A stretch of 64,000 bases of DNA from a virus. Position 1 is the first letter of the stretch. Each line of letters starts with the position of its first letter. The notes below the pieces were generated by a model. The model made no database searches. It was not told where the DNA came from and saw only the letters and a list, made by a program, of their open reading frames with translations. The DNA lies in IMG/VR virus record IMGVR_UViG_3300028821_000038, positions 32,001-96,000 of that record; one strand, 5' to 3'. Positions 1-64,000 of the stretch are shown here, one piece after another. A program made the translations under genes and the position numbers.

Positions 1-2
1 CA

Positions 3-224
3 TTGGCTAGACCAGACAAAGAGACAATATGGAAATTGCTTGCAATCAAAGAAGTAACTATTGGAAATTTGGCAGAGGCACTAACTCTATTGATGATAGA
101 AAAAAACAAAGATTTGGAGGAGTTTATTAGTGATACAGACAAAGTGGCATGTTTTATCAGGAACAATTTTCTAATTAACTCGGGACTGTCTATTTCCACT
201 GAAAGGCTAGCCGATGCGTGTTGA
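3..224 (+). CDS. hypothetical protein (possibly 5'-truncated)
   Basis: ORF at the window edge that overlaps the next start; no motif recognised. Confidence 0.5.
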   Translation: MARPDKETIWKLLAIKEVTIGNLAEALTLLMIEKNKDLEEFISDTDKVACFIRNNFLINSGLSISTERLADAC

Positions 225-690
225 AATAGTTAGTCTTACAAGAAACAATTTTCATTCAATAGTTACAATGGTGTGGGAAATAATGCATAGGGAGCACCCG
301 GACTACAAAAGATCAGAAGCTGAAAAGATAGTGCGTGACAATGGGGATAGAGTGGTAGCACTGGAAGTAAATAGTGAGGTTGCTGCATTTTATATCTACA
401 CAGAGACCCCAATGGTGTACAATCTTAACTTTTTTGGGATCTCTCCATTGTTTAGGAAGACAAAAATGGCATATCGGTTCTACAAATATATGCTAAACCA
501 CTTGTCCAAAAAGCCGATTATAATATCGATATATTCCGACAATAAAGATATGATAAACTTAGCAAGCAAAAAATGGAATTTCATAGGCAGATTTCCTGCC
601 AGAGATAACAAAATCATAGAGTATTACTCTATAGGAGATAAAGGAGCGGGCAGTGAAACAGGGCACAGCAGGTATCATCTTGATAAATGA
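214..690 (+). CDS. GNAT-family acetyltransferase-like protein
   Basis: 158 aa; beta-strands VVALEV..VAAFYIY, then motif-A-like LNFFGISPLFRKTKMAYRF and a later SDNKDMINL segment. Confidence 0.6.
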   Translation: MRVEIVSLTRNNFHSIVTMVWEIMHREHPDYKRSEAEKIVRDNGDRVVALEVNSEVAAFYIYTETPMVYNLNFFGISPLFRKTKMAYRFYKYMLNHLSKKPIIISIYSDNKDMINLASKKWNFIGRFPARDNKIIEYYSIGDKGAGSETGHSRYHLDK

Positions 691-2404
691 GTATATGCCA
701 AATGATGTAAAATTCGATCCAAACAAACCCGTAGACTCTAAAGAGTTTAAGAAGAAGATGACAGAGTTTGCTAAGAAACACCCCCAGCTGTATGCAAAAA
801 ACATAACCCATATTGCATATATTGGGGAGAAAATGGCTTTTTATCTTGGTGCAAATGTTGGTCCAAACGACCTGAAGGTGGACGATAGAAAGGTGTCAAG
901 TTTTATAAATTCTATTGATTCGAAAATGAAGAAGGCTAAAACAGACGATCAAAAGAGGAATATTCTTCTACAGGGACTTAGCAAAGCGACAGATCTTGTG
1001 CAGAAAGTGACGCCAGACTCAAATGAAATGAAGCAACAAGTGAAATCTGGTGCCAGGGGCAAGCCTGTTCAATTTGCAAGGATGGCCATAGGGCCAATAT
1101 ATTCTGTTGATATGTCTCAAAAGCCTAAGCCTATTCTGATTAGAAATAGCTTTACAAAAGGTCTAAGCTCCAATGAATACTTCAATGTTGCGAGTCAGGG
1201 GCGCTTTGCGTCGGTTCAATCCGCAAATACAACCTCAGAGCCTGGGGCACTAGGAAAGGTGCTTGCAGCTAATGCGGATGACCAGACTGTTACTATGATT
1301 GATTGTGGAACCACGAATGGTATTTTTATGAATACTGACGACAGGCACATCATTGGTAGATATGAAGCTGGCACCAATAAGTTGATAGACGAGGATTATT
1401 TCAACTACCTGAAAAAGCACAAAAAACAAGTTAAAGTTAGAAGTCCGATTACCTGTCAAGTACCCAAAGGAGTATGTGCAAAGTGTTATGGCCTTAAATC
1501 TGATGGCCACCTCCCTGCCGTGGGCGATAATGTTGGTATTGTTGCATCTCAAACAGTGGGGCAGATTATGACCCAGATGGTGCTGTCAACCAAGCATTCA
1601 ACAATCGGAAAAAATGATGATGATTCACTTACTGGTGTCGAGGGGTTTAAAATTATCGCTAACTCACCGTTGAGTTTTACCGATGCAGCTGTAGTATCCC
1701 CCGTAGAAGGGATTGTACAGGGTATTTCCCCTGAGAAGTCAGGTGGGCATTATGTATATATTGGCACAACAAAGGTTCATGTTCCTGCTGGAAAGCGTAT
1801 TATTGTAAAAAAGGGACAAAGTGTACACAAAGGCGACAAATTATCGTCTGGTGTTGTTACTCCAAAGCAGATTTTGTATACACAGGGGACATTAGAGGCC
1901 AGAAAAAAAGAGTCCGATATGCTCCATAAGCTATTTAAGGATTCCACAGGGAAAGACCTGCAGAAGAAGCACTTTGAGGTTATAGCTCGAGGACATTTAT
2001 CTCTCGGTATGGCGGATGATGGAACAGTAGACTCAATCCACACCCTAATGTCAAACTATCCAAGGCTTTCCAGAATGGAAATGGTTGGGCCAAGAATAAA
2101 AGGGAAGTATCTTGCTGAAGATGTAGGCTCCCTATCTAAAGGGTTACAAATTGATGATCGAGTAATGAAGTTGCTTAACAAATGGATGATTCATCGTGTA
2201 AAAGTGACAGAGGAGAGACCTCCTGTTAAACCTCTCTTTAAGTCATTGGAACAAAGACCTGTGTTTGGGCGCAGTCTTTTTTCTAAGCTAAATTATCGTA
2301 ATCTAAGTAAGGCAATCAAAGATGAAGTTGCTACGGTTAAGAGACCGCAGCTTGTGGGCAATAGCTCATCGGATCGAGAAAAACATACAGCGGGGTATCT
2401 ATAA
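653..2404 (+). CDS. rpoC: phage multi-subunit RNA polymerase, beta' C-terminal half
   Basis: AAGGAG RBS before GTG; SGARG; bridge-helix-like NSFTKGLSSNEYF..GRFASVQSANTTSEPGALGKVL; DCGT; Zn site VRSPITC..GVCAKCYG; trigger-loop-like GDNVGIVASQTVGQIMTQMVLSTKH; KHFEVIAR. Confidence 0.92.
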   Translation: MKQGTAGIILINEYMPNDVKFDPNKPVDSKEFKKKMTEFAKKHPQLYAKNITHIAYIGEKMAFYLGANVGPNDLKVDDRKVSSFINSIDSKMKKAKTDDQKRNILLQGLSKATDLVQKVTPDSNEMKQQVKSGARGKPVQFARMAIGPIYSVDMSQKPKPILIRNSFTKGLSSNEYFNVASQGRFASVQSANTTSEPGALGKVLAANADDQTVTMIDCGTTNGIFMNTDDRHIIGRYEAGTNKLIDEDYFNYLKKHKKQVKVRSPITCQVPKGVCAKCYGLKSDGHLPAVGDNVGIVASQTVGQIMTQMVLSTKHSTIGKNDDDSLTGVEGFKIIANSPLSFTDAAVVSPVEGIVQGISPEKSGGHYVYIGTTKVHVPAGKRIIVKKGQSVHKGDKLSSGVVTPKQILYTQGTLEARKKESDMLHKLFKDSTGKDLQKKHFEVIARGHLSLGMADDGTVDSIHTLMSNYPRLSRMEMVGPRIKGKYLAEDVGSLSKGLQIDDRVMKLLNKWMIHRVKVTEERPPVKPLFKSLEQRPVFGRSLFSKLNYRNLSKAIKDEVATVKRPQLVGNSSSDREKHTAGYL

Positions 2405-3129
2405 TGGCTAAAATTTATTTTAACGACAAGATTATTAAGCATCTACCAGAGACTACTATACTTAACTTCTTTGTGGAGCCTGGCGAAAACGGATCTGCAA
2501 TTTATATAAGGGATACAAGGCCAGAGGTTTACAAAAAGGGTAGGAATTTTATAATTGGAGACCTTTCCTATCACAAGAAAGACAAAAACTTCTATATAGA
2601 TATAACGCCCTTGAGCGTAATGGATGGACAAATATTGGGTGTGTATGTAGGTGATGGTGTTGAGTTTAAGTCGAAATCGGATAAGGAACCGATTTTTTAT
2701 GTTGCGCAAAAAAATACAGAGTTTACTCTCGGGATGACGCCCAATATAGACAAGCCATCATCGGGCGGTATAACAATGCTTGGGATGTATCATCTTGGAA
2801 CAATTATCTCGTTTAAGCGAGATGGAATAGCCTTCAAGGACCAATTAACCCCCAAAGGGTGGAAGAGGATACAGGGACCAGATGACCGCCTTTTGGGTAT
2901 AATGACAACAGCTGAGGCTTTCGAGAAGGCCTCCAAACAGAAGCCGTCAATCTCTAGTACAAGAGACAGGAAGGCAGAGGTTTTAGCAAGAGCCAAAGAG
3001 GCCGCGGCAGATGGTGCAATCCCAAAAAATTTAGCCGCAGATCTTGAGGCATACCTTACAGCAGATGATGGAGTATTCTTCTTTCTGCATTCAGACTTTA
3101 AAAAATTAAAAGAAAAGGGTATCATATGA
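2404..3129 (+). CDS. hypothetical protein
   Basis: 241 aa ORF translationally coupled (TAATG) to the beta'-C gene. Confidence 0.75.
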   Translation: MAKIYFNDKIIKHLPETTILNFFVEPGENGSAIYIRDTRPEVYKKGRNFIIGDLSYHKKDKNFYIDITPLSVMDGQILGVYVGDGVEFKSKSDKEPIFYVAQKNTEFTLGMTPNIDKPSSGGITMLGMYHLGTIISFKRDGIAFKDQLTPKGWKRIQGPDDRLLGIMTTAEAFEKASKQKPSISSTRDRKAEVLARAKEAAADGAIPKNLAADLEAYLTADDGVFFFLHSDFKKLKEKGII

Positions 3130-5459
3130 CAGGTCTTAGAGCGCTAGACAAAACGGCTAAAGATAAGAGTGTCGAGAATAACATAAAGCAACTTGTAACA
3201 GAAGAGGCATATTCTCAAATTTCAGATAAGTTTCCACACTTAATTTCTTTTATAGTTGGTGTGGATATCCTTGAAATGATTGATGAAAAAACAGCTATTG
3301 GGGCAGCTGTTCTTATGGCTGAGGGTGGTAGAGTTCTAATTCCAATAATCTATACAAATGGCATCGTGGACGCTACTACCTTCTTGTATAATGAAGAGTT
3401 TAATACAATGCTTGCATTGACGAAAAAAACAGCTAAGTTTATTTCTAATACAGCTACCGGCATTGAAGGGGATGTTGTCACCGATAATTCTATCAAGAAT
3501 GTAGACCAAGGCAATATCAGAGGATTGTTTATACCCCCTAAAACATACAGTCCTAAGATTGCATCCTCTACAGGGGGCCTCCTGTTTGCAGTTGCCGAAC
3601 AATACCCTCTTGTAAAAATAGCCTTGGCTAAAAAGCTCTCTACTGATTATAAATATCGCACTATCTTTGAAGACACTTATGGGCATGAAGCGGTTGAGTA
3701 CATTGAAAAAACAGCCGCTTCACATGAGCAGTATCAATTATCTAAAGATGTAACCCCTCCAGATGTTGCTTTTTCAATAAAAGAGATAGCAACAAAGGAC
3801 TGGATAGAGAAAGAGGCGGCGTTTGATGAGTTTGGCAGATATGGATATGTCATTTCTCAGGGTAAATTTTATCCAACAAAATCACTAGAGAAGGTAGCTA
3901 GCAGTTTATCGAAACTCAAAAGGCTTACCGGTAGCGATACAATTGAGACTATTCCTGATAATCAAATAGGTGCGTTTATGGCTTTTGATGCAGTGTCACT
4001 ATCTCCAGTTCCTCTGATATTATATAAAAATAAGTATGGTACTCCAATTATTGCCTCCAAGCATAATATATCTGTTGCTGATAAGGATAGATTGGCTACC
4101 TTATGCGCTAGCGGTAGTTCTGATTTTGCTGGCAGCAGCGATCTTTATAATATGAGAAACAATGATAACTATATCGTGGGGAACAGGATAGGTATTTTTG
4201 ATGCGGGAGCTATACCCTTTATGGTTGCAAGAAGATATATGGAGCCAATGTTTTGTACTGGAGAGTACCATGTACTCCTATTGAAGGATGCCGAGATTGT
4301 ATTTGGAGCAAGAGTTTCTCCCGATGCAATAACCGATCTTCTTGGCAGTACCACGATTGATGTGGATGATATCAAAATAGTGATAACAAGAAATAGCAAC
4401 CAGAGCTACAAGAAGGTTGGAAATGTTATCTATATTGGTGATGCGCATGTTGCGGTAATGCGTGAGCCTATGACAATTTCCCAGAAGGGTGCTATTACTC
4501 TTCTAACAAACAATAATGCTGACACTCAAGGTACTGGGGAAATAGTTAAAGTAGCCTATGACAGTGGGGATTACTACTACAATTCTCGTCATTACACTTT
4601 GGATGGACTTGTCCAACAACTCCTTAAGGAGGGGTATGATAAGTACAGTATTTACAACTTAACCAAGACCGCCGCAGAAGAAGGCAGCACTGAGATGGTG
4701 GCGGTTAATGCAAAACTGGATATGCTTTCTCAAATGGTAATGAATTTGGCCGGCAAAGTAGAAACAGTTGCTTCGGCCATTCAGCGGTTCCAGCAGGATT
4801 CCAGTATGCAGCTAGGATTAGCTAATACAGTAGATCCTGCTCAACAGCAGGCGGTAGCTCAGCAACTTGCGGCGCAACAAGAAGCAACAGCTCAGCAGCA
4901 ACCTATAGAGCAGGGGGCGATGGCTGATATGAGCAATGTAGCGCAGCAGTCTACATTTGATAACCAAGGTGGTGGAATATATAGCCAGCAGGAAGCAGCG
5001 GCTCAGCAGCAGGGTCCAGCAGCTCAACAGCAAGCTGGATTGGGTGCGGCAGAGGCACAAATGCCTGTACCTGGAGATGTTCCTCCACAGCCCCAGGATG
5101 CCCAGCAGCAAGTGCCCGAAGGAATGAATCCCAATATTGATCCAGAGGTACTTCAGATGTTAGCACAACTTAAAGATTCAAAGGTGATGGATGTTGGTGT
5201 GCTCGCCACGTTGGGACTCGACTCTGAGATATCAGAAATAGTTTCAGGATACAGAGATGATATTCTTCATGGTGTATCGGCAATTGGTAGAATTTTATTC
5301 AATATGATGGTTAGAAAAGATGCCCTCTCTGCCCAGTATGGTGATGCCAAGTATAAAAAGATAACCAATTCCTTGAGAAATATCTTTGTGAAAACTAGCG
5401 ATCTGTATGTAGATATTACTATGATGGGGGTTGAGGCCAATGTACAAGTGGACAATTAA
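3126..5459 (+). CDS. putative virion/internal head protein with repeated K-x-A motifs and a Gln-rich region
   Basis: 777 aa; LDKTA, TKKTA, PKIAS, IEKTAA, IEKEAA, LEKVAS, IVKVA, LTKTAA; Q/A/P-rich tract at about 4790-5140. Confidence 0.55.
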   Translation: MTGLRALDKTAKDKSVENNIKQLVTEEAYSQISDKFPHLISFIVGVDILEMIDEKTAIGAAVLMAEGGRVLIPIIYTNGIVDATTFLYNEEFNTMLALTKKTAKFISNTATGIEGDVVTDNSIKNVDQGNIRGLFIPPKTYSPKIASSTGGLLFAVAEQYPLVKIALAKKLSTDYKYRTIFEDTYGHEAVEYIEKTAASHEQYQLSKDVTPPDVAFSIKEIATKDWIEKEAAFDEFGRYGYVISQGKFYPTKSLEKVASSLSKLKRLTGSDTIETIPDNQIGAFMAFDAVSLSPVPLILYKNKYGTPIIASKHNISVADKDRLATLCASGSSDFAGSSDLYNMRNNDNYIVGNRIGIFDAGAIPFMVARRYMEPMFCTGEYHVLLLKDAEIVFGARVSPDAITDLLGSTTIDVDDIKIVITRNSNQSYKKVGNVIYIGDAHVAVMREPMTISQKGAITLLTNNNADTQGTGEIVKVAYDSGDYYYNSRHYTLDGLVQQLLKEGYDKYSIYNLTKTAAEEGSTEMVAVNAKLDMLSQMVMNLAGKVETVASAIQRFQQDSSMQLGLANTVDPAQQQAVAQQLAAQQEATAQQQPIEQGAMADMSNVAQQSTFDNQGGGIYSQQEAAAQQQGPAAQQQAGLGAAEAQMPVPGDVPPQPQDAQQQVPEGMNPNIDPEVLQMLAQLKDSKVMDVGVLATLGLDSEISEIVSGYRDDILHGVSAIGRILFNMMVRKDALSAQYGDAKYKKITNSLRNIFVKTSDLYVDITMMGVEANVQVDN

Positions 5460-6174
5460 TGTCTTTGAGGGCAACGGGAAACTAAAAAAAGAGTTTGTGT
5501 CTGACAGAGATGCAAAGCAGGCACGCTCTTATATAAATGGGAAAAAGATTCATAACGCCAATGTGAGAGAGGCTGTCGATATCTATTCCCGCCCTATACA
5601 GAGAATCGTCTTGGAAAGCCTTTTGATATGTGAGGATTGCACAATCGATGAGGTCATAGAGCTTACAGGAATCTCCAAAACAACAATTCAGAAATATAAA
5701 AACATATTTTTTAGGATAGATCAAGCTTTCAACACTAGATTGGATGTACTCGATTATATAGAATCAGGGATAGCTGACAACAGTGATGATCCAATCTTGC
5801 TGGAAAACTTTTTGATGAAAAGGTGGGCTAGATCTCTCGGCAAGGAATTTGTGATATGGCGCTACAGGCTAAAGCCAGTAACATATACCCCTGCAACGCT
5901 TTATGATACGGTAATCAAAGAGGCATTTTTCTATCACAAAGAAAAATCTATGGGTAACAACGAAATATCGCTTCAAGAGTACTTGCGATCCGCAAATTCT
6001 ATACTGAGTGGAATCAAGAATGGATCGACTATTGCTGAGGTTTCCAAAGAAGATAACGGTTTGGACATACTAGAGCAATTGGATATAATTATCGAAGATA
6101 CTGAGGCTATACCGGCAGAGCTTCCAGATGCCGATATCCTTATAAACAATGCTATTGAGCAGGAGAATATCTAA
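5440..6174 (+). CDS. hypothetical protein with HTH-like segment
   Basis: TIDEVIELTGISKTTIQKY resembles an HTH; ATG at 5440 preferred over TTG at 5431. Confidence 0.55.
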   Translation: MYKWTINVFEGNGKLKKEFVSDRDAKQARSYINGKKIHNANVREAVDIYSRPIQRIVLESLLICEDCTIDEVIELTGISKTTIQKYKNIFFRIDQAFNTRLDVLDYIESGIADNSDDPILLENFLMKRWARSLGKEFVIWRYRLKPVTYTPATLYDTVIKEAFFYHKEKSMGNNEISLQEYLRSANSILSGIKNGSTIAEVSKEDNGLDILEQLDIIIEDTEAIPAELPDADILINNAIEQENI

Positions 6175-7076
6175 TGAACAAGTATACATTGATAGCGGAA
6201 GAGATTATGAGACGCAAAAAGGACGGAGAAAGCCCTAATACACTAATCAGGAAATATGCATCTGAACATGATTTAAATATCCATGAAACACAAAGAGTTG
6301 TGGAGGAATATAATGTTGGTGTGTTTCTGCAGAAACTAAAAGAGGGAACCCATCACGAAGATTATGAGCTTGCAAACCCAGTAGAGGTGGCCGAAATCCC
6401 GATTACCGCACAGTCAGGCACGAGTACTTTGGACAAGGCAGCATCATATGCCCCCAGGAAATATGCCTTACATGCTGGGATGTTTAGCTTGGATGATCCT
6501 GCTTCAGATGTAGATTCCCACCTCGAGAAGGTTGCATCTTATAATAATTTCACTCATGAGGATTCAATTGAGGAGCGACAAGAGGAGGCTGAGAAAGAAG
6601 CATATAGAGAGATGGCATCAAATGCAGCACTAGAAAAAAAGGCCATGATTAGTTCTTTCAGGGATGCTATGATTACAGATTTGGTTGATGCAAGCAAAGA
6701 GACTGAAGGGTTGACTAAAACGGCTGTTGTAATGCTGGCAAAAGAAGGACTTGCGGACGAAGCAGAAGAAGTGCTTCTGTTGTCAAAGTTTGCCTCATCG
6801 GATTTAGTGCAAGCCAAAATGGAGCCACCCACAGAAAAACAAAAAGCATTGGTTGGTCTATTAAAGGAAGCAAAAGGTAAAAAAGAGGGATATGTTCGTA
6901 GGCTTGCCAAGGATGTTGGCGAGGGACTTAAGGGGACTTATTATGTTGCCAAAACATTAGCCAAGCACCCCTTTTTGACAGCTGGTGGTGTTGGGGCTGT
7001 ATATTATGCGAAATCCAAAAGAGGACATGAGCCAGAGATGCAAAAGTTCAGAATGACAATTGGGGACTATTCATAA
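6174..7076 (+). CDS. putative virion protein with K-x-A motifs
   Basis: 300 aa; LDKAAS, LEKVAS, LEKKA, LTKTA, LSKFAS, LLKEA; C-terminal Gly-rich hydrophobic segment. Confidence 0.55.
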   Translation: MNKYTLIAEEIMRRKKDGESPNTLIRKYASEHDLNIHETQRVVEEYNVGVFLQKLKEGTHHEDYELANPVEVAEIPITAQSGTSTLDKAASYAPRKYALHAGMFSLDDPASDVDSHLEKVASYNNFTHEDSIEERQEEAEKEAYREMASNAALEKKAMISSFRDAMITDLVDASKETEGLTKTAVVMLAKEGLADEAEEVLLLSKFASSDLVQAKMEPPTEKQKALVGLLKEAKGKKEGYVRRLAKDVGEGLKGTYYVAKTLAKHPFLTAGGVGAVYYAKSKRGHEPEMQKFRMTIGDYS

Positions 7077-7096
7077 AAAATAAACAGGAGCACTAT

Positions 7097-7234
7097 ATGG
7101 ATACTAAAACAAAAATGCTACTTCATAAGTTCGCAAAAGATAGCTTTAAAGAGTATTTTCTAAAGAAATTTGCAGCGGTTGAACTTGCCAAAGAGGTTAA
7201 AAAAATAATCGCTTCCAGAAAGAGTGGAAAATAA
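7097..7234 (+). CDS. small basic protein, 45 aa (not in ORF track)
   Basis: AGGAG RBS; MDTKTKMLLHKFAKDSFKEYFLKKFAAVELAKEVKKIIASRKSGK*. Confidence 0.65.
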   Translation: MDTKTKMLLHKFAKDSFKEYFLKKFAAVELAKEVKKIIASRKSGK

Positions 7235-7235
7235 A

Positions 7236-7242
7236 GTATAAT
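7236..7242 (+). promoter_or_regulatory. sigma70-type -10 element
   Basis: GTATAAT about 32 nt upstream of the 7275 start, which has an AAGGA RBS. Confidence 0.45.
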
Positions 7243-7274
7243 ATAGCATTCCATTAATTAAAAAAGGATGCTAT

Positions 7275-8942
7275 ATGGCAATTGCAGATGATTTTTCCAT
7301 TGCTACCAATGGGGATATACGATATATAGGTGCCAATCATGGGCAAGCTGGAGCAGGATACTACACTGTTTTAGAGTTCCATAGATGGTTACAAGATTTG
7401 GCGGATGATGTAAGTGCATCTGGAGATGATCTTCTCGATATTACCGATGAGACTCCATCGGATCGCTCGACTGACAACATTATTACCCTATTCGAACCAT
7501 ACAATATAGATGACGCAACCGCAGAGCATCTCTTTGATGGTTCTATCATACAGGATGATGGTGATACTATTTATGATGGTATTGTGAACTTCGGTGTCGA
7601 AGGGATACATATCACGCTTGTTCAAAATGGACAAGTTATTGCAAATGACTTCTGGAATAGCACCCCCGATGGCGAAACTCTATCTGGACTCAATAGAGAT
7701 ACTACTGCAGGGATATCTCACCGCTTTATGCTTAAGGTAAGAGACGGTGGGGTAGATATCGATGGTCGTCGTATTCTTGGGCTTTCTCGTGAGTTTGGTA
7801 AAACTTACACCTATTTCAAAATCAACGGAACCGCACGCGGTAACAACGTTTTGGCCCTTACCAATTCTATTGACCTCAACAACCAGACAGATGAAAACAC
7901 TGTTGCTGGCTGGTCTTCCGATATTGTCAATGACAATGAAGGATATATTGGACTGGATGTCGATAATGATGGTACCGTAGAGCATTACTACAGTGAATGG
8001 AGTATAGGTGGTTCATTGGGTATCAACGACTTCTACGAATACATGAAGTACCTTGCCAGAAGCGATGCCTCTGGAACCATATATGGCGTAGATGCCAGAA
8101 TGTTCCTTGGTATTACACACGAGATTGAGATCTCTAACATATCAGGAACCTTCAATGAGCCTGAAAAAGTAACATGGACTGGTGGTAGTGGCCAGATACT
8201 TGCTACGGATAATGCGACAAAGCTGTGGATTCAGTTGCTCACAGGTGTATTTCCTGCTGCTGGTGATACTATTACTGGAGAGGATAGTGGTGCTACAGCG
8301 GATGTAGGCACAACCATTGAACGCCCCATTTCTCCAACTGTGGCTGGCGCATCTACTGGTTCTGCAATTATCGGTGCTTATGGACTTGGAATCAATCCTA
8401 CCGATCTGACGAACGCAGACAAGCTGTTCGACCTTGACAATATTCAGCATACTCCGCCCAACTATGTCACCTTCTATGTCCAGGGGCTTGTTGCTGGAGA
8501 GGACAGAGTACTCGTTGCGCCTGAATACAATGGCGATATCGAATACGACCAATTCACCCTTGCTGCAGACATCACGGCTGGAGACACCGATATACAGGTT
8601 GATTCCACAATTCCTTCCGATACTCCGGCTAGTGGAACAATCAGGGTATTTGATGGATCTGTATATCAACTTGTTTCCTATACTGGATACTCTGGTGATA
8701 CATTTACGGGTTGTTCTAATACTCCTACAGCCACCACAGGCTCTAATGTGTGGATTTCCTATATCGACAAGGTTGCAGACAATACAACCGAAAGCTTTAC
8801 AGGGGTATATACAGGAAGCGACCGCTCTCTGTTTATCAGGGTTAGAGATGGTGGAAACACACCAATCAAGACATTCGAAACTACAGGTACGCTCGGTTCT
8901 GCCGGCGGTTCCACAACTGCTATTCGCACAAGCGACGCATAA
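7275..8942 (+). CDS. virion structural protein (tail/appendage), beta-rich
   Basis: 555 aa, D/T/G-rich beta-strand composition; followed by a terminator. Confidence 0.6.
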   Translation: MAIADDFSIATNGDIRYIGANHGQAGAGYYTVLEFHRWLQDLADDVSASGDDLLDITDETPSDRSTDNIITLFEPYNIDDATAEHLFDGSIIQDDGDTIYDGIVNFGVEGIHITLVQNGQVIANDFWNSTPDGETLSGLNRDTTAGISHRFMLKVRDGGVDIDGRRILGLSREFGKTYTYFKINGTARGNNVLALTNSIDLNNQTDENTVAGWSSDIVNDNEGYIGLDVDNDGTVEHYYSEWSIGGSLGINDFYEYMKYLARSDASGTIYGVDARMFLGITHEIEISNISGTFNEPEKVTWTGGSGQILATDNATKLWIQLLTGVFPAAGDTITGEDSGATADVGTTIERPISPTVAGASTGSAIIGAYGLGINPTDLTNADKLFDLDNIQHTPPNYVTFYVQGLVAGEDRVLVAPEYNGDIEYDQFTLAADITAGDTDIQVDSTIPSDTPASGTIRVFDGSVYQLVSYTGYSGDTFTGCSNTPTATTGSNVWISYIDKVADNTTESFTGVYTGSDRSLFIRVRDGGNTPIKTFETTGTLGSAGGSTTAIRTSDA

Positions 8943-8943
8943 C

Positions 8944-8964
8944 AAAAGCCCCTTCGGGGGTTTT
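8944..8964 (+). terminator. Rho-independent terminator
   Basis: AAAAGCCCC-TTCG-GGGGTTTT hairpin with a UUCG tetraloop immediately after the stop. Confidence 0.8.
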
Positions 8965-8975
8965 CAGGAGAAAAT

Positions 8976-11900
8976 ATGATTGATATATTGCAGGATGGAT
9001 CAATAGGTTTTTTTTACGACGGCACTAGGGCTATCAATATATTGCCAGTATTTAACGATATAGAATTGGCATTATCGCAAATAGATACTAGCAATATGTT
9101 GACGAGTGGGCCCTATGGGAAAATGGCCGGCTTTAGAACCTATATGAAACTTCAAGATGGCGATGTAAGTAATGGATACAATAAAAAGACGCTACTTCCG
9201 ACAGACCAAGATTTTTCAATATCGTATTGGGCTAAGCTGACCAATGTAACATCCACTGAGAATGTAGACTTACCATTAATAGGCATTGTTGAGCTGGTGG
9301 ATATTTCAGATTTGGTATCCCAATTGTCGGTTGTTAAAAAAACAGACGGTACATATGTTTTTTATGCTGCTACCAATGATGATAACGATCCAACCTCAAC
9401 AAGTGCGACTTTTGATGCAGAACAATGGAATCACTATTGCTATATTTACGATTCTGACACTAAGAAAATAATTGTCTATCTGAATGGAAATATGGTTGAT
9501 AATTTTGAGTATATATACAAAGATACAGTTCCAATGCACTTGATATTCAATTTTACTGCGGCAACTGCTAATAGCGGAAACAATATTGTTAGTTTCCCGC
9601 GTAACGGAGAGGCGGTAGTAGATTTGAATTTTTCAAATGTGCGTGGCTTTATAAAGAAGTTGTCCGACAGCGAGGTGCTCCAGATATATAGTGAGGATCG
9701 GGAAAAATGTGTGATGTCTGATACAGAAGAGGTGTTGTTCGTTTTTCGGGATAGCGCTACATCTATGCCATTAAAGGGCGGCAAAAATGCAACAGTTACT
9801 CATGACACCACTTGCTCCTTTAAAGACAACTGTCTTATTGATGGTCAGCTCACTGTGTCCATAAACGATCTTTATACTACCCTCCCTTATGCCTATCTGA
9901 GATTTTCGTGTACTGTACCTAGTAGTAAAAAGCGGATAGTGGATGTTAAGAGTTTTAACTTGTTCAAGATAGATGACACCTATGTGTATATATGGCGTGA
10001 AAATTTTTCTACTCCTCACAACAAGGCTGTTGGGGAGTGGGTTGATATAAAATTTTGGTTTGAAAACTGTAGGTTGTTTTATTCTATTGATGGTGTTAAA
10101 TATGCAATAGATAATACAAACGCCTCCTTTATGTCTTTTGGGAGCTACGCTAACAATGCCTCGGATTCTATGTCTGTAACCTTCTATGCAGATGAAAATA
10201 AGATTAGAAACTACTACTATAAATCTGCAGGGGCACAAAGAGAAAAAGGAGAGCAGTGGATAAATATTGAACACTATTATATCAATGTTGCCTATAAAAG
10301 AACAACTGATGGCGTATATCGCTTTTCAAATCTATCCAATATAACAGATGCTTCCAAAACATTAGTGTTTAACACCTGTAATCGGCGAACTGTTGTTGGT
10401 GTTGCAGATGTATTAAATTACACAACAGACGCCGATGAAATGAGTCTTGGATTAACCTTGGTGGATGAAAACAATCTTGATGTTGAATTATACAAAGGAA
10501 CTTTTAAAACATCGTATCGTCGCGTGATAAGCTTTGAAACATGGGAGTATATTGGTCCAGATGGTGGTCCAAATGAATTTAAAATTATAGGCCAATATAA
10601 AGTAGAGTTAGACTCTATAGAATCAACAACAGTTACAATAAATGGAGTTAGTAATGTATCTAAGTGTGTGCCTTTTATAAATGGAATTATGCATACACAG
10701 TCAAAGGATGCTGCCGATGGGTTAACAGCAATTGCATATCTTACCGCAAGTGATACCTTAAGGGTGGTGCGTGGAGCAGGGGCTAATGATAAAACTACAG
10801 TATTTGTAACTGTTGTAGAATTTACAGGCTCCAATTGGACAATTAGGCAAGCCCAGATAGAGTCAGGAGATGATAGTGGAGAGATAACACTTCCAACGAG
10901 TGTAAATGATTGGAATCATGCTTTTATTTATCATCAATTTAAAGCGAATTCAGAAAATCATATCGATGATGCTATCTCGGACACTTCTGCTATATATTAC
11001 CAAGATGATAGCATCATGGATAAAGTGTATTGGGAATTTGATAAGCGACATGTTGATAGCGTAGGTGATTCGAGGCATTACGTATATATAATTGAAAATC
11101 CAGATATAACAGTTTTTAGAGACTCTGGAACGGCAAACACTTATTTGTATCAAGACTACTTTACTAATTTATCACCAAAACCTGCCGCTAATATAACATC
11201 AATGATGATCTCTAAGAGAGCTAGCGGAACTGGCGCTGCATATCCAAGGGGGTGGGCTGGCGCAGCCTATACTGGTAAACATGCAAGAACATGGTGTCTG
11301 CGTAGCGGCAACAAGAATAAAGTTGTTGCCCAACTTGTTCAGTTTGGAATAGATATATATGACACTAGTGATGATACATATATTGGTACGGTTTTATCTG
11401 AAGCAGATATTGATAGCTACTGGCCCTATCAGGGTAATTTTTTCGATTATGGCTCTGCAGAGTTTGCGAATAATTACTCAAACTTATCGGTTCTTGAGTT
11501 TACAGATAAAGGTTCTGATTCGTCTTCTTTTGGGTGCAGAGGGCATTCAAAAGCACTAAAAATAGCTGGAGGCACAGGAGAGTCTATGAGTGCAACAGTC
11601 CAATATATGCTGATGTGCAACTCTCCAGCCTCGAACTTTGGCGCCCATGTGGAGCGAACCATAGGAGGGTGGTTCTCTTTGTCAAAGATACAAGAACTAT
11701 ATTCTGCAATATATAAAGAAGGGGGTAGTGCAAACAATATCGCAATCCTTGTTGGATTTGGTAATACTATAATGGGGCAAGTGGATCAGTCGGTGGGAAC
11801 CACAAAATATGTTCAAGTATATGGAGATAAGCCAATACGACCAAATAGGCCATATCATGTTGCTCTGGTTTATAAAGCGCAGGATGATGTGAAGCTTTAT

Positions 11901-12674
11901 ATTGATGGCAAGCTACAAGAAAGAAGTTGCAATAATCCATATGATACTGATAAACTCCCAAGTCATACGGGCCCTGTGGTCATGGGCATAGATTCCGCGA
12001 TAGACTCCGGCGGCCCAGATGTTCAGTATTATACACCAGAAGCACTATATGTATCAAACTGGTTTAATGCAAACAGAGTGTTAAGTGAAGCTATAATAAG
12101 GGAGGTATTGGTTGAAAGCGGCCTTCCTGCGCTCTATACACTGCCAAGCGATTCATCGCAAGCTTCCATTCAGGGTATGCTTAATAATATAACAGGTGCC
12201 GATTTAGAAGATTATCCGCTTGGTATTCGAATTTATCCCGCAAAATATGAGGATGATTTGTTTTTAGAGGCGGACAATATTGGATTCCACGAAGATATGA
12301 CTTACCACATTCAATGGATGGGGGCGGGGGTTCTTACATGGAAAAACACAAACAACAGCAATGCCTCTATAGCTTCAACTCCAAACAACGGGAGCGTCTT
12401 GTTTTTGAATCCATCTTCGGTTTCAGTCCGTGTTTATGATGCACGAACAGGCAGTGCTATATCTGGTGCTTCGGTATACTTCCCTGAACTAGATAGGTAT
12501 GAGGCGACAGATAGTAATGGCGAAGTATCTTTTGCAGAGTTTTTGAATACCGGTGAAACAATGACTATTAAGATCAGAAAGGCAACAACGCCACCTTATT
12601 ACAAGCCATATAAGATACAATTAGAAATACCAAACGGGGATGTTAATATTACGGCACCCCTAATACCAGACTAA
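8976..12674 (+). CDS. large tail fibre/adhesin with two LamG (concanavalin-like) domains
   Basis: FSISYWAK..WNHYCYIYD..IVYLNG and TIGGWF..YHVALVY..KLYIDGK; C-terminal Ig/transthyretin-like VRVYDARTGSAISGASV. Confidence 0.7.
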   Translation: MIDILQDGSIGFFYDGTRAINILPVFNDIELALSQIDTSNMLTSGPYGKMAGFRTYMKLQDGDVSNGYNKKTLLPTDQDFSISYWAKLTNVTSTENVDLPLIGIVELVDISDLVSQLSVVKKTDGTYVFYAATNDDNDPTSTSATFDAEQWNHYCYIYDSDTKKIIVYLNGNMVDNFEYIYKDTVPMHLIFNFTAATANSGNNIVSFPRNGEAVVDLNFSNVRGFIKKLSDSEVLQIYSEDREKCVMSDTEEVLFVFRDSATSMPLKGGKNATVTHDTTCSFKDNCLIDGQLTVSINDLYTTLPYAYLRFSCTVPSSKKRIVDVKSFNLFKIDDTYVYIWRENFSTPHNKAVGEWVDIKFWFENCRLFYSIDGVKYAIDNTNASFMSFGSYANNASDSMSVTFYADENKIRNYYYKSAGAQREKGEQWINIEHYYINVAYKRTTDGVYRFSNLSNITDASKTLVFNTCNRRTVVGVADVLNYTTDADEMSLGLTLVDENNLDVELYKGTFKTSYRRVISFETWEYIGPDGGPNEFKIIGQYKVELDSIESTTVTINGVSNVSKCVPFINGIMHTQSKDAADGLTAIAYLTASDTLRVVRGAGANDKTTVFVTVVEFTGSNWTIRQAQIESGDDSGEITLPTSVNDWNHAFIYHQFKANSENHIDDAISDTSAIYYQDDSIMDKVYWEFDKRHVDSVGDSRHYVYIIENPDITVFRDSGTANTYLYQDYFTNLSPKPAANITSMMISKRASGTGAAYPRGWAGAAYTGKHARTWCLRSGNKNKVVAQLVQFGIDIYDTSDDTYIGTVLSEADIDSYWPYQGNFFDYGSAEFANNYSNLSVLEFTDKGSDSSSFGCRGHSKALKIAGGTGESMSATVQYMLMCNSPASNFGAHVERTIGGWFSLSKIQELYSAIYKEGGSANNIAILVGFGNTIMGQVDQSVGTTKYVQVYGDKPIRPNRPYHVALVYKAQDDVKLYIDGKLQERSCNNPYDTDKLPSHTGPVVMGIDSAIDSGGPDVQYYTPEALYVSNWFNANRVLSEAIIREVLVESGLPALYTLPSDSSQASIQGMLNNITGADLEDYPLGIRIYPAKYEDDLFLEADNIGFHEDMTYHIQWMGAGVLTWKNTNNSNASIASTPNNGSVLFLNPSSVSVRVYDARTGSAISGASVYFPELDRYEATDSNGEVSFAEFLNTGETMTIKIRKATTPPYYKPYKIQLEIPNGDVNITAPLIPD

Positions 12675-12687
12675 AAAGGATGAAAAG

Positions 12688-12879
12688 ATGGACGCAGCAT
12701 CAAAAAAGAACTTCAATGCAATACAAGAGACAATTAGAAGACAGGCTAGTCGTGCAGATGAGATAGAGAAGAGATTGGCAGCTATGGAGAATCAGCAACA
12801 ACAATGGGAAAACAGATTCAATGGGCTTATGCAGCAAATGCTGTCTATCGCCTCGGCTATTAGAAATGTTAGACAATAA
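12688..12879 (+). CDS. small coiled-coil protein
   Basis: AAGGA RBS; heptad-like 63 aa. Confidence 0.65.
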   Translation: MDAASKKNFNAIQETIRRQASRADEIEKRLAAMENQQQQWENRFNGLMQQMLSIASAIRNVRQ

Positions 12880-12888
12880 GGGGATAAT

Positions 12889-13599
12889 ATGGGAGTAATT
12901 TTACGTAGAGACAAGGGCGCTGCACTTACGCATGAAGAGATGGACGATAATTTTGAGTATCTCGACAAGAATCCCAATGGGAAAACAATGCCATCTAAAA
13001 AAGGCATAGGTGTCACCTTTGATTATGATAATCCTGATTTTGGGTGGCATGACTTGCGATGCGAAATGTTGCTTGAATATGAGGGCGGGGATTCGCCAAC
13101 ACTTGAGCAGTATTATGGGCAAATTATGCAGTTGGCATTTGAAGAGGATGAGAGCATTACTTTTAATGCACACATCCCTCACGATTATCTTCCGGGTAGC
13201 AATATATTTATTTATGTTCACTGGAGCCACAATAGTCAAGTAGTAACCGGTGGTTCAGTTGTGTGGGGGTTTGAAATAAGCTATGCAGAGGGGTATGGTG
13301 TAGCTCAATTTTGCCCAACAAAAACTATAAGCATTCTACAGGAGGTATCCCCGACGGATCCGTATACTCACTTTATTGCAGAGACCTCGGCGTCTATCTC
13401 TGGTGGCTCTGATATGCAATTAGATAGTGATTTTCTTACTGTTGATGGGGTGATTCTAGGGAGACTTTACTTGATAGACAATGCTATTGAGACTAGCGAT
13501 GGAAGTATAGTGAAGCCTTTTGCTCATTCTGTAGACATCCACTACAAAAGCACAGGTATCCCAACGCCAAATAGGAATCCAAATTTTTGGAATAATTAA
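12889..13599 (+). CDS. virion structural protein (tail-fibre-like N-terminus)
   Basis: N-terminal LRRDKGAALTHEEMDDNF resembles phage fibre/appendage attachment segments. Confidence 0.55.
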   Translation: MGVILRRDKGAALTHEEMDDNFEYLDKNPNGKTMPSKKGIGVTFDYDNPDFGWHDLRCEMLLEYEGGDSPTLEQYYGQIMQLAFEEDESITFNAHIPHDYLPGSNIFIYVHWSHNSQVVTGGSVVWGFEISYAEGYGVAQFCPTKTISILQEVSPTDPYTHFIAETSASISGGSDMQLDSDFLTVDGVILGRLYLIDNAIETSDGSIVKPFAHSVDIHYKSTGIPTPNRNPNFWNN

Positions 13600-14207
13600 T
13601 GGAACTATATGTTGAAGATGGTTATGTTAGCACTGGTTATGTCCAGACAGGAATTAGTATTGATTTTGAAAAAAAAATAATATTTGTTCCGAAGTATGAA
13701 ACAGAATTAATACAAGATTTTCCTGTTGAAATAAGAAAGTTGGACTTAGAGTATTTTAGGAAATGTATCATAGCAATACTTGATGACACAGAAGGTATTT
13801 TGTATGATGATGCTATTATGTATCATCCAGCGGTTACAATTGGAGTGGCCACAATTGCTCCAACAATTATAGTTGCTAATGATTATGTTGTAGAATTTGA
13901 AGATGGGAGATATATGGTAGAGCTATATGGAGCAAATACTAATCTACAAGACAAGGCTATTTTTAACTCGGTGAGTATTAGAACAAACAATTCGGCAGGA
14001 CTCATTGATAACCGAAAAGAATTCCAGTACTTAAAAGAATACTTGGAGAAATTTTATAATCTTGAGGCTGGAAACTGGAAGATAGAAAACAATCAAATGA
14101 TTTTTTATAAAATCGACGGAAGTGAGCTGATGAGGTTCAATTTATTTGATAAGAACGGAAATCCCTCAGAAAGTGATGTGTTTGAAAGGAGAAGAGTTCC
14201 ATCATGA
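13599..14207 (+). CDS. putative virion structural protein
   Basis: coupled ORF within the tail block; C-terminal GNWKIENNQMIFY..FNLFDKNG. Confidence 0.55.
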   Translation: MELYVEDGYVSTGYVQTGISIDFEKKIIFVPKYETELIQDFPVEIRKLDLEYFRKCIIAILDDTEGILYDDAIMYHPAVTIGVATIAPTIIVANDYVVEFEDGRYMVELYGANTNLQDKAIFNSVSIRTNNSAGLIDNRKEFQYLKEYLEKFYNLEAGNWKIENNQMIFYKIDGSELMRFNLFDKNGNPSESDVFERRRVPS

Positions 14208-14587
14208 TGATTATCACAAGGGGCTATGGCCCAAGCTCTTCTGGAACACTTAGTGGTACAATTAGCCTTCAAAACAATAGATGGCAACTCATAGCTATAC
14301 CAGTTCAAGAGCAAAATGTGAAAGAATATTTTGTGGATAGACTTGCAGTAAAATATAATCTTGCCCCAAAAGAAATGATAGAGATATGTAATGCATTTTT
14401 TGGAAGTGATAACTTGTTTAGGAGCTATATACCGGGTGTTACAAATCCAAATAGCCCCAATAATTTTCCGCTAGTATACAACGATAACGGAAATTTGGAA
14501 GTAACGGGGTTTTGGGTAAAACTTAAAGATTTGTCGGGAATTGTGCCAGAACCTGACAATATAGTTTTTGATTGGAGCACATCTTGA
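14204..14587 (+). CDS. hypothetical virion protein
   Basis: coupled ORF of 127 aa. Confidence 0.6.
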   Translation: MMIITRGYGPSSSGTLSGTISLQNNRWQLIAIPVQEQNVKEYFVDRLAVKYNLAPKEMIEICNAFFGSDNLFRSYIPGVTNPNSPNNFPLVYNDNGNLEVTGFWVKLKDLSGIVPEPDNIVFDWSTS

Positions 14588-16089
14588 GTGTAAATATAAA
14601 CTATCAAGGGACAGTGTATGGTCCAGACGGAAACCCAATAGACTGTTATTACCAGGCCTTTACATATAACATCTCCAAATGGAGCGATCTTAGACAGACG
14701 GAGTATCAGCAATACAATGTAAATTTTGGAGATGGGGACCTGAATGGGCAAGACGGGACTGTTAAAGAGGGGGACCCTTTAGTAGTTGCGTTTTGGGTTG
14801 GAAGCGAAAATAGGGCCGACGAGCTAGAGCTTTTCTCTGTTGTGGTTTTTGTATATGATGGCACAGATAGCACAGTTCAGGATGTGCAAATATTGCAACC
14901 TCACAACCCGTCCTGTTCTTTTAGTATCCCATCCTCTTCGACGGTAGGGGAGGTTGTGTCTGCAACATCTGGCGCTTCCACAACATATCAATGGACTTTC
15001 TCTGGGAAGGTACACTATCAGAGGGTTACTTGGTATGGACAAACCATATTCGGCTTTCTTGGTATCGATGAGGACTTGTTTGATTTTGGCGATGGGTATA
15101 ACACAGACAGGGAGCACATCTATAGCAATGGCGGTACCTTTGAGGTATGGCACTTTGTAGGGTCAACATATAATGGATATAACGCGGAATGCACAAAAGA
15201 AATCTCAGTATATTTCAGGGAACCAACCGCAACTATATCGTTTTCCAACGATAGCCCGATTTTAGGAGAAGAGGTTACAGTTGAAAACACTATTACTGAC
15301 CCTGATTCTCGTATTAGTGAAATCAGATATTATTTTGACGATCAGCTTATTCATATAGGCACAGAACTAAACTACAACTATGTAATTGAGCTTAATAGCA
15401 TGGATACACACTATGCAAAAATGGTTATCTACTGGAATGATTATTTTGAGGACAGAATCACCACAGTGGAGCGCTCCCTCTTTATGCAAAACCAGGCACC
15501 AACTCTTGAGCTAAGTGTTGACACATCTGAAGAGGAAAATGGGCGAATCATTGTTAATGCCGATGCCCATGATGTGGACGGAGTAATAGACAATATGTGC
15601 TGGAAATTATTCTATCAGGCTGAGCAAAGTGGTTTGCCTCACCCCTATTTTAAGTGTGAAGATGGAAATATTGGCAATTTCAGGGAAATATATCAGGATT
15701 GTGATAGGACAATGTTTAGCTTAGATATGATTTTTGCTATCCCTGGAACATATAAGGTTGAGGTAGAAGCTTTTGATGATATGGGCGCTTCTGTGACCCA
15801 AGAGGTGGAGATAATTGTAAATAATGTTTGCGATGGTGTATTGGGAGAATGTCCAGAATGTCCAGAGCCACCCTCGGATTGTATTCCAATAGAAGAGTGC
15901 CGAGAGGCAATTATGATTGGAGGAGGAAATTCTGGATGCCCAATAATATCAGTTGTAAAACCTGATATAGATGGCACCTTGAACCGCACACCAATAAAAA
16001 CGACAGTCTCATGGGAGATAGATGGCGAGATAGGAAGCGGCATCGTGTCTGGTTCTATACAAGGAAACATCAAAGGGAAAATAAACTAA
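14572..16089 (+). CDS. PKD/Ig-like domain virion protein
   Basis: FDFGDG..HIYSNGGTFEV, NQAPT..DAHDVDG and PGTYKVEVEAFDDMGA are PKD-like motifs; Cys/Pro-rich linker. Confidence 0.65.
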   Translation: MEHILSVNINYQGTVYGPDGNPIDCYYQAFTYNISKWSDLRQTEYQQYNVNFGDGDLNGQDGTVKEGDPLVVAFWVGSENRADELELFSVVVFVYDGTDSTVQDVQILQPHNPSCSFSIPSSSTVGEVVSATSGASTTYQWTFSGKVHYQRVTWYGQTIFGFLGIDEDLFDFGDGYNTDREHIYSNGGTFEVWHFVGSTYNGYNAECTKEISVYFREPTATISFSNDSPILGEEVTVENTITDPDSRISEIRYYFDDQLIHIGTELNYNYVIELNSMDTHYAKMVIYWNDYFEDRITTVERSLFMQNQAPTLELSVDTSEEENGRIIVNADAHDVDGVIDNMCWKLFYQAEQSGLPHPYFKCEDGNIGNFREIYQDCDRTMFSLDMIFAIPGTYKVEVEAFDDMGASVTQEVEIIVNNVCDGVLGECPECPEPPSDCIPIEECREAIMIGGGNSGCPIISVVKPDIDGTLNRTPIKTTVSWEIDGEIGSGIVSGSIQGNIKGKIN

Positions 16090-16128
16090 CCCAATGGTTT
16101 TTATCAATTAACCGACGGGTTCGGTGAT

Positions 16129-16530
16129 TCACCCCGTATTGGAGCTGGTATCAAGAGGAGTGATATAGTGCACTCCGCCTTGCTGTACTTTTACTTTAAA
16201 AGTAGATACCTCATGTACCTCGCCAGTAATGGTGCTTCCTATTTGCACATACGCCATAAGGTATGGAGTGTCTTCGTTTGATATTGGCAGATTTACTGTT
16301 TCTTGTGGAGTTAGATTGATTATTAGAGTTCCGTCTTCAGGATCACCCTTTATTGGTGCCTTTTTGAAAATAAAAGCCTCTTCATCGGGGTCTGATGGTT
16401 TTTTTTTGATTGCAAAGTAGTTGTCATCAAACAGTTCAAGACTAACTGGCTCATCCTCCATGTCCTCGTTTTTAGTTGTAACGCGAACTTCTTTATAGAA
16501 TGTATCCCCAGTTTTTATTTTTTCTGCCAT
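16129..16530 (-). CDS. BppU-N-like beta-sandwich virion protein
   Basis: AGGAG RBS before ATG 16530; KTGDTF..GTLIINLTPQET..YVQI pattern. Confidence 0.5.
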   Translation of the reverse strand: MAEKIKTGDTFYKEVRVTTKNEDMEDEPVSLELFDDNYFAIKKKPSDPDEEAFIFKKAPIKGDPEDGTLIINLTPQETVNLPISNEDTPYLMAYVQIGSTITGEVHEVSTFKVKVQQGGVHYITPLDTSSNTG

Positions 16531-16695
16531 ACTGGAACTCCTGTGTAGTATATATGCTAATTTTATCAAAAAAACTTTTTAATTCAAAAAAACACAAAAG
16601 GCTATTGTATTCTTACATGATACAAACGGATGCCCTAAAAGAGACGGTTAATACGGTGGAGGCCTTCTCTGATGCGCTTTTTCCAATAATTTTAA

Positions 16696-16704
16696 TGGTA
16701 TAAT
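16696..16704 (+). promoter_or_regulatory. extended -10 promoter TGnTATAAT
   Basis: TGGTATAAT upstream of the protease/head operon. Confidence 0.55.
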
Positions 16705-16819
16705 ATGCACAGAGAATGAGAACGATCCACACATGATTGCCGTAGATAGCACCAATGGAACGCTATCTATAGTAAACTGTGAGGTCGGAGATATAATAAG
16801 TTATTTTTAAGGATGTACC

Positions 16820-17494
16820 ATGTTGCATAAGGTTATAGATGCGGAAGCTCACCCCGTACCAGTTAATACTAGTAGGCACTGTTTTGATACTTGTGATTTT
16901 TTGACAAAAGAAGCATCCGCGGAATCTATTCAGTTCTTTAATAATCTGACACCCAAGAAAAACCATATTTATTTGCTGGTTATAGCTATGACGGCTAGTG
17001 AATATTACTCAGCTAATAAAAATGGTGACTATTTTTACGAAAAGGACCTAAAGAGAAACTATAAAGATTTTGAGAAGTGTGGAATATTTTGGAATCACGA
17101 CAATAAAGATCCAAGCAAGAGTGCCGGAACAGTAATCAAATCTTTCTATAATGACAAGATGCACAGGGTAGAACTGGTGTTGGAAATTCCAAAAGAGAAT
17201 GCAAGACACCTGCCAGACGCTATTCAAGAGGGTCGGCCTATTGCCGTCAGTATGGGATTAAAGGTTCCTCAAGAATGGTGCTCTATATGCGGCCATAAGA
17301 CTATGCACTCCTATGCGAATAGATGCGAGCACCTTAAATTTATGATGAATACAATTCTCCATGATGGTAGAAAGGTGTTTGCAATATGTGGAAGTGACTT
17401 TAAGCTGTTTGATATATCTATCGTTATTAGGCCAGCTGACAAAATAGCATATACTATGATGACAAAAACTGCGTCACATAGGGGGTTGGGATGA
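16820..17494 (+). CDS. putative prohead (capsid maturation) protease with Zn-finger insert
   Basis: NKNGDYF, FWNHDNKD (His), VSMG (Ser), CSICG..CEHL, DISIVIRPAD; located upstream of scaffold-like and portal-like genes. Confidence 0.6.
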   Translation: MLHKVIDAEAHPVPVNTSRHCFDTCDFLTKEASAESIQFFNNLTPKKNHIYLLVIAMTASEYYSANKNGDYFYEKDLKRNYKDFEKCGIFWNHDNKDPSKSAGTVIKSFYNDKMHRVELVLEIPKENARHLPDAIQEGRPIAVSMGLKVPQEWCSICGHKTMHSYANRCEHLKFMMNTILHDGRKVFAICGSDFKLFDISIVIRPADKIAYTMMTKTASHRGLG

Positions 17495-17748
17495 CCCATA
17501 AGCAGATAAAATTTGGAAAAACATTAAGACAAAAAATAGACAGCCCACACGACAGAGAGAAGCTCACAAAAAAGTTTGGTGAGCAGGCTTTCTTGATGCC
17601 CCAACAAAGAAAATTCCCCATTATTAATCCAAATACTGGTAAGGTAAGCTGCAAGATGTTAAGGGCTGCCAAGGTTAGGGCAGCTCAACATGGTTATGCT
17701 GATGTGGAAAGGAAGGCCTCGTTAATGTTTAGCAAAAAATGTATATAA
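17491..17748 (+). CDS. small basic head-associated protein
   Basis: AFLMPQQRKFPI..LRAAKVRAAQHGY. Confidence 0.6.
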   Translation: MTHKQIKFGKTLRQKIDSPHDREKLTKKFGEQAFLMPQQRKFPIINPNTGKVSCKMLRAAKVRAAQHGYADVERKASLMFSKKCI

Positions 17749-17757
17749 GGCGAAATA

Positions 17758-17985
17758 ATGTATATTCCAAAAGCATTACTCAAATTTTCCAATACTGGTA
17801 TTGTTCGTTCAAATAATATAATGGATAGGTTTAAGATTTATCTAATTACTGGCAAGGTAACTACCGTTGGTCCAGGATATATGGTAAAAAACCGGTCCGG
17901 AATAGAGGATCTTATAAGAATAGGCGGTATAACAAAAATTGTCAAGGTGACTTCTGATGGCACTGAGGAGACAATATTTCCGTAG
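17758..17985 (+). CDS. hypothetical protein
   Basis: 75 aa ORF with AAGG RBS. Confidence 0.6.
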   Translation: MYIPKALLKFSNTGIVRSNNIMDRFKIYLITGKVTTVGPGYMVKNRSGIEDLIRIGGITKIVKVTSDGTEETIFP

Positions 17986-17989
17986 AATT

Positions 17990-17998
17990 TGATATAAT
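17990..17998 (+). promoter_or_regulatory. extended -10 promoter TGnTATAAT
   Basis: TGATATAAT about 30 nt upstream of the 18028 start. Confidence 0.6.
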
Positions 17999-18027
17999 AT
18001 CCCAGATATAAACATAAGGATGATAAA

Positions 18028-18627
18028 ATGGCTAATGCGAATAGTCCACTGATGGATATACTAAATTCTTTACCAGATGATGAGCTTGATATGATAGAGA
18101 AGAATGCATATGACAGCAATACTGTTGTCACAAATACAGAAAACTCCGAAGTAAAAAGGAGGCTTGGGATAGACCCCGAGAAGGTTGAGAGCGCAGGAGA
18201 TCTTACCAATACAGAAAACTCCGAGGCACGGCGCAAAAACCCAGTAGAAAGAGAACATATTTCAAAAGGACAACTGGGGCTCTCTGTGCTTTCCAATAAT
18301 AAGTTCCAGGAAGATGTTAGGACTCTTTCCAATGTCTCTCCAAACAGAAGCGAATTTGGAAGCACAGAGAATGTTTCAACAGGCCCCAAGAGAGTTGAGC
18401 CAGGAGTAATGTTTGAGAAGAGGGCCGCCGAAGAAGCTATAGAGGCTCTATATGCTATTTCTGGAGTAAATCTCGAAAAAGTTGCCTCATATGATACTGA
18501 AGTAGATACTCTGCTGAAAGTTGCTTCAGAGACGATAGAGTCAGTAAACGATCTTGAAAAGGTTGCAGAAGAGCTGGCGGTCAGAACGGCAGATATCTTT
18601 ATAGAGATTATCAGTGAAGTCATGTAA
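18028..18627 (+). CDS. scaffold-like acidic protein with K-x-A repeats
   Basis: IEKNA, FEKRAA, LEKVAS, LLKVAS, LEKVAE; TNTENSE repeated. Confidence 0.55.
   Translation: MANANSPLMDILNSLPDDELDMIEKNAYDSNTVVTNTENSEVKRRLGIDPEKVESAGDLTNTENSEARRKNPVEREHISKGQLGLSVLSNNKFQEDVRTLSNVSPNRSEFGSTENVSTGPKRVEPGVMFEKRAAEEAIEALYAISGVNLEKVASYDTEVDTLLKVASETIESVNDLEKVAEELAVRTADIFIEIISEVM
18133..18224 (+). repeat. 17-bp intragenic direct repeat AATACAGAAAACTCCGA (18133-18149 and 18208-18224)
   Basis: two exact copies encoding NTENSE. Confidence 0.8.
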
Positions 18628-18636
18628 AGGATTAGC

Positions 18637-18777
18637 ATGTTCGACAAGAATGAGCTACTTAAGGTAGCACAGGAGGTCAGGGAGCAGGGGATAACAACAA
18701 ATGTCCACAAAGAGCTTATGAAGAAGGCGCAACTCATCAAGGTTGCGACTCTTGTGACATATATAAAAAACCATTAA
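18637..18777 (+). CDS. small protein, 46 aa, with K-x-A motifs (not in ORF track)
   Basis: AAGGA RBS; MFDKNELLKVAQEVREQGITTNVHKELMKKAQLIKVATLVTYIKNH*. Confidence 0.7.
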   Translation: MFDKNELLKVAQEVREQGITTNVHKELMKKAQLIKVATLVTYIKNH

Positions 18778-18792
18778 CAAGGGGATGGCGTC

Positions 18793-20631
18793 TTGATTTT
18801 TGACGACTTTGATTATAAGCGGCGCTATAGAAAGCATCCGCTTTTATCACAATTCAGTAGCTCTTTGCCGTCCAACATCAAGGAGCTTTTTCAGTGGATG
18901 GAATTTATCGTTGCTAACAATCCTATTGCGGCAGCTGGGATTAAGAAGCTTTCAGAGGTTCCGATTACATCCCTTAGATATTCTGCGGGAGACGATGTTG
19001 AGGAGGGGTCTTTCTCTAATAAGGATAGCTGGAAGAGTATCCTGGAAAACAATCTAAACATTAGAGCTGCGCTATTGAATATATCATACAATGCCCACCT
19101 GTATGGTAACTGTTTTATTTCTGTGTATGCCCCAATAGTTAGATTTTTGATATGCGACACCTGTGGTAGCAGAATAAATATAAATCACAGTCAAAAGCTA
19201 AAGGCTTTCATAGAGAAGAGAAAAGATCAGGCTATTGACGAGGCATACGAAGAGGTTGAGCATGGTGACAGTAAAGGAAATGACTATTCCAGGATATACC
19301 AACAGCAGAAAAATGATCGTCAGAAATTAAAATTCAAATGTTTGTGTAGGCAGTGCAAGGCTGTAACGGTTCATACTGCAAAAGATACACCTATCAAAAA
19401 AAAGGAAGATATAAATATCGTTATATGGAATCCGAATCATATTAAATTGGCAGGCAATCCAATTTCAGGCGAGGAGGAAATATACTACGATATTCCAGAT
19501 GAGCTTAAAAGCGCTATAAAGCAAAACGATCCGCTATTGCTTTCCACGACACCTATCCCCATAATAGAATCGGCAATAACCAACAAGATATTCAAATTTT
19601 CAAAAAACTCAATATTTCATCTAAAAAAAGAAGCAATCAGTGGGATATCCACCTCTTGGGGGATTCCTTCTCTCACTGCAGCCATTCCTGCCTTTTTAAC
19701 ACTAATGATTCTTCGCAAGGCAAACGAAAAAATTGCTGCAGACTATATGGTTCCATTAAGGATTATGTTCCCCTCTCAGCAGGCAAATCCCAGCGAGATG
19801 TTCAACTATATGAACGGTACTAACTTTGTGCAAAAGATGAGAACTATGATTGAGAGATGGAAAGCTGATCCATCGGGCGTGCAAACAACTCCATTTCCCG
19901 TAGGAACCGAGACAATATTGGGGGACGGTAAATTGCTGACTCTAAATGCGGAGATTGAGCAACTTGAAGCAAATATCGCCAACAGCTTGGGGATTCCTAT
20001 TGAGTTTATCAAGGGAGGGCTTAGTTATACAGCCCAGGGTAGTTCACTGAGACTACTTGAGAATCAACTTGCAAAAATCACAGCAGGGCTTGATGACGCA
20101 ATTGAATTTATTGTAAATAAAGTTAGTAGAATATTGCATAAAGAGCCTATTCCTATCAAGCTGATTCCGTTCAAGATTATTGATGACCTCCAGGAGAAGG
20201 CTGCTATTATTCAACTTGCATCGTCTGGACAAGGAATGATAAGCAAGGCTACCATTCTTGAAATGTTTAACCTTGATGCTAATAACGAACTCAACAGGTC
20301 TGTTGAAGAGCAAAAAGATGAAGTCAAGAGGCAAATACAGCTTCAAGATTATCAGCAAGAAGTTGCTTCAAGTATTGAAGAGAAAGCTAAACAAAAAGAG
20401 CAGATGAATACTGGAAGCTTCGAGATGCTCAATCAACAGGCACTCATGCAGGAAGCTCAAGTGTATGCACAGCAACTTTCTCAAATGGATCCGGGCATGA
20501 GAAAATCCCAGCTGGATGAGATGGCTAAAACAAACTATATTATGTATGGTGTAGTTAAGGCATTACTGGAGATGCAAGACCACAAGCAGGATTATGCTGC
20601 GGCCCAGCAAGCTAAACAAGATGGCCAATAA
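18793..20631 (+). CDS. putative portal protein with Zn-ribbon insertion
   Basis: 612 aa; YGNCFISV, WNPNHIKL, IFHLK..SWGIP and IANSLGIPIEFI portal-like segments; Q-rich C-terminal coil; head-gene context. Confidence 0.7.
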   Translation: MIFDDFDYKRRYRKHPLLSQFSSSLPSNIKELFQWMEFIVANNPIAAAGIKKLSEVPITSLRYSAGDDVEEGSFSNKDSWKSILENNLNIRAALLNISYNAHLYGNCFISVYAPIVRFLICDTCGSRININHSQKLKAFIEKRKDQAIDEAYEEVEHGDSKGNDYSRIYQQQKNDRQKLKFKCLCRQCKAVTVHTAKDTPIKKKEDINIVIWNPNHIKLAGNPISGEEEIYYDIPDELKSAIKQNDPLLLSTTPIPIIESAITNKIFKFSKNSIFHLKKEAISGISTSWGIPSLTAAIPAFLTLMILRKANEKIAADYMVPLRIMFPSQQANPSEMFNYMNGTNFVQKMRTMIERWKADPSGVQTTPFPVGTETILGDGKLLTLNAEIEQLEANIANSLGIPIEFIKGGLSYTAQGSSLRLLENQLAKITAGLDDAIEFIVNKVSRILHKEPIPIKLIPFKIIDDLQEKAAIIQLASSGQGMISKATILEMFNLDANNELNRSVEEQKDEVKRQIQLQDYQQEVASSIEEKAKQKEQMNTGSFEMLNQQALMQEAQVYAQQLSQMDPGMRKSQLDEMAKTNYIMYGVVKALLEMQDHKQDYAAAQQAKQDGQ

Positions 20632-21328
20632 CCGCTTTGGCTATCTTGATATATTCGTCTTTGAATTTGTAGTTTGCCTCTTGCATTTCTTTGAAAAAGT
20701 TGTCAGAACCCATAAAGGACTTCACTAATCCTTGCTTTCCGACCAGAAGCACAGCAATGCTATTGTCCTCAAACCTGTAAAATACCATAGTTGTAACTAC
20801 GCCGGTAATGACTATATGCGAAGAAATAGTGCGCCCCATTACTTTGTATTTGAAGTCCCCCTTGAGTGAATTTCTAGGAATAAGCCCAACTCCTGCGACT
20901 ATCGAACCATTGATAGTAGATTCACCCCTGAGCTCTATTGTGTTTTTTGCTGCTATCTCTCCTTCGAGCTGCAGTACCCCAAGAGACTGAATATTTTTTT
21001 CGGCAGTAATAGTCCCTTTTATTTTTGCCGGGCCCATCCTGATATCCATTTGGGAATATAGGGTTCCTTCGATATTTACAGTACTTCCGCACACTATTCG
21101 CTTTGCAGCGATATTGCCTTCGCATCCCACATCACCTTTTACAACCATATTCCCCTGTATAGCAACATCAGTCGCGGCATGAAGTACTCCACATATATTT
21201 ACATTTCCGGCAACGACTAGTTTTTTATCAAGGGAAATACCAACATCTGTTGATGAGACAATCTCGTCTATACGATATGCCTCTCCTGCATCTACCAAAA
21301 AGGGATACTCATTATCGATTATTACCAT
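20612..21328 (-). CDS. beta-helix (bactofilin/polymer-forming-like) repeat protein
   Basis: repeats such as VAGNVNICG, IQGNMVVKGDV, IEGTLY, IKGTIT, LEGEIA, INGSIV. Confidence 0.55.
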   Translation of the reverse strand: MVIIDNEYPFLVDAGEAYRIDEIVSSTDVGISLDKKLVVAGNVNICGVLHAATDVAIQGNMVVKGDVGCEGNIAAKRIVCGSTVNIEGTLYSQMDIRMGPAKIKGTITAEKNIQSLGVLQLEGEIAAKNTIELRGESTINGSIVAGVGLIPRNSLKGDFKYKVMGRTISSHIVITGVVTTMVFYRFEDNSIAVLLVGKQGLVKSFMGSDNFFKEMQEANYKFKDEYIKIAKAVIGHLV

Positions 21329-21680
21329 GTTTCCAACCTTTCCAATTGCTCCATGTCAAATTCAGCTTATTCATAGCGTCGAAGACTGTTAAGTCATGTA
21401 TATTCTCGCCAGACTCGTGCAGCATAGCCTGTATGTCCTGGAGGGCCCCAAGATAATTTGAGTATGTTTCCAGCTTTACCAAATCATCTTCCTTTTGACC
21501 CTTCTTGTCTTTTCTGAAGTCGTATTTTTCAATATTAAACTTCGCAGCCCCTATCATTTCCGCAACAGAAAGTTTTTTTTCTATATCAAAAATTTTGTTA
21601 CGGCCATTACTTTCATAATGTTTACTTTTGGGGTTTATAAGTGGATGTATCTCATTCGAAGTATATGTGTTATTTTCCAT
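21312..21680 (-). CDS. DUF3310-like (T7 gp1.7-type nucleotide kinase-like) protein
   Basis: INPKSKHY..GAAKFNIEKYDFRKDKKG..DDLVK. Confidence 0.6.
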   Translation of the reverse strand: MENNTYTSNEIHPLINPKSKHYESNGRNKIFDIEKKLSVAEMIGAAKFNIEKYDFRKDKKGQKEDDLVKLETYSNYLGALQDIQAMLHESGENIHDLTVFDAMNKLNLTWSNWKGWKHGNNR

Positions 21681-21691
21681 CTCTGTGTCCC

Positions 21692-21877
21692 TTATTGTTT
21701 GTATTGCTTTCTTTGATTGTATCGAAGTATTTGCCTATATACATAAACCTCCACATAGTATTTATCATTGCGCCCAAGTTTAACACTAGCCAAATCTTCG
21801 GCATTGATGATTTGGCTATAGTATGTCTTCTAATATTTGGGGCGAAAGCATCTAAATATGCGAAGGATATCGAGCAT
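21692..21877 (-). pseudogene. 61-codon ORF interrupted by an in-frame TAG at codon 16
   Basis: ATG overlaps the nrdB stop (TAATG); frame is open to TAA at 21692 apart from TAG at 21830-21832. Confidence 0.45.
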
Positions 21878-22929
21878 TATATATCATCCCACCCTTCAAG
21901 TATCTCTGGAGACTTGTATGTGATACTTGTAGTTTCAAATTGGTTGGCCCTATTGCTAGACTCATCATCTACAGACGCAATTCTCTCAAGGTGTGCATAT
22001 GGGTTAGTTTTTTGGGTAGGGAATACTTCTGGAACCCCTATTGCTTTGAGTCTCTTGTTTGCAAGGTAATATGTGTATGCCTTTATACTATTAGAATCCA
22101 TACCAAGAACCTTATCACCTATTGTCTCCAAGCTGAATTTAAGTTCTAATTCTACTGCTTTTGTGAAAAACTCTATTGCTACCTCTTCGTAAAAGGATGG
22201 ATTTTCTTCTTGTCTGTATATCTTCAGTATCTCCTCAAAGCCTTTGCAGTGGACAGCCTCATCTCTCTGGATATATCTGATTTGAGTATCTGTTCCAATC
22301 ATCATATTTCTACTGGCTAGGTTGTGAAAAAATTGGAATCCGTTGTAGAAATATAGGCCCTCTAGTGCATAGTTTCCAAGAAGTACGCGATAAAAATTTA
22401 GCTCATTCCTTGTTTCATTGCACTCATCGTATAGCTCAGCAATAAGCTTGTTTCTCTCCAAGAGCAATTGATTATCTCTCCATCTATACACAATATGCCC
22501 CATTTCTTCTTTATTGAGCATATTGGTCAAGATATACCCATATGACCTTGAGTGTATGGCCTCTTCATATGTTTGTCTTGCAAGAAAATAAACTACCTCT
22601 GGCAGCGTAATATAGTCTGCTATGTTGGGTAGATTATTTGTTTGTACGCTGTCAAGGAAAATTAGAAAGGATAAAATATCATCATATCCATCCTTCTCCT
22701 CCTTTGTGAGCTCTTTTTTGTACTGCCTCTTGTCTCTATCCATAGAACTTACTTTTTGAGGAAGCCAGTTATTTGGATACATCACTGTATCGACCAGCTC
22801 AATAAATTTTGGATATTTCACAGAGCTAAGGTCTAGGATGTTAGTGGTCTCTCCGCAGAAAAGTTTCTGCTTCGAGTCATCCGCTGCCGGATTGAACATT
22901 TTTTTATATTCGCATATTTCATTTGTCAT
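21877..22929 (-). CDS. nrdB: class Ia ribonucleotide reductase beta subunit
   Basis: LDSVQ, EEAIHSRSY (radical Tyr), LEGLYFYNGF and RDEAVH diiron ligands. Confidence 0.95.
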   Translation of the reverse strand: MTNEICEYKKMFNPAADDSKQKLFCGETTNILDLSSVKYPKFIELVDTVMYPNNWLPQKVSSMDRDKRQYKKELTKEEKDGYDDILSFLIFLDSVQTNNLPNIADYITLPEVVYFLARQTYEEAIHSRSYGYILTNMLNKEEMGHIVYRWRDNQLLLERNKLIAELYDECNETRNELNFYRVLLGNYALEGLYFYNGFQFFHNLASRNMMIGTDTQIRYIQRDEAVHCKGFEEILKIYRQEENPSFYEEVAIEFFTKAVELELKFSLETIGDKVLGMDSNSIKAYTYYLANKRLKAIGVPEVFPTQKTNPYAHLERIASVDDESSNRANQFETTSITYKSPEILEGWDDI

Positions 22930-22976
22930 TTAGCGCCTCCTATATATGTAGAATGCCGAAGTGTAGCACCTGAAAC

Positions 22977-25259
22977 TTAATTTTTGCAGTCAGAGCATAT
23001 GTTGTTACCATTATCATTAACACTTCCACCTCTCCCAATTGTCAAGCTGTAGTACACCGCTTTTAATTCTTTAGCCCTAAAGGCATCTATAATCTCTTTG
23101 GAGATATCTCCGATATTGGCTATGTCTGGATCTATATCTATCTCCATACTGATTCCTGTGTCCACCCATCGCTGAAGTCTTCTTACAAAACGAATAATAT
23201 CAACAGGATTGTACTGGAACCTTGTCTTGTAGTACCAATATCGCTCTTTTATAAACATAGGTAGAATCGTTACAACCATATCAGAAAGTGTTTGACTCAT
23301 ATCTTTGTTGTGTATAGGTAAGATAGATGGAGAGGCGCCCATCATGATTCCAGTTGTTGTATTTGGCGCATCTGCATTTATAAGCATATTTCGTATACCA
23401 TATCGCATGATATCGCTATGCAAACCAACCCAATCTAATCCATTTGGGCTGAGCTTATTTAGTTCTTCTGGGTCTCTCCCCAGTATTTTTTGGTAGTTTT
23501 CTCGTTTAAATGCCGGATATGGACCAAACTCTTTGGCTAGACTGATGCTAGCTTTGTAGCAATGATAAGATATCAGCTCTGTGATAGATTCTGCGAGATG
23601 AAGCCCATCTTCCGAGTCAAACATAACTTTGTTATATGCCATGTAATCAGCCATCCCAACCTTGCCAATTCCGATATTCCTAATTTCTTGGGATGATAGC
23701 TTTGCTTCGAGCACAGGCATCTCTCCTATGTCTATGCTTTTATCAAGCATAAGGGTTGCGTAGTAACATACCTCTGGAAGTTTTTCGGGATGCTCGATGA
23801 ATTTAGGAAGAGATATTGACACCAGTGAACACGAGTGATACCTACCATTTGTTTTTGTAGTTTCTCTCTTGTCGAGTGTCGATTTTTCTTCCCACTCTGT
23901 TGCCAGTTTAGAAAAACTAAAGCTTTCAACACATAGGTTACCGCATTTTGAAATACCACCATTTTCTTTGTCGTACTTCATATAGTTTGAGAAATTTAGC
24001 ATGTCTTTATGAGTAATAAAGAAGTCTCCAATCTCAATCCAAACCCATAATATTTTTTTCCATATATCCTTCGCTGGTATCTTTTCCCCTGAGATTTTTC
24101 CATTTGCAGCCATCTCTTGGGCTAACTTGATGGCATCCAGCAACTCGTCCTCTATAAGTTCCGTAATGTCGATGCCTGTTTTTTGCTGAAACTCATATTG
24201 ATTGAATATGTAAACATCTTGTTTATTGTGCACAGCCTCTATAAAATAACTGTCTACTACAATCTGAGGGAAAATGTCAAAGGCTTTATCTCTTAAGTCA
24301 CCGTCAAGCTCAGACTTGATTGATAAAAACTCGAAGATATCCATATGCCACCAATCCAAAGCAATAGTTATTGCTCCTTTTCTTGTTCCCCCTTGATCTA
24401 CAGCAACTATGATATCATTGATGATTTTAATCCATTTTGTAATAAGGTTTGCTTCAGCAACATTGTATGAATATGTATATCCTGGGCGCACTTTACCAAA
24501 ATACCATCCTATACCACCCCCAAACCTAGATATGACACCGATATCTGAATGGGTTTTAAAAATAGATGATAAAGAGTCTCCAACTTCCCCAATGAAACAC
24601 GAGCCTGTGTTCCCATTCGGTCGCCTAAGGTTTCTCTTAAATGGTGTTGCAAGAGAAATATATTGGAAGTGTATATAGTAGAACATCTTGAAAAAATGTA
24701 CATCATTACCCTCGGACAGCAACAGCGCATTTGCAATATCCGCTATAACAGGATATTCAATAAAACCATTTTTGTGCTTAATGAGATACTTCGTTTTAAG
24801 CACCTCCACCTGAGAGAATAGCATGTTGAAATCGTAGTTTTCTGAAAGTATGAGCTGTGTCACCCTTTTTTTTGTTTTCTTTGGTAGCTTTTTGAGATAC
24901 TGGATTATGTCTTTTTTATAGTATCCGTTTCTGCATAGATACTCGATAATATCCTCCCAATTTTCGACGGATATTCTTATATTTTTCCATATCTCATTAT
25001 ATAGGTTGTTCATAGAGAGCCTTCCTGTAACAAGATTGTATTCAGGTTGCTCTTTTGATATTTTGTTCTTGCCTGTCTCTATTACAATGTCTTGAATTTC
25101 CGATGTTTTGTATTTTGTTTTTGTGAATCGCAGCATGGATTCCAGCTCTAGTGGATTGACGCCAGTTTTATCTACTGCTTTATGGATCTGTCTTCGAATC
25201 TTATCGATTGAAAACGCTTCTTCTCTTCCGTCTTTCTTGATAACAACTACTGCACTCAT
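22977..25259 (-). CDS. nrdA: class Ia ribonucleotide reductase alpha subunit with ATP cone
   Basis: VIKKDGR ATP cone; SLATP, SCF, GGGIG, QGGTRKGA, GNLCVE, APNTT, C-terminal CSDC; start 25259 has a GGAG RBS. Confidence 0.95.
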   Translation of the reverse strand: MSAVVVIKKDGREEAFSIDKIRRQIHKAVDKTGVNPLELESMLRFTKTKYKTSEIQDIVIETGKNKISKEQPEYNLVTGRLSMNNLYNEIWKNIRISVENWEDIIEYLCRNGYYKKDIIQYLKKLPKKTKKRVTQLILSENYDFNMLFSQVEVLKTKYLIKHKNGFIEYPVIADIANALLLSEGNDVHFFKMFYYIHFQYISLATPFKRNLRRPNGNTGSCFIGEVGDSLSSIFKTHSDIGVISRFGGGIGWYFGKVRPGYTYSYNVAEANLITKWIKIINDIIVAVDQGGTRKGAITIALDWWHMDIFEFLSIKSELDGDLRDKAFDIFPQIVVDSYFIEAVHNKQDVYIFNQYEFQQKTGIDITELIEDELLDAIKLAQEMAANGKISGEKIPAKDIWKKILWVWIEIGDFFITHKDMLNFSNYMKYDKENGGISKCGNLCVESFSFSKLATEWEEKSTLDKRETTKTNGRYHSCSLVSISLPKFIEHPEKLPEVCYYATLMLDKSIDIGEMPVLEAKLSSQEIRNIGIGKVGMADYMAYNKVMFDSEDGLHLAESITELISYHCYKASISLAKEFGPYPAFKRENYQKILGRDPEELNKLSPNGLDWVGLHSDIMRYGIRNMLINADAPNTTTGIMMGASPSILPIHNKDMSQTLSDMVVTILPMFIKERYWYYKTRFQYNPVDIIRFVRRLQRWVDTGISMEIDIDPDIANIGDISKEIIDAFRAKELKAVYYSLTIGRGGSVNDNGNNICSDCKN

Positions 25260-25263
25260 GTAT

Positions 25264-25920
25264 TTACTCCGATAGTGATGAATATGTATCTTCAAGCATT
25301 TTGCTCAAATTTTCCCCAAACTCATCATTGTAGTCTATGTTATGTGCAAGCTCCATCATAACCTTGTTATCCTCTTTTCCATCTTTCCATATTTTTTTAT
25401 AGGTGCCATCTTTGTAGCCATTTTTTTGCCTAAATTCATTCAGTATAGATTTCCCAAAATACATTTTTGGTATATCATCCATATTGATACCTAGCCACAT
25501 AGATAGGTCGGAAACTAGACGCAGCAAGTATATGCCTGACGAGTGGTCTAGTCTTTCCTGTCTGGTTACAAGATGAACAATATCTAAGCACTTCATTATG
25601 GCCAAATCTTTGAAAAAGTACGCATTTTTCTTTCTGTATTGCTCGTAGAGATCCTTTAGCTCCGTCTCTGCCGCATGCAATCCTATAGAAGGAAGGGCCA
25701 TAGATAATGCAAAATGCCATATATCAATACACTCTAGTTGTGCATTGTCCAGATCTATATCTCCGTCTTTCCACCACTTCCAAGCCAATGAGTCCATCAG
25801 CTCTGAAGCTTCCACTACTATAGCCACATTCCAATTGAACCTCTTCTGTAACCACATTGGACCAGCTGTTATCTCATTTAACTCGTATTGTCTTTTTGCC
25901 ATATTAAATAAAGGATTCAT
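25264..25920 (-). CDS. dut: dimeric (all-alpha) dUTPase
   Basis: EASELMDS..WKWWK, ECIDIWHF, KSILNEFRQKNGYKDGTYKKIW..GKEDN. Confidence 0.9.
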   Translation of the reverse strand: MNPLFNMAKRQYELNEITAGPMWLQKRFNWNVAIVVEASELMDSLAWKWWKDGDIDLDNAQLECIDIWHFALSMALPSIGLHAAETELKDLYEQYRKKNAYFFKDLAIMKCLDIVHLVTRQERLDHSSGIYLLRLVSDLSMWLGINMDDIPKMYFGKSILNEFRQKNGYKDGTYKKIWKDGKEDNKVMMELAHNIDYNDEFGENLSKMLEDTYSSLSE

Positions 25921-25932
25921 ATTCTTTCCTTT

Positions 25933-26115
25933 TTATATTACAAAACTCTCTGTTCCGGGCTGCTTGGCTCCGCAGCACTTGCACTCAACATGCCTAGTGT
26001 ACCCTCCGTCAAACACAACCTTAAAAGAACGTTTACCACATTTTACGCATTTCCTGCTTTTACTTGTCGGTCTGCAAAATATAAAAGGAAGCCACTTTAC
26101 AAGAAACTTTTTCAT
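25933..26115 (-). CDS. small Zn-ribbon protein
   Basis: CVKC..CKCC; AGGAG RBS. Confidence 0.6.
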   Translation of the reverse strand: MKKFLVKWLPFIFCRPTSKSRKCVKCGKRSFKVVFDGGYTRHVECKCCGAKQPGTESFVI

Positions 26116-27077
26116 AGCTCTTCTCCTAGAATTTGGCTTTTTGATATTTTTTTATTTAGCTCAAGTATCTGTCTTATGCTTTTTGCATATTTTGCAGTTT
26201 CTGGCTGTGTCCAGTTTTTTGGACCTCCATCATCGGCATATGCATTTCTCTCCCTGAGGAAATGTGGCCATGCAAGATCATCGTTTATCCATCCAGTAAT
26301 GACAAATTTTTTCATTTTAAAATAATATGGCGCACGACTCCATACCTCTCTTGGATATCCAATGCCCTTCAGTAGTTGCTGGATATCGTTTTGAGAAGCT
26401 ATTCGGGTCATATATGATATGAAGCTATCTGCATCCGCCGGAATCTCTTCACCTGCTATCGCATCAGCAATATCCTCGACATCATTATAGATTTGCTCAA
26501 TGACTTCATTTGCATAGCTTACATCCTTCCCAAGGAGCTCTATCTTATCCGGCAGATCTTCAGGGAGCCAATATCTATTTTGTTCACTGACTCTATCACT
26601 TTGTGATTCAGTGGACAACATGGTGTGGGTTACAATCTGGGCCCATACAAACATCGGTGAATTTATCTTAAAGGCAACAAACTCCTTGATTTCATCATTG
26701 TACGGTATGTCCTCATAGGAGATACCTGCATACAATAAAGCCCGCATATTGGTGTATATCTTATTGTTGGCGTAATGGGAAAACCTCATAATGTGTCGGC
26801 GGATGCCTGTAGCGTGTGATGTTATCTTCAGAAACTCATCTTTATCCATAACAACAGGCAAGAACTCCAGGGGTCTTGAGGGCATATTGCCTTCAGCCTC
26901 TCTCATTAGTGACTTGTATCTGACTTCTGGGTTGTTGCTTTTGTCTTTTCCTCTGCTTACAGCAGCGAGGCTTGTAACCCATTCTATTCTGGAATCCTCA
27001 TTTTTATTGGCATGCTCTGCCGGTATAAGCTCAACTTGCCCGCCTCCGTATGTTCCTACTTGTAGACTTTGTTTCAT
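26112..27077 (-). CDS. thyX: divergent FAD-dependent thymidylate synthase (ThyX-like)
   Basis: SRPLEF, SPMFVWAQIVTHTMLSTESQSDR and FLRER..TQPETAKYA; AGGAG RBS before ATG 27077; adjacent to dut and nrdAB. Confidence 0.65.
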   Translation of the reverse strand: MKQSLQVGTYGGGQVELIPAEHANKNEDSRIEWVTSLAAVSRGKDKSNNPEVRYKSLMREAEGNMPSRPLEFLPVVMDKDEFLKITSHATGIRRHIMRFSHYANNKIYTNMRALLYAGISYEDIPYNDEIKEFVAFKINSPMFVWAQIVTHTMLSTESQSDRVSEQNRYWLPEDLPDKIELLGKDVSYANEVIEQIYNDVEDIADAIAGEEIPADADSFISYMTRIASQNDIQQLLKGIGYPREVWSRAPYYFKMKKFVITGWINDDLAWPHFLRERNAYADDGGPKNWTQPETAKYAKSIRQILELNKKISKSQILGEEL

Positions 27078-27085
27078 GTTATCTC

Positions 27086-27286
27086 CTAATTTTGTTTTGA
27101 AAAATATAAACCATCCCTGCGTTCTATGAGTTTTTGTTTGGTTAATTGGTTGAGGGCGGGTTTCGCCCATTTTCCCGCCTTTTTTCTGGGGTACCCAAAG
27201 GCTATACCAATATCCATTGCGGATATGCCGTGTTTACCATACTTCTCGACATACTTAAGAATGTCGCCTTGCTTTGGGGTAAGCAA
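27086..27286 (-). CDS. small winged-HTH (LexA-N-like) DNA-binding protein
   Basis: LTPKQGDILKYVEKY..ISAMDIGIAFGY..LNQLTKQKLIER. Confidence 0.65.
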   Translation of the reverse strand: MLTPKQGDILKYVEKYGKHGISAMDIGIAFGYPRKKAGKWAKPALNQLTKQKLIERRDGLYFSKQN

Positions 27287-27301
27287 CTATCTCCTCCTCT
27301 T

Positions 27302-28729
27302 TTAGATTAATGGCAGCTCTATATTGCCGCTTGGTTCTGACATTGTATCAGAATAATCTTTATGGTCATCTGGATCGGCATCCACATATTCTATCACATA
27401 GCCCTCTTCCTCCTCGTTTAGAAAGGAGGTGGTTTTAGACTTAAACCTCATACCAACAACACAGGTCGGTCCATCTCTATTCTTACCAACAATAACTTCT
27501 GCATTTTCTATTGTCGGTCTCTCATACTCTCCCTTCTCTTCAACATTCCACTCTTTTTCCTTGTAATACTCCGGTCTATAAAGAAACACTATCAAGTCTG
27601 CGTCCTGCTCGATGGAGCCGGAGCCCTGCAAATCCGACATAGTAGGGCGCTTGTTTTCTCGTTTCTCAACCTCTCTGTTTAATTGAGACAAAAGAGCTGT
27701 TGATATCTTCTCGTTTTGAGATATCCTCTTTAGCATTTTAGTTATGTCTCCCAACTCTTTAGCTGTGTTCTCTCTTTTGGGTAGAGTTATTTGAAGTAGG
27801 TGGTCAACAATAACCAATTTGAGATTAGGCATAGTTCTTAATTTCTTTTTGATATCGATTTCGAGTTGCATCGTAGTCATCCCCGCCCTGTCCACTATAG
27901 CGAACCTGTCCTCGTGCTTCTTGAAAAAATCCACAGCATCTTTGAAGCTTGCATAGTCTCCTACCACTCCGCGATTTATATTACTGAGGGGTTCTTGAGC
28001 TTTATATGCAATCAGTCTTTTAAGGGCATTTTTATCAGCTACCTCCATGGAATACAACACAACACTATACCCTTCCTCTAGGGTATGAACTATAGGACCG
28101 CTGGTAAAGCTGGATTTCCCCATTGAGGGTCGCCCCGCAATAACAGTTAATCCATTCTCTACGAATCCACCAACCGACTTGTCGAAATTTTTATATCCGG
28201 TCTTGAGGTATGGTAGCTCCTTGTTGGTTCTGGCATTCTCCATATCTTTATATATTTCTTCAACAATGTCGCTTATGGAGCGGTGCTCGTTATTGCTGCT
28301 GGACTCTTCTAGCTCCTCCAGCATCCTTATAGCCTCCATGGCTATATCATCTGGAGATTTATGCTTTTCTAGCCCCATACCTATTGCACTTCTTAACTCA
28401 ATGAGCTTTCTGGTTTTAGTGTATCTTTTAAGAGATAGCACATAGTCATCACTCAGAGTTATTGGGGTTGCCCCCATTATTTCTATAGTGATATCCTGCG
28501 CGCCCGTAACACCCTCTTTTTTAAGAGCATCCACAATAAATATCTCATCTGTGGGCTGCTTTTCCATTAATAGCTTCTTGATGGTCTTAAAGACTATTTT
28601 ATTTTCTGGTGTAGAGAAGTCCTCTTCAGATAACTTGCCAGTAAATTCAAGTGCCTCTTCCCCGGAGAACATCATAGCCGACAAGACAGCGGTTTCTAAA
28701 GATAATGATGCAAGCTCGATATCACTCAT
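27302..28729 (-). CDS. dnaB: replicative DNA helicase DnaB
   Basis: AGRPSMGKS, SMEV, IVDHLLQ, LSQLNREVEKR..RPTMSDL..SGSIEQDAD, KNRDGP. Confidence 0.95.
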   Translation of the reverse strand: MSDIELASLSLETAVLSAMMFSGEEALEFTGKLSEEDFSTPENKIVFKTIKKLLMEKQPTDEIFIVDALKKEGVTGAQDITIEIMGATPITLSDDYVLSLKRYTKTRKLIELRSAIGMGLEKHKSPDDIAMEAIRMLEELEESSSNNEHRSISDIVEEIYKDMENARTNKELPYLKTGYKNFDKSVGGFVENGLTVIAGRPSMGKSSFTSGPIVHTLEEGYSVVLYSMEVADKNALKRLIAYKAQEPLSNINRGVVGDYASFKDAVDFFKKHEDRFAIVDRAGMTTMQLEIDIKKKLRTMPNLKLVIVDHLLQITLPKRENTAKELGDITKMLKRISQNEKISTALLSQLNREVEKRENKRPTMSDLQGSGSIEQDADLIVFLYRPEYYKEKEWNVEEKGEYERPTIENAEVIVGKNRDGPTCVVGMRFKSKTTSFLNEEEEGYVIEYVDADPDDHKDYSDTMSEPSGNIELPLI

Positions 28730-29271
28730 TACATTTCTTTGTATTCGATATTGTAATTACTGGATGTTATCAGTTTTGCATACTTGATTTTGGAGACTTC
28801 TACCGCTGCCTCTTTAAAGAGTTGTTCTAAGTGGTCAGAATATCCGCTGGTTGTTATCCCCTTGCATATCTTTTGTAAGCCTCCGGCTTTTGTTATGGTT
28901 AGTTTTTCAGTTGAACTAAACATCGGAACCTTGTTTTTTGTCCATTTAGTAGGGTCAAGCCCTGGTTTTTTGTTGGACAGGATCCGATTTTCGTTCTCTT
29001 TGCATACTATCCTTATGTTATCCAGGAAGCTGTTAAATTTCTTGTTGATGTGCGAAGCATATAGCTTGGGAACACTATATTTTTCCGCAATTTTTTTTAT
29101 TTCCGGGAGGTTTGGATATTCATTGGCTGTAATAACCTCTATATAGAATTGCCTCAGTGAATCGCCTTTATCTGCGACTTTTGACACAATTTCCATCAGG
29201 GCATCAGATTCGTACTCGTTGAGCCCTGCCATTCTTTCTTTGATGGTAAAAAATAACTCACTATGAGTCAT
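28729..29271 (-). CDS. hypothetical protein (possible helicase loader)
   Basis: lies between the initiator and dnaB; coupled. Confidence 0.5.
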   Translation of the reverse strand: MTHSELFFTIKERMAGLNEYESDALMEIVSKVADKGDSLRQFYIEVITANEYPNLPEIKKIAEKYSVPKLYASHINKKFNSFLDNIRIVCKENENRILSNKKPGLDPTKWTKNKVPMFSSTEKLTITKAGGLQKICKGITTSGYSDHLEQLFKEAAVEVSKIKYAKLITSSNYNIEYKEM

Positions 29272-30247
29272 GTGCTTCTCCTAGGTCGATTTTGTTTACT
29301 TGATTATATCGCTCCTCCATCTTGTCATTCCATGTGATTCCATGAATATGAGTATATAGATTTTCCCTTAGCTCATCTATATGGAACAGCACATTTACTT
29401 TTGATTTTTTATTCATAAAGTGCGGGATTTTGATAGCGACATATTCAGCCCCTAAAAATTTGACCCACTCTTTTCTGGGGCGATGCTCAATGATTGTAGG
29501 GCTGGTGTTGTATTTTGTAAAGAGCGCCTTTTGTATTTCATTGGTTCTTTGGATAAGCCCTTTTGCATCAAGCTCTCCAGTCTTATGCTTCTTTGTGGAA
29601 GATAATCGTTTTTCATATGCTTGATCTATGAAGCTTTGTTTATATTTGGTATCCTTGACAATCCCATTGAAAAATGTAGACATATGCGCGGGATACTGCT
29701 CAAATAATATGCTGTCCATATATCTATTGAGCGCCGCCACAACCTTATCTCTTCCATATACTTTAACAGCCTTTTCGTAGGCCCTTAGTGCGCTTCTTTT
29801 GTTCCCTTTTGCATTACTCAAGGGAGGCTTGTAGTTTTCCCATAGCACCTCAAACTCGCTAGGATACTGAAAACGCTCCACCTTTTTTTCTTTCTGGGGC
29901 AGTGGAGCATCTTCGTATTCGTCCTCTTTGATTATGGGGTGGTTTGGGCACCCCGCGCCCGCCTCCCTGTTGAAGCTATCTATATCAATAGTATATTTGG
30001 ATTTTCTTGGAAAACCAATATATGTATGCTGTATAAAAGAGAGCTTCTTTAGAATAATCTTCTTTGAGTATTGGACTTCTCGCTCAGTCATACAGCATTT
30101 CATAGCAAGCTCCCTGTTGGTGGTGATAAGTATCCCACCAGTGGAATCAAATACTATTCGACACAACAACACTATATGGTTGTATGAGCCTAATAGCTTG
30201 CGCAGCCTAGGGTATACGAGAAAGGGGCTGGAGTGCTCAAGATCCAC
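29261..30247 (-). CDS. phage replication initiator-like protein
   Basis: N-terminal wHTH (TNRELAMKCCMTEREV); FEVLWENY..KGNKRSALRAYEK..YPAHMSTFFN DnaD-like C-domain. Confidence 0.65.
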   Translation of the reverse strand: MDLEHSSPFLVYPRLRKLLGSYNHIVLLCRIVFDSTGGILITTNRELAMKCCMTEREVQYSKKIILKKLSFIQHTYIGFPRKSKYTIDIDSFNREAGAGCPNHPIIKEDEYEDAPLPQKEKKVERFQYPSEFEVLWENYKPPLSNAKGNKRSALRAYEKAVKVYGRDKVVAALNRYMDSILFEQYPAHMSTFFNGIVKDTKYKQSFIDQAYEKRLSSTKKHKTGELDAKGLIQRTNEIQKALFTKYNTSPTIIEHRPRKEWVKFLGAEYVAIKIPHFMNKKSKVNVLFHIDELRENLYTHIHGITWNDKMEERYNQVNKIDLGEAHDS

Positions 30248-30440
30248 AAATACCTCCTATTCCTTTTTTAGTTTATGCACAGAGTACCTCCTTTTATACT
30301 TTTCCGGAGAGACCAAAATATCAGTGAACTGTATCGGAGTTCTGCTGAAAAGTTCTTTAGCCTCCCTGTGGAGTTTGTATCCGCCCTTGTTCTCCTGCCT
30401 CCATTTTCGCTCTATTTCGGCTAGCCGCTGAAGCCAAATA

Positions 30441-30641
30441 TCAACTGGAGGCGGTCTTGGGCGGGCGCCCTCTGCGCTTTGGCTTCTCCTCCGCTTCTTC
30501 TTTGGGCTGTGTGTTGCGCGAAACCCTCCTTTTCTTCTCTTCCTGGATTTCGACTTCTGTGATTGTACCACCATTGGGGAGCAGTGCTTTTGCGAGATCC
30601 TTTTCAGAGATCTCGAAAGTTATCCTAAGCTTCATGATCAA
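30441..30641 (-). CDS. small protein with AT-hook (KRRGRPPK)
   Basis: 66 aa with a C-terminal PKRRGRPPK. Confidence 0.6.
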   Translation of the reverse strand: MIMKLRITFEISEKDLAKALLPNGGTITEVEIQEEKKRRVSRNTQPKEEAEEKPKRRGRPPKTASS

Positions 30642-31548
30642 CCTCCGTATCTATGACTATTTCCTCCAGGCACTTATGCAAGAGTGCAAGTTTGCACATA
30701 GTTTTCCCCTTATGCTTTGTGCTCTGCTGTGCTTTCGAGCATTCTAATTCTTTTTCTGTCAGGATTCCATCATCAAATAGAACCCAACCATTGGCTACTT
30801 GTACCGTTGTTGAGCCCCTATCTTTGAGCGTATTTATAACTTCATCTACAATATTTGCAGATGACATAATTGTCTCGATGCTGCTATTGTCCTCTTTTTC
30901 TTCGATGCGAGAGAGGTCAGTATTTTCATTGTCTATACTAATTGCCTCATCTATTTCATGGGATATATCGAGAGATTTGAAGGTATTTTTGATAGCAACC
31001 TTTTTTGCCATCTCATAATACCAGGTCCTCCAAGGGCCATTATTTTTGCTCTTTGAGGCATTTTTTGCATTCTCGATATGTTGCTTTGTGATGAAATTCT
31101 GAACGATTTCATCGTTCGAGAGCTTCACCAAAACAAGAACCCCTTTAAACTCCCCACTTTGGTCGAAGGGGTTTATTTTATAGTGCAATCCATTTTCATC
31201 AACACTTACCTCGTCTCCTTCGAACACAAGATAGGCGTCAATTTTCTTGACCTTCCCGCTTTTGTACGCCAATTTACATAGAAAATTGTGGGAAAACTCC
31301 ACATTCAACTGCTTTCCATATGGGATGAAGTATACATCCTTATAGAAGTTTAGCGCCTTATCAGGAATCATGGCCTTGATGATTGCGTCAGAGATAACCT
31401 CTGGAGACATGGCCATGATTTTTTGATCGCCCGCAACTATATTCCTTATTTTTGCGGAAAGCTCTTTCATGACAGTGGGGGTATCTCCGGTTACCTTGGA
31501 GATATTTACCACAACCTCGTTGACCTTAGATTCAGCTATTTGATTCAT
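30625..31548 (-). CDS. recT: RecT-family single-strand annealing protein
   Basis: YFIPYG, VFEGDE, SKSKNNGPWRTWYYEMAKKVAIK. Confidence 0.85.
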   Translation of the reverse strand: MNQIAESKVNEVVVNISKVTGDTPTVMKELSAKIRNIVAGDQKIMAMSPEVISDAIIKAMIPDKALNFYKDVYFIPYGKQLNVEFSHNFLCKLAYKSGKVKKIDAYLVFEGDEVSVDENGLHYKINPFDQSGEFKGVLVLVKLSNDEIVQNFITKQHIENAKNASKSKNNGPWRTWYYEMAKKVAIKNTFKSLDISHEIDEAISIDNENTDLSRIEEKEDNSSIETIMSSANIVDEVINTLKDRGSTTVQVANGWVLFDDGILTEKELECSKAQQSTKHKGKTMCKLALLHKCLEEIVIDTEVDHEA

Positions 31549-31560
31549 CTCTGCTCCTTT

Positions 31561-31701
31561 TTAGTATTCAAAGTCGTAATAATCCAAAAATGACTTCTCC
31601 GCTTCTGTTAGGTCATCTTTGTGTTTATCGTAAAACTCTCGCACAAGCTCAGGATCCCAATACTCTATATTGTCATACCTATCACACCCCCTCAAATCCA
31701 T
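31561..31701 (-). CDS. small acidic protein, 46 aa (not in ORF track)
   Basis: MDLRGCDRYDNIEYWDPELVREFYDKHKDDLTEAEKSFLDYYDFEY*; fills the gap between the recE-like gene and recT. Confidence 0.5.
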   Translation of the reverse strand: MDLRGCDRYDNIEYWDPELVREFYDKHKDDLTEAEKSFLDYYDFEY

Positions 31702-32632
31702 TCATTTCTTCAAGTTGATAACGGTACCATGAAGGCAATTCCCCTACAACAAACAGAGGCTCCTTGCCAGTCTCTTTGTCTATTCCATTTGGACCAGGCC
31801 ACACATCATTATAGAGATAGTAGGCATACTCATCGAGAAGTTTTTCCAATGCTTGCTTCTCCAGATTTATATCTTCTCCTTTCATGATTATGACTGAGTG
31901 GTCATATGGAGGCTCTTTTTCTACTGCAATAAACCCAAACTTTGTTGACGGCACACCCGCAAGCTCTGCTGTCTTGAGATACACCGCTGCCTGGATACCG
32001 TAACCCAGTTTTGCAGCTCTACTCATGAAGTCTCTAACATTGCAGTTTGTGGTAGATTTTAAATCAAACATAATCTCGTTTAGATTTACATCTACCTTTA
32101 TTTTGATGATGATTCCCCTTTCCTTATCTACAGTAAATAGAGCTTGCTCTCTTGATGCTATTGGATTCTGGATGATTCCATCATAAGTATTGATGTTTTG
32201 TCCAAATTTCTCCTTTTTTAGAGACTCCTCAATGCCATCAAGTATACCCTTTGCGCTTGAACGAAGTATTGTCTTCTCTCCATCTGGATCGTTCTCACTC
32301 ACAAATATTTTCCAATGCCGGTCTCCTTTGCGAGTCGATTTTTCTGTCATAAACAGATACTCATCATAAAATTTATCTTTCTCCAAGATATATTTATGAA
32401 TGGCACTGCCAAGAATCAATGCTTCGCTCTTATTCTTTGCTCCATTCATTTTTTCTTCAATATACTTGCTTGGGGTTGCAAGTCTGATTGTTTTCAGGCC
32501 GCTGGCGCTAATTCCTGGCGCTTCGTTGTGGTAGAAGTCGTCAGATACATCACACCACTGGTTCATTACAATACCATTGTCTTCCAGGAATTTTATATCC
32601 TCATGTAGTTTTTCTTTTGTATATTTTGCCAT
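31682..32632 (-). CDS. RecE-like PD-(D/E)xK exonuclease (DUF3799-type)
   Basis: YHNE..ISASGLK, LGSAIHKYILE, KIKVD..FDLKST, YGIQAAVY, FIAVEKEPPY. Confidence 0.85.
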   Translation of the reverse strand: MAKYTKEKLHEDIKFLEDNGIVMNQWCDVSDDFYHNEAPGISASGLKTIRLATPSKYIEEKMNGAKNKSEALILGSAIHKYILEKDKFYDEYLFMTEKSTRKGDRHWKIFVSENDPDGEKTILRSSAKGILDGIEESLKKEKFGQNINTYDGIIQNPIASREQALFTVDKERGIIIKIKVDVNLNEIMFDLKSTTNCNVRDFMSRAAKLGYGIQAAVYLKTAELAGVPSTKFGFIAVEKEPPYDHSVIIMKGEDINLEKQALEKLLDEYAYYLYNDVWPGPNGIDKETGKEPLFVVGELPSWYRYQLEEMNGFEGV

Positions 32633-32641
32633 TGTATCTCC

Positions 32642-32920
32642 TTATTTGTCTATGTCTATCTTTGTCATGATATCTTCTAGGTGCTCAAAGCTTCTGATGC
32701 GGCATAGCTTCTTGCCCCTATAATTGTAGAGCCAGATCTCTTTTTTTTCCACAACAATATATGGCGACTTTATTCCTTGTCCTATTGTTGCAGTGTTTGG
32801 GGATTTCCAGCCACTGCTTGTGGCCTCCTCATCTATCCTGATGATGTCGTATGGCCCAACCTTTCGCTTTCTCCTAAGGAGCCTTTTCAGTAGCTCCCTA
32901 TCTTCTTTTTTGGTTGGCAT
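32642..32920 (-). CDS. hypothetical protein
   Basis: coupled ORF in the leftward operon. Confidence 0.6.
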   Translation of the reverse strand: MPTKKEDRELLKRLLRRKRKVGPYDIIRIDEEATSSGWKSPNTATIGQGIKSPYIVVEKKEIWLYNYRGKKLCRIRSFEHLEDIMTKIDIDK

Positions 32921-33309
32921 TATTCATCTTTTTTGGGAATGTTCAGTTCATGCTTGATGATGTCCATCACCTCAAGAACTCTATCCCTGATTGCATCCAA
33001 CACATGCTCATACCCATCTACCTTTTTTCTAAAGGGTGCTCCATAAACACGCTTGTGCTGTATCAGGGCATGTCTTTCGTATATATCCGCTATGCCGTTT
33101 GCAAGCGTGACTACGATAACCATATACTCAATACCGTTTACAGTTATCATCTTTTCAAAAGACATATCTTTTTTGATAGAGAACCCAGCTCCAACTAGAT
33201 CGCTAGCTACTTTCTCGTATGAGTCAGGTTGGCTCTTCTTGGACACATACTCCTGTAGTAACACCTCCAGATAATGGAGATCTTTTAATAATATTTCTTT
33301 CGTTGTCAT
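32920..33309 (-). CDS. hypothetical protein
   Basis: GGAG RBS; coupled ORF. Confidence 0.6.
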   Translation of the reverse strand: MTTKEILLKDLHYLEVLLQEYVSKKSQPDSYEKVASDLVGAGFSIKKDMSFEKMITVNGIEYMVIVVTLANGIADIYERHALIQHKRVYGAPFRKKVDGYEHVLDAIRDRVLEVMDIIKHELNIPKKDE

Positions 33310-33312
33310 TTG

Positions 33313-33825
33313 TTATTTCTCCATTATTTCATGTATAAAAGTGTGGTCAAATATTTTTAGATAATTTGACATATTTTCCTCGTGGGACACCACACTCACC
33401 TCTACTCCCATGCGCGCTGCAAATTTTAGTGCGCTTACCATATCCCCATCTCCACTCAATAGGACAATATGATCAGAATTGCCAACTTCTCTAATAATCT
33501 CTTCGACAATCATTGCATCCATATCGCCCTGTTCGTACTTATGGGTATATTTAACGCCATTGTACTCGCCCTCTACCTCTTTCTTTTTGGCTTCCCTTTT
33601 TTTAACAAGAATATTATTCCTCTCCAGGAAGCCTATGAAGGATTGGAGGTTAATGTTGTTATTAACCTTCAATAGGGCTACTTCTTTGACATACAGGGAT
33701 GGGTATTTTTCTTTAATAAAGTTCGATATCTTGATAATATCTACATTTTTTACCCTATACCCATCCCCTCCTTTGGGGACTTTTATATTTTCTACATCAT
33801 ATATGATGACCATCCTACATGCCAT
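33313..33825 (-). CDS. NYN-domain (PIN-fold, LabA/DUF88) nuclease
   Basis: IIYDVENI, EQGDMDAMI, IVLLSGDGDMVSAL..GVEVSVV. Confidence 0.85.
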   Translation of the reverse strand: MACRMVIIYDVENIKVPKGGDGYRVKNVDIIKISNFIKEKYPSLYVKEVALLKVNNNINLQSFIGFLERNNILVKKREAKKKEVEGEYNGVKYTHKYEQGDMDAMIVEEIIREVGNSDHIVLLSGDGDMVSALKFAARMGVEVSVVSHEENMSNYLKIFDHTFIHEIMEK

Positions 33826-33863
33826 TGCACCTCCTATGTGTTTTTATAGAGAGACATAATCTC

Positions 33864-33878
33864 CCATATATATATACC
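33864..33878 (-). promoter_or_regulatory. conserved 15-mer GGTATATATATATGG (putative phage-RNAP promoter), copy 1
   Basis: exact copy heading the leftward DNA-metabolism operon. Confidence 0.7.
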
Positions 33879-33938
33879 ATTTTAAGCTGTAGAATTGCTG
33901 TTTTATGCGATAATTCAATAAAAACGGACGGAGTACAC

Positions 33939-36611
33939 ATGGATACTTATCGAACCTTATGGAGGTTTTTTAGAGAGAATAGGGAGTATTTCTCCAAGAT
34001 GGGAGATGCATACAAGGTACGAATAGACTTTGAAAATGAGCTATTTTTCATAAAAAACAGGTGGTTTGCCGACCCGTTTTACCTACTTTTGAAGCTTTTT
34101 CGTGATAAATTTGCCGAATTGGGGCCTAGCGCAGACGGGGAATTTAATAGAATCAACAAAATCCTTCATTCTGCGGGCATCAAGATTCCTATTTCCAAGA
34201 AAGACTATGATTTTCTTATAGATTATGATGTGAAAAACCAAACTATTCTGGATATATTAGAAGGACAGCTGGGTGCTAAAAATGGAGCATTTGTGGTTCC
34301 GTCAAAAGAGTATGCGAACAATATGTTCAGGAACGCATCTGTTGATTTAGAGAGAATGACTGGTGGTCTTTTTGTATATGAAGGTCGAGAGGCGAGAGCA
34401 TATGTGGACATATATGACAGGCTGACTGGATTTGAGGTGATTCTGGACAATTCTACTATTTTTGTGCCTGTGAAAATATCAGAGATATCAAGATCTGCCT
34501 TCAATGAGCACAATCTCAGGAACATAAAACCCAACTCGGTTGTGAAAATCTTAGAGATAACTGATACATCCCCCATAGAGGATGGAGTTGTATTTGCGCC
34601 ATCTGACTCATTCGGGTGCCTCCCCAATGTTGCTAAATATTTCTCTGCCTTCGAAATATACAGTAACGACGATTTCTTTATAATGAATATTGTCAAAGAG
34701 CTTTATGGTTATAACAGCGATTTTTCAATTCTAGTGAATGATGAGAGTGCTATAAAATATATCTCAAATATGGCGGTTGGTTTGTATACCAAAGAAAAAT
34801 CATCGGCTATTCCACAGCTTGTGGATATAGCCAGAATGGTTGCCAAAATGAATCACATAAACAGGGCAATGTTTATCGACTATATCACTACAGATATACC
34901 CGAAGATGTGATGGAGCTGCTAAAACCACACATAAATGGTGGAAATGACAATGTATATGAGCGACTATATGAGTTTGTGGTAAATGGAAATATAGAGTTT
35001 TGCGCCAGATTAGTGAGTATCACAGGCGATTCCAGTCAGATTAGGTTCTACAATAAGAGAATGATGTATTTCAAGGATTTTACACTCGACAGAGGAAGTG
35101 TATCTAACGAACTAATCCCAGAACTGGGAGGTATTAGGAAAATTGCCGAGCAGTGTGATATTTCCCAAAGTGACATTCCAAGCGGCTTCTCTTCTGTTGA
35201 GTCTTTTATAATTCACACTACACTCAGGATTGTGCAGGGAGAGTTTGGCAGATTGCCAGTATTTGACAGGTTTTATGGAGACGGGATACATAAAATAGGA
35301 GAGAAGATAATCTTTAACTCCAAGCATGATGTATATGGTCTTGGCGGCAGAAGGTCTTATGGCGGAGGGCTGTTTAAAAATGCTGATATAGACACTTCTA
35401 TCCCAAAAAACAAGCCGACAAAGGCGCATGCTGAGGGCTATATCTTAAAATTGAAAGAGTATATATCCGGTTTTATACCGTCTTCTGGGGACAGAGATTT
35501 GTTGTTTTCTATATTATTAGCATCATCTATTGCAATGCCTGTATTCAAAAAAGCCAACAAGCCCACCCTGTGTGTATATGGTGGTGGCAGATATGCGGAG
35601 GAGGGGTTCAAAAAGCGCGTATTTGTGGATGCTTTTAGGGCCAGCAAGGTTGTTTCAACAGATAATGAGCTTGTTATTAGGAATTTGGTTGACGGAGGAA
35701 CAGTGCCTATTGTTGTGCCGCTTAGGAGGGAAATAGAATCTTCTGTTATATCTCTAGCAAAAGAGAGGTATGGAACAGAAACAATAGTAAGAGCACGAGG
35801 TTTCCTGATGTTTTCAAAATACTCCAACACATCCCCATTTGTTATGATTTCCGATGAGCCTGTCATAATCGAGGAATCTATTGTGTTTAATTTCCCATTT
35901 AAGACAACTGTTGAGGCAGGGGTGTATCTTAAAAATGTCGATGACCTATCAGGAGGTATCATTGGAGGCATCATTAGAAATACTTCTCATATTTCAAAGC
36001 TTGAACAGAACTTCATTAAAAAAGCCCTGAGCAAACTGGAAAACAAAAAGCAAACCCACAAAAGTCCATATGTCGATTTTTTTGAGAAGGTTTTGGCAGG
36101 AATGTGTATAGCTGAGGCATTTGGGGTAATGTCTGGATGGGAGTTTCATGATGCCATGCATGATGTTTACTTCAATGATAAATATATCAGGCTGAATATC
36201 GATATAAAGAAGATAATTCTGGATTTGTATGACAATGGTGTAAAAGTTGAGGATAAATTATATGAGGAGTCTATGCGGGGAGATATCGATGGGCATATTA
36301 CATTGGTGGATAAGTTCATAAATATTATAAATCTCAAAAAAAATGTTCCGCCGGAAAACTTCTTGGTGATATTTAGCAGGAGGGAGATGTATAAGGCCAT
36401 TAAAGATGATCTCAACCTTTCCTTCCTTGAGTTTAACAAGATGTTAGATAATAGCAAGTCATCGATAAATTGGGATAATGCAATCAAAAACTATAGAAAA
36501 ATAGATGACCCATCCATCACCCCATTGGCGGAATTTAAGAAGAAGTGGGATAAAACAAAAGAGGATTTTGGCGCAATAAGGCTTCCTATGGGAAAATATG
36601 GAAATATTTAA
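33939..36611 (+). CDS. large protein, possibly a degenerate primase-helicase
   Basis: GGAG RBS; VDIYDRLTGF and KPTLCVYGGGRYAEEG loosely recall DnaG-like and P-loop segments but lack catalytic residues. Confidence 0.4.
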   Translation: MDTYRTLWRFFRENREYFSKMGDAYKVRIDFENELFFIKNRWFADPFYLLLKLFRDKFAELGPSADGEFNRINKILHSAGIKIPISKKDYDFLIDYDVKNQTILDILEGQLGAKNGAFVVPSKEYANNMFRNASVDLERMTGGLFVYEGREARAYVDIYDRLTGFEVILDNSTIFVPVKISEISRSAFNEHNLRNIKPNSVVKILEITDTSPIEDGVVFAPSDSFGCLPNVAKYFSAFEIYSNDDFFIMNIVKELYGYNSDFSILVNDESAIKYISNMAVGLYTKEKSSAIPQLVDIARMVAKMNHINRAMFIDYITTDIPEDVMELLKPHINGGNDNVYERLYEFVVNGNIEFCARLVSITGDSSQIRFYNKRMMYFKDFTLDRGSVSNELIPELGGIRKIAEQCDISQSDIPSGFSSVESFIIHTTLRIVQGEFGRLPVFDRFYGDGIHKIGEKIIFNSKHDVYGLGGRRSYGGGLFKNADIDTSIPKNKPTKAHAEGYILKLKEYISGFIPSSGDRDLLFSILLASSIAMPVFKKANKPTLCVYGGGRYAEEGFKKRVFVDAFRASKVVSTDNELVIRNLVDGGTVPIVVPLRREIESSVISLAKERYGTETIVRARGFLMFSKYSNTSPFVMISDEPVIIEESIVFNFPFKTTVEAGVYLKNVDDLSGGIIGGIIRNTSHISKLEQNFIKKALSKLENKKQTHKSPYVDFFEKVLAGMCIAEAFGVMSGWEFHDAMHDVYFNDKYIRLNIDIKKIILDLYDNGVKVEDKLYEESMRGDIDGHITLVDKFINIINLKKNVPPENFLVIFSRREMYKAIKDDLNLSFLEFNKMLDNSKSSINWDNAIKNYRKIDDPSITPLAEFKKKWDKTKEDFGAIRLPMGKYGNI

Positions 36612-36659
36612 GGTTTCGTCTGGTAAGATGTCAGTTCAACCAAACAGAAAGGAGGTATC

Positions 36660-36968
36660 ATGCTAGATACCAACAAGTCTGATTTCAGCGATATGTCTCT
36701 TGGTGAGCTTATAGAGGAAATTCTAGACAGCTTCCATGAGGTTGAGCGGGAATGGGACATAACCAAACACAAGGTAAATAAATCTGCATGGCTTAGGATT
36801 AGAAAACATATGGCGGCCATATGTAAAGCTAATAAGGCCATGAAGAAGCAAATGCTGTTCTTGGAAAAGATACTTAAACAAAACAAAAAAAGAGAGGAAA
36901 AGGATGAAGCTTTCATTTTTGATGCCAGAATTGGCGATAGTGGCGGCAGTAGCGTCAAAAGTAAATAA
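36660..36968 (+). CDS. histone H1-like (Hc1-type) basic helical protein
   Basis: KVNKSAWLRIRKHMAAICK resembles the NKAAGxRARK motif; GGAGG RBS. Confidence 0.5.
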   Translation: MLDTNKSDFSDMSLGELIEEILDSFHEVEREWDITKHKVNKSAWLRIRKHMAAICKANKAMKKQMLFLEKILKQNKKREEKDEAFIFDARIGDSGGSSVKSK

Positions 36969-37620
36969 CAGAGAGGAGTTTTCAAAGAAGATTGACGAAA
37001 CAATCAACCATCAAAACTTCCAGGAAATGGCTGACAGGATTGCATCAGACACTCTTTTTGGTAAATATAGGCTGGTTGTTTCTGATAAAACAGAGGAGGC
37101 TCACGAGTTTGCTACAACTCTGCTGATTTTGTCGGCTACCAGCTCTATACCGCTCATGGTTCCGGAGGTAGTGATTACAAGAGACGAAGTGGTTTTCACA
37201 GCTTCTATTGGTCATGCTTATGAGATAATCACCGAGGTTCCTGAAGACAAATATAGCTTTGATGGAAAAGGGCAGCTTGAGAGGGAAAAACTGAAAAGCA
37301 TGATGGATTCGTTTAGCTTTGATGAACCTCAAATTACTGCGATAGATGTTTCCAGCAACAATCCCGACATATTCCTTCTCACGGGAAGTTTTCTCCCTGA
37401 TACCTGGAGAATTTTTGAGAGACTGGGTATTTGCAGCACAGCGTCAAGGTTTGGATTTAGCGACCACGACACTTTGGTTCCCGGATTCTGTTATATATTT
37501 GATGGCGGCCTCAATATGTTGGCATCCATTGAAGATGAGGAGAGTGTCCTGACTCAAAAAATCATAGAAGATCTTGGCCGACTACCAAAGCGTCAGGAAT
37601 CTGATGATGCGTCGAGTTGA
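36904..37620 (+). CDS. hypothetical protein
   Basis: 238 aa ORF. Confidence 0.65.
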   Translation: MKLSFLMPELAIVAAVASKVNNREEFSKKIDETINHQNFQEMADRIASDTLFGKYRLVVSDKTEEAHEFATTLLILSATSSIPLMVPEVVITRDEVVFTASIGHAYEIITEVPEDKYSFDGKGQLEREKLKSMMDSFSFDEPQITAIDVSSNNPDIFLLTGSFLPDTWRIFERLGICSTASRFGFSDHDTLVPGFCYIFDGGLNMLASIEDEESVLTQKIIEDLGRLPKRQESDDASS

Positions 37621-38035
37621 TACTTTTTTTGTTGTAAAGACAGACTTAGGCTACGATGGTCAAATTAGACAGGGAAAGGAGGTGGGCCTCCTTTACCCTG
37701 CCCCTCATGTGCTTGTAACCAAAATAGATTTCTCAGACCCAGAAAGTATATATATTCCCAAAAGAATGAGGCCTATCGCGGCAAGATGCGGGCTGATTAG
37801 AGATTCCAGGATTAACAATAATGGGGTTGGTATAGCTATTCATGCACCAAATGGTGATATCGCAGAGCATGCTTTACTTGTGGCGGCTGCAGAGATAAAA
37901 AACATCATAGAGGATCTTGGCATAGTAAATTATGCTGTCCAGACAGATGAAAATAATGAAGACAGGCGTATTGACACCATGCAGCTCGAAGCAAAAATAG
38001 CCTCAATAAAAAGTATATTTATAAAGCTTAAATAG
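37604..38035 (+). CDS. hypothetical protein
   Basis: AGGA RBS before ATG 37604. Confidence 0.6.
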   Translation: MMRRVDTFFVVKTDLGYDGQIRQGKEVGLLYPAPHVLVTKIDFSDPESIYIPKRMRPIAARCGLIRDSRINNNGVGIAIHAPNGDIAEHALLVAAAEIKNIIEDLGIVNYAVQTDENNEDRRIDTMQLEAKIASIKSIFIKLK

Positions 38036-38070
38036 TTTCGCTAAAATATACAAAAATTACAAAAGGAATT

Positions 38071-38295
38071 ATGATGCTTGTACTGATAAAGGATTCTAGT
38101 GGGGTAGAGAGAGCAATAGACCTCGGAAAACAAGGCTGGACTGTCAATCAGCAAGGGGACGGTAGGTTTATGCGGATAGTGTTCGATGATGGTTTTTCCG
38201 CTTCCATACCAATGTCGCAGTATGATAAAATAAAAAAAGAATTAGTGGAAAAAGGGGAGCTTCTCGATCTTACTCAAGTGGCGACTCCTAGATAA
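38071..38295 (+). CDS. hypothetical protein
   Basis: AAGGA RBS; preceded by a GCTAAAAT -10-like element. Confidence 0.65.
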   Translation: MMLVLIKDSSGVERAIDLGKQGWTVNQQGDGRFMRIVFDDGFSASIPMSQYDKIKKELVEKGELLDLTQVATPR

Positions 38296-38348
38296 AGGAT
38301 GGCACCAGTAGATGGTGCCGCCCCTAAAATTACCAACCAGGAAGTAAT

Positions 38349-41300
38349 ATGTCTTTCAAGAAATTAAGTAGGCCATATAAGGAAACAGATGAACATGTAA
38401 AGGCAAAGTTGCTAGAAACTCTTTCAAATATGTTTCCAATACAAGGAAATTTTTTCACACTAAAAGCAACAAATTTTGCCATAAAAAAATCCGACCCATC
38501 TATGACTGATATAAAAAATGCCCTCATCAAGGGTTCCTCTTTGATGTCATCAGTTGTCGCGGATGTATCTTTGATTAATAACAATACAAAGAAGGTGATC
38601 GATAAAAAGAGAATGACAATCATGAGGGTGCCTGATTTCACAAAGAAGGGCTCTTTTATTGTTGACGGTAACTCATATACGGTTCCGTATCAGCAAAGGC
38701 TTAAGCCTGGCGTCTATACTATGATAAAGAGAAATGGCCAAACAGAATCCATGTTTAACCTTGCAAAAGGACGAAATTTCTCTATAAAAATAGACGAAAG
38801 TGGTATTTTTAGGATAAAAATAGGAACATCTCATGTGTATTTATACTCTATATTGCATGACTTGGGCATTCCAGATAGCGAAATTGTAAACTACATTGGG
38901 AAAAACCTCCTGGAGGTGAACAAAAAACACTATCACTCTTCGGATTCTGCAAAGTTTATAAAGCAATTCACATATAATGCTTCTTCTCATGATATTGGAA
39001 GCATCCAGGACGCTCTCAAGCATACCTCTGTAGATAAAAGTGTGGTAAAAAATACTCTTGGGGTTGAGTCACCTCATGTGGACCCTATTATGATTCTTCG
39101 TGCAGCCCAAAAGCTAAAAAATGTTAAATTTGGGAAAGAAGAGGAGGATGACAGGGAGAATCTTGTCTATAAAAAGATAATGACCCCGGAAGACATCATA
39201 TCCGAGTCTTTCGACAAGCTTGCCAAAGATGCAGTAAATAAACTCAAATTCAAACTAAGCAACCCATCCACCGAGAACCTATCTGATGTTTTTAGGGGAG
39301 GAAGTGGCTTGCTCACTAAGCCAATAAAGACATTTTTGACTTCATCTAAAATATCCAGGCTTAGTGAGGAATATAATCCACTAATGATGCATTCAGTAAA
39401 GCATCTGCTTACCCCTATGGGAGAAGGAGGGGTTGGTGATACACGGGCATTGAACCTGGATACAAAAGCTGTTCACCAAAGTCACTTAGGCTTTATAGAC
39501 CCGATAGCATCTCCAGAAGGAGCTAGTGTCGGAATTACTCTTTCTGTGACAGATAATGCCTATGTTGATGAGCATGGAAACCCAGCTATTGGAGTCATCA
39601 ATGCAAAAACTGGCAAGCGTGAAATTAAGAAAGTGTCTGATTTGTGGGATAAAAAACTAGCCTACCCAATTTCACCAGAAAAGGCCAAAAAGGGCGGTAT
39701 TGTAGTAAGATACAAAGACAAGGATATTATTGCAAAAAGCAAGAAAGATGTTGATTATATAATACCAAAAGATACAGATATTCACTCCCCATCTCTCAAT
39801 ATGGTTCCACTTGTAAACTCTTCAGACGCAAACAGAACCAATATGGCGCAAAAACATTTACAGCAGGCTCTATCGCTAAAAGAAAGAGAGGCACCAATTG
39901 TATCTGTAAAGAGCGGTAGCGACGATATGGCTGCAAAGCTTGTAAAAGATATGGAACTTCTTCCTCGCGCCCCTATAGATGGCGTTGTCACCAAGATAGC
40001 CAACGAGTATATATATATCAAAAATGGAAAAAATCTTGTAAAAGTTGATTATGTTACAAACATGCCGCTTGCGAGAAAAACATATTTGACACACTATCTG
40101 AAAGTTAAAGTGGGGGATAGAGTAAGAAAGGGCCAGATTTTAGCAGAATCAAACTACTCTAAAGACGGAAAGCTTGCGCTTGGAAAAAACCTAAGAACAG
40201 CATGGCTCTCGATGCCAGGAAACAGAAACGATGGAATAATAATCTCTGAAACAGCAGCAAAGGAACTATCATCCCTTCATATGTACAAAGAGGTTGTGGA
40301 TATCCCTCATGATTCTGTATTGGACAGAGAGAGATTTAGGAAGCTGTTTCCAGATATCGCTGCAAAATGGGGTATAGAGAACTATGATGAGCATGGTGTT
40401 ATAAAGAAGGGGACTATTTTAAAGTTCAAGCAACCCCTTGTTCTGAAAATGGCTAGGACTGATGCAAAAGAGATAAAATCAAAACTCGGAAAGGTAGTTC
40501 ACAAGCCTTATAAGGCAGTATTAAATATATGGAAGCACGAAAAAGATGGCGAAGTTATAGATGTTGAGAATAATGGAGCAGAAATACGCATTTCTGTTAA
40601 AACAGAGAGTGAAATGAAAATAGGTGATAAGCTCTCTGGAAGGCAAGGTAATAAGGGTATAGTAACTAAAATACTACCAGATGACCAGATGCCTGTTAAT
40701 ACCAAAGGTGAGCCTGTTCATGTACTGATGACTTCAGCGGGAGTTATCAGTCGTACAAATAGTGGTTCCCTTATAGAGGCCGGTCTTGGTAAAGTTGGAG
40801 ACAAGGCAGGCAAGACATACACTATTGGTCACTATGAAAAAGATGACAACTTGAAGTTTTTGGAAAGCGAAGCCAAAAAGCACAAAGTGGACCTATATGA
40901 AACACTTATAAATCCTGAGACAGGAAAACCATTTCCGCAGAAGATATTTGTAGGGAAGCCCTACATACTAAAGCTATTTAAGGATTCAGAGTCTGGAATG
41001 AGTGCTGTTGGTGTGGGTGCTACCGACATTAATGAACAACCCCTCAAAGGCGGAAATACTTCAGCTGCATCCATATCTGGAATGGAGGTGAATGGTTTAC
41101 TTGCTCATGGTGCCAAAGACTTTTTAAGGGAAGCCAAGCATATCAAAGGGCAAAAAAACGATGACTTTTTCCATGCCTTTAGAACAGGAAGCCCATTGCC
41201 GCCGCCAAAGGAGCATTTTGCAACAGAAAAATTCAAAGCATATCTGAGGCAGATCAATATCAATCCTATTGCAGACAAGCATACAAAAGAGTTCTCTTTG

Positions 41301-42671
41301 ATGCCAATGACAGACAAAGAAGTGGTTAAGATGTCATCTGGGGCAATCAAAAATACCGAAACAGTTGCCGCAAAAAATATGAAAGTTGTAAAAGGCGGAC
41401 TCTTTGATGAGAGCATCTTTGGTGGCCCCCAGGGTACAAGATATGGCCACATAAATCTTCCTATGAAGATATTGAATCCTTTATATAAAGAGCAGGTAGC
41501 TGGTTTACTTGGCGTTTCCGCAGGAAAGCTAATAGATGAAGTCAATCATAATGGGTTTGACGATATCGAGAAACGGATATCAAGTATAGATGTAGACAAA
41601 AAACTAAAGCAATTGAAGTATGAGTCTAAAAATACATCTAATCAGCAGCTCATAAATAAAAACATAAAACAAATCAAGTTTCTTGAGAAGATCAAAAATT
41701 CTGGTCACAAGCTGAAAGATGCAGTATTTATCTCAAAAATCCCAGTGATTCCTCCCGTATATCGCCCTATTGCCAAGGGGATGGATGGCTCAGTTACCGT
41801 TAATGATTTAAATATGTTCTACCAAGATATCGGAATGCTCTCTGATGCTATTAAGCACTCTGGGAAAATAAGCGGAGGTACAAAAAAAGAACTATCGAAA
41901 GACCTATATCACACTGTTGGCGCCTTATATGGAGTAGAAGAGACTCCCAATAAGAAGTTGAAAAATAAACAAATTAAAGGGGTTTTGGATATTCTAGGAG
42001 GAGAGACTCCAAAAAAATCATATATCCATAAAACCATGCTCAGGTCTAAGCAGTTTATGAGTGGAAGGGGAGTTATAAAGCCTGCTCGAAACGATATCGC
42101 CCTTGATGAGATAGAAATTCCTGAAAAAATGGGACTCGAGATGTATAGCCCTCATATTCAAAGGAATTTGGCCAGAAGAGGATATTCCCCAATAGAGGCA
42201 AAAGAGTTGATTGAAAATAGAGATCCAAGAGCTATCGAAACTCTTCATGAGATAGGAAAGCATATTCCTGTTGTGTACAACCGTGCTCCTACGCTATGGA
42301 AACACAATATACTAGGGGGGTATCCAAAGTTCATCAAAGGTAGCACAATCGGCATCAATCCTCTAGTCGAAAGAGCCATGAATGCCGATTACGATGGTGA
42401 TACTGTTTCAGTACATGTCCCCTTGACTGATAAGGCGATCCATGATGTAAAAACTAAAATAATGCCAAGTAAAGCATTGTTTACCGAGGAGAAGGGGTAT
42501 CACGATCCAGATGTTTTGTACCTGCCTAACCAAGATGCAACCCTTGGAATATATAAGGCGTCTTTAAAATCCAGAAAACCCGTTAAGAGGGTAAAAAATA
42601 TAGATGAATTGAAACACAAGATTGCATCAGGAGAAATAAACTATAACGATAAGGTGATAGTGACAAGCTAA
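38349..42671 (+). CDS. rpoB: phage multi-subunit RNA polymerase: beta subunit fused to beta' N-terminal (catalytic) half
   Basis: beta motifs GSFIVDG, IDPIASPEGASVG, DANRTNMAQKHLQQA, ALGKN..NDGIIISE, GDKLSGRQGNKG, QPLKGG, MEVNGLLAHGA; then beta' motifs GGLFDESIFG, GHINL, IPVIPPVYRP, SGRGVI, NRAPTL, NADYDGD (42381-42401). Confidence 0.95.
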   Translation: MSFKKLSRPYKETDEHVKAKLLETLSNMFPIQGNFFTLKATNFAIKKSDPSMTDIKNALIKGSSLMSSVVADVSLINNNTKKVIDKKRMTIMRVPDFTKKGSFIVDGNSYTVPYQQRLKPGVYTMIKRNGQTESMFNLAKGRNFSIKIDESGIFRIKIGTSHVYLYSILHDLGIPDSEIVNYIGKNLLEVNKKHYHSSDSAKFIKQFTYNASSHDIGSIQDALKHTSVDKSVVKNTLGVESPHVDPIMILRAAQKLKNVKFGKEEEDDRENLVYKKIMTPEDIISESFDKLAKDAVNKLKFKLSNPSTENLSDVFRGGSGLLTKPIKTFLTSSKISRLSEEYNPLMMHSVKHLLTPMGEGGVGDTRALNLDTKAVHQSHLGFIDPIASPEGASVGITLSVTDNAYVDEHGNPAIGVINAKTGKREIKKVSDLWDKKLAYPISPEKAKKGGIVVRYKDKDIIAKSKKDVDYIIPKDTDIHSPSLNMVPLVNSSDANRTNMAQKHLQQALSLKEREAPIVSVKSGSDDMAAKLVKDMELLPRAPIDGVVTKIANEYIYIKNGKNLVKVDYVTNMPLARKTYLTHYLKVKVGDRVRKGQILAESNYSKDGKLALGKNLRTAWLSMPGNRNDGIIISETAAKELSSLHMYKEVVDIPHDSVLDRERFRKLFPDIAAKWGIENYDEHGVIKKGTILKFKQPLVLKMARTDAKEIKSKLGKVVHKPYKAVLNIWKHEKDGEVIDVENNGAEIRISVKTESEMKIGDKLSGRQGNKGIVTKILPDDQMPVNTKGEPVHVLMTSAGVISRTNSGSLIEAGLGKVGDKAGKTYTIGHYEKDDNLKFLESEAKKHKVDLYETLINPETGKPFPQKIFVGKPYILKLFKDSESGMSAVGVGATDINEQPLKGGNTSAASISGMEVNGLLAHGAKDFLREAKHIKGQKNDDFFHAFRTGSPLPPPKEHFATEKFKAYLRQININPIADKHTKEFSLMPMTDKEVVKMSSGAIKNTETVAAKNMKVVKGGLFDESIFGGPQGTRYGHINLPMKILNPLYKEQVAGLLGVSAGKLIDEVNHNGFDDIEKRISSIDVDKKLKQLKYESKNTSNQQLINKNIKQIKFLEKIKNSGHKLKDAVFISKIPVIPPVYRPIAKGMDGSVTVNDLNMFYQDIGMLSDAIKHSGKISGGTKKELSKDLYHTVGALYGVEETPNKKLKNKQIKGVLDILGGETPKKSYIHKTMLRSKQFMSGRGVIKPARNDIALDEIEIPEKMGLEMYSPHIQRNLARRGYSPIEAKELIENRDPRAIETLHEIGKHIPVVYNRAPTLWKHNILGGYPKFIKGSTIGINPLVERAMNADYDGDTVSVHVPLTDKAIHDVKTKIMPSKALFTEEKGYHDPDVLYLPNQDATLGIYKASLKSRKPVKRVKNIDELKHKIASGEINYNDKVIVTS

Positions 42672-42715
42672 TACTAAGTGTACTTGGTGTAGTATTTTTA
42701 CAAAAAGGAGGGTTT

Positions 42716-43111
42716 ATGAGTAAAGAAAACAGTTTGTCTGAACTTGAAGAGCTTAATAGAATGGGTATTCCTGTCTCACACGACTTGGAACGTGAAATAA
42801 AAGCATATTTTTCAAAGGCGATTCAGGCAAAAAAAAACTCGCTGGGGGAAAAAGAAAAAAACACAGATCCGTCTACTAAGCTTATAGAGGTAAAGGTTTT
42901 TGGCTTCAAAGATGGAAACCTACAACACAATATGCCATGTCCAGTTTGTATGTCTAAACCAGCTACCTACATAAACGACAATGATTATAGCTACTTTGGG
43001 CCATGCACCAAGTGTTACACTAAAGGCTTTAGGATGGCGACCCCGGCTGAAAACAGAAGAGAAAAGGAAGAGGAGGGGACCTTCAAAAAATGGTGGAGGG
43101 CGTGGGTATGA
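42716..43111 (+). CDS. Zn-finger protein
   Basis: CPVC..CTKC; AAGGAGG RBS. Confidence 0.65.
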   Translation: MSKENSLSELEELNRMGIPVSHDLEREIKAYFSKAIQAKKNSLGEKEKNTDPSTKLIEVKVFGFKDGNLQHNMPCPVCMSKPATYINDNDYSYFGPCTKCYTKGFRMATPAENRREKEEEGTFKKWWRAWV

Positions 43112-43578
43112 GGGCAAGTATCGATAAAAAAACTGGTGACTTAATACTTCCCGAGGCTAAGGTTCAGTCTATTATAATATCTTTCCTAAAAAGATTTAGA
43201 GTGGATTTTAATAGAGTAAACGGAGCACAATTTACTATTGCTGGAAAAAACAAGAGGGGAAACAGCTCAAGTAGAGTTGTTAGATGCAATAGCATAAAAG
43301 GGAAGGCTGATATAGAAATATGGGGGCATGCACAAAAGGACAGCATACAGATACCTATAGTGCTATATATAGAGGTGAAAAAATCAAAAGGTGGTGTTCA
43401 GTCTGCACAGCAAAAAGACTTTGAAAAAATGATAGAGTCTCACGGTGGATACTATGCTGTTGTTCGCAACCTAGATGAGTTGTTAGATTTTTTAGGTGAG
43501 GTGGACAAGGATATCTCCTATAAACTAAGCGGATTCAAGCTTAAAATAGGCAAATACGATATATTTTCCACATCTTGA
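43108..43578 (+). CDS. VRR-NUC family nuclease (possible resolvase)
   Basis: GKADI..YIEVKKSKGGVQSAQQKDF..GGYYAVVR. Confidence 0.8.
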   Translation: MRASIDKKTGDLILPEAKVQSIIISFLKRFRVDFNRVNGAQFTIAGKNKRGNSSSRVVRCNSIKGKADIEIWGHAQKDSIQIPIVLYIEVKKSKGGVQSAQQKDFEKMIESHGGYYAVVRNLDELLDFLGEVDKDISYKLSGFKLKIGKYDIFSTS

Positions 43579-43659
43579 ACTACCTTTTAGTAGAGAGGAG
43601 CTCCTCACAAGTGGTACCGCCCCGCCGCAGTGGGCGAATTCAAACAAGAAGGATGAAAA

Positions 43660-43887
43660 ATGGGAAGTGAGTTAAATAAAGATGGTGGTCCTGCTGTAAC
43701 TCTAGGATACTACCTCGAACTTATATATAAAAAAATAGATAGTGGAAGCGATGTTATCATCAGCTCTCTTTCATCAGAAAACCTTATTGCTGGGAGACCT
43801 ATCAGGGTTGACGGAAAAACCGTAACAATATCATCGGAGGGTAGAGAAAAAGTAGTAAAAATATCCGATATTTTAGATATCAATTAA
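43660..43887 (+). CDS. hypothetical protein
   Basis: AAGGA RBS; 75 aa. Confidence 0.6.
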   Translation: MGSELNKDGGPAVTLGYYLELIYKKIDSGSDVIISSLSSENLIAGRPIRVDGKTVTISSEGREKVVKISDILDIN

Positions 43888-43890
43888 TAC

Positions 43891-44193
43891 CTACTTCCCA
43901 TCCCAGATGGGGAATACATAATCTATGACCCGTATCAACTCCCCGTCCTTTGTCCAGTTTTGCTCTTCTCTTACTATCTCCATATCGCCACCAGACTTCA
44001 GTACCTGATTTATAAATTCGGAATATTTCAGCGCCGTTGCATCGTTTATAATGATAAACACCTTGGTTGCAAATTCTTTTTTGGGTGTCTTTTTTTCAAT
44101 CTCTTTTTCAACAGTGGTAACATCCGCTGTGGGCATTCTAAGGGAGGCCGCAATACCCCTCGCCTGCTGTTCAATAATCTCATGCAATTCCAT
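43891..44193 (-). CDS. hypothetical protein
   Basis: 100 aa ORF. Confidence 0.6.
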   Translation of the reverse strand: MELHEIIEQQARGIAASLRMPTADVTTVEKEIEKKTPKKEFATKVFIIINDATALKYSEFINQVLKSGGDMEIVREEQNWTKDGELIRVIDYVFPIWDGK

Positions 44194-44197
44194 CTCA

Positions 44198-44467
44198 TTA
44201 ATCCTTATCTACAATGTCATATTTTGTAAGTGTAACATTTTGAAGCTTGTTTAATATTGATGCAGATATGGATACATGATCCTTTAGAGTGTGATTCTCT
44301 GCAATAGGACCAGCCTCTATTTGCCTCATAGCATATGCTTTTATCGCCTTTACCGGCGCAGATGTGTCTTTTGTGGAATTGATTAGGTCCGTAATAAAAT
44401 TGTACTCAATCCTAGAAAACACACTACTCATGATAGCTTTTTCTATCTTCTTATCGAGCAGAACCAT
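44198..44467 (-). CDS. hypothetical protein
   Basis: AAGGA RBS; 89 aa. Confidence 0.6.
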   Translation of the reverse strand: MVLLDKKIEKAIMSSVFSRIEYNFITDLINSTKDTSAPVKAIKAYAMRQIEAGPIAENHTLKDHVSISASILNKLQNVTLTKYDIVDKD

Positions 44468-44481
44468 GCAAGTCCTTTTTT

Positions 44482-44490
44482 TGATATAAT
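44482..44490 (+). promoter_or_regulatory. extended -10 promoter TGnTATAAT
   Basis: TGATATAAT preceded by a T-tract, upstream of the HU-like gene. Confidence 0.6.
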
Positions 44491-44531
44491 AATATCAGCT
44501 TAGGCTTTCGAAATCAAAGATAGGAAGAATA

Positions 44532-44807
44532 TTGAAACTGACTCATAGAGAACTCGTAAAAAAAGTAGCACAAAATGCAAGACTAGAGGTCGAAATAGTA
44601 AGCAAGGTACTTAAAGCTCTTCATTTTGCGATTACTGATGCTATAGAGAAGGAAGGGGATGTTGTATATATCCAAAATATCGGCTCCTTTACACTCAAGA
44701 AGCGTAAAGGTAAATACGATATTCTATCTGGAGAGCCAAGAATAACTGAGGATAAGATGTACATATCCTTTAAACCATCAAGAGGACTGAAGATATGGAA
44801 GGTTTAG
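44532..44807 (+). CDS. HU/IHF-family DNA-binding protein
   Basis: THRELVKKVA..VYIQNIGSFTLKKRK..ISFKPSRGLK. Confidence 0.85.
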   Translation: MKLTHRELVKKVAQNARLEVEIVSKVLKALHFAITDAIEKEGDVVYIQNIGSFTLKKRKGKYDILSGEPRITEDKMYISFKPSRGLKIWKV

Positions 44808-44986
44808 CAGCATTAGAAAAAAGAGCATTTATCGGAAGGGCGCTGAAGATGTTTAATCCATTTTCACAAAGGGTTCCTATTGGCAAAATCCCATCCAAGA
44901 TGGGTACTGGAATTGCGTTTACTCTTCCTTTTGGGACGGGTTCTTCTAGTATAAAAAATTTCCAAAGGAATAAATATGTCTGGTAA
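44795..44986 (+). CDS. small basic protein with LEKRA motif
   Basis: MEGLAALEKRAFIG..; 63 aa. Confidence 0.6.
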   Translation: MEGLAALEKRAFIGRALKMFNPFSQRVPIGKIPSKMGTGIAFTLPFGTGSSSIKNFQRNKYVW

Positions 44987-45131
44987 AGCTTTTTCAATAT
45001 TTGGTAGAACTAAACCATGGGGCGCTTTGAAGATTCCGTCTATTAACGGTATTGCAAAAAAACCCCCTACGCAGTCACTTGCTACCAAATATCCAAATAC
45101 AGTAAAATCTACTACACAGATTATAAGATAA
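44976..45131 (+). CDS. small basic protein, 51 aa (not in ORF track)
   Basis: AAGGA RBS; MSGKAFSIFGRTKPWGALKIPSINGIAKKPPTQSLATKYPNTVKSTTQIIR*. Confidence 0.55.
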   Translation: MSGKAFSIFGRTKPWGALKIPSINGIAKKPPTQSLATKYPNTVKSTTQIIR

Positions 45132-45141
45132 AGGATTAGAT

Positions 45142-45708
45142 ATGATTAAGAAAGGTGGCTTATCCACAATTGAGAAGACGACGCCAAAACTAACTAGAAG
45201 CATTGCTAATGATATTATGCTGGGTGCGGCTGGTATAGCCGCTGGGGCGCTAGGTGTAAAAACCGTAGATGCTCTAACTGGAATGGCAAAAAATGTATAC
45301 GATTCTTCTCAATATAGTTCCACAATACGCTATGCTAAGAAAAAACATCCTGAATTAAAGCAGGTTCCAGAAGAACAGCTTACTGCATGGCTTGATGCAT
45401 ATCACACACTATCTCCCAGGCTTGCCAGCAATAAAGAGCTTGCTTCCAGCATGCTTGTAACCACCCATAATTATGGTGGAAATATTGATTTAGCAACAGC
45501 TAAACTGATTGCAGATGCTGGTGATAAGGCTAATAGACAGAGCAATAACAGTAATGAAATTGTGCAAATAATAGGAGCTGGAAGCAATTTTGCAAAAAAT
45601 ACAATAGATACAGCAAATGGTCTAGGTTCGCTAAGTCGTAGAGGTATTCCACGCAGCCATACAGGTGATATAGTAGGTGGTTCCAGCACCATAGAAAATA
45701 GCAATTAG
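45142..45708 (+). CDS. putative virion/ejection protein with glycine-zipper segment
   Basis: MLGAAGIAAGALG hydrophobic segment; AAGGA RBS. Confidence 0.5.
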   Translation: MIKKGGLSTIEKTTPKLTRSIANDIMLGAAGIAAGALGVKTVDALTGMAKNVYDSSQYSSTIRYAKKKHPELKQVPEEQLTAWLDAYHTLSPRLASNKELASSMLVTTHNYGGNIDLATAKLIADAGDKANRQSNNSNEIVQIIGAGSNFAKNTIDTANGLGSLSRRGIPRSHTGDIVGGSSTIENSN

Positions 45709-45716
45709 GAATTGTA

Positions 45717-47021
45717 ATGGAAAATTCACAATCTATTGAATATGAGCTCGTAAAAGAGAAGGCAAAAAGAGATGCCTCATATGAATATGGCAAAGGGAGT
45801 GTTGAACCTATTGCCAAGGGCGCATTTAGTGGTGCATTATCTTCTGGGATAGCATCTAGGATTTTCAAACCTAAAAGTAGATGGGGAGAGCTGGCTCTTA
45901 TTGCAGGGGGAACCCTTGCGGGTGCATTTGGAGGAAATGCGTGGAATAATTATAAATTGAAAAAAGCTCAAGAAGGAAGAGAGTGGCTCAAGAAGCATCC
46001 AGCCCCTCCTGGTAATATGGGTTCTTCTGGCATGATGGTTAAAACTTCTAGTCGCAGCGAACAGTTTCGTGTGAACTCGGAAGAAACACCCAGCAGGAAA
46101 ATAGGACTCAAAGATGTTGGTTTTGATACTGCGGTTGGTGGTGGTATTGGTGCTACTCTTTATGGGCTTGGCAGTGCAATAAAATCAAGAGGGAAAGTAT
46201 TTTCTAAAGTAGGAAGAGGCTCTCTGGGGCGGGCTGCGCTCAAGGGGGGATTGATATTTGGTGCCACATCTCCAACAGCAGATATCGCCGCAAAGCTATA
46301 TGGTAAAGCTGGTGGAGATGACAAGGATCATGCAGCTTTATTTGCTGCATATGGTGCTGGTACTGGAGTTGCTGAACCAATAGCTACTAGACTGGCTGGG
46401 AGATATGCAACAAGCCAAGATACTGCAAAAAAATTAGAGGAAACAGTGTCTAAGGCTAGTCCATTTACTGATGCAAATGAAGCTAGAAATTTACTGTATG
46501 GATATAAATCAAAAACAAAAGGTAGTGAATTTTTTAAGCATATTAGAGCCGCAACGAAAAAATCAATTGTGCGGAATGCATTAGGAGGGCTTGCCCTAGG
46601 ATATATGGTAGATAAGCTTAGTAAGCGCCATAAAAAAAAACTAAAAAAAACAGCTAGTGTTATCATATCTGTCGATGAGGCAATTAAAGCCAAGGAATAT
46701 GAGGCAAGAAAAATCTTAGAGGATAGCTCACTTGGTAAGGATTTGGCAATTACCGGGGGAGCCTTGCTTGGTGGTTATGGGGCGGGGAAGCTCGCCGGAT
46801 ATAAACACGCCAGCAAACTTGGTGCTGCTATTGTTGGCGGTTATGGCGCCTTTAAGGCGTTAGAGCATGCCATAGCTAGAGAGAGAGCAAAAAGGTTTTT
46901 GAAGTTGCCATATCATGGTAAAGTTTATGAGGTAAAAAAAGAACACGATGAGCAACAATTTCCTGTTGATAAGATTTTAGCAACTTACACAGGAATGAAA
47001 CTTATAGACAAAGGGGCATAA
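45717..47021 (+). CDS. multi-glycine-zipper putative ejection/membrane protein
   Basis: repeated GxxxGxxxG helices; MVKTSS and LKKTAS separate the modules. Confidence 0.55.
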   Translation: MENSQSIEYELVKEKAKRDASYEYGKGSVEPIAKGAFSGALSSGIASRIFKPKSRWGELALIAGGTLAGAFGGNAWNNYKLKKAQEGREWLKKHPAPPGNMGSSGMMVKTSSRSEQFRVNSEETPSRKIGLKDVGFDTAVGGGIGATLYGLGSAIKSRGKVFSKVGRGSLGRAALKGGLIFGATSPTADIAAKLYGKAGGDDKDHAALFAAYGAGTGVAEPIATRLAGRYATSQDTAKKLEETVSKASPFTDANEARNLLYGYKSKTKGSEFFKHIRAATKKSIVRNALGGLALGYMVDKLSKRHKKKLKKTASVIISVDEAIKAKEYEARKILEDSSLGKDLAITGGALLGGYGAGKLAGYKHASKLGAAIVGGYGAFKALEHAIARERAKRFLKLPYHGKVYEVKKEHDEQQFPVDKILATYTGMKLIDKGA

Positions 47022-47036
47022 CCCCTCTGTCAGCTT

Positions 47037-47260
47037 GGTGAGCGTTATTTGTTTTGACCTCTTCCGCAAATAGGGAGCGTTGTGATTATCCGTATCATTA
47101 CTCCAGCAATATAACTGGCCGCTAGAAACGGGATAGTGTTCTGAGCGTCACGACAGGAGTCATTTCTTCTTCCCCTCTTCGCAGGGTTGTGTAGATCTTT
47201 GCTCATATGAGTCCTTTTTGGGAAATTTGGGGTTTTCAAGCCCCCTTCCTTTCGCTCACC
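47037..47260 (-). ncRNA. candidate structured RNA with paired ends, containing a 53-aa ORF
   Basis: starts at the GG of the promoter motif; 5' GGTGAGCG pairs with 3' CGCTCACC; GC-rich relative to its surroundings. Confidence 0.45.
47045..47206 (-). CDS. small peptide, 53 aa
   Basis: AAGGA RBS; MSKDLHNPAKRGRRNDSCRDAQNTIPFLAASYIAGVMIRIITTLPICGRGQNK*. Confidence 0.4.
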   Translation of the reverse strand: MSKDLHNPAKRGRRNDSCRDAQNTIPFLAASYIAGVMIRIITTLPICGRGQNK

Positions 47261-47273
47261 ATATATATATACC
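47259..47273 (-). promoter_or_regulatory. conserved 15-mer GGTATATATATATGG, copy 2
   Basis: exact copy. Confidence 0.7.
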
Positions 47274-47299
47274 AATTTATTATATTAGTAGTGCACATC

Positions 47300-47308
47300 T
47301 GCTATAAT
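47300..47308 (+). promoter_or_regulatory. extended -10 promoter TGnTATAAT
   Basis: TGCTATAAT about 30 nt upstream of 47338. Confidence 0.6.
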
Positions 47309-47337
47309 ACGAAAACATTGATATATAAAGGGATAGT

Positions 47338-47610
47338 ATGGCGAAGCGATCCGACAAAACAAACAAGTGTCAAATGTGCGGGGGGAAGGTAAAGAAAGAT
47401 GAGATTTTTTGCTGTGAAGAGTGTGAAAAAATGTTTGGGGCATATATGGATATCTCCATATCAAGCCTCTTTGTGGAGAAGGCCGTAAAAAGAACTAGTG
47501 CCGAAGAGTTGGTCCAGGTTTTTCGGGATTATGCTATCCAAAAAGGATACGACCTCTCCTTGTTTTCTAAGAAATTAATGAATCAATACAGGATTTTGGT
47601 GGTATTTTAA
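47338..47610 (+). CDS. Zn-ribbon protein (DUF2116-like N-terminus)
   Basis: CQMCG..FCCEEC. Confidence 0.6.
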   Translation: MAKRSDKTNKCQMCGGKVKKDEIFCCEECEKMFGAYMDISISSLFVEKAVKRTSAEELVQVFRDYAIQKGYDLSLFSKKLMNQYRILVVF

Positions 47611-50600
47611 TGCATTTTCTTATAGAGAGACCCGCTTACCCTAATGAAACACTAGACTACTATAACTACAATCTGCCCTTTTTTACTTTAGGTAAAAATC
47701 AAGATATATTAGATAAATATATTGATAAAATCGTTGATTTTTCCAATTCTCTTGAAATTTTCACAGAAAAAGATAAGATTTTCATATATTCTGATGGTGT
47801 TTCCAATAGGTTTTTTATTGACAAGATTGCCGATATTGTCAATATTACGGGGGAAATGACTCTTTATGCATCGTCTGTTTTTAAAAAATCAATAGTTTTC
47901 GACAATATAACCGACAACTCTATTCTGAATATGGAGGAGTTGGAGTATTACATGTCTCGAAATGGGTTTCTACCAAGATATTTTGATTTTGATAGTTTTA
48001 CCCAGAAAGCTAAATATCCATTCTCTAATCTATTGTCTGTCAGAAACATAGAACAGGTGCTTATCAGTAGAGACATACTGGAGCCGACATTAGTGTCACC
48101 AGTAACTGATACTCCAAATGATAGACCATATGATATAGTAAATATTGATTTTGCAAATACATTTCTTATACCCAAGCAATATCAAACAGATATAGTCAAA
48201 GTAGAACATGATAATATAAATAGGATAGAGATAGACACTGGCTTTATATATAGCGCGGTATTCGTAGAAGATTATGAGCCTACCGAAGGAAGGCAATTAA
48301 TTCCAAAGAGATACTGCACTACACATGGATATACTGTTTCTCCTGTTATTTCAGAAGAGACTTATATAAACGAGCCGCTACTATCGAGAACCCCGATAAA
48401 TAAAGAATCTCTTGTTGATATATCAAGTAGATACATTAGTACTACTGACAAGCATGCAAAATACTTCTCGGTAAACAGAACTAACAACATAGAGATACCC
48501 GAAGATTTTGTGATAAGCTACAATGAGGCAAAGAGCATCATAGATAAAAAGTTTAAAGATATTCTGAGCCCAAGAGTGGAAGATTTACAAACATTCAAGA
48601 AGTACCTTGCATCTATGTGTGATTTGGATAATATGTATCTGGATCATACATACTCTGTTCCTGGGGGAATGGTATATTTGGGATTTGACTGCACAAGGAT
48701 GGATTCCTTACTAAATTATGAATCGCTTATTGAGATATTGCATACTCCAGGCAAATTCTTGGATACTGATTGTCACACAAAGAGAGCCTCTTTATATTTT
48801 AGCTTCGAAGACAAGAAGGATATTGATAAGTTTGCATCTATTGCTCAAACACTAAGCGCACCAATAGATATTGGGGAGGACAGGATTGGACAGGTATACC
48901 AGCAACTAAAAAAGGTTGTGAAGAAGATTTGTATCATGTCGCCAGATATTATTTTTGGAGATGATATTCCAGAGCATCCATCTATTCGCCCGACATTGAT
49001 AAATATTCCCCCAATGGGGAATTATAACAACATCACACCATACATAAGAACATTCATAAATGTGCCGTACTATAAAAAGCCCCCTTTTGTTGCAATATTT
49101 TCCCCTCCAATCATTGGAAGCGTTATTGTGGGATATCCTATGTCCCAAATATCAGTTCCGAGATACCAAAAGGCTTATTTCCCTGTCTCCACAGGTAAAC
49201 CTATCATACCCACTACAATAGCCCCATTTTCTCCATTTTTGATGTTTATAGGTGGTATTCCATCGTTTGACGACTCAATAACCGTAAATTATTTCATTAG
49301 AAAGGACGGTGAAGTTATCAGTGGAAATGCGCTGAGTCAAACTATGGATGATAACTGTCTTAAGTTCGTAGTCAACATATACCGGACTGTAAATATGATG
49401 GATGTGGCAGCAATACACTCCAAGCTTGATATTCAGAAGTTCTTCTGGGATTCTCCCAAAAAGAATAGAGTCCTTACTCGCCCTCAAATGGCGGCACTTT
49501 TCCTTGGAGATGTTATGTGTGAACTGGGGAACAGAATCGATGTTCCAATGAATGTAGATTTTTCAGATGGGTTCTTTTTTGATGATGGAGGAGCATCCAC
49601 TTTAGAGGAAAGTCAACCCTCTAATAGTATTTCGTGCCTATCTGAAGAGGATACTGAGTCGGATGCAATCTATGCCCCCAGTGTAGTGGCCAAGAAAATA
49701 GGATGGAGGATAGGTAAATACAATGTGATGTGGGATGGTAATGACTACGGAGAGCAAGTGCTTACTGAGACTGAGGTGCTACAAGGAAACCCTGCGCCAA
49801 ATATATCCTTGGAAGCTTGGTCTGTTTTTAGGGACGACGATTACATTCAGAAAGTGTCTGAAGTTGTAGATGCTATAATAGACAACATTGAAGAATACTT
49901 TAGGGTTAGGAAGGTAGAGAATGTTACTGTCTCAGACCAGATAGTAGCAGACTTCAACAATATAGAGCCAAATCTGTCGTGTGTCATGCTGGAATATATA
50001 GACCTATCCCACACCAATCTAGAATATCAAAATAAAACAAGGGGAGATCCGCTTGGAATATTTGAGACAGATATGGAATTGCCGTGCACCAGTGTTTCTG
50101 AGATAGTAGATGGTTTCAGCCTTGTTGTTCTGAATCCCAGCCAAAGCGTAGGGGGCAATCCAGAAGAATACAAAAAGAACCCGCCCCTTATTAAGTCAGG
50201 TGGCAATAAGATTAGAATATGGAAACCATATATAGATGTTGGGACCAAATCTTATTCAGGGTTACCGGTTATTATGGTTGGTGACAATAATGAGGGGGCT
50301 ATCTCAACTTATAACGAGGTTGTCTTTATACATGAGCCGTCAGACATATCAACCGCTTTCAAATATACAGCATCAGGCGTAACAGTGAGCGTTGTTACAA
50401 AAGAGGTTGATGGTAGCACCTACCATGCCCTAAAAGCCTCCATTGGAGATAGTGATAGATATGTTTTATTCAAGAAGGTAGGAGAAGGGGAGGCACCCCA
50501 AGAGGCAGACGACAAGATACTTTGCGATGGCTTCAATGATTGGGCTGCTCCCGTAGGTATAAATGGTGGTAGTGGCACAATAAATGCTTCTATTTCCAAT

Positions 50601-51617
50601 GTATCTCTATTGGGACAAGAGGACGAAGAGCTGCCAGTAATGATGTGTAAAACTGATGTTGAGGTAGCAGACAACACTATTACAGATGGATGTTCTAGTG
50701 GGATAAGTGGGACTGACCGGAACAACATATCAGATTTATCGTCTATATTTGTAGAAACAGGGGAACAAGAGTATGGAGAAGTTCCTACATCTATCAGTAT
50801 AAGCCTATTTATGATGTTTCAAAAGGTAACAAAAGACAAAAACAATTCAAAGACAATAAATAACACTTCGCAATCAATAGGACTCACACTCGGATGTGTA
50901 GATGGAATGCAGAATATAAATGGGGATGCCCTGGCGCAAGGACTGACGCAGGAGGAGATAGATGATATTGCTGATGATTTGGAGCATGTTACATATGTGT
51001 GTCCCGACTTCAAATCGAAAGAAGTTCTAGATTTTTCTAGGATTAAGAATGATGAAAACAAAGAGCTGGGCAGCCTGTTTGTTATGGATATCAAGGAATT
51101 TGTAAACACCAATCTTGTGATATCCAATGACGAATGTGTAGATCAGCGAATAAAAGATGAGATTAACCCCTCGGGGGATGACTCCATAAAGATTCCATTT
51201 GGAAAATATATAGATGAAGAGGGTGAAGTTAAAGATTCTGAGGTTGTAATAAATACTATGTCAATGTCCATAGAAGACATGATAGAAGGCACTGTGTTAT
51301 TATCCAGCATAAGTACATCAGGCTACACATCAGCATACAAACATGCCGGGCAGAATCCAAAATGGCCTGTAGTGATTGGTTATAACGGTTCCTCAGAATT
51401 GTCCCTATTCGATAAAAACAGGATAGTTGGTACGACACCCAGTAATTTTGTAAATGTAGTGAGTCTTAGTGGGGATAGTTTCGATGAGCATATACTTGCA
51501 AACAATGATACATTAAGTCATGTCACGATATATATATTGGATGACAAGATAGGCATCTATGTCAAGGATATCTATGCGCCACTATCTCAAAATAGAGTCA
51601 TGAAAACAACACAGTAA
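47610..51617 (+). CDS. large hypothetical protein (1335 aa)
   Basis: long uninterrupted ORF; acidic with a Pro-rich middle; no motif recognised. Confidence 0.8.
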   Translation: MHFLIERPAYPNETLDYYNYNLPFFTLGKNQDILDKYIDKIVDFSNSLEIFTEKDKIFIYSDGVSNRFFIDKIADIVNITGEMTLYASSVFKKSIVFDNITDNSILNMEELEYYMSRNGFLPRYFDFDSFTQKAKYPFSNLLSVRNIEQVLISRDILEPTLVSPVTDTPNDRPYDIVNIDFANTFLIPKQYQTDIVKVEHDNINRIEIDTGFIYSAVFVEDYEPTEGRQLIPKRYCTTHGYTVSPVISEETYINEPLLSRTPINKESLVDISSRYISTTDKHAKYFSVNRTNNIEIPEDFVISYNEAKSIIDKKFKDILSPRVEDLQTFKKYLASMCDLDNMYLDHTYSVPGGMVYLGFDCTRMDSLLNYESLIEILHTPGKFLDTDCHTKRASLYFSFEDKKDIDKFASIAQTLSAPIDIGEDRIGQVYQQLKKVVKKICIMSPDIIFGDDIPEHPSIRPTLINIPPMGNYNNITPYIRTFINVPYYKKPPFVAIFSPPIIGSVIVGYPMSQISVPRYQKAYFPVSTGKPIIPTTIAPFSPFLMFIGGIPSFDDSITVNYFIRKDGEVISGNALSQTMDDNCLKFVVNIYRTVNMMDVAAIHSKLDIQKFFWDSPKKNRVLTRPQMAALFLGDVMCELGNRIDVPMNVDFSDGFFFDDGGASTLEESQPSNSISCLSEEDTESDAIYAPSVVAKKIGWRIGKYNVMWDGNDYGEQVLTETEVLQGNPAPNISLEAWSVFRDDDYIQKVSEVVDAIIDNIEEYFRVRKVENVTVSDQIVADFNNIEPNLSCVMLEYIDLSHTNLEYQNKTRGDPLGIFETDMELPCTSVSEIVDGFSLVVLNPSQSVGGNPEEYKKNPPLIKSGGNKIRIWKPYIDVGTKSYSGLPVIMVGDNNEGAISTYNEVVFIHEPSDISTAFKYTASGVTVSVVTKEVDGSTYHALKASIGDSDRYVLFKKVGEGEAPQEADDKILCDGFNDWAAPVGINGGSGTINASISNVSLLGQEDEELPVMMCKTDVEVADNTITDGCSSGISGTDRNNISDLSSIFVETGEQEYGEVPTSISISLFMMFQKVTKDKNNSKTINNTSQSIGLTLGCVDGMQNINGDALAQGLTQEEIDDIADDLEHVTYVCPDFKSKEVLDFSRIKNDENKELGSLFVMDIKEFVNTNLVISNDECVDQRIKDEINPSGDDSIKIPFGKYIDEEGEVKDSEVVINTMSMSIEDMIEGTVLLSSISTSGYTSAYKHAGQNPKWPVVIGYNGSSELSLFDKNRIVGTTPSNFVNVVSLSGDSFDEHILANNDTLSHVTIYILDDKIGIYVKDIYAPLSQNRVMKTTQ

Positions 51618-51626
51618 AGGAATGAT

Positions 51627-53081
51627 ATGATAAACAATTTCGTCGATTTTATAACGGATACGATATCGCCAGATATAATCAATGATTATCTGGAAAATGG
51701 AGGAGGTAGCCCAAGTGATTTTGTAGGCAGTGATGAAAGCACTATGGATTATACAAAAGCGGGGTGGATGCTTAAATGCTATATGGATATGCTAAATAAA
51801 GGGCAGGTTACAAGTGATGTTACCGATGTCACCAGAATGATTATGAATTTTGACTGTCCTGATGGCAAAAAGAATTATGAGTGTATATCACCTGCAGGAT
51901 ATAATTTGCTTCAGATGATGGCGTATGAAGCAAGACAATATCCCGACTTTGTAATAGATGATGTTTCTGATATTTTAGATATAGAGCATCTTTTGGCAAA
52001 CTATCATCAAACCGCACGGAGCGTTGGCCAGCAAACTTTCGTTCATATGATTGCGGAGTTTATGGAAGATAATTTGATATCATCCATAGTTGAGGGTGAT
52101 ATATCTGTTGGCAAGCAGGTAGATGATGGGGTTCAGAATAGACTTATCGCCCCATATTATTTAGCTTTAAAGAATGCAGGGGATGCTATTTCCGCAGGCA
52201 AAGTTCCAGAAATAGAAAGAAGCACACTGGACGCCCTCAGGGGACATATTACATCGGGCGTTAGCTATAGAGAATTTATTGGTGAGGACGGCTACTATAC
52301 TGGCGCAGATCAGTATCCCACAAATGAATTATCGAAATTTATTGCGGCATCCTCCCATGAAGCTATCAAATCTGTAGTGAAAAAGATTCCCGAATACCTA
52401 CTTCCAATTGTGGATACGTCCAGCGAACAGCAAGAAGTTAGGCGCATATCAGATGCGCTGAAAGATGCGGCTGTAGAATACGGAGGATTGTCGATATCGA
52501 AATCAAGATTTGATATAGGGCGATATATTGCGGGCACCCAGGAGAATAAATACAACAATGGGTATACCCCCATGATGTACTATGTAGGAAAATACAGAGG
52601 CGAATGTGACATAAATGTGCTAAACAGGCTTGCTAATGTTTACAATCCATTAGCCCTATCGGTAGACAGTAGCTCATTCTCGGAAGGATTCACTCCCCTG
52701 TCTGTTTTGGCCGACAATATGACTATAGTGGGCGATGATTATTCATCATGGAGTAGGCCAGAATTGGCTTCTTTTATCAAGAGGTTTGTGTCCACGGTAT
52801 CGGACGGTTCCAACCCGTATAAGACATATGTTGCGGCTGGGGTAGTGTTTTTGGTGACAAATGGAAGCAGTAATAACTCATTTGGGGTGGTAAACAATAT
52901 CATGCTAAAGATAAACGAAGCTCACAAGTCTTGGTATGAAGAGCAGAGTGACGACACTATATCCCCGAGCGATTTTGAAGATACATACAATACCCTTGTA
53001 GGCGCCATTCTCCCGAGCGAGTTTGATTATTCATTTTATGCGTCATGGATGAATGAATTTGAAAAAAACATACAGAAGTAG
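51627..53081 (+). CDS. hypothetical protein with degenerate ankyrin-like motifs
   Basis: GYNLLQMMA, QQTFVHMIA, NGYTPMMYY, EGFTPLSVLA. Confidence 0.45.
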   Translation: MINNFVDFITDTISPDIINDYLENGGGSPSDFVGSDESTMDYTKAGWMLKCYMDMLNKGQVTSDVTDVTRMIMNFDCPDGKKNYECISPAGYNLLQMMAYEARQYPDFVIDDVSDILDIEHLLANYHQTARSVGQQTFVHMIAEFMEDNLISSIVEGDISVGKQVDDGVQNRLIAPYYLALKNAGDAISAGKVPEIERSTLDALRGHITSGVSYREFIGEDGYYTGADQYPTNELSKFIAASSHEAIKSVVKKIPEYLLPIVDTSSEQQEVRRISDALKDAAVEYGGLSISKSRFDIGRYIAGTQENKYNNGYTPMMYYVGKYRGECDINVLNRLANVYNPLALSVDSSSFSEGFTPLSVLADNMTIVGDDYSSWSRPELASFIKRFVSTVSDGSNPYKTYVAAGVVFLVTNGSSNNSFGVVNNIMLKINEAHKSWYEEQSDDTISPSDFEDTYNTLVGAILPSEFDYSFYASWMNEFEKNIQK

Positions 53082-53096
53082 GGTATATATATATGG
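53082..53096 (+). promoter_or_regulatory. conserved 15-mer GGTATATATATATGG, copy 3
   Basis: exact copy heading the rightward small-gene cluster. Confidence 0.7.
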
Positions 53097-53131
53097 AATG
53101 AAGTTTCCAACATAAAAATCACAGAAAGGAG

Positions 53132-53365
53132 ATGGTTATGGCAGAGTATGAGATAGATAATATTCTCGTATCGTTTGCTGGCTCATATATCAACATTGGC
53201 CCGGCTGTCGTAATGATAGATGGCAGTGAGGTGGCTCATGTTGAAATAGATGAGCTCCCTGATGAATGTGCCGACATCGAGGAGGAAATCATAGAAGAGA
53301 TAAAAAATCTCGGCACAGGCCCTATCAAGACAGAGAACGAACTGGTTCTCTCGATAGGAACATGA
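53132..53365 (+). CDS. hypothetical acidic protein
   Basis: AAGGAG RBS. Confidence 0.65.
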   Translation: MVMAEYEIDNILVSFAGSYINIGPAVVMIDGSEVAHVEIDELPDECADIEEEIIEEIKNLGTGPIKTENELVLSIGT

Positions 53366-53366
53366 T

Positions 53367-53609
53367 ATGGATACGACACTGGTGGCTTTGGTAGTCTTGT
53401 TTTTTGCTTATAAAGTGACACAAACATATAACGAAAAACAAGAGCATATCGAGGCGATAAAAGCTGGGTTGGAGGAGTGTGTTATTCCTGAACGGCCCAA
53501 CCAGGAAATATGGGTCAAGGATTGCGAGAAGTACATAAAGATATATACTTCTAAGAAACAGAAGGAAGAACAAGATGGTCTTCGGGGCGATAAAAATGGA
53601 GTGGAATAA
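53367..53609 (+). CDS. small membrane-anchored protein
   Basis: N-terminal TLVALVVLFFAY. Confidence 0.6.
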   Translation: MDTTLVALVVLFFAYKVTQTYNEKQEHIEAIKAGLEECVIPERPNQEIWVKDCEKYIKIYTSKKQKEEQDGLRGDKNGVE

Positions 53610-53907
53610 TATAGTGTATTCCGATAATGGTAAGCTTTTTCCGGAGAGGATTGATGTGGTTGGGTATGGCAACACCAAGGAGGAAGCAAGCCAGAATGTA
53701 TATGATAGATATACAGATATTTCTATTATGTTCTTGGGGGACAAGAATAGTGAATCCGCCAAAGAACTAATAGATATCTACCTTGCTACCCATGACAAAC
53801 TTGCTGAAGAGGTTGGAATAAAGTATGAGGTTGGGCGTGGATATGAACCAAAAATGGAGGAATCACATGAGAAAGAACAACAAGAAGACAACACTATGCA
53901 TACCTGA
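53596..53907 (+). CDS. hypothetical protein
   Basis: coupled ORF. Confidence 0.55.
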   Translation: MEWNNIVYSDNGKLFPERIDVVGYGNTKEEASQNVYDRYTDISIMFLGDKNSESAKELIDIYLATHDKLAEEVGIKYEVGRGYEPKMEESHEKEQQEDNTMHT

Positions 53908-54280
53908 ATATATAGAGCATCTCCATTTAGAGCATCCTTACAAGGAGGTACACCACTGGATGCCAAAATCAAAAATACAATGCAATGATTTTTTTGTTTG
54001 CTGTATACCACATGAGCTCCATCATGAGATACACAGTAAACGCTCAGTCCAGTGGTATATCGAGAGAGAGGGCATGGAGAACCTGCTACTTGATTCGGCA
54101 ATTATGTTTGCGAGATGGATACTCACCACAAGTGCCCGGGAGCATCCAAATTATAAAAGGTTTATAGAAATGATATTAGAAATAAACAAACAACCTGATG
54201 TCTATGAGCATGTACTGGAGGCGACCAGGAAATGTGCTTTTGACATCTCAACAAACAAGGAGGGACAAGATGAACTATGA
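53867..54280 (+). CDS. His-Me finger/HNH-like (DUF968-like) protein
   Basis: EVHHW..NDFFVCCIPHELHHEIH; GGAGG RBS. Confidence 0.5.
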   Translation: MRKNNKKTTLCIPEYIEHLHLEHPYKEVHHWMPKSKIQCNDFFVCCIPHELHHEIHSKRSVQWYIEREGMENLLLDSAIMFARWILTTSAREHPNYKRFIEMILEINKQPDVYEHVLEATRKCAFDISTNKEGQDEL

Positions 54281-54794
54281 ATACTTACTTGCAACGGGAT
54301 GGGGCGCACTCGGAAGCGAACTGCAGAATGCAAATCTTGTGGATGATATGTGGTATAAGAGACCAAATAAATATATCAAAAATGCAAGCGAGATAGATAG
54401 GGGGGTTTTAGAACTGTTTCTACTGCTTGAAGATAGAGTTCTAAAAGATGGGTATCAAGAGGCCGAAATGCGCTCCAAGAAAATAAGAGAAAAAAGCAAT
54501 ATACTTGATGAAGAGCAGGCTGGTCAAGTAAACACTATATTGCTGGGATTGCATCTGATACACTTTTGGGCTGAAAAAACAAAAGGTCCACTTGCAAAAC
54601 TGGCAGAAAGTAAGTCATTGAGACTGATTGATATGGTTAAACCTCTAGTGATAGAGAAGTCAGGCCTTGAAACTTCCAAAAATAGCTATCGGTGTGCCGA
54701 TGACCTGCTCAGGATTGTGGAAGGAAGGGCTGTGCTGCCAAAAGAAGTCAGAGATAAAAATGCAGCCAGATACCTTAAGAAAACTACCGTATAA
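54270..54794 (+). CDS. hypothetical protein
   Basis: AAGGAGG RBS before ATG 54270. Confidence 0.65.
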   Translation: MNYEYLLATGWGALGSELQNANLVDDMWYKRPNKYIKNASEIDRGVLELFLLLEDRVLKDGYQEAEMRSKKIREKSNILDEEQAGQVNTILLGLHLIHFWAEKTKGPLAKLAESKSLRLIDMVKPLVIEKSGLETSKNSYRCADDLLRIVEGRAVLPKEVRDKNAARYLKKTTV

Positions 54795-54817
54795 TCAAAA
54801 TAAAAAAAGGAACCAAT

Positions 54818-55282
54818 ATGGCAAACAAAGTTATATTGATGGGCAATATGACAAATGATGTAGAGCTTACATACACATCATCTGGAATGGCGATAGGAAG
54901 CTTCTCTATTGCTATAAACAGAAGACAGAAGGATTCAGCAACTGGAGACTATGTGGAAAAGACCACTTTTGTCCCCATAAAAGCTTTTGGGAAGACAGCT
55001 GAGATAATCAGCCAATACCTAGGGAAGGGCTCCAAGATATATATCGAGGGGCGACTAGAAATGGATCACTGGACAACTCCAGATGGGATGAATAGGAGCA
55101 AGATGTATGTAATACTCGATAATTTCGAGTTTGCATCCCCTAAGAAGAGCGGCGATAGCAACAGCTACTCATCCTATAAGCCTGCGGTAGAGAAGCCCAT
55201 GCATAAGAATGATATGTCTGGGGTTAAAATAATAGAAGAAAAAATCCCTGAGGTAAATCTGGATGAAGAAATACCATTCTAG
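54818..55282 (+). CDS. ssb: single-stranded DNA-binding protein
   Basis: NKVILMGNMTNDVEL..KGSKIYIEGRL; acidic tail EEIPF. Confidence 0.95.
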   Translation: MANKVILMGNMTNDVELTYTSSGMAIGSFSIAINRRQKDSATGDYVEKTTFVPIKAFGKTAEIISQYLGKGSKIYIEGRLEMDHWTTPDGMNRSKMYVILDNFEFASPKKSGDSNSYSSYKPAVEKPMHKNDMSGVKIIEEKIPEVNLDEEIPF

Positions 55283-55625
55283 GAGAATATATGATTAGAG
55301 CACTAGTGGGCATCAGTGATGCCCACAAGGAAAAAGAGCTCAAAACAGAGCAATGGGATATGCGCGGTATGCACCACAGCAAGGGTGGCATAAACCTAAT
55401 TCCCGAATAGGAGGCGCACCAAAGATAGTAAATGTGATAGATATATAACATTCTTTTCTGCACACAATAGCACATCTCCTGTACCATTCTTATCCCAATT
55501 AAAATGGAGGGTCAAACATGATATAACAATAAAGAGATGGATAGAAAAATATACGGATATATATAAGTATGATATAGAGAATATGCCAGATAAGGTTACA
55601 TACAAACCATACAAGAAAGGAGAAT

Positions 55626-55877
55626 ATGCAAATGCTTTATCCAATCATAAAAACCAAAAAAGAAATCTCCCCAAACATGATAGGCCAAGAGCTTGTCCTG
55701 GAGGAGAAAGTTGTGTTGCTCGGAGTTATAGATGATTCTATCAAGCTTCCCAATTCATGTGCTGGATGTGCGTTCCAGCCGAAAGATGGCGAAGCGTATC
55801 CTATGTACTGTGTAGATTGCGCTAGATTCTACACAGACAAATGGGTAGGAGTCTGGGAAGATAAGGAGGAAGAATGA
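55626..55877 (+). CDS. small Cys-rich protein
   Basis: CAGC..CVDCAR; AAGGAG RBS. Confidence 0.6.
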   Translation: MQMLYPIIKTKKEISPNMIGQELVLEEKVVLLGVIDDSIKLPNSCAGCAFQPKDGEAYPMYCVDCARFYTDKWVGVWEDKEEE

Positions 55878-57997
55878 GAATAGATGGCAAAAGTAAAGTA
55901 TCAACAAACATATCAGGGGCAAAAGATTTTGATATAAACCCAACCCCTGAGATGTTTATGCTGCTCTCATCCGGCCTGTATCAAGACAAGATAAAAGCCG
56001 TGATTAGAGAGCTTTCTGCAAATGCTTTTGACGCGATGGTTAGCAATGGAACTATCAAAGAGAAGGCATTCGATGTTATTGGCCCTACCGAAAAAGATCC
56101 CGTATTTAGAATCAGGGACTATGGGCCAGGCTTGTCGGAGGATGAAATATATGCCCTGTATACGAAATATGGGGCTAGTAGCAAAAATGACACCAATAGC
56201 ATGATAGGTGCATTTGGTGTTGGCTCGAAATCACCTTTTGCATACACTATGCAGTTTACCGTCACAAGTTTTAACGGAGGAATAAAGAGTGTCTACTTGG
56301 CATATGTAGACGACGGCATTCCCCGTGTAAAAAAAATATCATCTGAACCCAGCAACGAGCCATCTGGGTTGATGGTAGAGGTTGGTGTATTTAGCAAAGA
56401 TATATCTACCTTCAATTCCAAAATATCAGATGTGATATCGTGGATGGACTTCCCCGGTCCAATACCAGAAGGTATTTGGAAAGATAGGAGGAAGGTGATA
56501 TCCATCCTAAAAGAAAAGGGATACTACACATTTCTATATAAACTCGATGGTCTGTATGTCTACTGTGGAGGAATAGTATACTCAGTTGACAAAGATGGCC
56601 TTGACGAGGATATCCTAGAGATGATAGACACCAATAGTGTGGTTTTGTATGCCCCAATTGGTAGTGTATCCATTGCTGCATCCAGAGAGTCAGTAGCGAT
56701 GGATAGCAGAACTTCACACTATATCCATAACACGCTGCGAAAAATAAAGAACGGTATCGTGTCTCACATAAAAGATGTGATATCTGATTCCGACAGCGTA
56801 GTCACGGCAGCCAAAAAAATATACGGAATGGTGGTGAAATATTCATCTGTAGACTTAAGCAAAAGAGATGCTATATTTCTCCATGTTTTAAAGACAGAAG
56901 TGCTCAATATGCTAAAAAATAGATTTAAATATGTTGAGCAACATTATAGACATCATAACAACGTCAATGCCTTGGTGTTTTTGTCACTTAGCGCAAGTGA
57001 CCCAAAAATATTATTTGCTGATTGGATGACTGTCTATCGTGAGTATAATGGTATGCCAAGTAACGCTATGTTGGTTATTGCCAACTCCAGGCATAGAATC
57101 AGACAAATAAGCACATTTTATGCCAATGAGCATGACTACGATTGTGTTATCGTGGTAGACCATGAAAAATATGAGGAGGAAAAAGAAAAAATATGTACGC
57201 TATTTGGCCACGACAATATATTTAATCAAAAATTCCTTCTGGAGTATTATAGAAACAATTCTCCAGATCTGAAAAACACTGCATCATCAGAGTTCGAGAC
57301 ACCAACAAGCAACCAGAAGTTTTATAGGTTTAAGGGGGAAAGTATGTCGTCGTTCTCGATGACTAAACTTCCAAAGGATAAAAAAATAATAGCCTTCAAA
57401 ACCAATCATACTGTAAACCATCAAGTATGGAGGATTATTGTGAGGTGGTTTAAAAGGTTTTTTGATGATAATGTAGATACTGTAGTACTTCCTAAGAGCA
57501 AATATCACATAGTTGACGACAATGAAAATGTGATATGGGCACACGATTACTTTAAAGAGAAGATTGGAACAAAAAAGTCGATTACTTTAGAGATAACACC
57601 CAGTGAGTATTTGATACACAATATATACTTCTTCTTATCACTCATTAGAGGTTTGACATATCGGGAGTACATTGAAAACAAAAGAATATCTATTATTCTT
57701 AATGCTGCCTCTAAAATGTATACAGAATCAAAATATCTGAGGAGTGACACAGAAAAAATCGAGGAGGTGTATAGTGCGATTTTTAATACTAAAATAAACA
57801 TAAAGCTCAAGCTGGACAGGAAGTATGTTTTTGTAAAAAACATGGTGGCCGAAATAAACTTTAAAGAGGTGATAACACACCAAAATGCTCTGGAGATTCT
57901 GGAGTACATATACAGCGGCACTTATCCTGTTTACAGTGCTGAAAAATTTGAAAAAATACTGAAAGGAAGAGAGGATGTTTCCTTTTATATTAAATAG
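55874..57997 (+). CDS. rIIA: rIIA-like protein (GHKL ATPase N-terminus)
   Basis: LYQDKIKAVIRELSANAFDA, IRDYGPGLS, YGASSK, IGAFGVGSKSPFAY, SRESV. Confidence 0.85.
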   Translation: MRIDGKSKVSTNISGAKDFDINPTPEMFMLLSSGLYQDKIKAVIRELSANAFDAMVSNGTIKEKAFDVIGPTEKDPVFRIRDYGPGLSEDEIYALYTKYGASSKNDTNSMIGAFGVGSKSPFAYTMQFTVTSFNGGIKSVYLAYVDDGIPRVKKISSEPSNEPSGLMVEVGVFSKDISTFNSKISDVISWMDFPGPIPEGIWKDRRKVISILKEKGYYTFLYKLDGLYVYCGGIVYSVDKDGLDEDILEMIDTNSVVLYAPIGSVSIAASRESVAMDSRTSHYIHNTLRKIKNGIVSHIKDVISDSDSVVTAAKKIYGMVVKYSSVDLSKRDAIFLHVLKTEVLNMLKNRFKYVEQHYRHHNNVNALVFLSLSASDPKILFADWMTVYREYNGMPSNAMLVIANSRHRIRQISTFYANEHDYDCVIVVDHEKYEEEKEKICTLFGHDNIFNQKFLLEYYRNNSPDLKNTASSEFETPTSNQKFYRFKGESMSSFSMTKLPKDKKIIAFKTNHTVNHQVWRIIVRWFKRFFDDNVDTVVLPKSKYHIVDDNENVIWAHDYFKEKIGTKKSITLEITPSEYLIHNIYFFLSLIRGLTYREYIENKRISIILNAASKMYTESKYLRSDTEKIEEVYSAIFNTKINIKLKLDRKYVFVKNMVAEINFKEVITHQNALEILEYIYSGTYPVYSAEKFEKILKGREDVSFYIK

Positions 57998-59063
57998 TGA
58001 TTCGTTAACAATTGTGGAGGGCGGAAGAGTCCACACTATCATGTCGGATAATCCAAAATTCGACGAGGTGATCTCTTCGCTCACCACTGGAAATGAAGAA
58101 GAGGTTCTGGAGGCTATAAACGACGCATATAAGATAGACAAGTTTCTTGGCAAAAAATGTGTCGTCAAGGATGACTCTTTGTATTATGATGGGTTGGAGC
58201 TGCATGGCGCCATCATAGAAAGAGCAAAAAGCTTCATAAAGAAGGATATCCCTGTAGATCCGCTTCTCAGATTTATAGAGAAGCTCATGATGAATGAGGA
58301 TTTGGAGTCAGTAAAGGATCTGTATAGGTTCTTGGAGCACAACAAGCTTCCTATCACAAGTTCCGGGAACTTTCTTGCCTATAAAAAGGTAAAGAATAAT
58401 TACCGAGACTTTCATTCAGGGATGAATGATAACAGTGTGGGGAGTATCGTGAAGATGAACCGCCATAATGTTACGAAAGATAGAAATATCACTTGTTCAA
58501 CCGGACTTCACTTCGCGTCATATCAGTATGTAAAAAACTTTATGCGTGACGGCCGCATGGTTGTACTGGAGATAAATCCTGCGGATGTGGTAAGCATACC
58601 CGTCGATTATAACAACGCAAAAGGGCGATGTTGCAAATATAAAGTCGTAGGAGAGCTCCAAAAATTAGATAGAGATGTCCTTGGTGGGAAAGATTATATA
58701 TCGGAAATCAAAAGGGACGGCTCGGTAGTGTTCGACTTTGATTTTGAAGCGAAAAATCCCATAGAGGAGGCTATCAATATATCGCAAAGTGAGGTCTTGG
58801 CGTATATGCTAAAAGACCCGACTAAGCCAGAATTTACATTTGATGGCGAACTTGGCATGATTGTCCCTAATATCAAATATTGTTATATAGATAAAGGGAA
58901 GTATCGGGTCAATAAGAAGTTTAAAGGCAAAAACTATGAACTTGGTCGGTTTGACAATTTTAAGGCGGCTCGTTCGGTTGTATATGAGTTGTGCCGCGCT
59001 ATAGTAGATGGCAAAAAAGAAGAGTTTATTGAAGAATATATGAAGAGCAAGGATAAAAAATGA
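57975..59063 (+). CDS. rIIB: rIIB-like protein with C-terminal AP2-like segment
   Basis: LYRFLEHNKLPITSSGNFLAYKKV, CSTGLHF, INPADVVSIPVDYNNAKGRCCKYKVVGE; follows rIIA. Confidence 0.85.
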   Translation: MFPFILNSDSLTIVEGGRVHTIMSDNPKFDEVISSLTTGNEEEVLEAINDAYKIDKFLGKKCVVKDDSLYYDGLELHGAIIERAKSFIKKDIPVDPLLRFIEKLMMNEDLESVKDLYRFLEHNKLPITSSGNFLAYKKVKNNYRDFHSGMNDNSVGSIVKMNRHNVTKDRNITCSTGLHFASYQYVKNFMRDGRMVVLEINPADVVSIPVDYNNAKGRCCKYKVVGELQKLDRDVLGGKDYISEIKRDGSVVFDFDFEAKNPIEEAINISQSEVLAYMLKDPTKPEFTFDGELGMIVPNIKYCYIDKGKYRVNKKFKGKNYELGRFDNFKAARSVVYELCRAIVDGKKEEFIEEYMKSKDKK

Positions 59064-59362
59064 CTCCTAATGAAGTGTTTAGGAAGGTATACAATCACAA
59101 AACAAACTTCTTAACCCCTTGGGTTATATATAGGGGTAAGGAGGGGGTTTACTATTATGAGCTCAGCACGTCTAATGATGGATACAACCCAGACAACAAC
59201 TTGTATGGGGTAACCATCATAGATGCAAGGAATATGGAGCCAAGAAAAGATTTATCTACTGCATTCTTCAGTAGGAAAGATGCTGAGGAATACATCGAAA
59301 AGATAAAAGAAGAAGGACGAAAATTATACAAGGAGGAGAAGGATGAGCGAAATCAGACATGA
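59060..59362 (+). CDS. hypothetical protein
   Basis: AAGGA RBS; coupled. Confidence 0.65.
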   Translation: MTPNEVFRKVYNHKTNFLTPWVIYRGKEGVYYYELSTSNDGYNPDNNLYGVTIIDARNMEPRKDLSTAFFSRKDAEEYIEKIKEEGRKLYKEEKDERNQT

Positions 59363-59675
59363 GCTAAAGCCCTTTTTGGGCAAGGAAATAACAATTTCTG
59401 GAACAGTTCTTCAGTATATACCGCATAGCGAAAAAAGTAGCCTCCCTAAGATTCTTGTTGGGAGTGCATATGTATGTGGTACAGAGGTGAGGCTCCATCA
59501 TCTCTGGTTCACCCCTAAAAAGACAAAACCAAGAAGGGGTGATGTCATTGAGATAACTGGCGTGGTGGGCCAGTACCCATCGATAGACTGCAATGGAAAC
59601 CGCATATGTAAATACGGGTTCTCGAAAATAAAAAACAGCAAGGTGGTGCTAAGAAAGGAGGAGATTCATACTTGA
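59343..59675 (+). CDS. OB-fold-like hypothetical protein
   Basis: beta-rich; HHLWF..RGDVIEITGVVGQY. Confidence 0.55.
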   Translation: MSEIRHELKPFLGKEITISGTVLQYIPHSEKSSLPKILVGSAYVCGTEVRLHHLWFTPKKTKPRRGDVIEITGVVGQYPSIDCNGNRICKYGFSKIKNSKVVLRKEEIHT

Positions 59676-59847
59676 CAAGGTATATGTGGTAGTTGCCTAC
59701 TACCTTGGCAGCAGATAGAGAAGATTATATATTATTGGTGTGTTCTCCAGTTTTAAAAAGGCAGAAAGGGAGGCTAAAAAAGAAGAGAAGCACCAAGAAG
59801 AGAGGTATGCCTGTGAAATACTAACGAGGTTAAAGATGAAGCATTAA
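59668..59847 (+). pseudogene. small ORF with an in-frame TAG and ATA in place of a start
   Basis: (I)LDKVYVVVAYYLGSR*RRLYIIGVFSSFKKAEREAKKEE..YACEI..; TAG at 59716-59718; strong GGAGGAG RBS upstream. Confidence 0.45.
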
Positions 59848-59857
59848 AGTAAAAAAA

Positions 59858-59872
59858 GGTATATATATATGG
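59858..59872 (+). promoter_or_regulatory. conserved 15-mer GGTATATATATATGG, copy 4
   Basis: exact copy heading the peptide/JAB/ThiF/E2 operon. Confidence 0.7.
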
Positions 59873-59942
59873 TCGGGGAAAATAATGCCTAAGGTATTTC
59901 TTCGTAAAACCCCGGCCAATAAAAACAAAAAAAGGAGACCAC

Positions 59943-60101
59943 ATGGCAGTAGACGCTAAAGAGGCAACCACGGTTGCCACGGCAATACTGGAAACGGTAT
60001 TGTCAAAGCTCGGTGACGAGCAGAAACAAAAAGAGTTCGCGGAGAAGGCAGAAGCCGTATCCGCTCAAAATGTAGAGGTTGCAGGAAAGTCTGGAATGTA
60101 A
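59943..60101 (+). CDS. 52-aa peptide ending GKSG-M; candidate conjugatable modifier (not in ORF track)
   Basis: AAGGAG RBS; MAVDAKEATTVATAILETVLSKLGDEQKQKEFAEKAEAVSAQNVEVAGKSGM*. Confidence 0.75.
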   Translation: MAVDAKEATTVATAILETVLSKLGDEQKQKEFAEKAEAVSAQNVEVAGKSGM

Positions 60102-60112
60102 CCTCTCATTAC

Positions 60113-60148
60113 AGGAGGGGGATGACATCCTTCTCCTACTATTTTTTT
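60113..60148 (+). terminator. terminator/stabilising hairpin after the peptide gene
   Basis: AGGAGGGGGAT-GAC-ATCCTTCTCCT followed by ACTATTTTTTT. Confidence 0.65.
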
Positions 60149-60163
60149 AGATAAGGAGAAAGC

Positions 60164-61261
60164 GTGAAGCAGAAAATGAAAAAGACAACAAAGAAAACCA
60201 GAAAGAATATTGAGAGGCCCATAGAAAAAGTCAATATCAAAAATCTTGGCGTTCTGATAATAACAAGGAGTAAGTTATCAGAAATTTGGGATATTGTCAA
60301 AGATAAAGTAGGGAGCAATGAGTTCCAAATACATTATCATTCCGTTACATTCAAATGTTCCAAAGATGGAAGTGATATGTATTTGGTTATCCCTACGGCT
60401 TTTTATACATTCCCGCAGAACATATCCTCTATACTTATAGAATATAAAATGAGTGATATCGAACCTGCGAGCAAAAAGGTTTTAGATATTCACAACAAGG
60501 TAATGCAAAAGATGCATATAGTTGAAGAGTATCTGAATCTTTTGAAGATTTTTGATTCTGTAACACCCATGAGTGTGTTCGACAATAGTCTCCATCGACA
60601 TCCTCATGAGTTTGGGTTCTCAAATATCGATCTGGATAACGATCCAGAAAACCCCGGAATCATATTCAGGAAGAAAAAAGCCCAAAATTATCCACAAATG
60701 GATAGTGTGATGTATTTTGGGAGAAATAACTCATCTATCGTTACCTCCGAATTAAGGTTGGTTACAGTGAAGCCAACAAAAGATGGAGGGATTGAAGGGG
60801 AGTATGTCGAGTGCCCCACTGTCACCATAATAGATCCAAAAAAACAATATGGAATGGAGAGTGTTTTTGGGATCAGGGATGAGAAGTATCCTCATTCTAA
60901 TTTGTGTCAGGTAAAGTATGATATGTCAATAATATCACCCATTATGGCAAGCATACTGCCGAATATAGAATGGGGAGTAACTACCGGCATCAAGCCTCAA
61001 TTCATAGAGACAATAAAAGAAAGAGCCATACCGGCAAATAATTTTTCTAGTATCTTATGGGACGAGGATGAGTTGTGGACGGGAGATAGTCTGGTTCCAG
61101 ATACCAATCTCGAGCTTGAGGCAAAAGAGAGGATTGCTCTAATGTCGGAAGAGGAGATAGCCATGATGAAAAGCATGGGTTTTGACGCCAAAATACCTAC
61201 AGATGTCATAGAGTTCTATGACTACGAGTTGCAAATTCTTACAAGGGGGGCTAAAGAATGA
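60164..61261 (+). CDS. JAB/MPN+ metallopeptidase (deubiquitinase-like)
   Basis: NEFQIHY (Glu) followed by HRHPHEFGFSNID, matching E..HxH..SxxD. Confidence 0.7.
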   Translation: MKQKMKKTTKKTRKNIERPIEKVNIKNLGVLIITRSKLSEIWDIVKDKVGSNEFQIHYHSVTFKCSKDGSDMYLVIPTAFYTFPQNISSILIEYKMSDIEPASKKVLDIHNKVMQKMHIVEEYLNLLKIFDSVTPMSVFDNSLHRHPHEFGFSNIDLDNDPENPGIIFRKKKAQNYPQMDSVMYFGRNNSSIVTSELRLVTVKPTKDGGIEGEYVECPTVTIIDPKKQYGMESVFGIRDEKYPHSNLCQVKYDMSIISPIMASILPNIEWGVTTGIKPQFIETIKERAIPANNFSSILWDEDELWTGDSLVPDTNLELEAKERIALMSEEEIAMMKSMGFDAKIPTDVIEFYDYELQILTRGAKE

Positions 61262-62196
61262 TATCTGCACTCTATGAAGAGCGATTAGAAAGAAAATACA
61301 TTAAGAAAGCGCCTTTTGAGGATGGGGCGCTGCCATTTCTCTATTTCGCCGATACCAACATCCTTCAGGATGTCCCACTATTAAATCTAAATGCCCCTAT
61401 TTTAATGCCAAACAAGTATCAAGTAGACAGGAATAAAACATATCTGGAGTTACTGAAAGGGATACATAAAAATGCCCAGATTTATTTCCCGCATGAGGAA
61501 ATTCCAGATATGACAGATGACCTAGTTGTAGGCTTGGGAAGTAGGCTAATAGAGGTACTAAACTCATACAACTATATATATGTAATTGGGATTGGTGGCT
61601 ACATGGCAAATATGTTATTTATGATGGATTTATTGTATAGAGTAGGAACAAAAGTCAAGTATAGACCCATTACACAAATAAGATGTTATGATGGGGACAC
61701 GATTACTGCAGATAACATATGTAGAATACTGATTCCTGTTTATAAATATACTTCCAAGGGTATGTCTATGGCATCATATTTTTTGTCAGATATGTCGTCT
61801 TGTTCGACGGAGATGATGTATTTGCCTAAGATATTACAGGCTAATGCACTGGAGATGCCAATCACTACCCGTGGGCATTATTGTGCTCCGACCAGTTTGC
61901 CAGTTGGAACAAACAATACAAACCTCTTTATTGGTTCCCCTGACCTCAAAACAAGGCGGGAACTTTTCGATATAGGCTTTAATTTCATATTCTTTGGGCA
62001 TCATGGGTACCAAACCCAGATGGTGTACCGTCCACTCCCGGATAGCGATATGGCCGTAGAGACTTATGGTCGTATGGATATAAATGCATTTTATGCAGGC
62101 ATCTATATGACATTGCTCAAATTTTTAGAGATTGAGCATCCGATTTTATATCACGATGGCAAGATAATTGCTACATTTAATGCAACAAGGCTTTAG
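61258..62196 (+). CDS. ThiF/MoeB/E1-like adenylyltransferase
   Basis: IYVIGIGGY glycine loop, CYDGDTITADNICR (DxDxxxxxNxxR), FIGSPDLKTRRELF. Confidence 0.7.
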   Translation: MISALYEERLERKYIKKAPFEDGALPFLYFADTNILQDVPLLNLNAPILMPNKYQVDRNKTYLELLKGIHKNAQIYFPHEEIPDMTDDLVVGLGSRLIEVLNSYNYIYVIGIGGYMANMLFMMDLLYRVGTKVKYRPITQIRCYDGDTITADNICRILIPVYKYTSKGMSMASYFLSDMSSCSTEMMYLPKILQANALEMPITTRGHYCAPTSLPVGTNNTNLFIGSPDLKTRRELFDIGFNFIFFGHHGYQTQMVYRPLPDSDMAVETYGRMDINAFYAGIYMTLLKFLEIEHPILYHDGKIIATFNATRL

Positions 62197-62204
62197 GAAC
62201 ACAC

Positions 62205-63326
62205 ATGGGACAAATAAATTTCAATGTATTCAATAAGACAGGAGTCGATGATGACTTTTGCAAGAAAATCATCAAAAATGGGCTGGATTTTCCCATCTTG
62301 GACGATATATCCACATCGGATATTTTGGCGGGATACACCGCTGTTTGGCAGAACACTATAAATGATATATTCAACGATGTTTCTAAAAATATTGGCTTCA
62401 GTAAGTATAACATATGTTACGAAGCTAGTGATGAAGCAATCGACGAATACGATTTAATTGGTGAAGTCAACATAGAAAACATTGAAGGCTATTTCTACAT
62501 AACGAAATATGATAAGCTAGATGTCATCGGGCATATCGAACTTTCGTCATGCATAAAAATAAACGACCAAAGTGATCTCAATACAACGATGGTGTTTATT
62601 GAGGCAATGGTTGAAAAAAATGAATTATACGGAATTTTGCTGACTGATGGTGTAGGAAATTTCTTGAATCCAGCACATCCGATTGTGGCTAAAAGGGTGA
62701 GAGAGGTTGGGATAGAGTATTTCTTCAACAAGCCATTTAAGATTATTGTATATGCCTGGCGCAAAACAGCAACAAGCGCTGGGCGTTTTACCAATATGTA
62801 TACATTAACACCGCTCTCTAGACCGATAACGGAGCCGGTGATGAAAATAAAAAGTGCAAGTAATGCGGTAAGCATATTTAAGCCATATTCCAAGCACCCT
62901 TTAAAAAATGTCCATGTAGACATCAACATAAATGACAGGAAGCTGTGTGACAATTATGTGGTGGTGCCAGTGCAAGTTGCACAGTATAAGGGAATCGTAT
63001 ATCCCTGGTATGGTGCCGTAGCCAGGGAAATTGGGGCAAAAACGGGGTTTAATATTGGCCCGATGTTATCCCCAAATATATCTAGTGAGTTTTCCGAATG
63101 TGAGTGTGATATGGAAAGGATATCATATACTCTGGATAATTCCGGTTTTAGCTCACTGCCGTTTGATGTCTGTACTGGCTCATATCCTGTAGCATCTATA
63201 GAGGGGTTTGCTACCTTAAATGTTGCAAATTTTGATTCTCCATACCACAGTAACGCCTGCAATATGGATCCTGTATTCATAAAGACTGCAATGGCTAAAC
63301 AGTCACTGGAGATTTTGAGGTCATGA
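62205..63326 (+). CDS. putative prokaryotic E2/UBC-like protein
   Basis: C-terminal LSPNIS..DVCTG..LNVANFDSPY resembles the (H)PN(I)..IC.G..N..SP pattern; context next to JAB and ThiF. Confidence 0.45.
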   Translation: MGQINFNVFNKTGVDDDFCKKIIKNGLDFPILDDISTSDILAGYTAVWQNTINDIFNDVSKNIGFSKYNICYEASDEAIDEYDLIGEVNIENIEGYFYITKYDKLDVIGHIELSSCIKINDQSDLNTTMVFIEAMVEKNELYGILLTDGVGNFLNPAHPIVAKRVREVGIEYFFNKPFKIIVYAWRKTATSAGRFTNMYTLTPLSRPITEPVMKIKSASNAVSIFKPYSKHPLKNVHVDININDRKLCDNYVVVPVQVAQYKGIVYPWYGAVAREIGAKTGFNIGPMLSPNISSEFSECECDMERISYTLDNSGFSSLPFDVCTGSYPVASIEGFATLNVANFDSPYHSNACNMDPVFIKTAMAKQSLEILRS

Positions 63327-63784
63327 AAGAGGTAGAGATATACACAGACGGAGCATGCGATGTGCACCAGACCAAGACAGGTGGATGGTGCGCGATAGTT
63401 ATATATGGCGACCTAAAGAAGATCATAAGTGGAGGTGCTAAAAACACTACCAATAACCAAATGGAACTCACGGCGGTAATAGAGGGACTAGAGATTCTCA
63501 AAGAGCCATGCCGTATAAAGATATACAGTGACTCCAGATATGTAATAGACGCCATAAATTCACGCCTAAAGAATTGGGTACTGAGAGGCCTGGATGAGAA
63601 TTACCTAAACCCAGACCTATGGCGCAGATACATATTCACTGCATATCCCCATGAGGTTGAAGGAATATGGATTAGGGGCCACAATGGAAACAAACTAAAT
63701 GAGGAGTGCGATGCGATAGCAAAGAAAGAGATAAAGAAACTAAAAGGACGAAACACCCAAAGCTCTGCTCCATTCGACATATAA
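63323..63784 (+). CDS. rnhA: ribonuclease HI
   Basis: YTDGAC, TTNNQMEL, SDSRYV, WIRGHNG..NEECD. Confidence 0.95.
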   Translation: MKEVEIYTDGACDVHQTKTGGWCAIVIYGDLKKIISGGAKNTTNNQMELTAVIEGLEILKEPCRIKIYSDSRYVIDAINSRLKNWVLRGLDENYLNPDLWRRYIFTAYPHEVEGIWIRGHNGNKLNEECDAIAKKEIKKLKGRNTQSSAPFDI

Positions 63785-63932
63785 GTCTGCATTGGCGAAG
63801 CCCCCTCCGACAGATAGTCTACCAACGGAGGGAGGGGAAAACTTTTTGAGTTTGGGTCGTTTTGTGGGCGGAGGTGTACCCACGGCGATATTATACTAAA
63901 AACAGTACCAAAAAGCAAAAAAAGGAAAAAAA

Positions 63933-64000
63933 ATGAAATCTCTGCGCGAAAAATACGGCCTTACAACACCAGAGGCCGTAATAGATGTAATGAAAAAAGA
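63933..64000 (+). CDS. hypothetical protein (3'-truncated)
   Basis: AAGGA RBS; MKSLREKYGLTTPEAVIDVMKK runs off the window. Confidence 0.55.
   Translation, partial: MKSLREKYGLTTPEAVIDVMKK

Follow-up and report, generated by a model that had tools for sequence, protein, structure and literature searches.

The exact 15-mer that recurs in the window (the whole stretch of 64,000 nucleotides of viral DNA analysed here) is almost certainly a promoter motif, and its reader is quite probably a holoenzyme formed by the phage's own RNA polymerase (RNAP) and a phage sigma factor. Judged from sequence comparison, the motif is probably the early promoter of such a holoenzyme packaged in the virion. It has the form of an extended -10 box, TGnTATAAT, but ends in TA and so lacks the T at -7. 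The earlier note had read the 15-mer as a promoter of the phage RNAP that starts at the final GG and is recognized through an extrudable (TA)n tract. The promoter, its probable reader, and a start at the GG (with the first G found in 22 of 24 sites) are retained here, whereas the extrusion mechanism is not.

Copies of the motif and their setting

Four exact copies were found in the window, at 33864-33878 (-), 47259-47273 (-), 53082-53096 (+), and 59858-59872 (+), against 0.002-0.004 expected under Markov models of order 2-4, and the 64-kb scan gave no further copy with one or two mismatches. All four are intergenic, and each is oriented toward a gene 40-72 nt downstream. The copy at 33864 falls within the mechanical ORF 33819-36611, and it is intergenic because the true start of that gene is 33939 (890 aa; 889-890 aa in relatives). 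The four copies are complete for the window but not for the 162-kb genome (a record estimated to be 82% complete), which holds two extra copies of the 14-nt core with A in place of the following G, and about four near-variants. A search of viral contigs with the 14-mer was uninformative, with single scattered matches in unrelated contigs.

At orthologous sites in relatives, the N4 and the flanks vary, and the comparison indicates that the conserved unit is (T)GGTATATA-N4-TG and not the (TA)n tract. The exact pattern GGTATATA-N4-TG has seven matches in the genome, all of them intergenic and strand-concordant, in a genome that is 7% intergenic. The early-type sites lie 23-93 nt ahead of Shine-Dalgarno-led, mostly non-structural genes, always on the same strand.

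The site at 33864 heads the NYN, exonuclease VIII, RecT, replication initiator, DnaB, and ribonucleotide reductase genes, and below the site at 47259 lies a 53-aa ORF (47045-47206, minus strand). The site at 53081 heads small ORFs, SSB (54818-55282), and the probable rIIA/rIIB genes (55874-59063), and the site at 59857 heads a 52-aa ORF, three unknown ORFs, and a probable RNase H gene (63323-63784). A Pfam search did not support a JAB/E1/E2 reading of 60164-63326. Elsewhere in the genome, the near-variant at 103632 precedes two ORFs of about 640 aa, one of them with a fibrinogen domain, so the genes under it are possibly structural. The Rfam search of the window gave no match, and ARAGORN reported one tRNA-Leu outside it. 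Table 1 lists the features.

Table 1. Promoters, predicted RNA structures, and RNAP genes in the window (window coordinates)
Feature	Position	Strand	Remarks
RNAP beta' C-terminal subunit	653..2404	+	homolog of Arash gp216, E 7e-67
Late-type promoter TGGTATAAT	16696..16704	+	only the last two bases differ from the early motif
Late-type promoter TGATATAAT	17990..17998	+	heads unit with portal gene
5'-terminal hairpin of predicted transcript, 6-7 bp	33849..33865	-	pairing probability 0.99
Early-type promoter TGGTATATA-tata-TGG	33864..33879	-	predicted +1 at 33865
Divergent late-type promoter TGCGATAAT	33906..33914	+	serves 890-aa gene (start 33939) and RNAP unit
RNAP large chain, beta fused to N-terminal half of beta'	38349..42671	+	NADYDGD active-site motif
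Late-type promoter TGATATAAT	44482..44490	+	same sequence as at 17990..17998
Predicted end-paired RNA	47037..47260	-	47260-47253 pairs with 47044-47037, just past the stop of ORF 47045-47206
Early-type promoter	47259..47274	-	predicted +1 at 47260; heads unit of ~225 nt with 53-aa ORF
Divergent canonical late-type promoter TGCTATAAT	47300..47308	+	serves 47338 and 1335-aa gene
Early-type promoter	53081..53096	+	adjoins stop codon of 51627-53081; predicted +1 at 53095
Early-type promoter	59857..59872	+	predicted +1 at 59871
5'-terminal 8-bp stem of predicted transcript	59871..59917	+	z -3.1; pairing probability 1.00

Phage RNAP and sigma factor

The RNAP large chain shares 30% identity with gp206 of Salmonella phage Arash, and only one gene of the NADxDGD type was found in the genome. 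A sigma70-fold gene lies outside the window, at genome positions 21135-21785 among structural genes. The Pfam Sigma70_r2 search of the genome did not retrieve a sigma, and the gene surfaced only through Arash gp10 (E 1e-6). With Foldseek, every top match of the protein was a sigma factor, and the family profile matched sigmas in the PDB with an E of 3e-16. The gene occurs alongside the phage RNAP in all eight viral records that are at least 90% complete. In the alignment, the phage sigma is without region 1.2, the NLR motif, and the tryptophan pair. No homolog of the second Arash sigma, gp196, and no second phage sigma was found in this genome.

The complex of the sigma with the beta' clamp was predicted with a score of 0.75 (best control 0.00), a mark that 58 of 80 solved complexes attained, as against 2 of 110 mismatched pairs. 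The runs share at least 52% of contacts, and the pLDDT of the partner is at least 76, although the prediction may reflect memory of solved sigma-RNAP complexes. Arash gp206, gp216, and gp10 were found in virion preparations, with the caution of the authors that abundant proteins may co-purify with virions (PMC10585845). These proteomic data, together with the late-type promoters that precede the RNAP and sigma units, lead us to infer that the RNAP is packaged.

The sigma could alternatively redirect the host RNAP core while the phage RNAP serves other genes, for example late ones. Phage sigmas of this kind are known in T4 (gp55) and SPO1, and both the sigma70 fold and the bacterial extended -10 geometry of the motif agree with this reading. 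We nevertheless consider it unlikely: the sigma accompanies the phage RNAP in every near-complete relative, its gene lies among structural genes, the Arash virions held it together with the RNAP, and the model, with the caution given above, places it on the clamp helices of the phage beta'.

Two promoter classes

The early sites carry TG at -15/-14 and TA at -12/-11, with T0 in 21 of 24 sites followed by G, G, T, and A. The T at -7 is missing; A is found there in all sites chosen by synteny, and G in Arash and Vibrio phage D69. A second class, TGnTATAAT, precedes the structural, RNAP, and sigma genes in this phage. Neither this genome nor its clade shows a conserved -35 element, and a generic -35/-10 scan gave 63 matches against 60 by chance. 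It had been noted that the motif has no TAnnnT hexamer; this holds in the conserved register, and no other TAnnnT register is conserved. To take the motif as not sigma70-like is misleading, however, as it is an extended -10 box with two changed bases in a phage that encodes a sigma70-fold protein.

A further candidate reader is the host sigma70 holoenzyme in unmodified form, if it tolerates A at -7, perhaps with the help of a phage activator. Early phage genes are often transcribed by the host RNAP, and TG-n-TATA fits seven of the nine positions of the Campylobacterota extended -10. A Campylobacterota host is only suggested, by the best plasmid matches of DnaB (Arcobacter, about 36%), the vent origin, and the TGnTATAAT promoters. 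With the host so inferred, 95.6% of the start sites of C. jejuni follow gnTAnaAT (PMC3847290), and a dedicated sigma70 pocket captures the T at -7 (bioRxiv 2024.03.13.584744). Moreover, no alternative TAnnnT register is kept, and the perfect TAAT ending is used elsewhere in the genomes that carry the early motif; the consistent absence of T at -7, with A in its place in the clade and G in Arash and D69, therefore looks selected against host use. Unaided or activated, reading by the host enzyme is thus quite improbable.

Conservation in relatives

Orthologous sites were picked by synteny, not by pattern, in relatives at 55-77% RNAP identity. TGGTATATA is kept in five of five relatives at site 1, four of five at site 2, and the single one at site 3, while the flanks diverge. 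The early motif is found at the ortholog of the 47259 site in L133-L136, and the ortholog of the 53081 site in L137 reads TGGTATATA-gtta-TGC. In most relatives, the counterparts of TGCGATAAT in the orthologous regions are nearer to the consensus.

The exact pattern GGTATATA-N4-TG was not found in relatives at or below 52% RNAP identity, and those at 39-52% carry TGTTATATA. Arash and D69 have TG[G/T]TATAAG ahead of non-structural genes, and the family-wide counterpart is TG[G/T]TATA-(TA/AG). Matches to TGGTATAAG fall on a single strand in Arash (0 plus, 18 minus) and G028 (0 plus, 17 minus), as do those to TGTTATAAG in D69 (0 plus, 13 minus), with 0-2 matches for the reversed-pattern controls in each case. 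In 63 of the 67 matches with both strands known, TGGTATAAG lies on the strand opposite the sigma gene. The pattern is scarce in G014 (five copies) and G008 (one copy), and no early motif was seen in G006 although the sigma gene is present; de novo motif search of these three genomes recovered no motif. A metagenome scan for the RNAP gave only distant, probably cellular RNAPs.

Start site, TA tract, and 5' stems

The likely start of transcription, as read from the sites themselves, is G14, which opens the final GG. In this genome and its clade, G14 and a pyrimidine-purine step at 13/14 are each present in 22 of 24 sites, and 24 of 26 sites of Arash and D69 have the corresponding step at 14/15. 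G14 sits 6 nt past the hexamer; in Arash the distance is one nucleotide longer. The GG proposed as +1 is thereby narrowed to its first G, since the second is not conserved.

The proposed extrusion of the tract would give a hairpin or cruciform read by the phage RNAP, as with the hairpin promoters of the N4 virion RNAP. A self-complementary 11-nt TA run in six of ten own sites speaks for it, and an unbroken run of at least 10 nt is found in six of ten. Such a run persists in only one of 14 clade sites (the other 13 are broken by ctat, ttat, gtta, or tatt) and in none of the 26 Arash and D69 sites, while the TG-n-TATA half is kept in both groups. A conserved inverted repeat of the N4 type upstream of +1 is thus not seen, and the extrusion reading is very improbable.

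All four 5' stems of the earlier note can form, but a protective role for them is weakly supported. GGUGAGCG would pair with a segment some 210 nt away (47037-47044), the GGAA/UUCC stem has only 4 bp, and the end-paired RNA has a z of -2.65, with 2 of 200 shuffles equally good. Pairing of the first three nucleotides is 0.57 against 0.41 in shuffles and strong in 10 of 24 sites; it is absent at the three 'GA' sites and shows no enrichment in Arash. The 5' hairpins are a frequent but optional trait, carried by some transcripts and separate from the promoter itself.

Identical copies spread over the genome would also suit a repressor operator, a replication iteron, or a packaging signal. Any of these is highly unlikely: the copies are single and non-palindromic, lie 23-93 nt before a same-strand start codon, and show an initiator-like step, and no canonical promoter that an operator could block is conserved on that strand. 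A host sigma54 promoter (GG-N10-GC) is barely credible: Campylobacterota have sigma54, and TGG stands at the 5' end with TG 11 nt later, but sigma54 spacing is strict, and here positions 13-14 are TG instead of GC, the G falls at position 14 or 15 and not 13, and no conserved C follows.

Proposed mechanism and significance

In the packaged-holoenzyme reading, the RNAP and sigma would be made late, packaged, and injected, as the Arash proteomics suggests. The sigma would dock on the beta' clamp helices and read TG-n-TATA in much the same way as an extended -10 is read by sigma70. Without region 1.2, the NLR motif, and the tryptophan pair, it would not need the T at -7, and TA would be accepted or preferred; what the alignments show is a correlation of the lost T with the absence of the NLR motif and the tryptophan pair. 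Host sigma70 would use the early site poorly. The A/T-rich stretch past the box would act as an easily melted discriminator, with the RNA beginning at G14. TAnAAT is retained at late genes, whose reader is probably the host sigma70 RNAP, because no second phage sigma was found.

More tentatively, at somewhat less than even chances, a wide phage family including the cultured phages Arash and D69 may run an orthogonal sigma70-type system, with a packaged minimal RNAP, a sigma without the T-7 pocket and tryptophan pair, early TGnTATA-(TA/AG), and late host-type TAnAAT. In that case, two adjacent bases would set the viral promoter code apart from that of the host, and a sigma would melt DNA without residues thought invariant for primary sigmas. 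The 15-mer itself is only one lineage's instance of a signal common to a large phage family. The motif, the predicted +1, the candidate sigma, and Arash, as a model cultured on a laboratory Salmonella strain, make the family transcription strategy directly testable, and the natural TA and AG variants provide a series for studying a -10 specificity change in a sigma70-fold protein. Orthogonal gene expression could benefit from a three-protein RNAP that does not respond to host promoters.

Comparison with known systems

Our literature searches found no paper describing the early promoter or the two-class scheme, and promoters of Arash-type phage RNAPs have no description in the papers searched. 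Coliphage N4 uses a packaged enzyme for early genes (PMC4496689) and the host sigma70 RNAP for late genes, and both steps are proposed here. The N4 virion RNAP, in contrast, is a T7-like single-subunit enzyme that reads hairpin promoters on single-stranded DNA. The mReC phages have separate beta and beta' homologs, and their paper mentions neither promoter nor sigma (PMC7481178).

Early promoters of phage virion RNAPs can be predicted from sequence and are AT-rich motifs of about 10 nt with their centre near -10 (PMC7598289). As in phiKZ and AR9, a short AT-rich motif near -10 lies upstream of early operons, and the multisubunit phage RNAP is presumed packaged. Unlike these phages, one RNAP is found here (in a record estimated to be 82% complete) instead of a virion and non-virion pair, the chains are a beta-beta'N fusion and beta'C instead of split beta and beta', and the motif derives from TGnTATAAT. 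A recognizable sigma70-family factor also distinguishes this phage from the phiKZ-like group 1 phages, for which no sigma factor is reported (PMC7824862).

The Campylobacterota extended -10 (gnTAnaAT without -35, PMC3847290) resembles the early motif in its TG-n-TATA core, A/T-rich upstream DNA, lack of a conserved -35, and start 4-8 nt past the box. Positions -8/-7 are TA and not AT in the early motif, and the late class is the true match.

A further close system is that of Arash (gp206, gp216, and gp10; PMC10585845, a paper without promoter analysis) and D69. They differ in ending the motif with AG instead of TA, in a predicted +1 one base further, in having no 5' stems, and in a second RpoD-like sigma (gp196), which this phage lacks. 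They share with it the RNAP split, the orthologous sigma, and the motif in the form TG[G/T]TATAAG.

Conserved unit and predicted start site

The four exact copies of the 15-mer described in an earlier note lie at the places and on the strands given there (Table), against 0.002-0.004 copies expected, and the window holds no neighbours with one or two mismatches. Their intergenic placing holds when the 890-aa gene start at 33939, the same as in relatives, and a 53-aa ORF (47045-47206) are counted. The virus record containing the window, which spans its bases 32001-96000, has 162,314 bp, and its best-matching sequencing run is a hydrothermal vent metagenome. The 14-nt core has six copies genome-wide.

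We retrieved the relatives' regions around the RNAP gene and compared their orthologous intergenic regions with sites 1-3. At site 1, TGGTATATA was kept in 5/5 relatives, with place and strand unchanged; the following bases were tatg, tatt, ctat, tata or tatg, and position 14 (G14, the first G of the final GG) was G in all but one relative's locus (L003). TGGTATATA was also kept in four of five relatives at site 2 and in the single relative covered at site 3. Because these sites keep TGGTATATA and, L003 apart, the final G while the four bases before the final TG (N4) vary, the conserved unit is (T)GGTATATA-N4-TG. The full-genome scan, for which intergenic, strand-concordant hits had been expected, resulted in seven exact matches, all of them so placed, 23-93 nt upstream of a start codon, in a genome that is 7% intergenic.

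Genome bases 1-98 are a 98% repeat of 159936-160035, promoter variant included, with a third copy (75%) at 161764-161925; the repeat may be a repeated cassette or an assembly end.

The TA tract, previously read as an extrudable element, is not conserved: a TA run of at least 10 nt was unbroken in 6/10 own sites versus 1/14 clade sites, and therefore tract symmetry or extrusion is not the conserved feature. The proposed start at GG was narrowed to its first G, since the pyrimidine-purine step at 13/14 and G14 were each conserved in 22/24 own and clade sites; the second G is not conserved. In the Salmonella phage Arash and the Vibrio phage D69, the step falls at 14/15 (24/26 sites).

Motif sites and transcription genes (window coordinates unless marked genome)
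Feature	Position	Strand	Predicted start or basis
Site 1	33864	-	33865
Site 2	47259	-	47260
Site 3	53082	+	53095
Site 4	59858	+	59871
14-nt core copies ending GA	genome 159430, 161859	-	
Near-variants of early motif	genome 103632, 153304, 159958		genome pattern search
RNAP beta fused to beta'N	38349-42671		Pfam RNAP domains; NADYDGD; 30% to Arash gp206
RNAP beta'C	653-2404		homology
Sigma	genome 21135-21785		homologous to Arash sigma gp10
Three ORFs behind site 4	60164-63326	+	no Pfam match

Transcript 5' stems

All four stems attributed to the transcripts fold. The first three transcript bases had a pairing probability of 0.57 versus 0.41 in shuffles (24 sites; p ~0.04, the sites not being independent), reaching at least 0.7 in 10/24. 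No stems were found at the three GA-ending sites, and no pairing excess over shuffles in Arash. Only the opening bases, around G14-G16, show the excess, which is compatible with a start at G14. The stems are a frequent extra and do not belong to the promoter signal; their protective role is hypothetical.

GAAA-tetraloop short hairpins begin at G14 in two relatives' loci (L137 5443 (-) and 24093 (+); L136 18874 (-)), and the two L137 hairpins show compensatory differences, CAC/GTG versus ACC/GGT. At 47037-47260 (-), base pairing joins the 5' end of the predicted transcript to the 8 nt directly after the 53-aa ORF stop (z -2.65); relatives carry small ORFs of 33-66 aa there, at least one hydrophobic. 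Type I toxin-antitoxin mRNAs show end-to-end pairing, of which this predicted transcript is reminiscent.

Two promoter classes

Genes under the early motif encode exonuclease VIII, RecT, an initiator, DnaB and ribonucleotide reductase (recombination, replication and nucleotide functions), besides small unknown genes; SSB and rIIA/rIIB families were among the genes scanned under it. Canonical TGnTATAAT or TGATACAAT heads units with portal, capsid, SNF2 helicase, RNAP and sigma genes, often divergently from an early-type site (e.g., 33906 and 47300). Aligned, the classes read TG-n-TATA-TA (early) versus TG-n-TATA-AT (late). The late class fits gnTAnaAT, the sigma70 consensus of Campylobacterota (PMC3847290). 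The best plasmid matches of DnaB are from Arcobacter, a weak pointer to a Campylobacterota host.

At genome 103632-107582 (+), two ~640-aa ORFs, of which the second carries a fibrinogen C domain, follow a one-mismatch early-type site and, 50 nt downstream of it, a late-like TGGTATTAT; this is possibly a dual-promoter unit. A CGAAAA-like hexamer at the -35 position, exactly 20 nt upstream of TG (17-nt spacer), occurs at about six early-type sites in relatives (G002, G004, L134 19865), with no conservation at the early-type sites of the own genome. Locus L134 also has an ORF-poor 3.5 kb (19800-23300 (-)) with four early-type promoters, one of which, at 23257 (-), leads into tRNA-like sequence; several Arash sites are likewise upstream of tRNA genes.

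The exact early pattern fades below ~55% RNAP identity. Motif searches found TGTTATATA in relatives at 39-52% identity and TGGTATAAG in Arash. Strand counts were 0+/18- for TGGTATAAG in Arash, 0+/17- in the relative G028, and 0+/13- for TGTTATAAG in D69, with 0-2 matches for reversed-pattern controls; for 63/67 TGGTATAAG matches, the sigma gene is on the other strand. In loci surrounding 79 related RNAP genes, TGnTATA was intergenic in 57% of cases when followed by AG and 43% when followed by AT, background intergenic DNA being 6%. In Arash and D69, TAAAAT, which retains the -7 T, heads several structural units. Across the family, TG-n-TATA is thus retained, with another base in place of the -7 T in the early class. 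In G006 (165 kb, 38% RNAP identity), which has TGnTATAAT late promoters and an ortholog of the sigma, motif searches did not find the early motif.

(C/T)TAAAAT often precedes late-type structural units of Arash and D69 (L001, L002), and their second, RpoD-like sigma could be its reader. The sole plus-strand GGTATAAG site seen in Arash (L139 11588 (+)), 3 nt before the gp9 start and directly upstream of sigma gene gp10, is a possible leaderless or autoregulatory start.

Phage RNAP and sigma

The sigma gene, present in 8/8 near-complete relatives, has structural genes as neighbours, and its relatives carry Sigma70_r3/r4 domains. The predicted structure (pLDDT 75.5) had only sigma factors as its top matches in structure searches, and the family profile matched solved sigmas (E 3e-16). 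Sigma residues 8-140 with RNAP residues 985-1260 gave a predicted-complex score of 0.75 versus 0.00 for the best control, with at least 52% contact agreement between runs and partner pLDDT of at least 76. The score mark is reached by 58/80 solved complexes and 2/110 mismatched pairs; the passing score may reflect resemblance to sigma-RNAP complexes of known structure.

The T-7 pocket of sigma70 is lined by NLR and region 1.2. Sigma70 holds A-11 and T-7 in pockets, and a tryptophan pair holds the bubble edge (bioRxiv 2024.03.13.584744). In the alignment, the phage sigma lacks both NLR and the tryptophan pair at the positions of NLR and TYAxWW in cellular sigmas and Arash gp196, a correlation that fits a promoter without T-7. 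Late genes probably use host sigma70, because a second sigma was not found in the own genome (record estimated 82% complete). In Arash, proteomics of virion preparations picked up RNAP chains gp206 and gp216 and sigma gp10; the authors caution that co-purification may play a part (PMC10585845).

Comparison with known systems

We judge the promoter to be real and conserved; its most likely role is that of an early promoter read by a packaged holoenzyme of phage RNAP and sigma. The earlier assignment to the phage RNAP is retained as probable, with sigma as its partner, and recognition of the TA tract is dropped. A host extended -10 promoter shares the build of the motif but fails the -7 T test. 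An N4-type hairpin promoter was rejected, as TA symmetry is broken in 13/14 clade sites. No description of promoters in Arash-type phages turned up in our literature search. The motif works like the early promoters of the phiKZ/AR9 virion RNAP (PMC7598289); however, the phage here is set apart by having a single RNAP whose chains are split differently, and by encoding a true sigma70 homolog, which is reported absent from phiKZ-like group 1 (PMC7824862).
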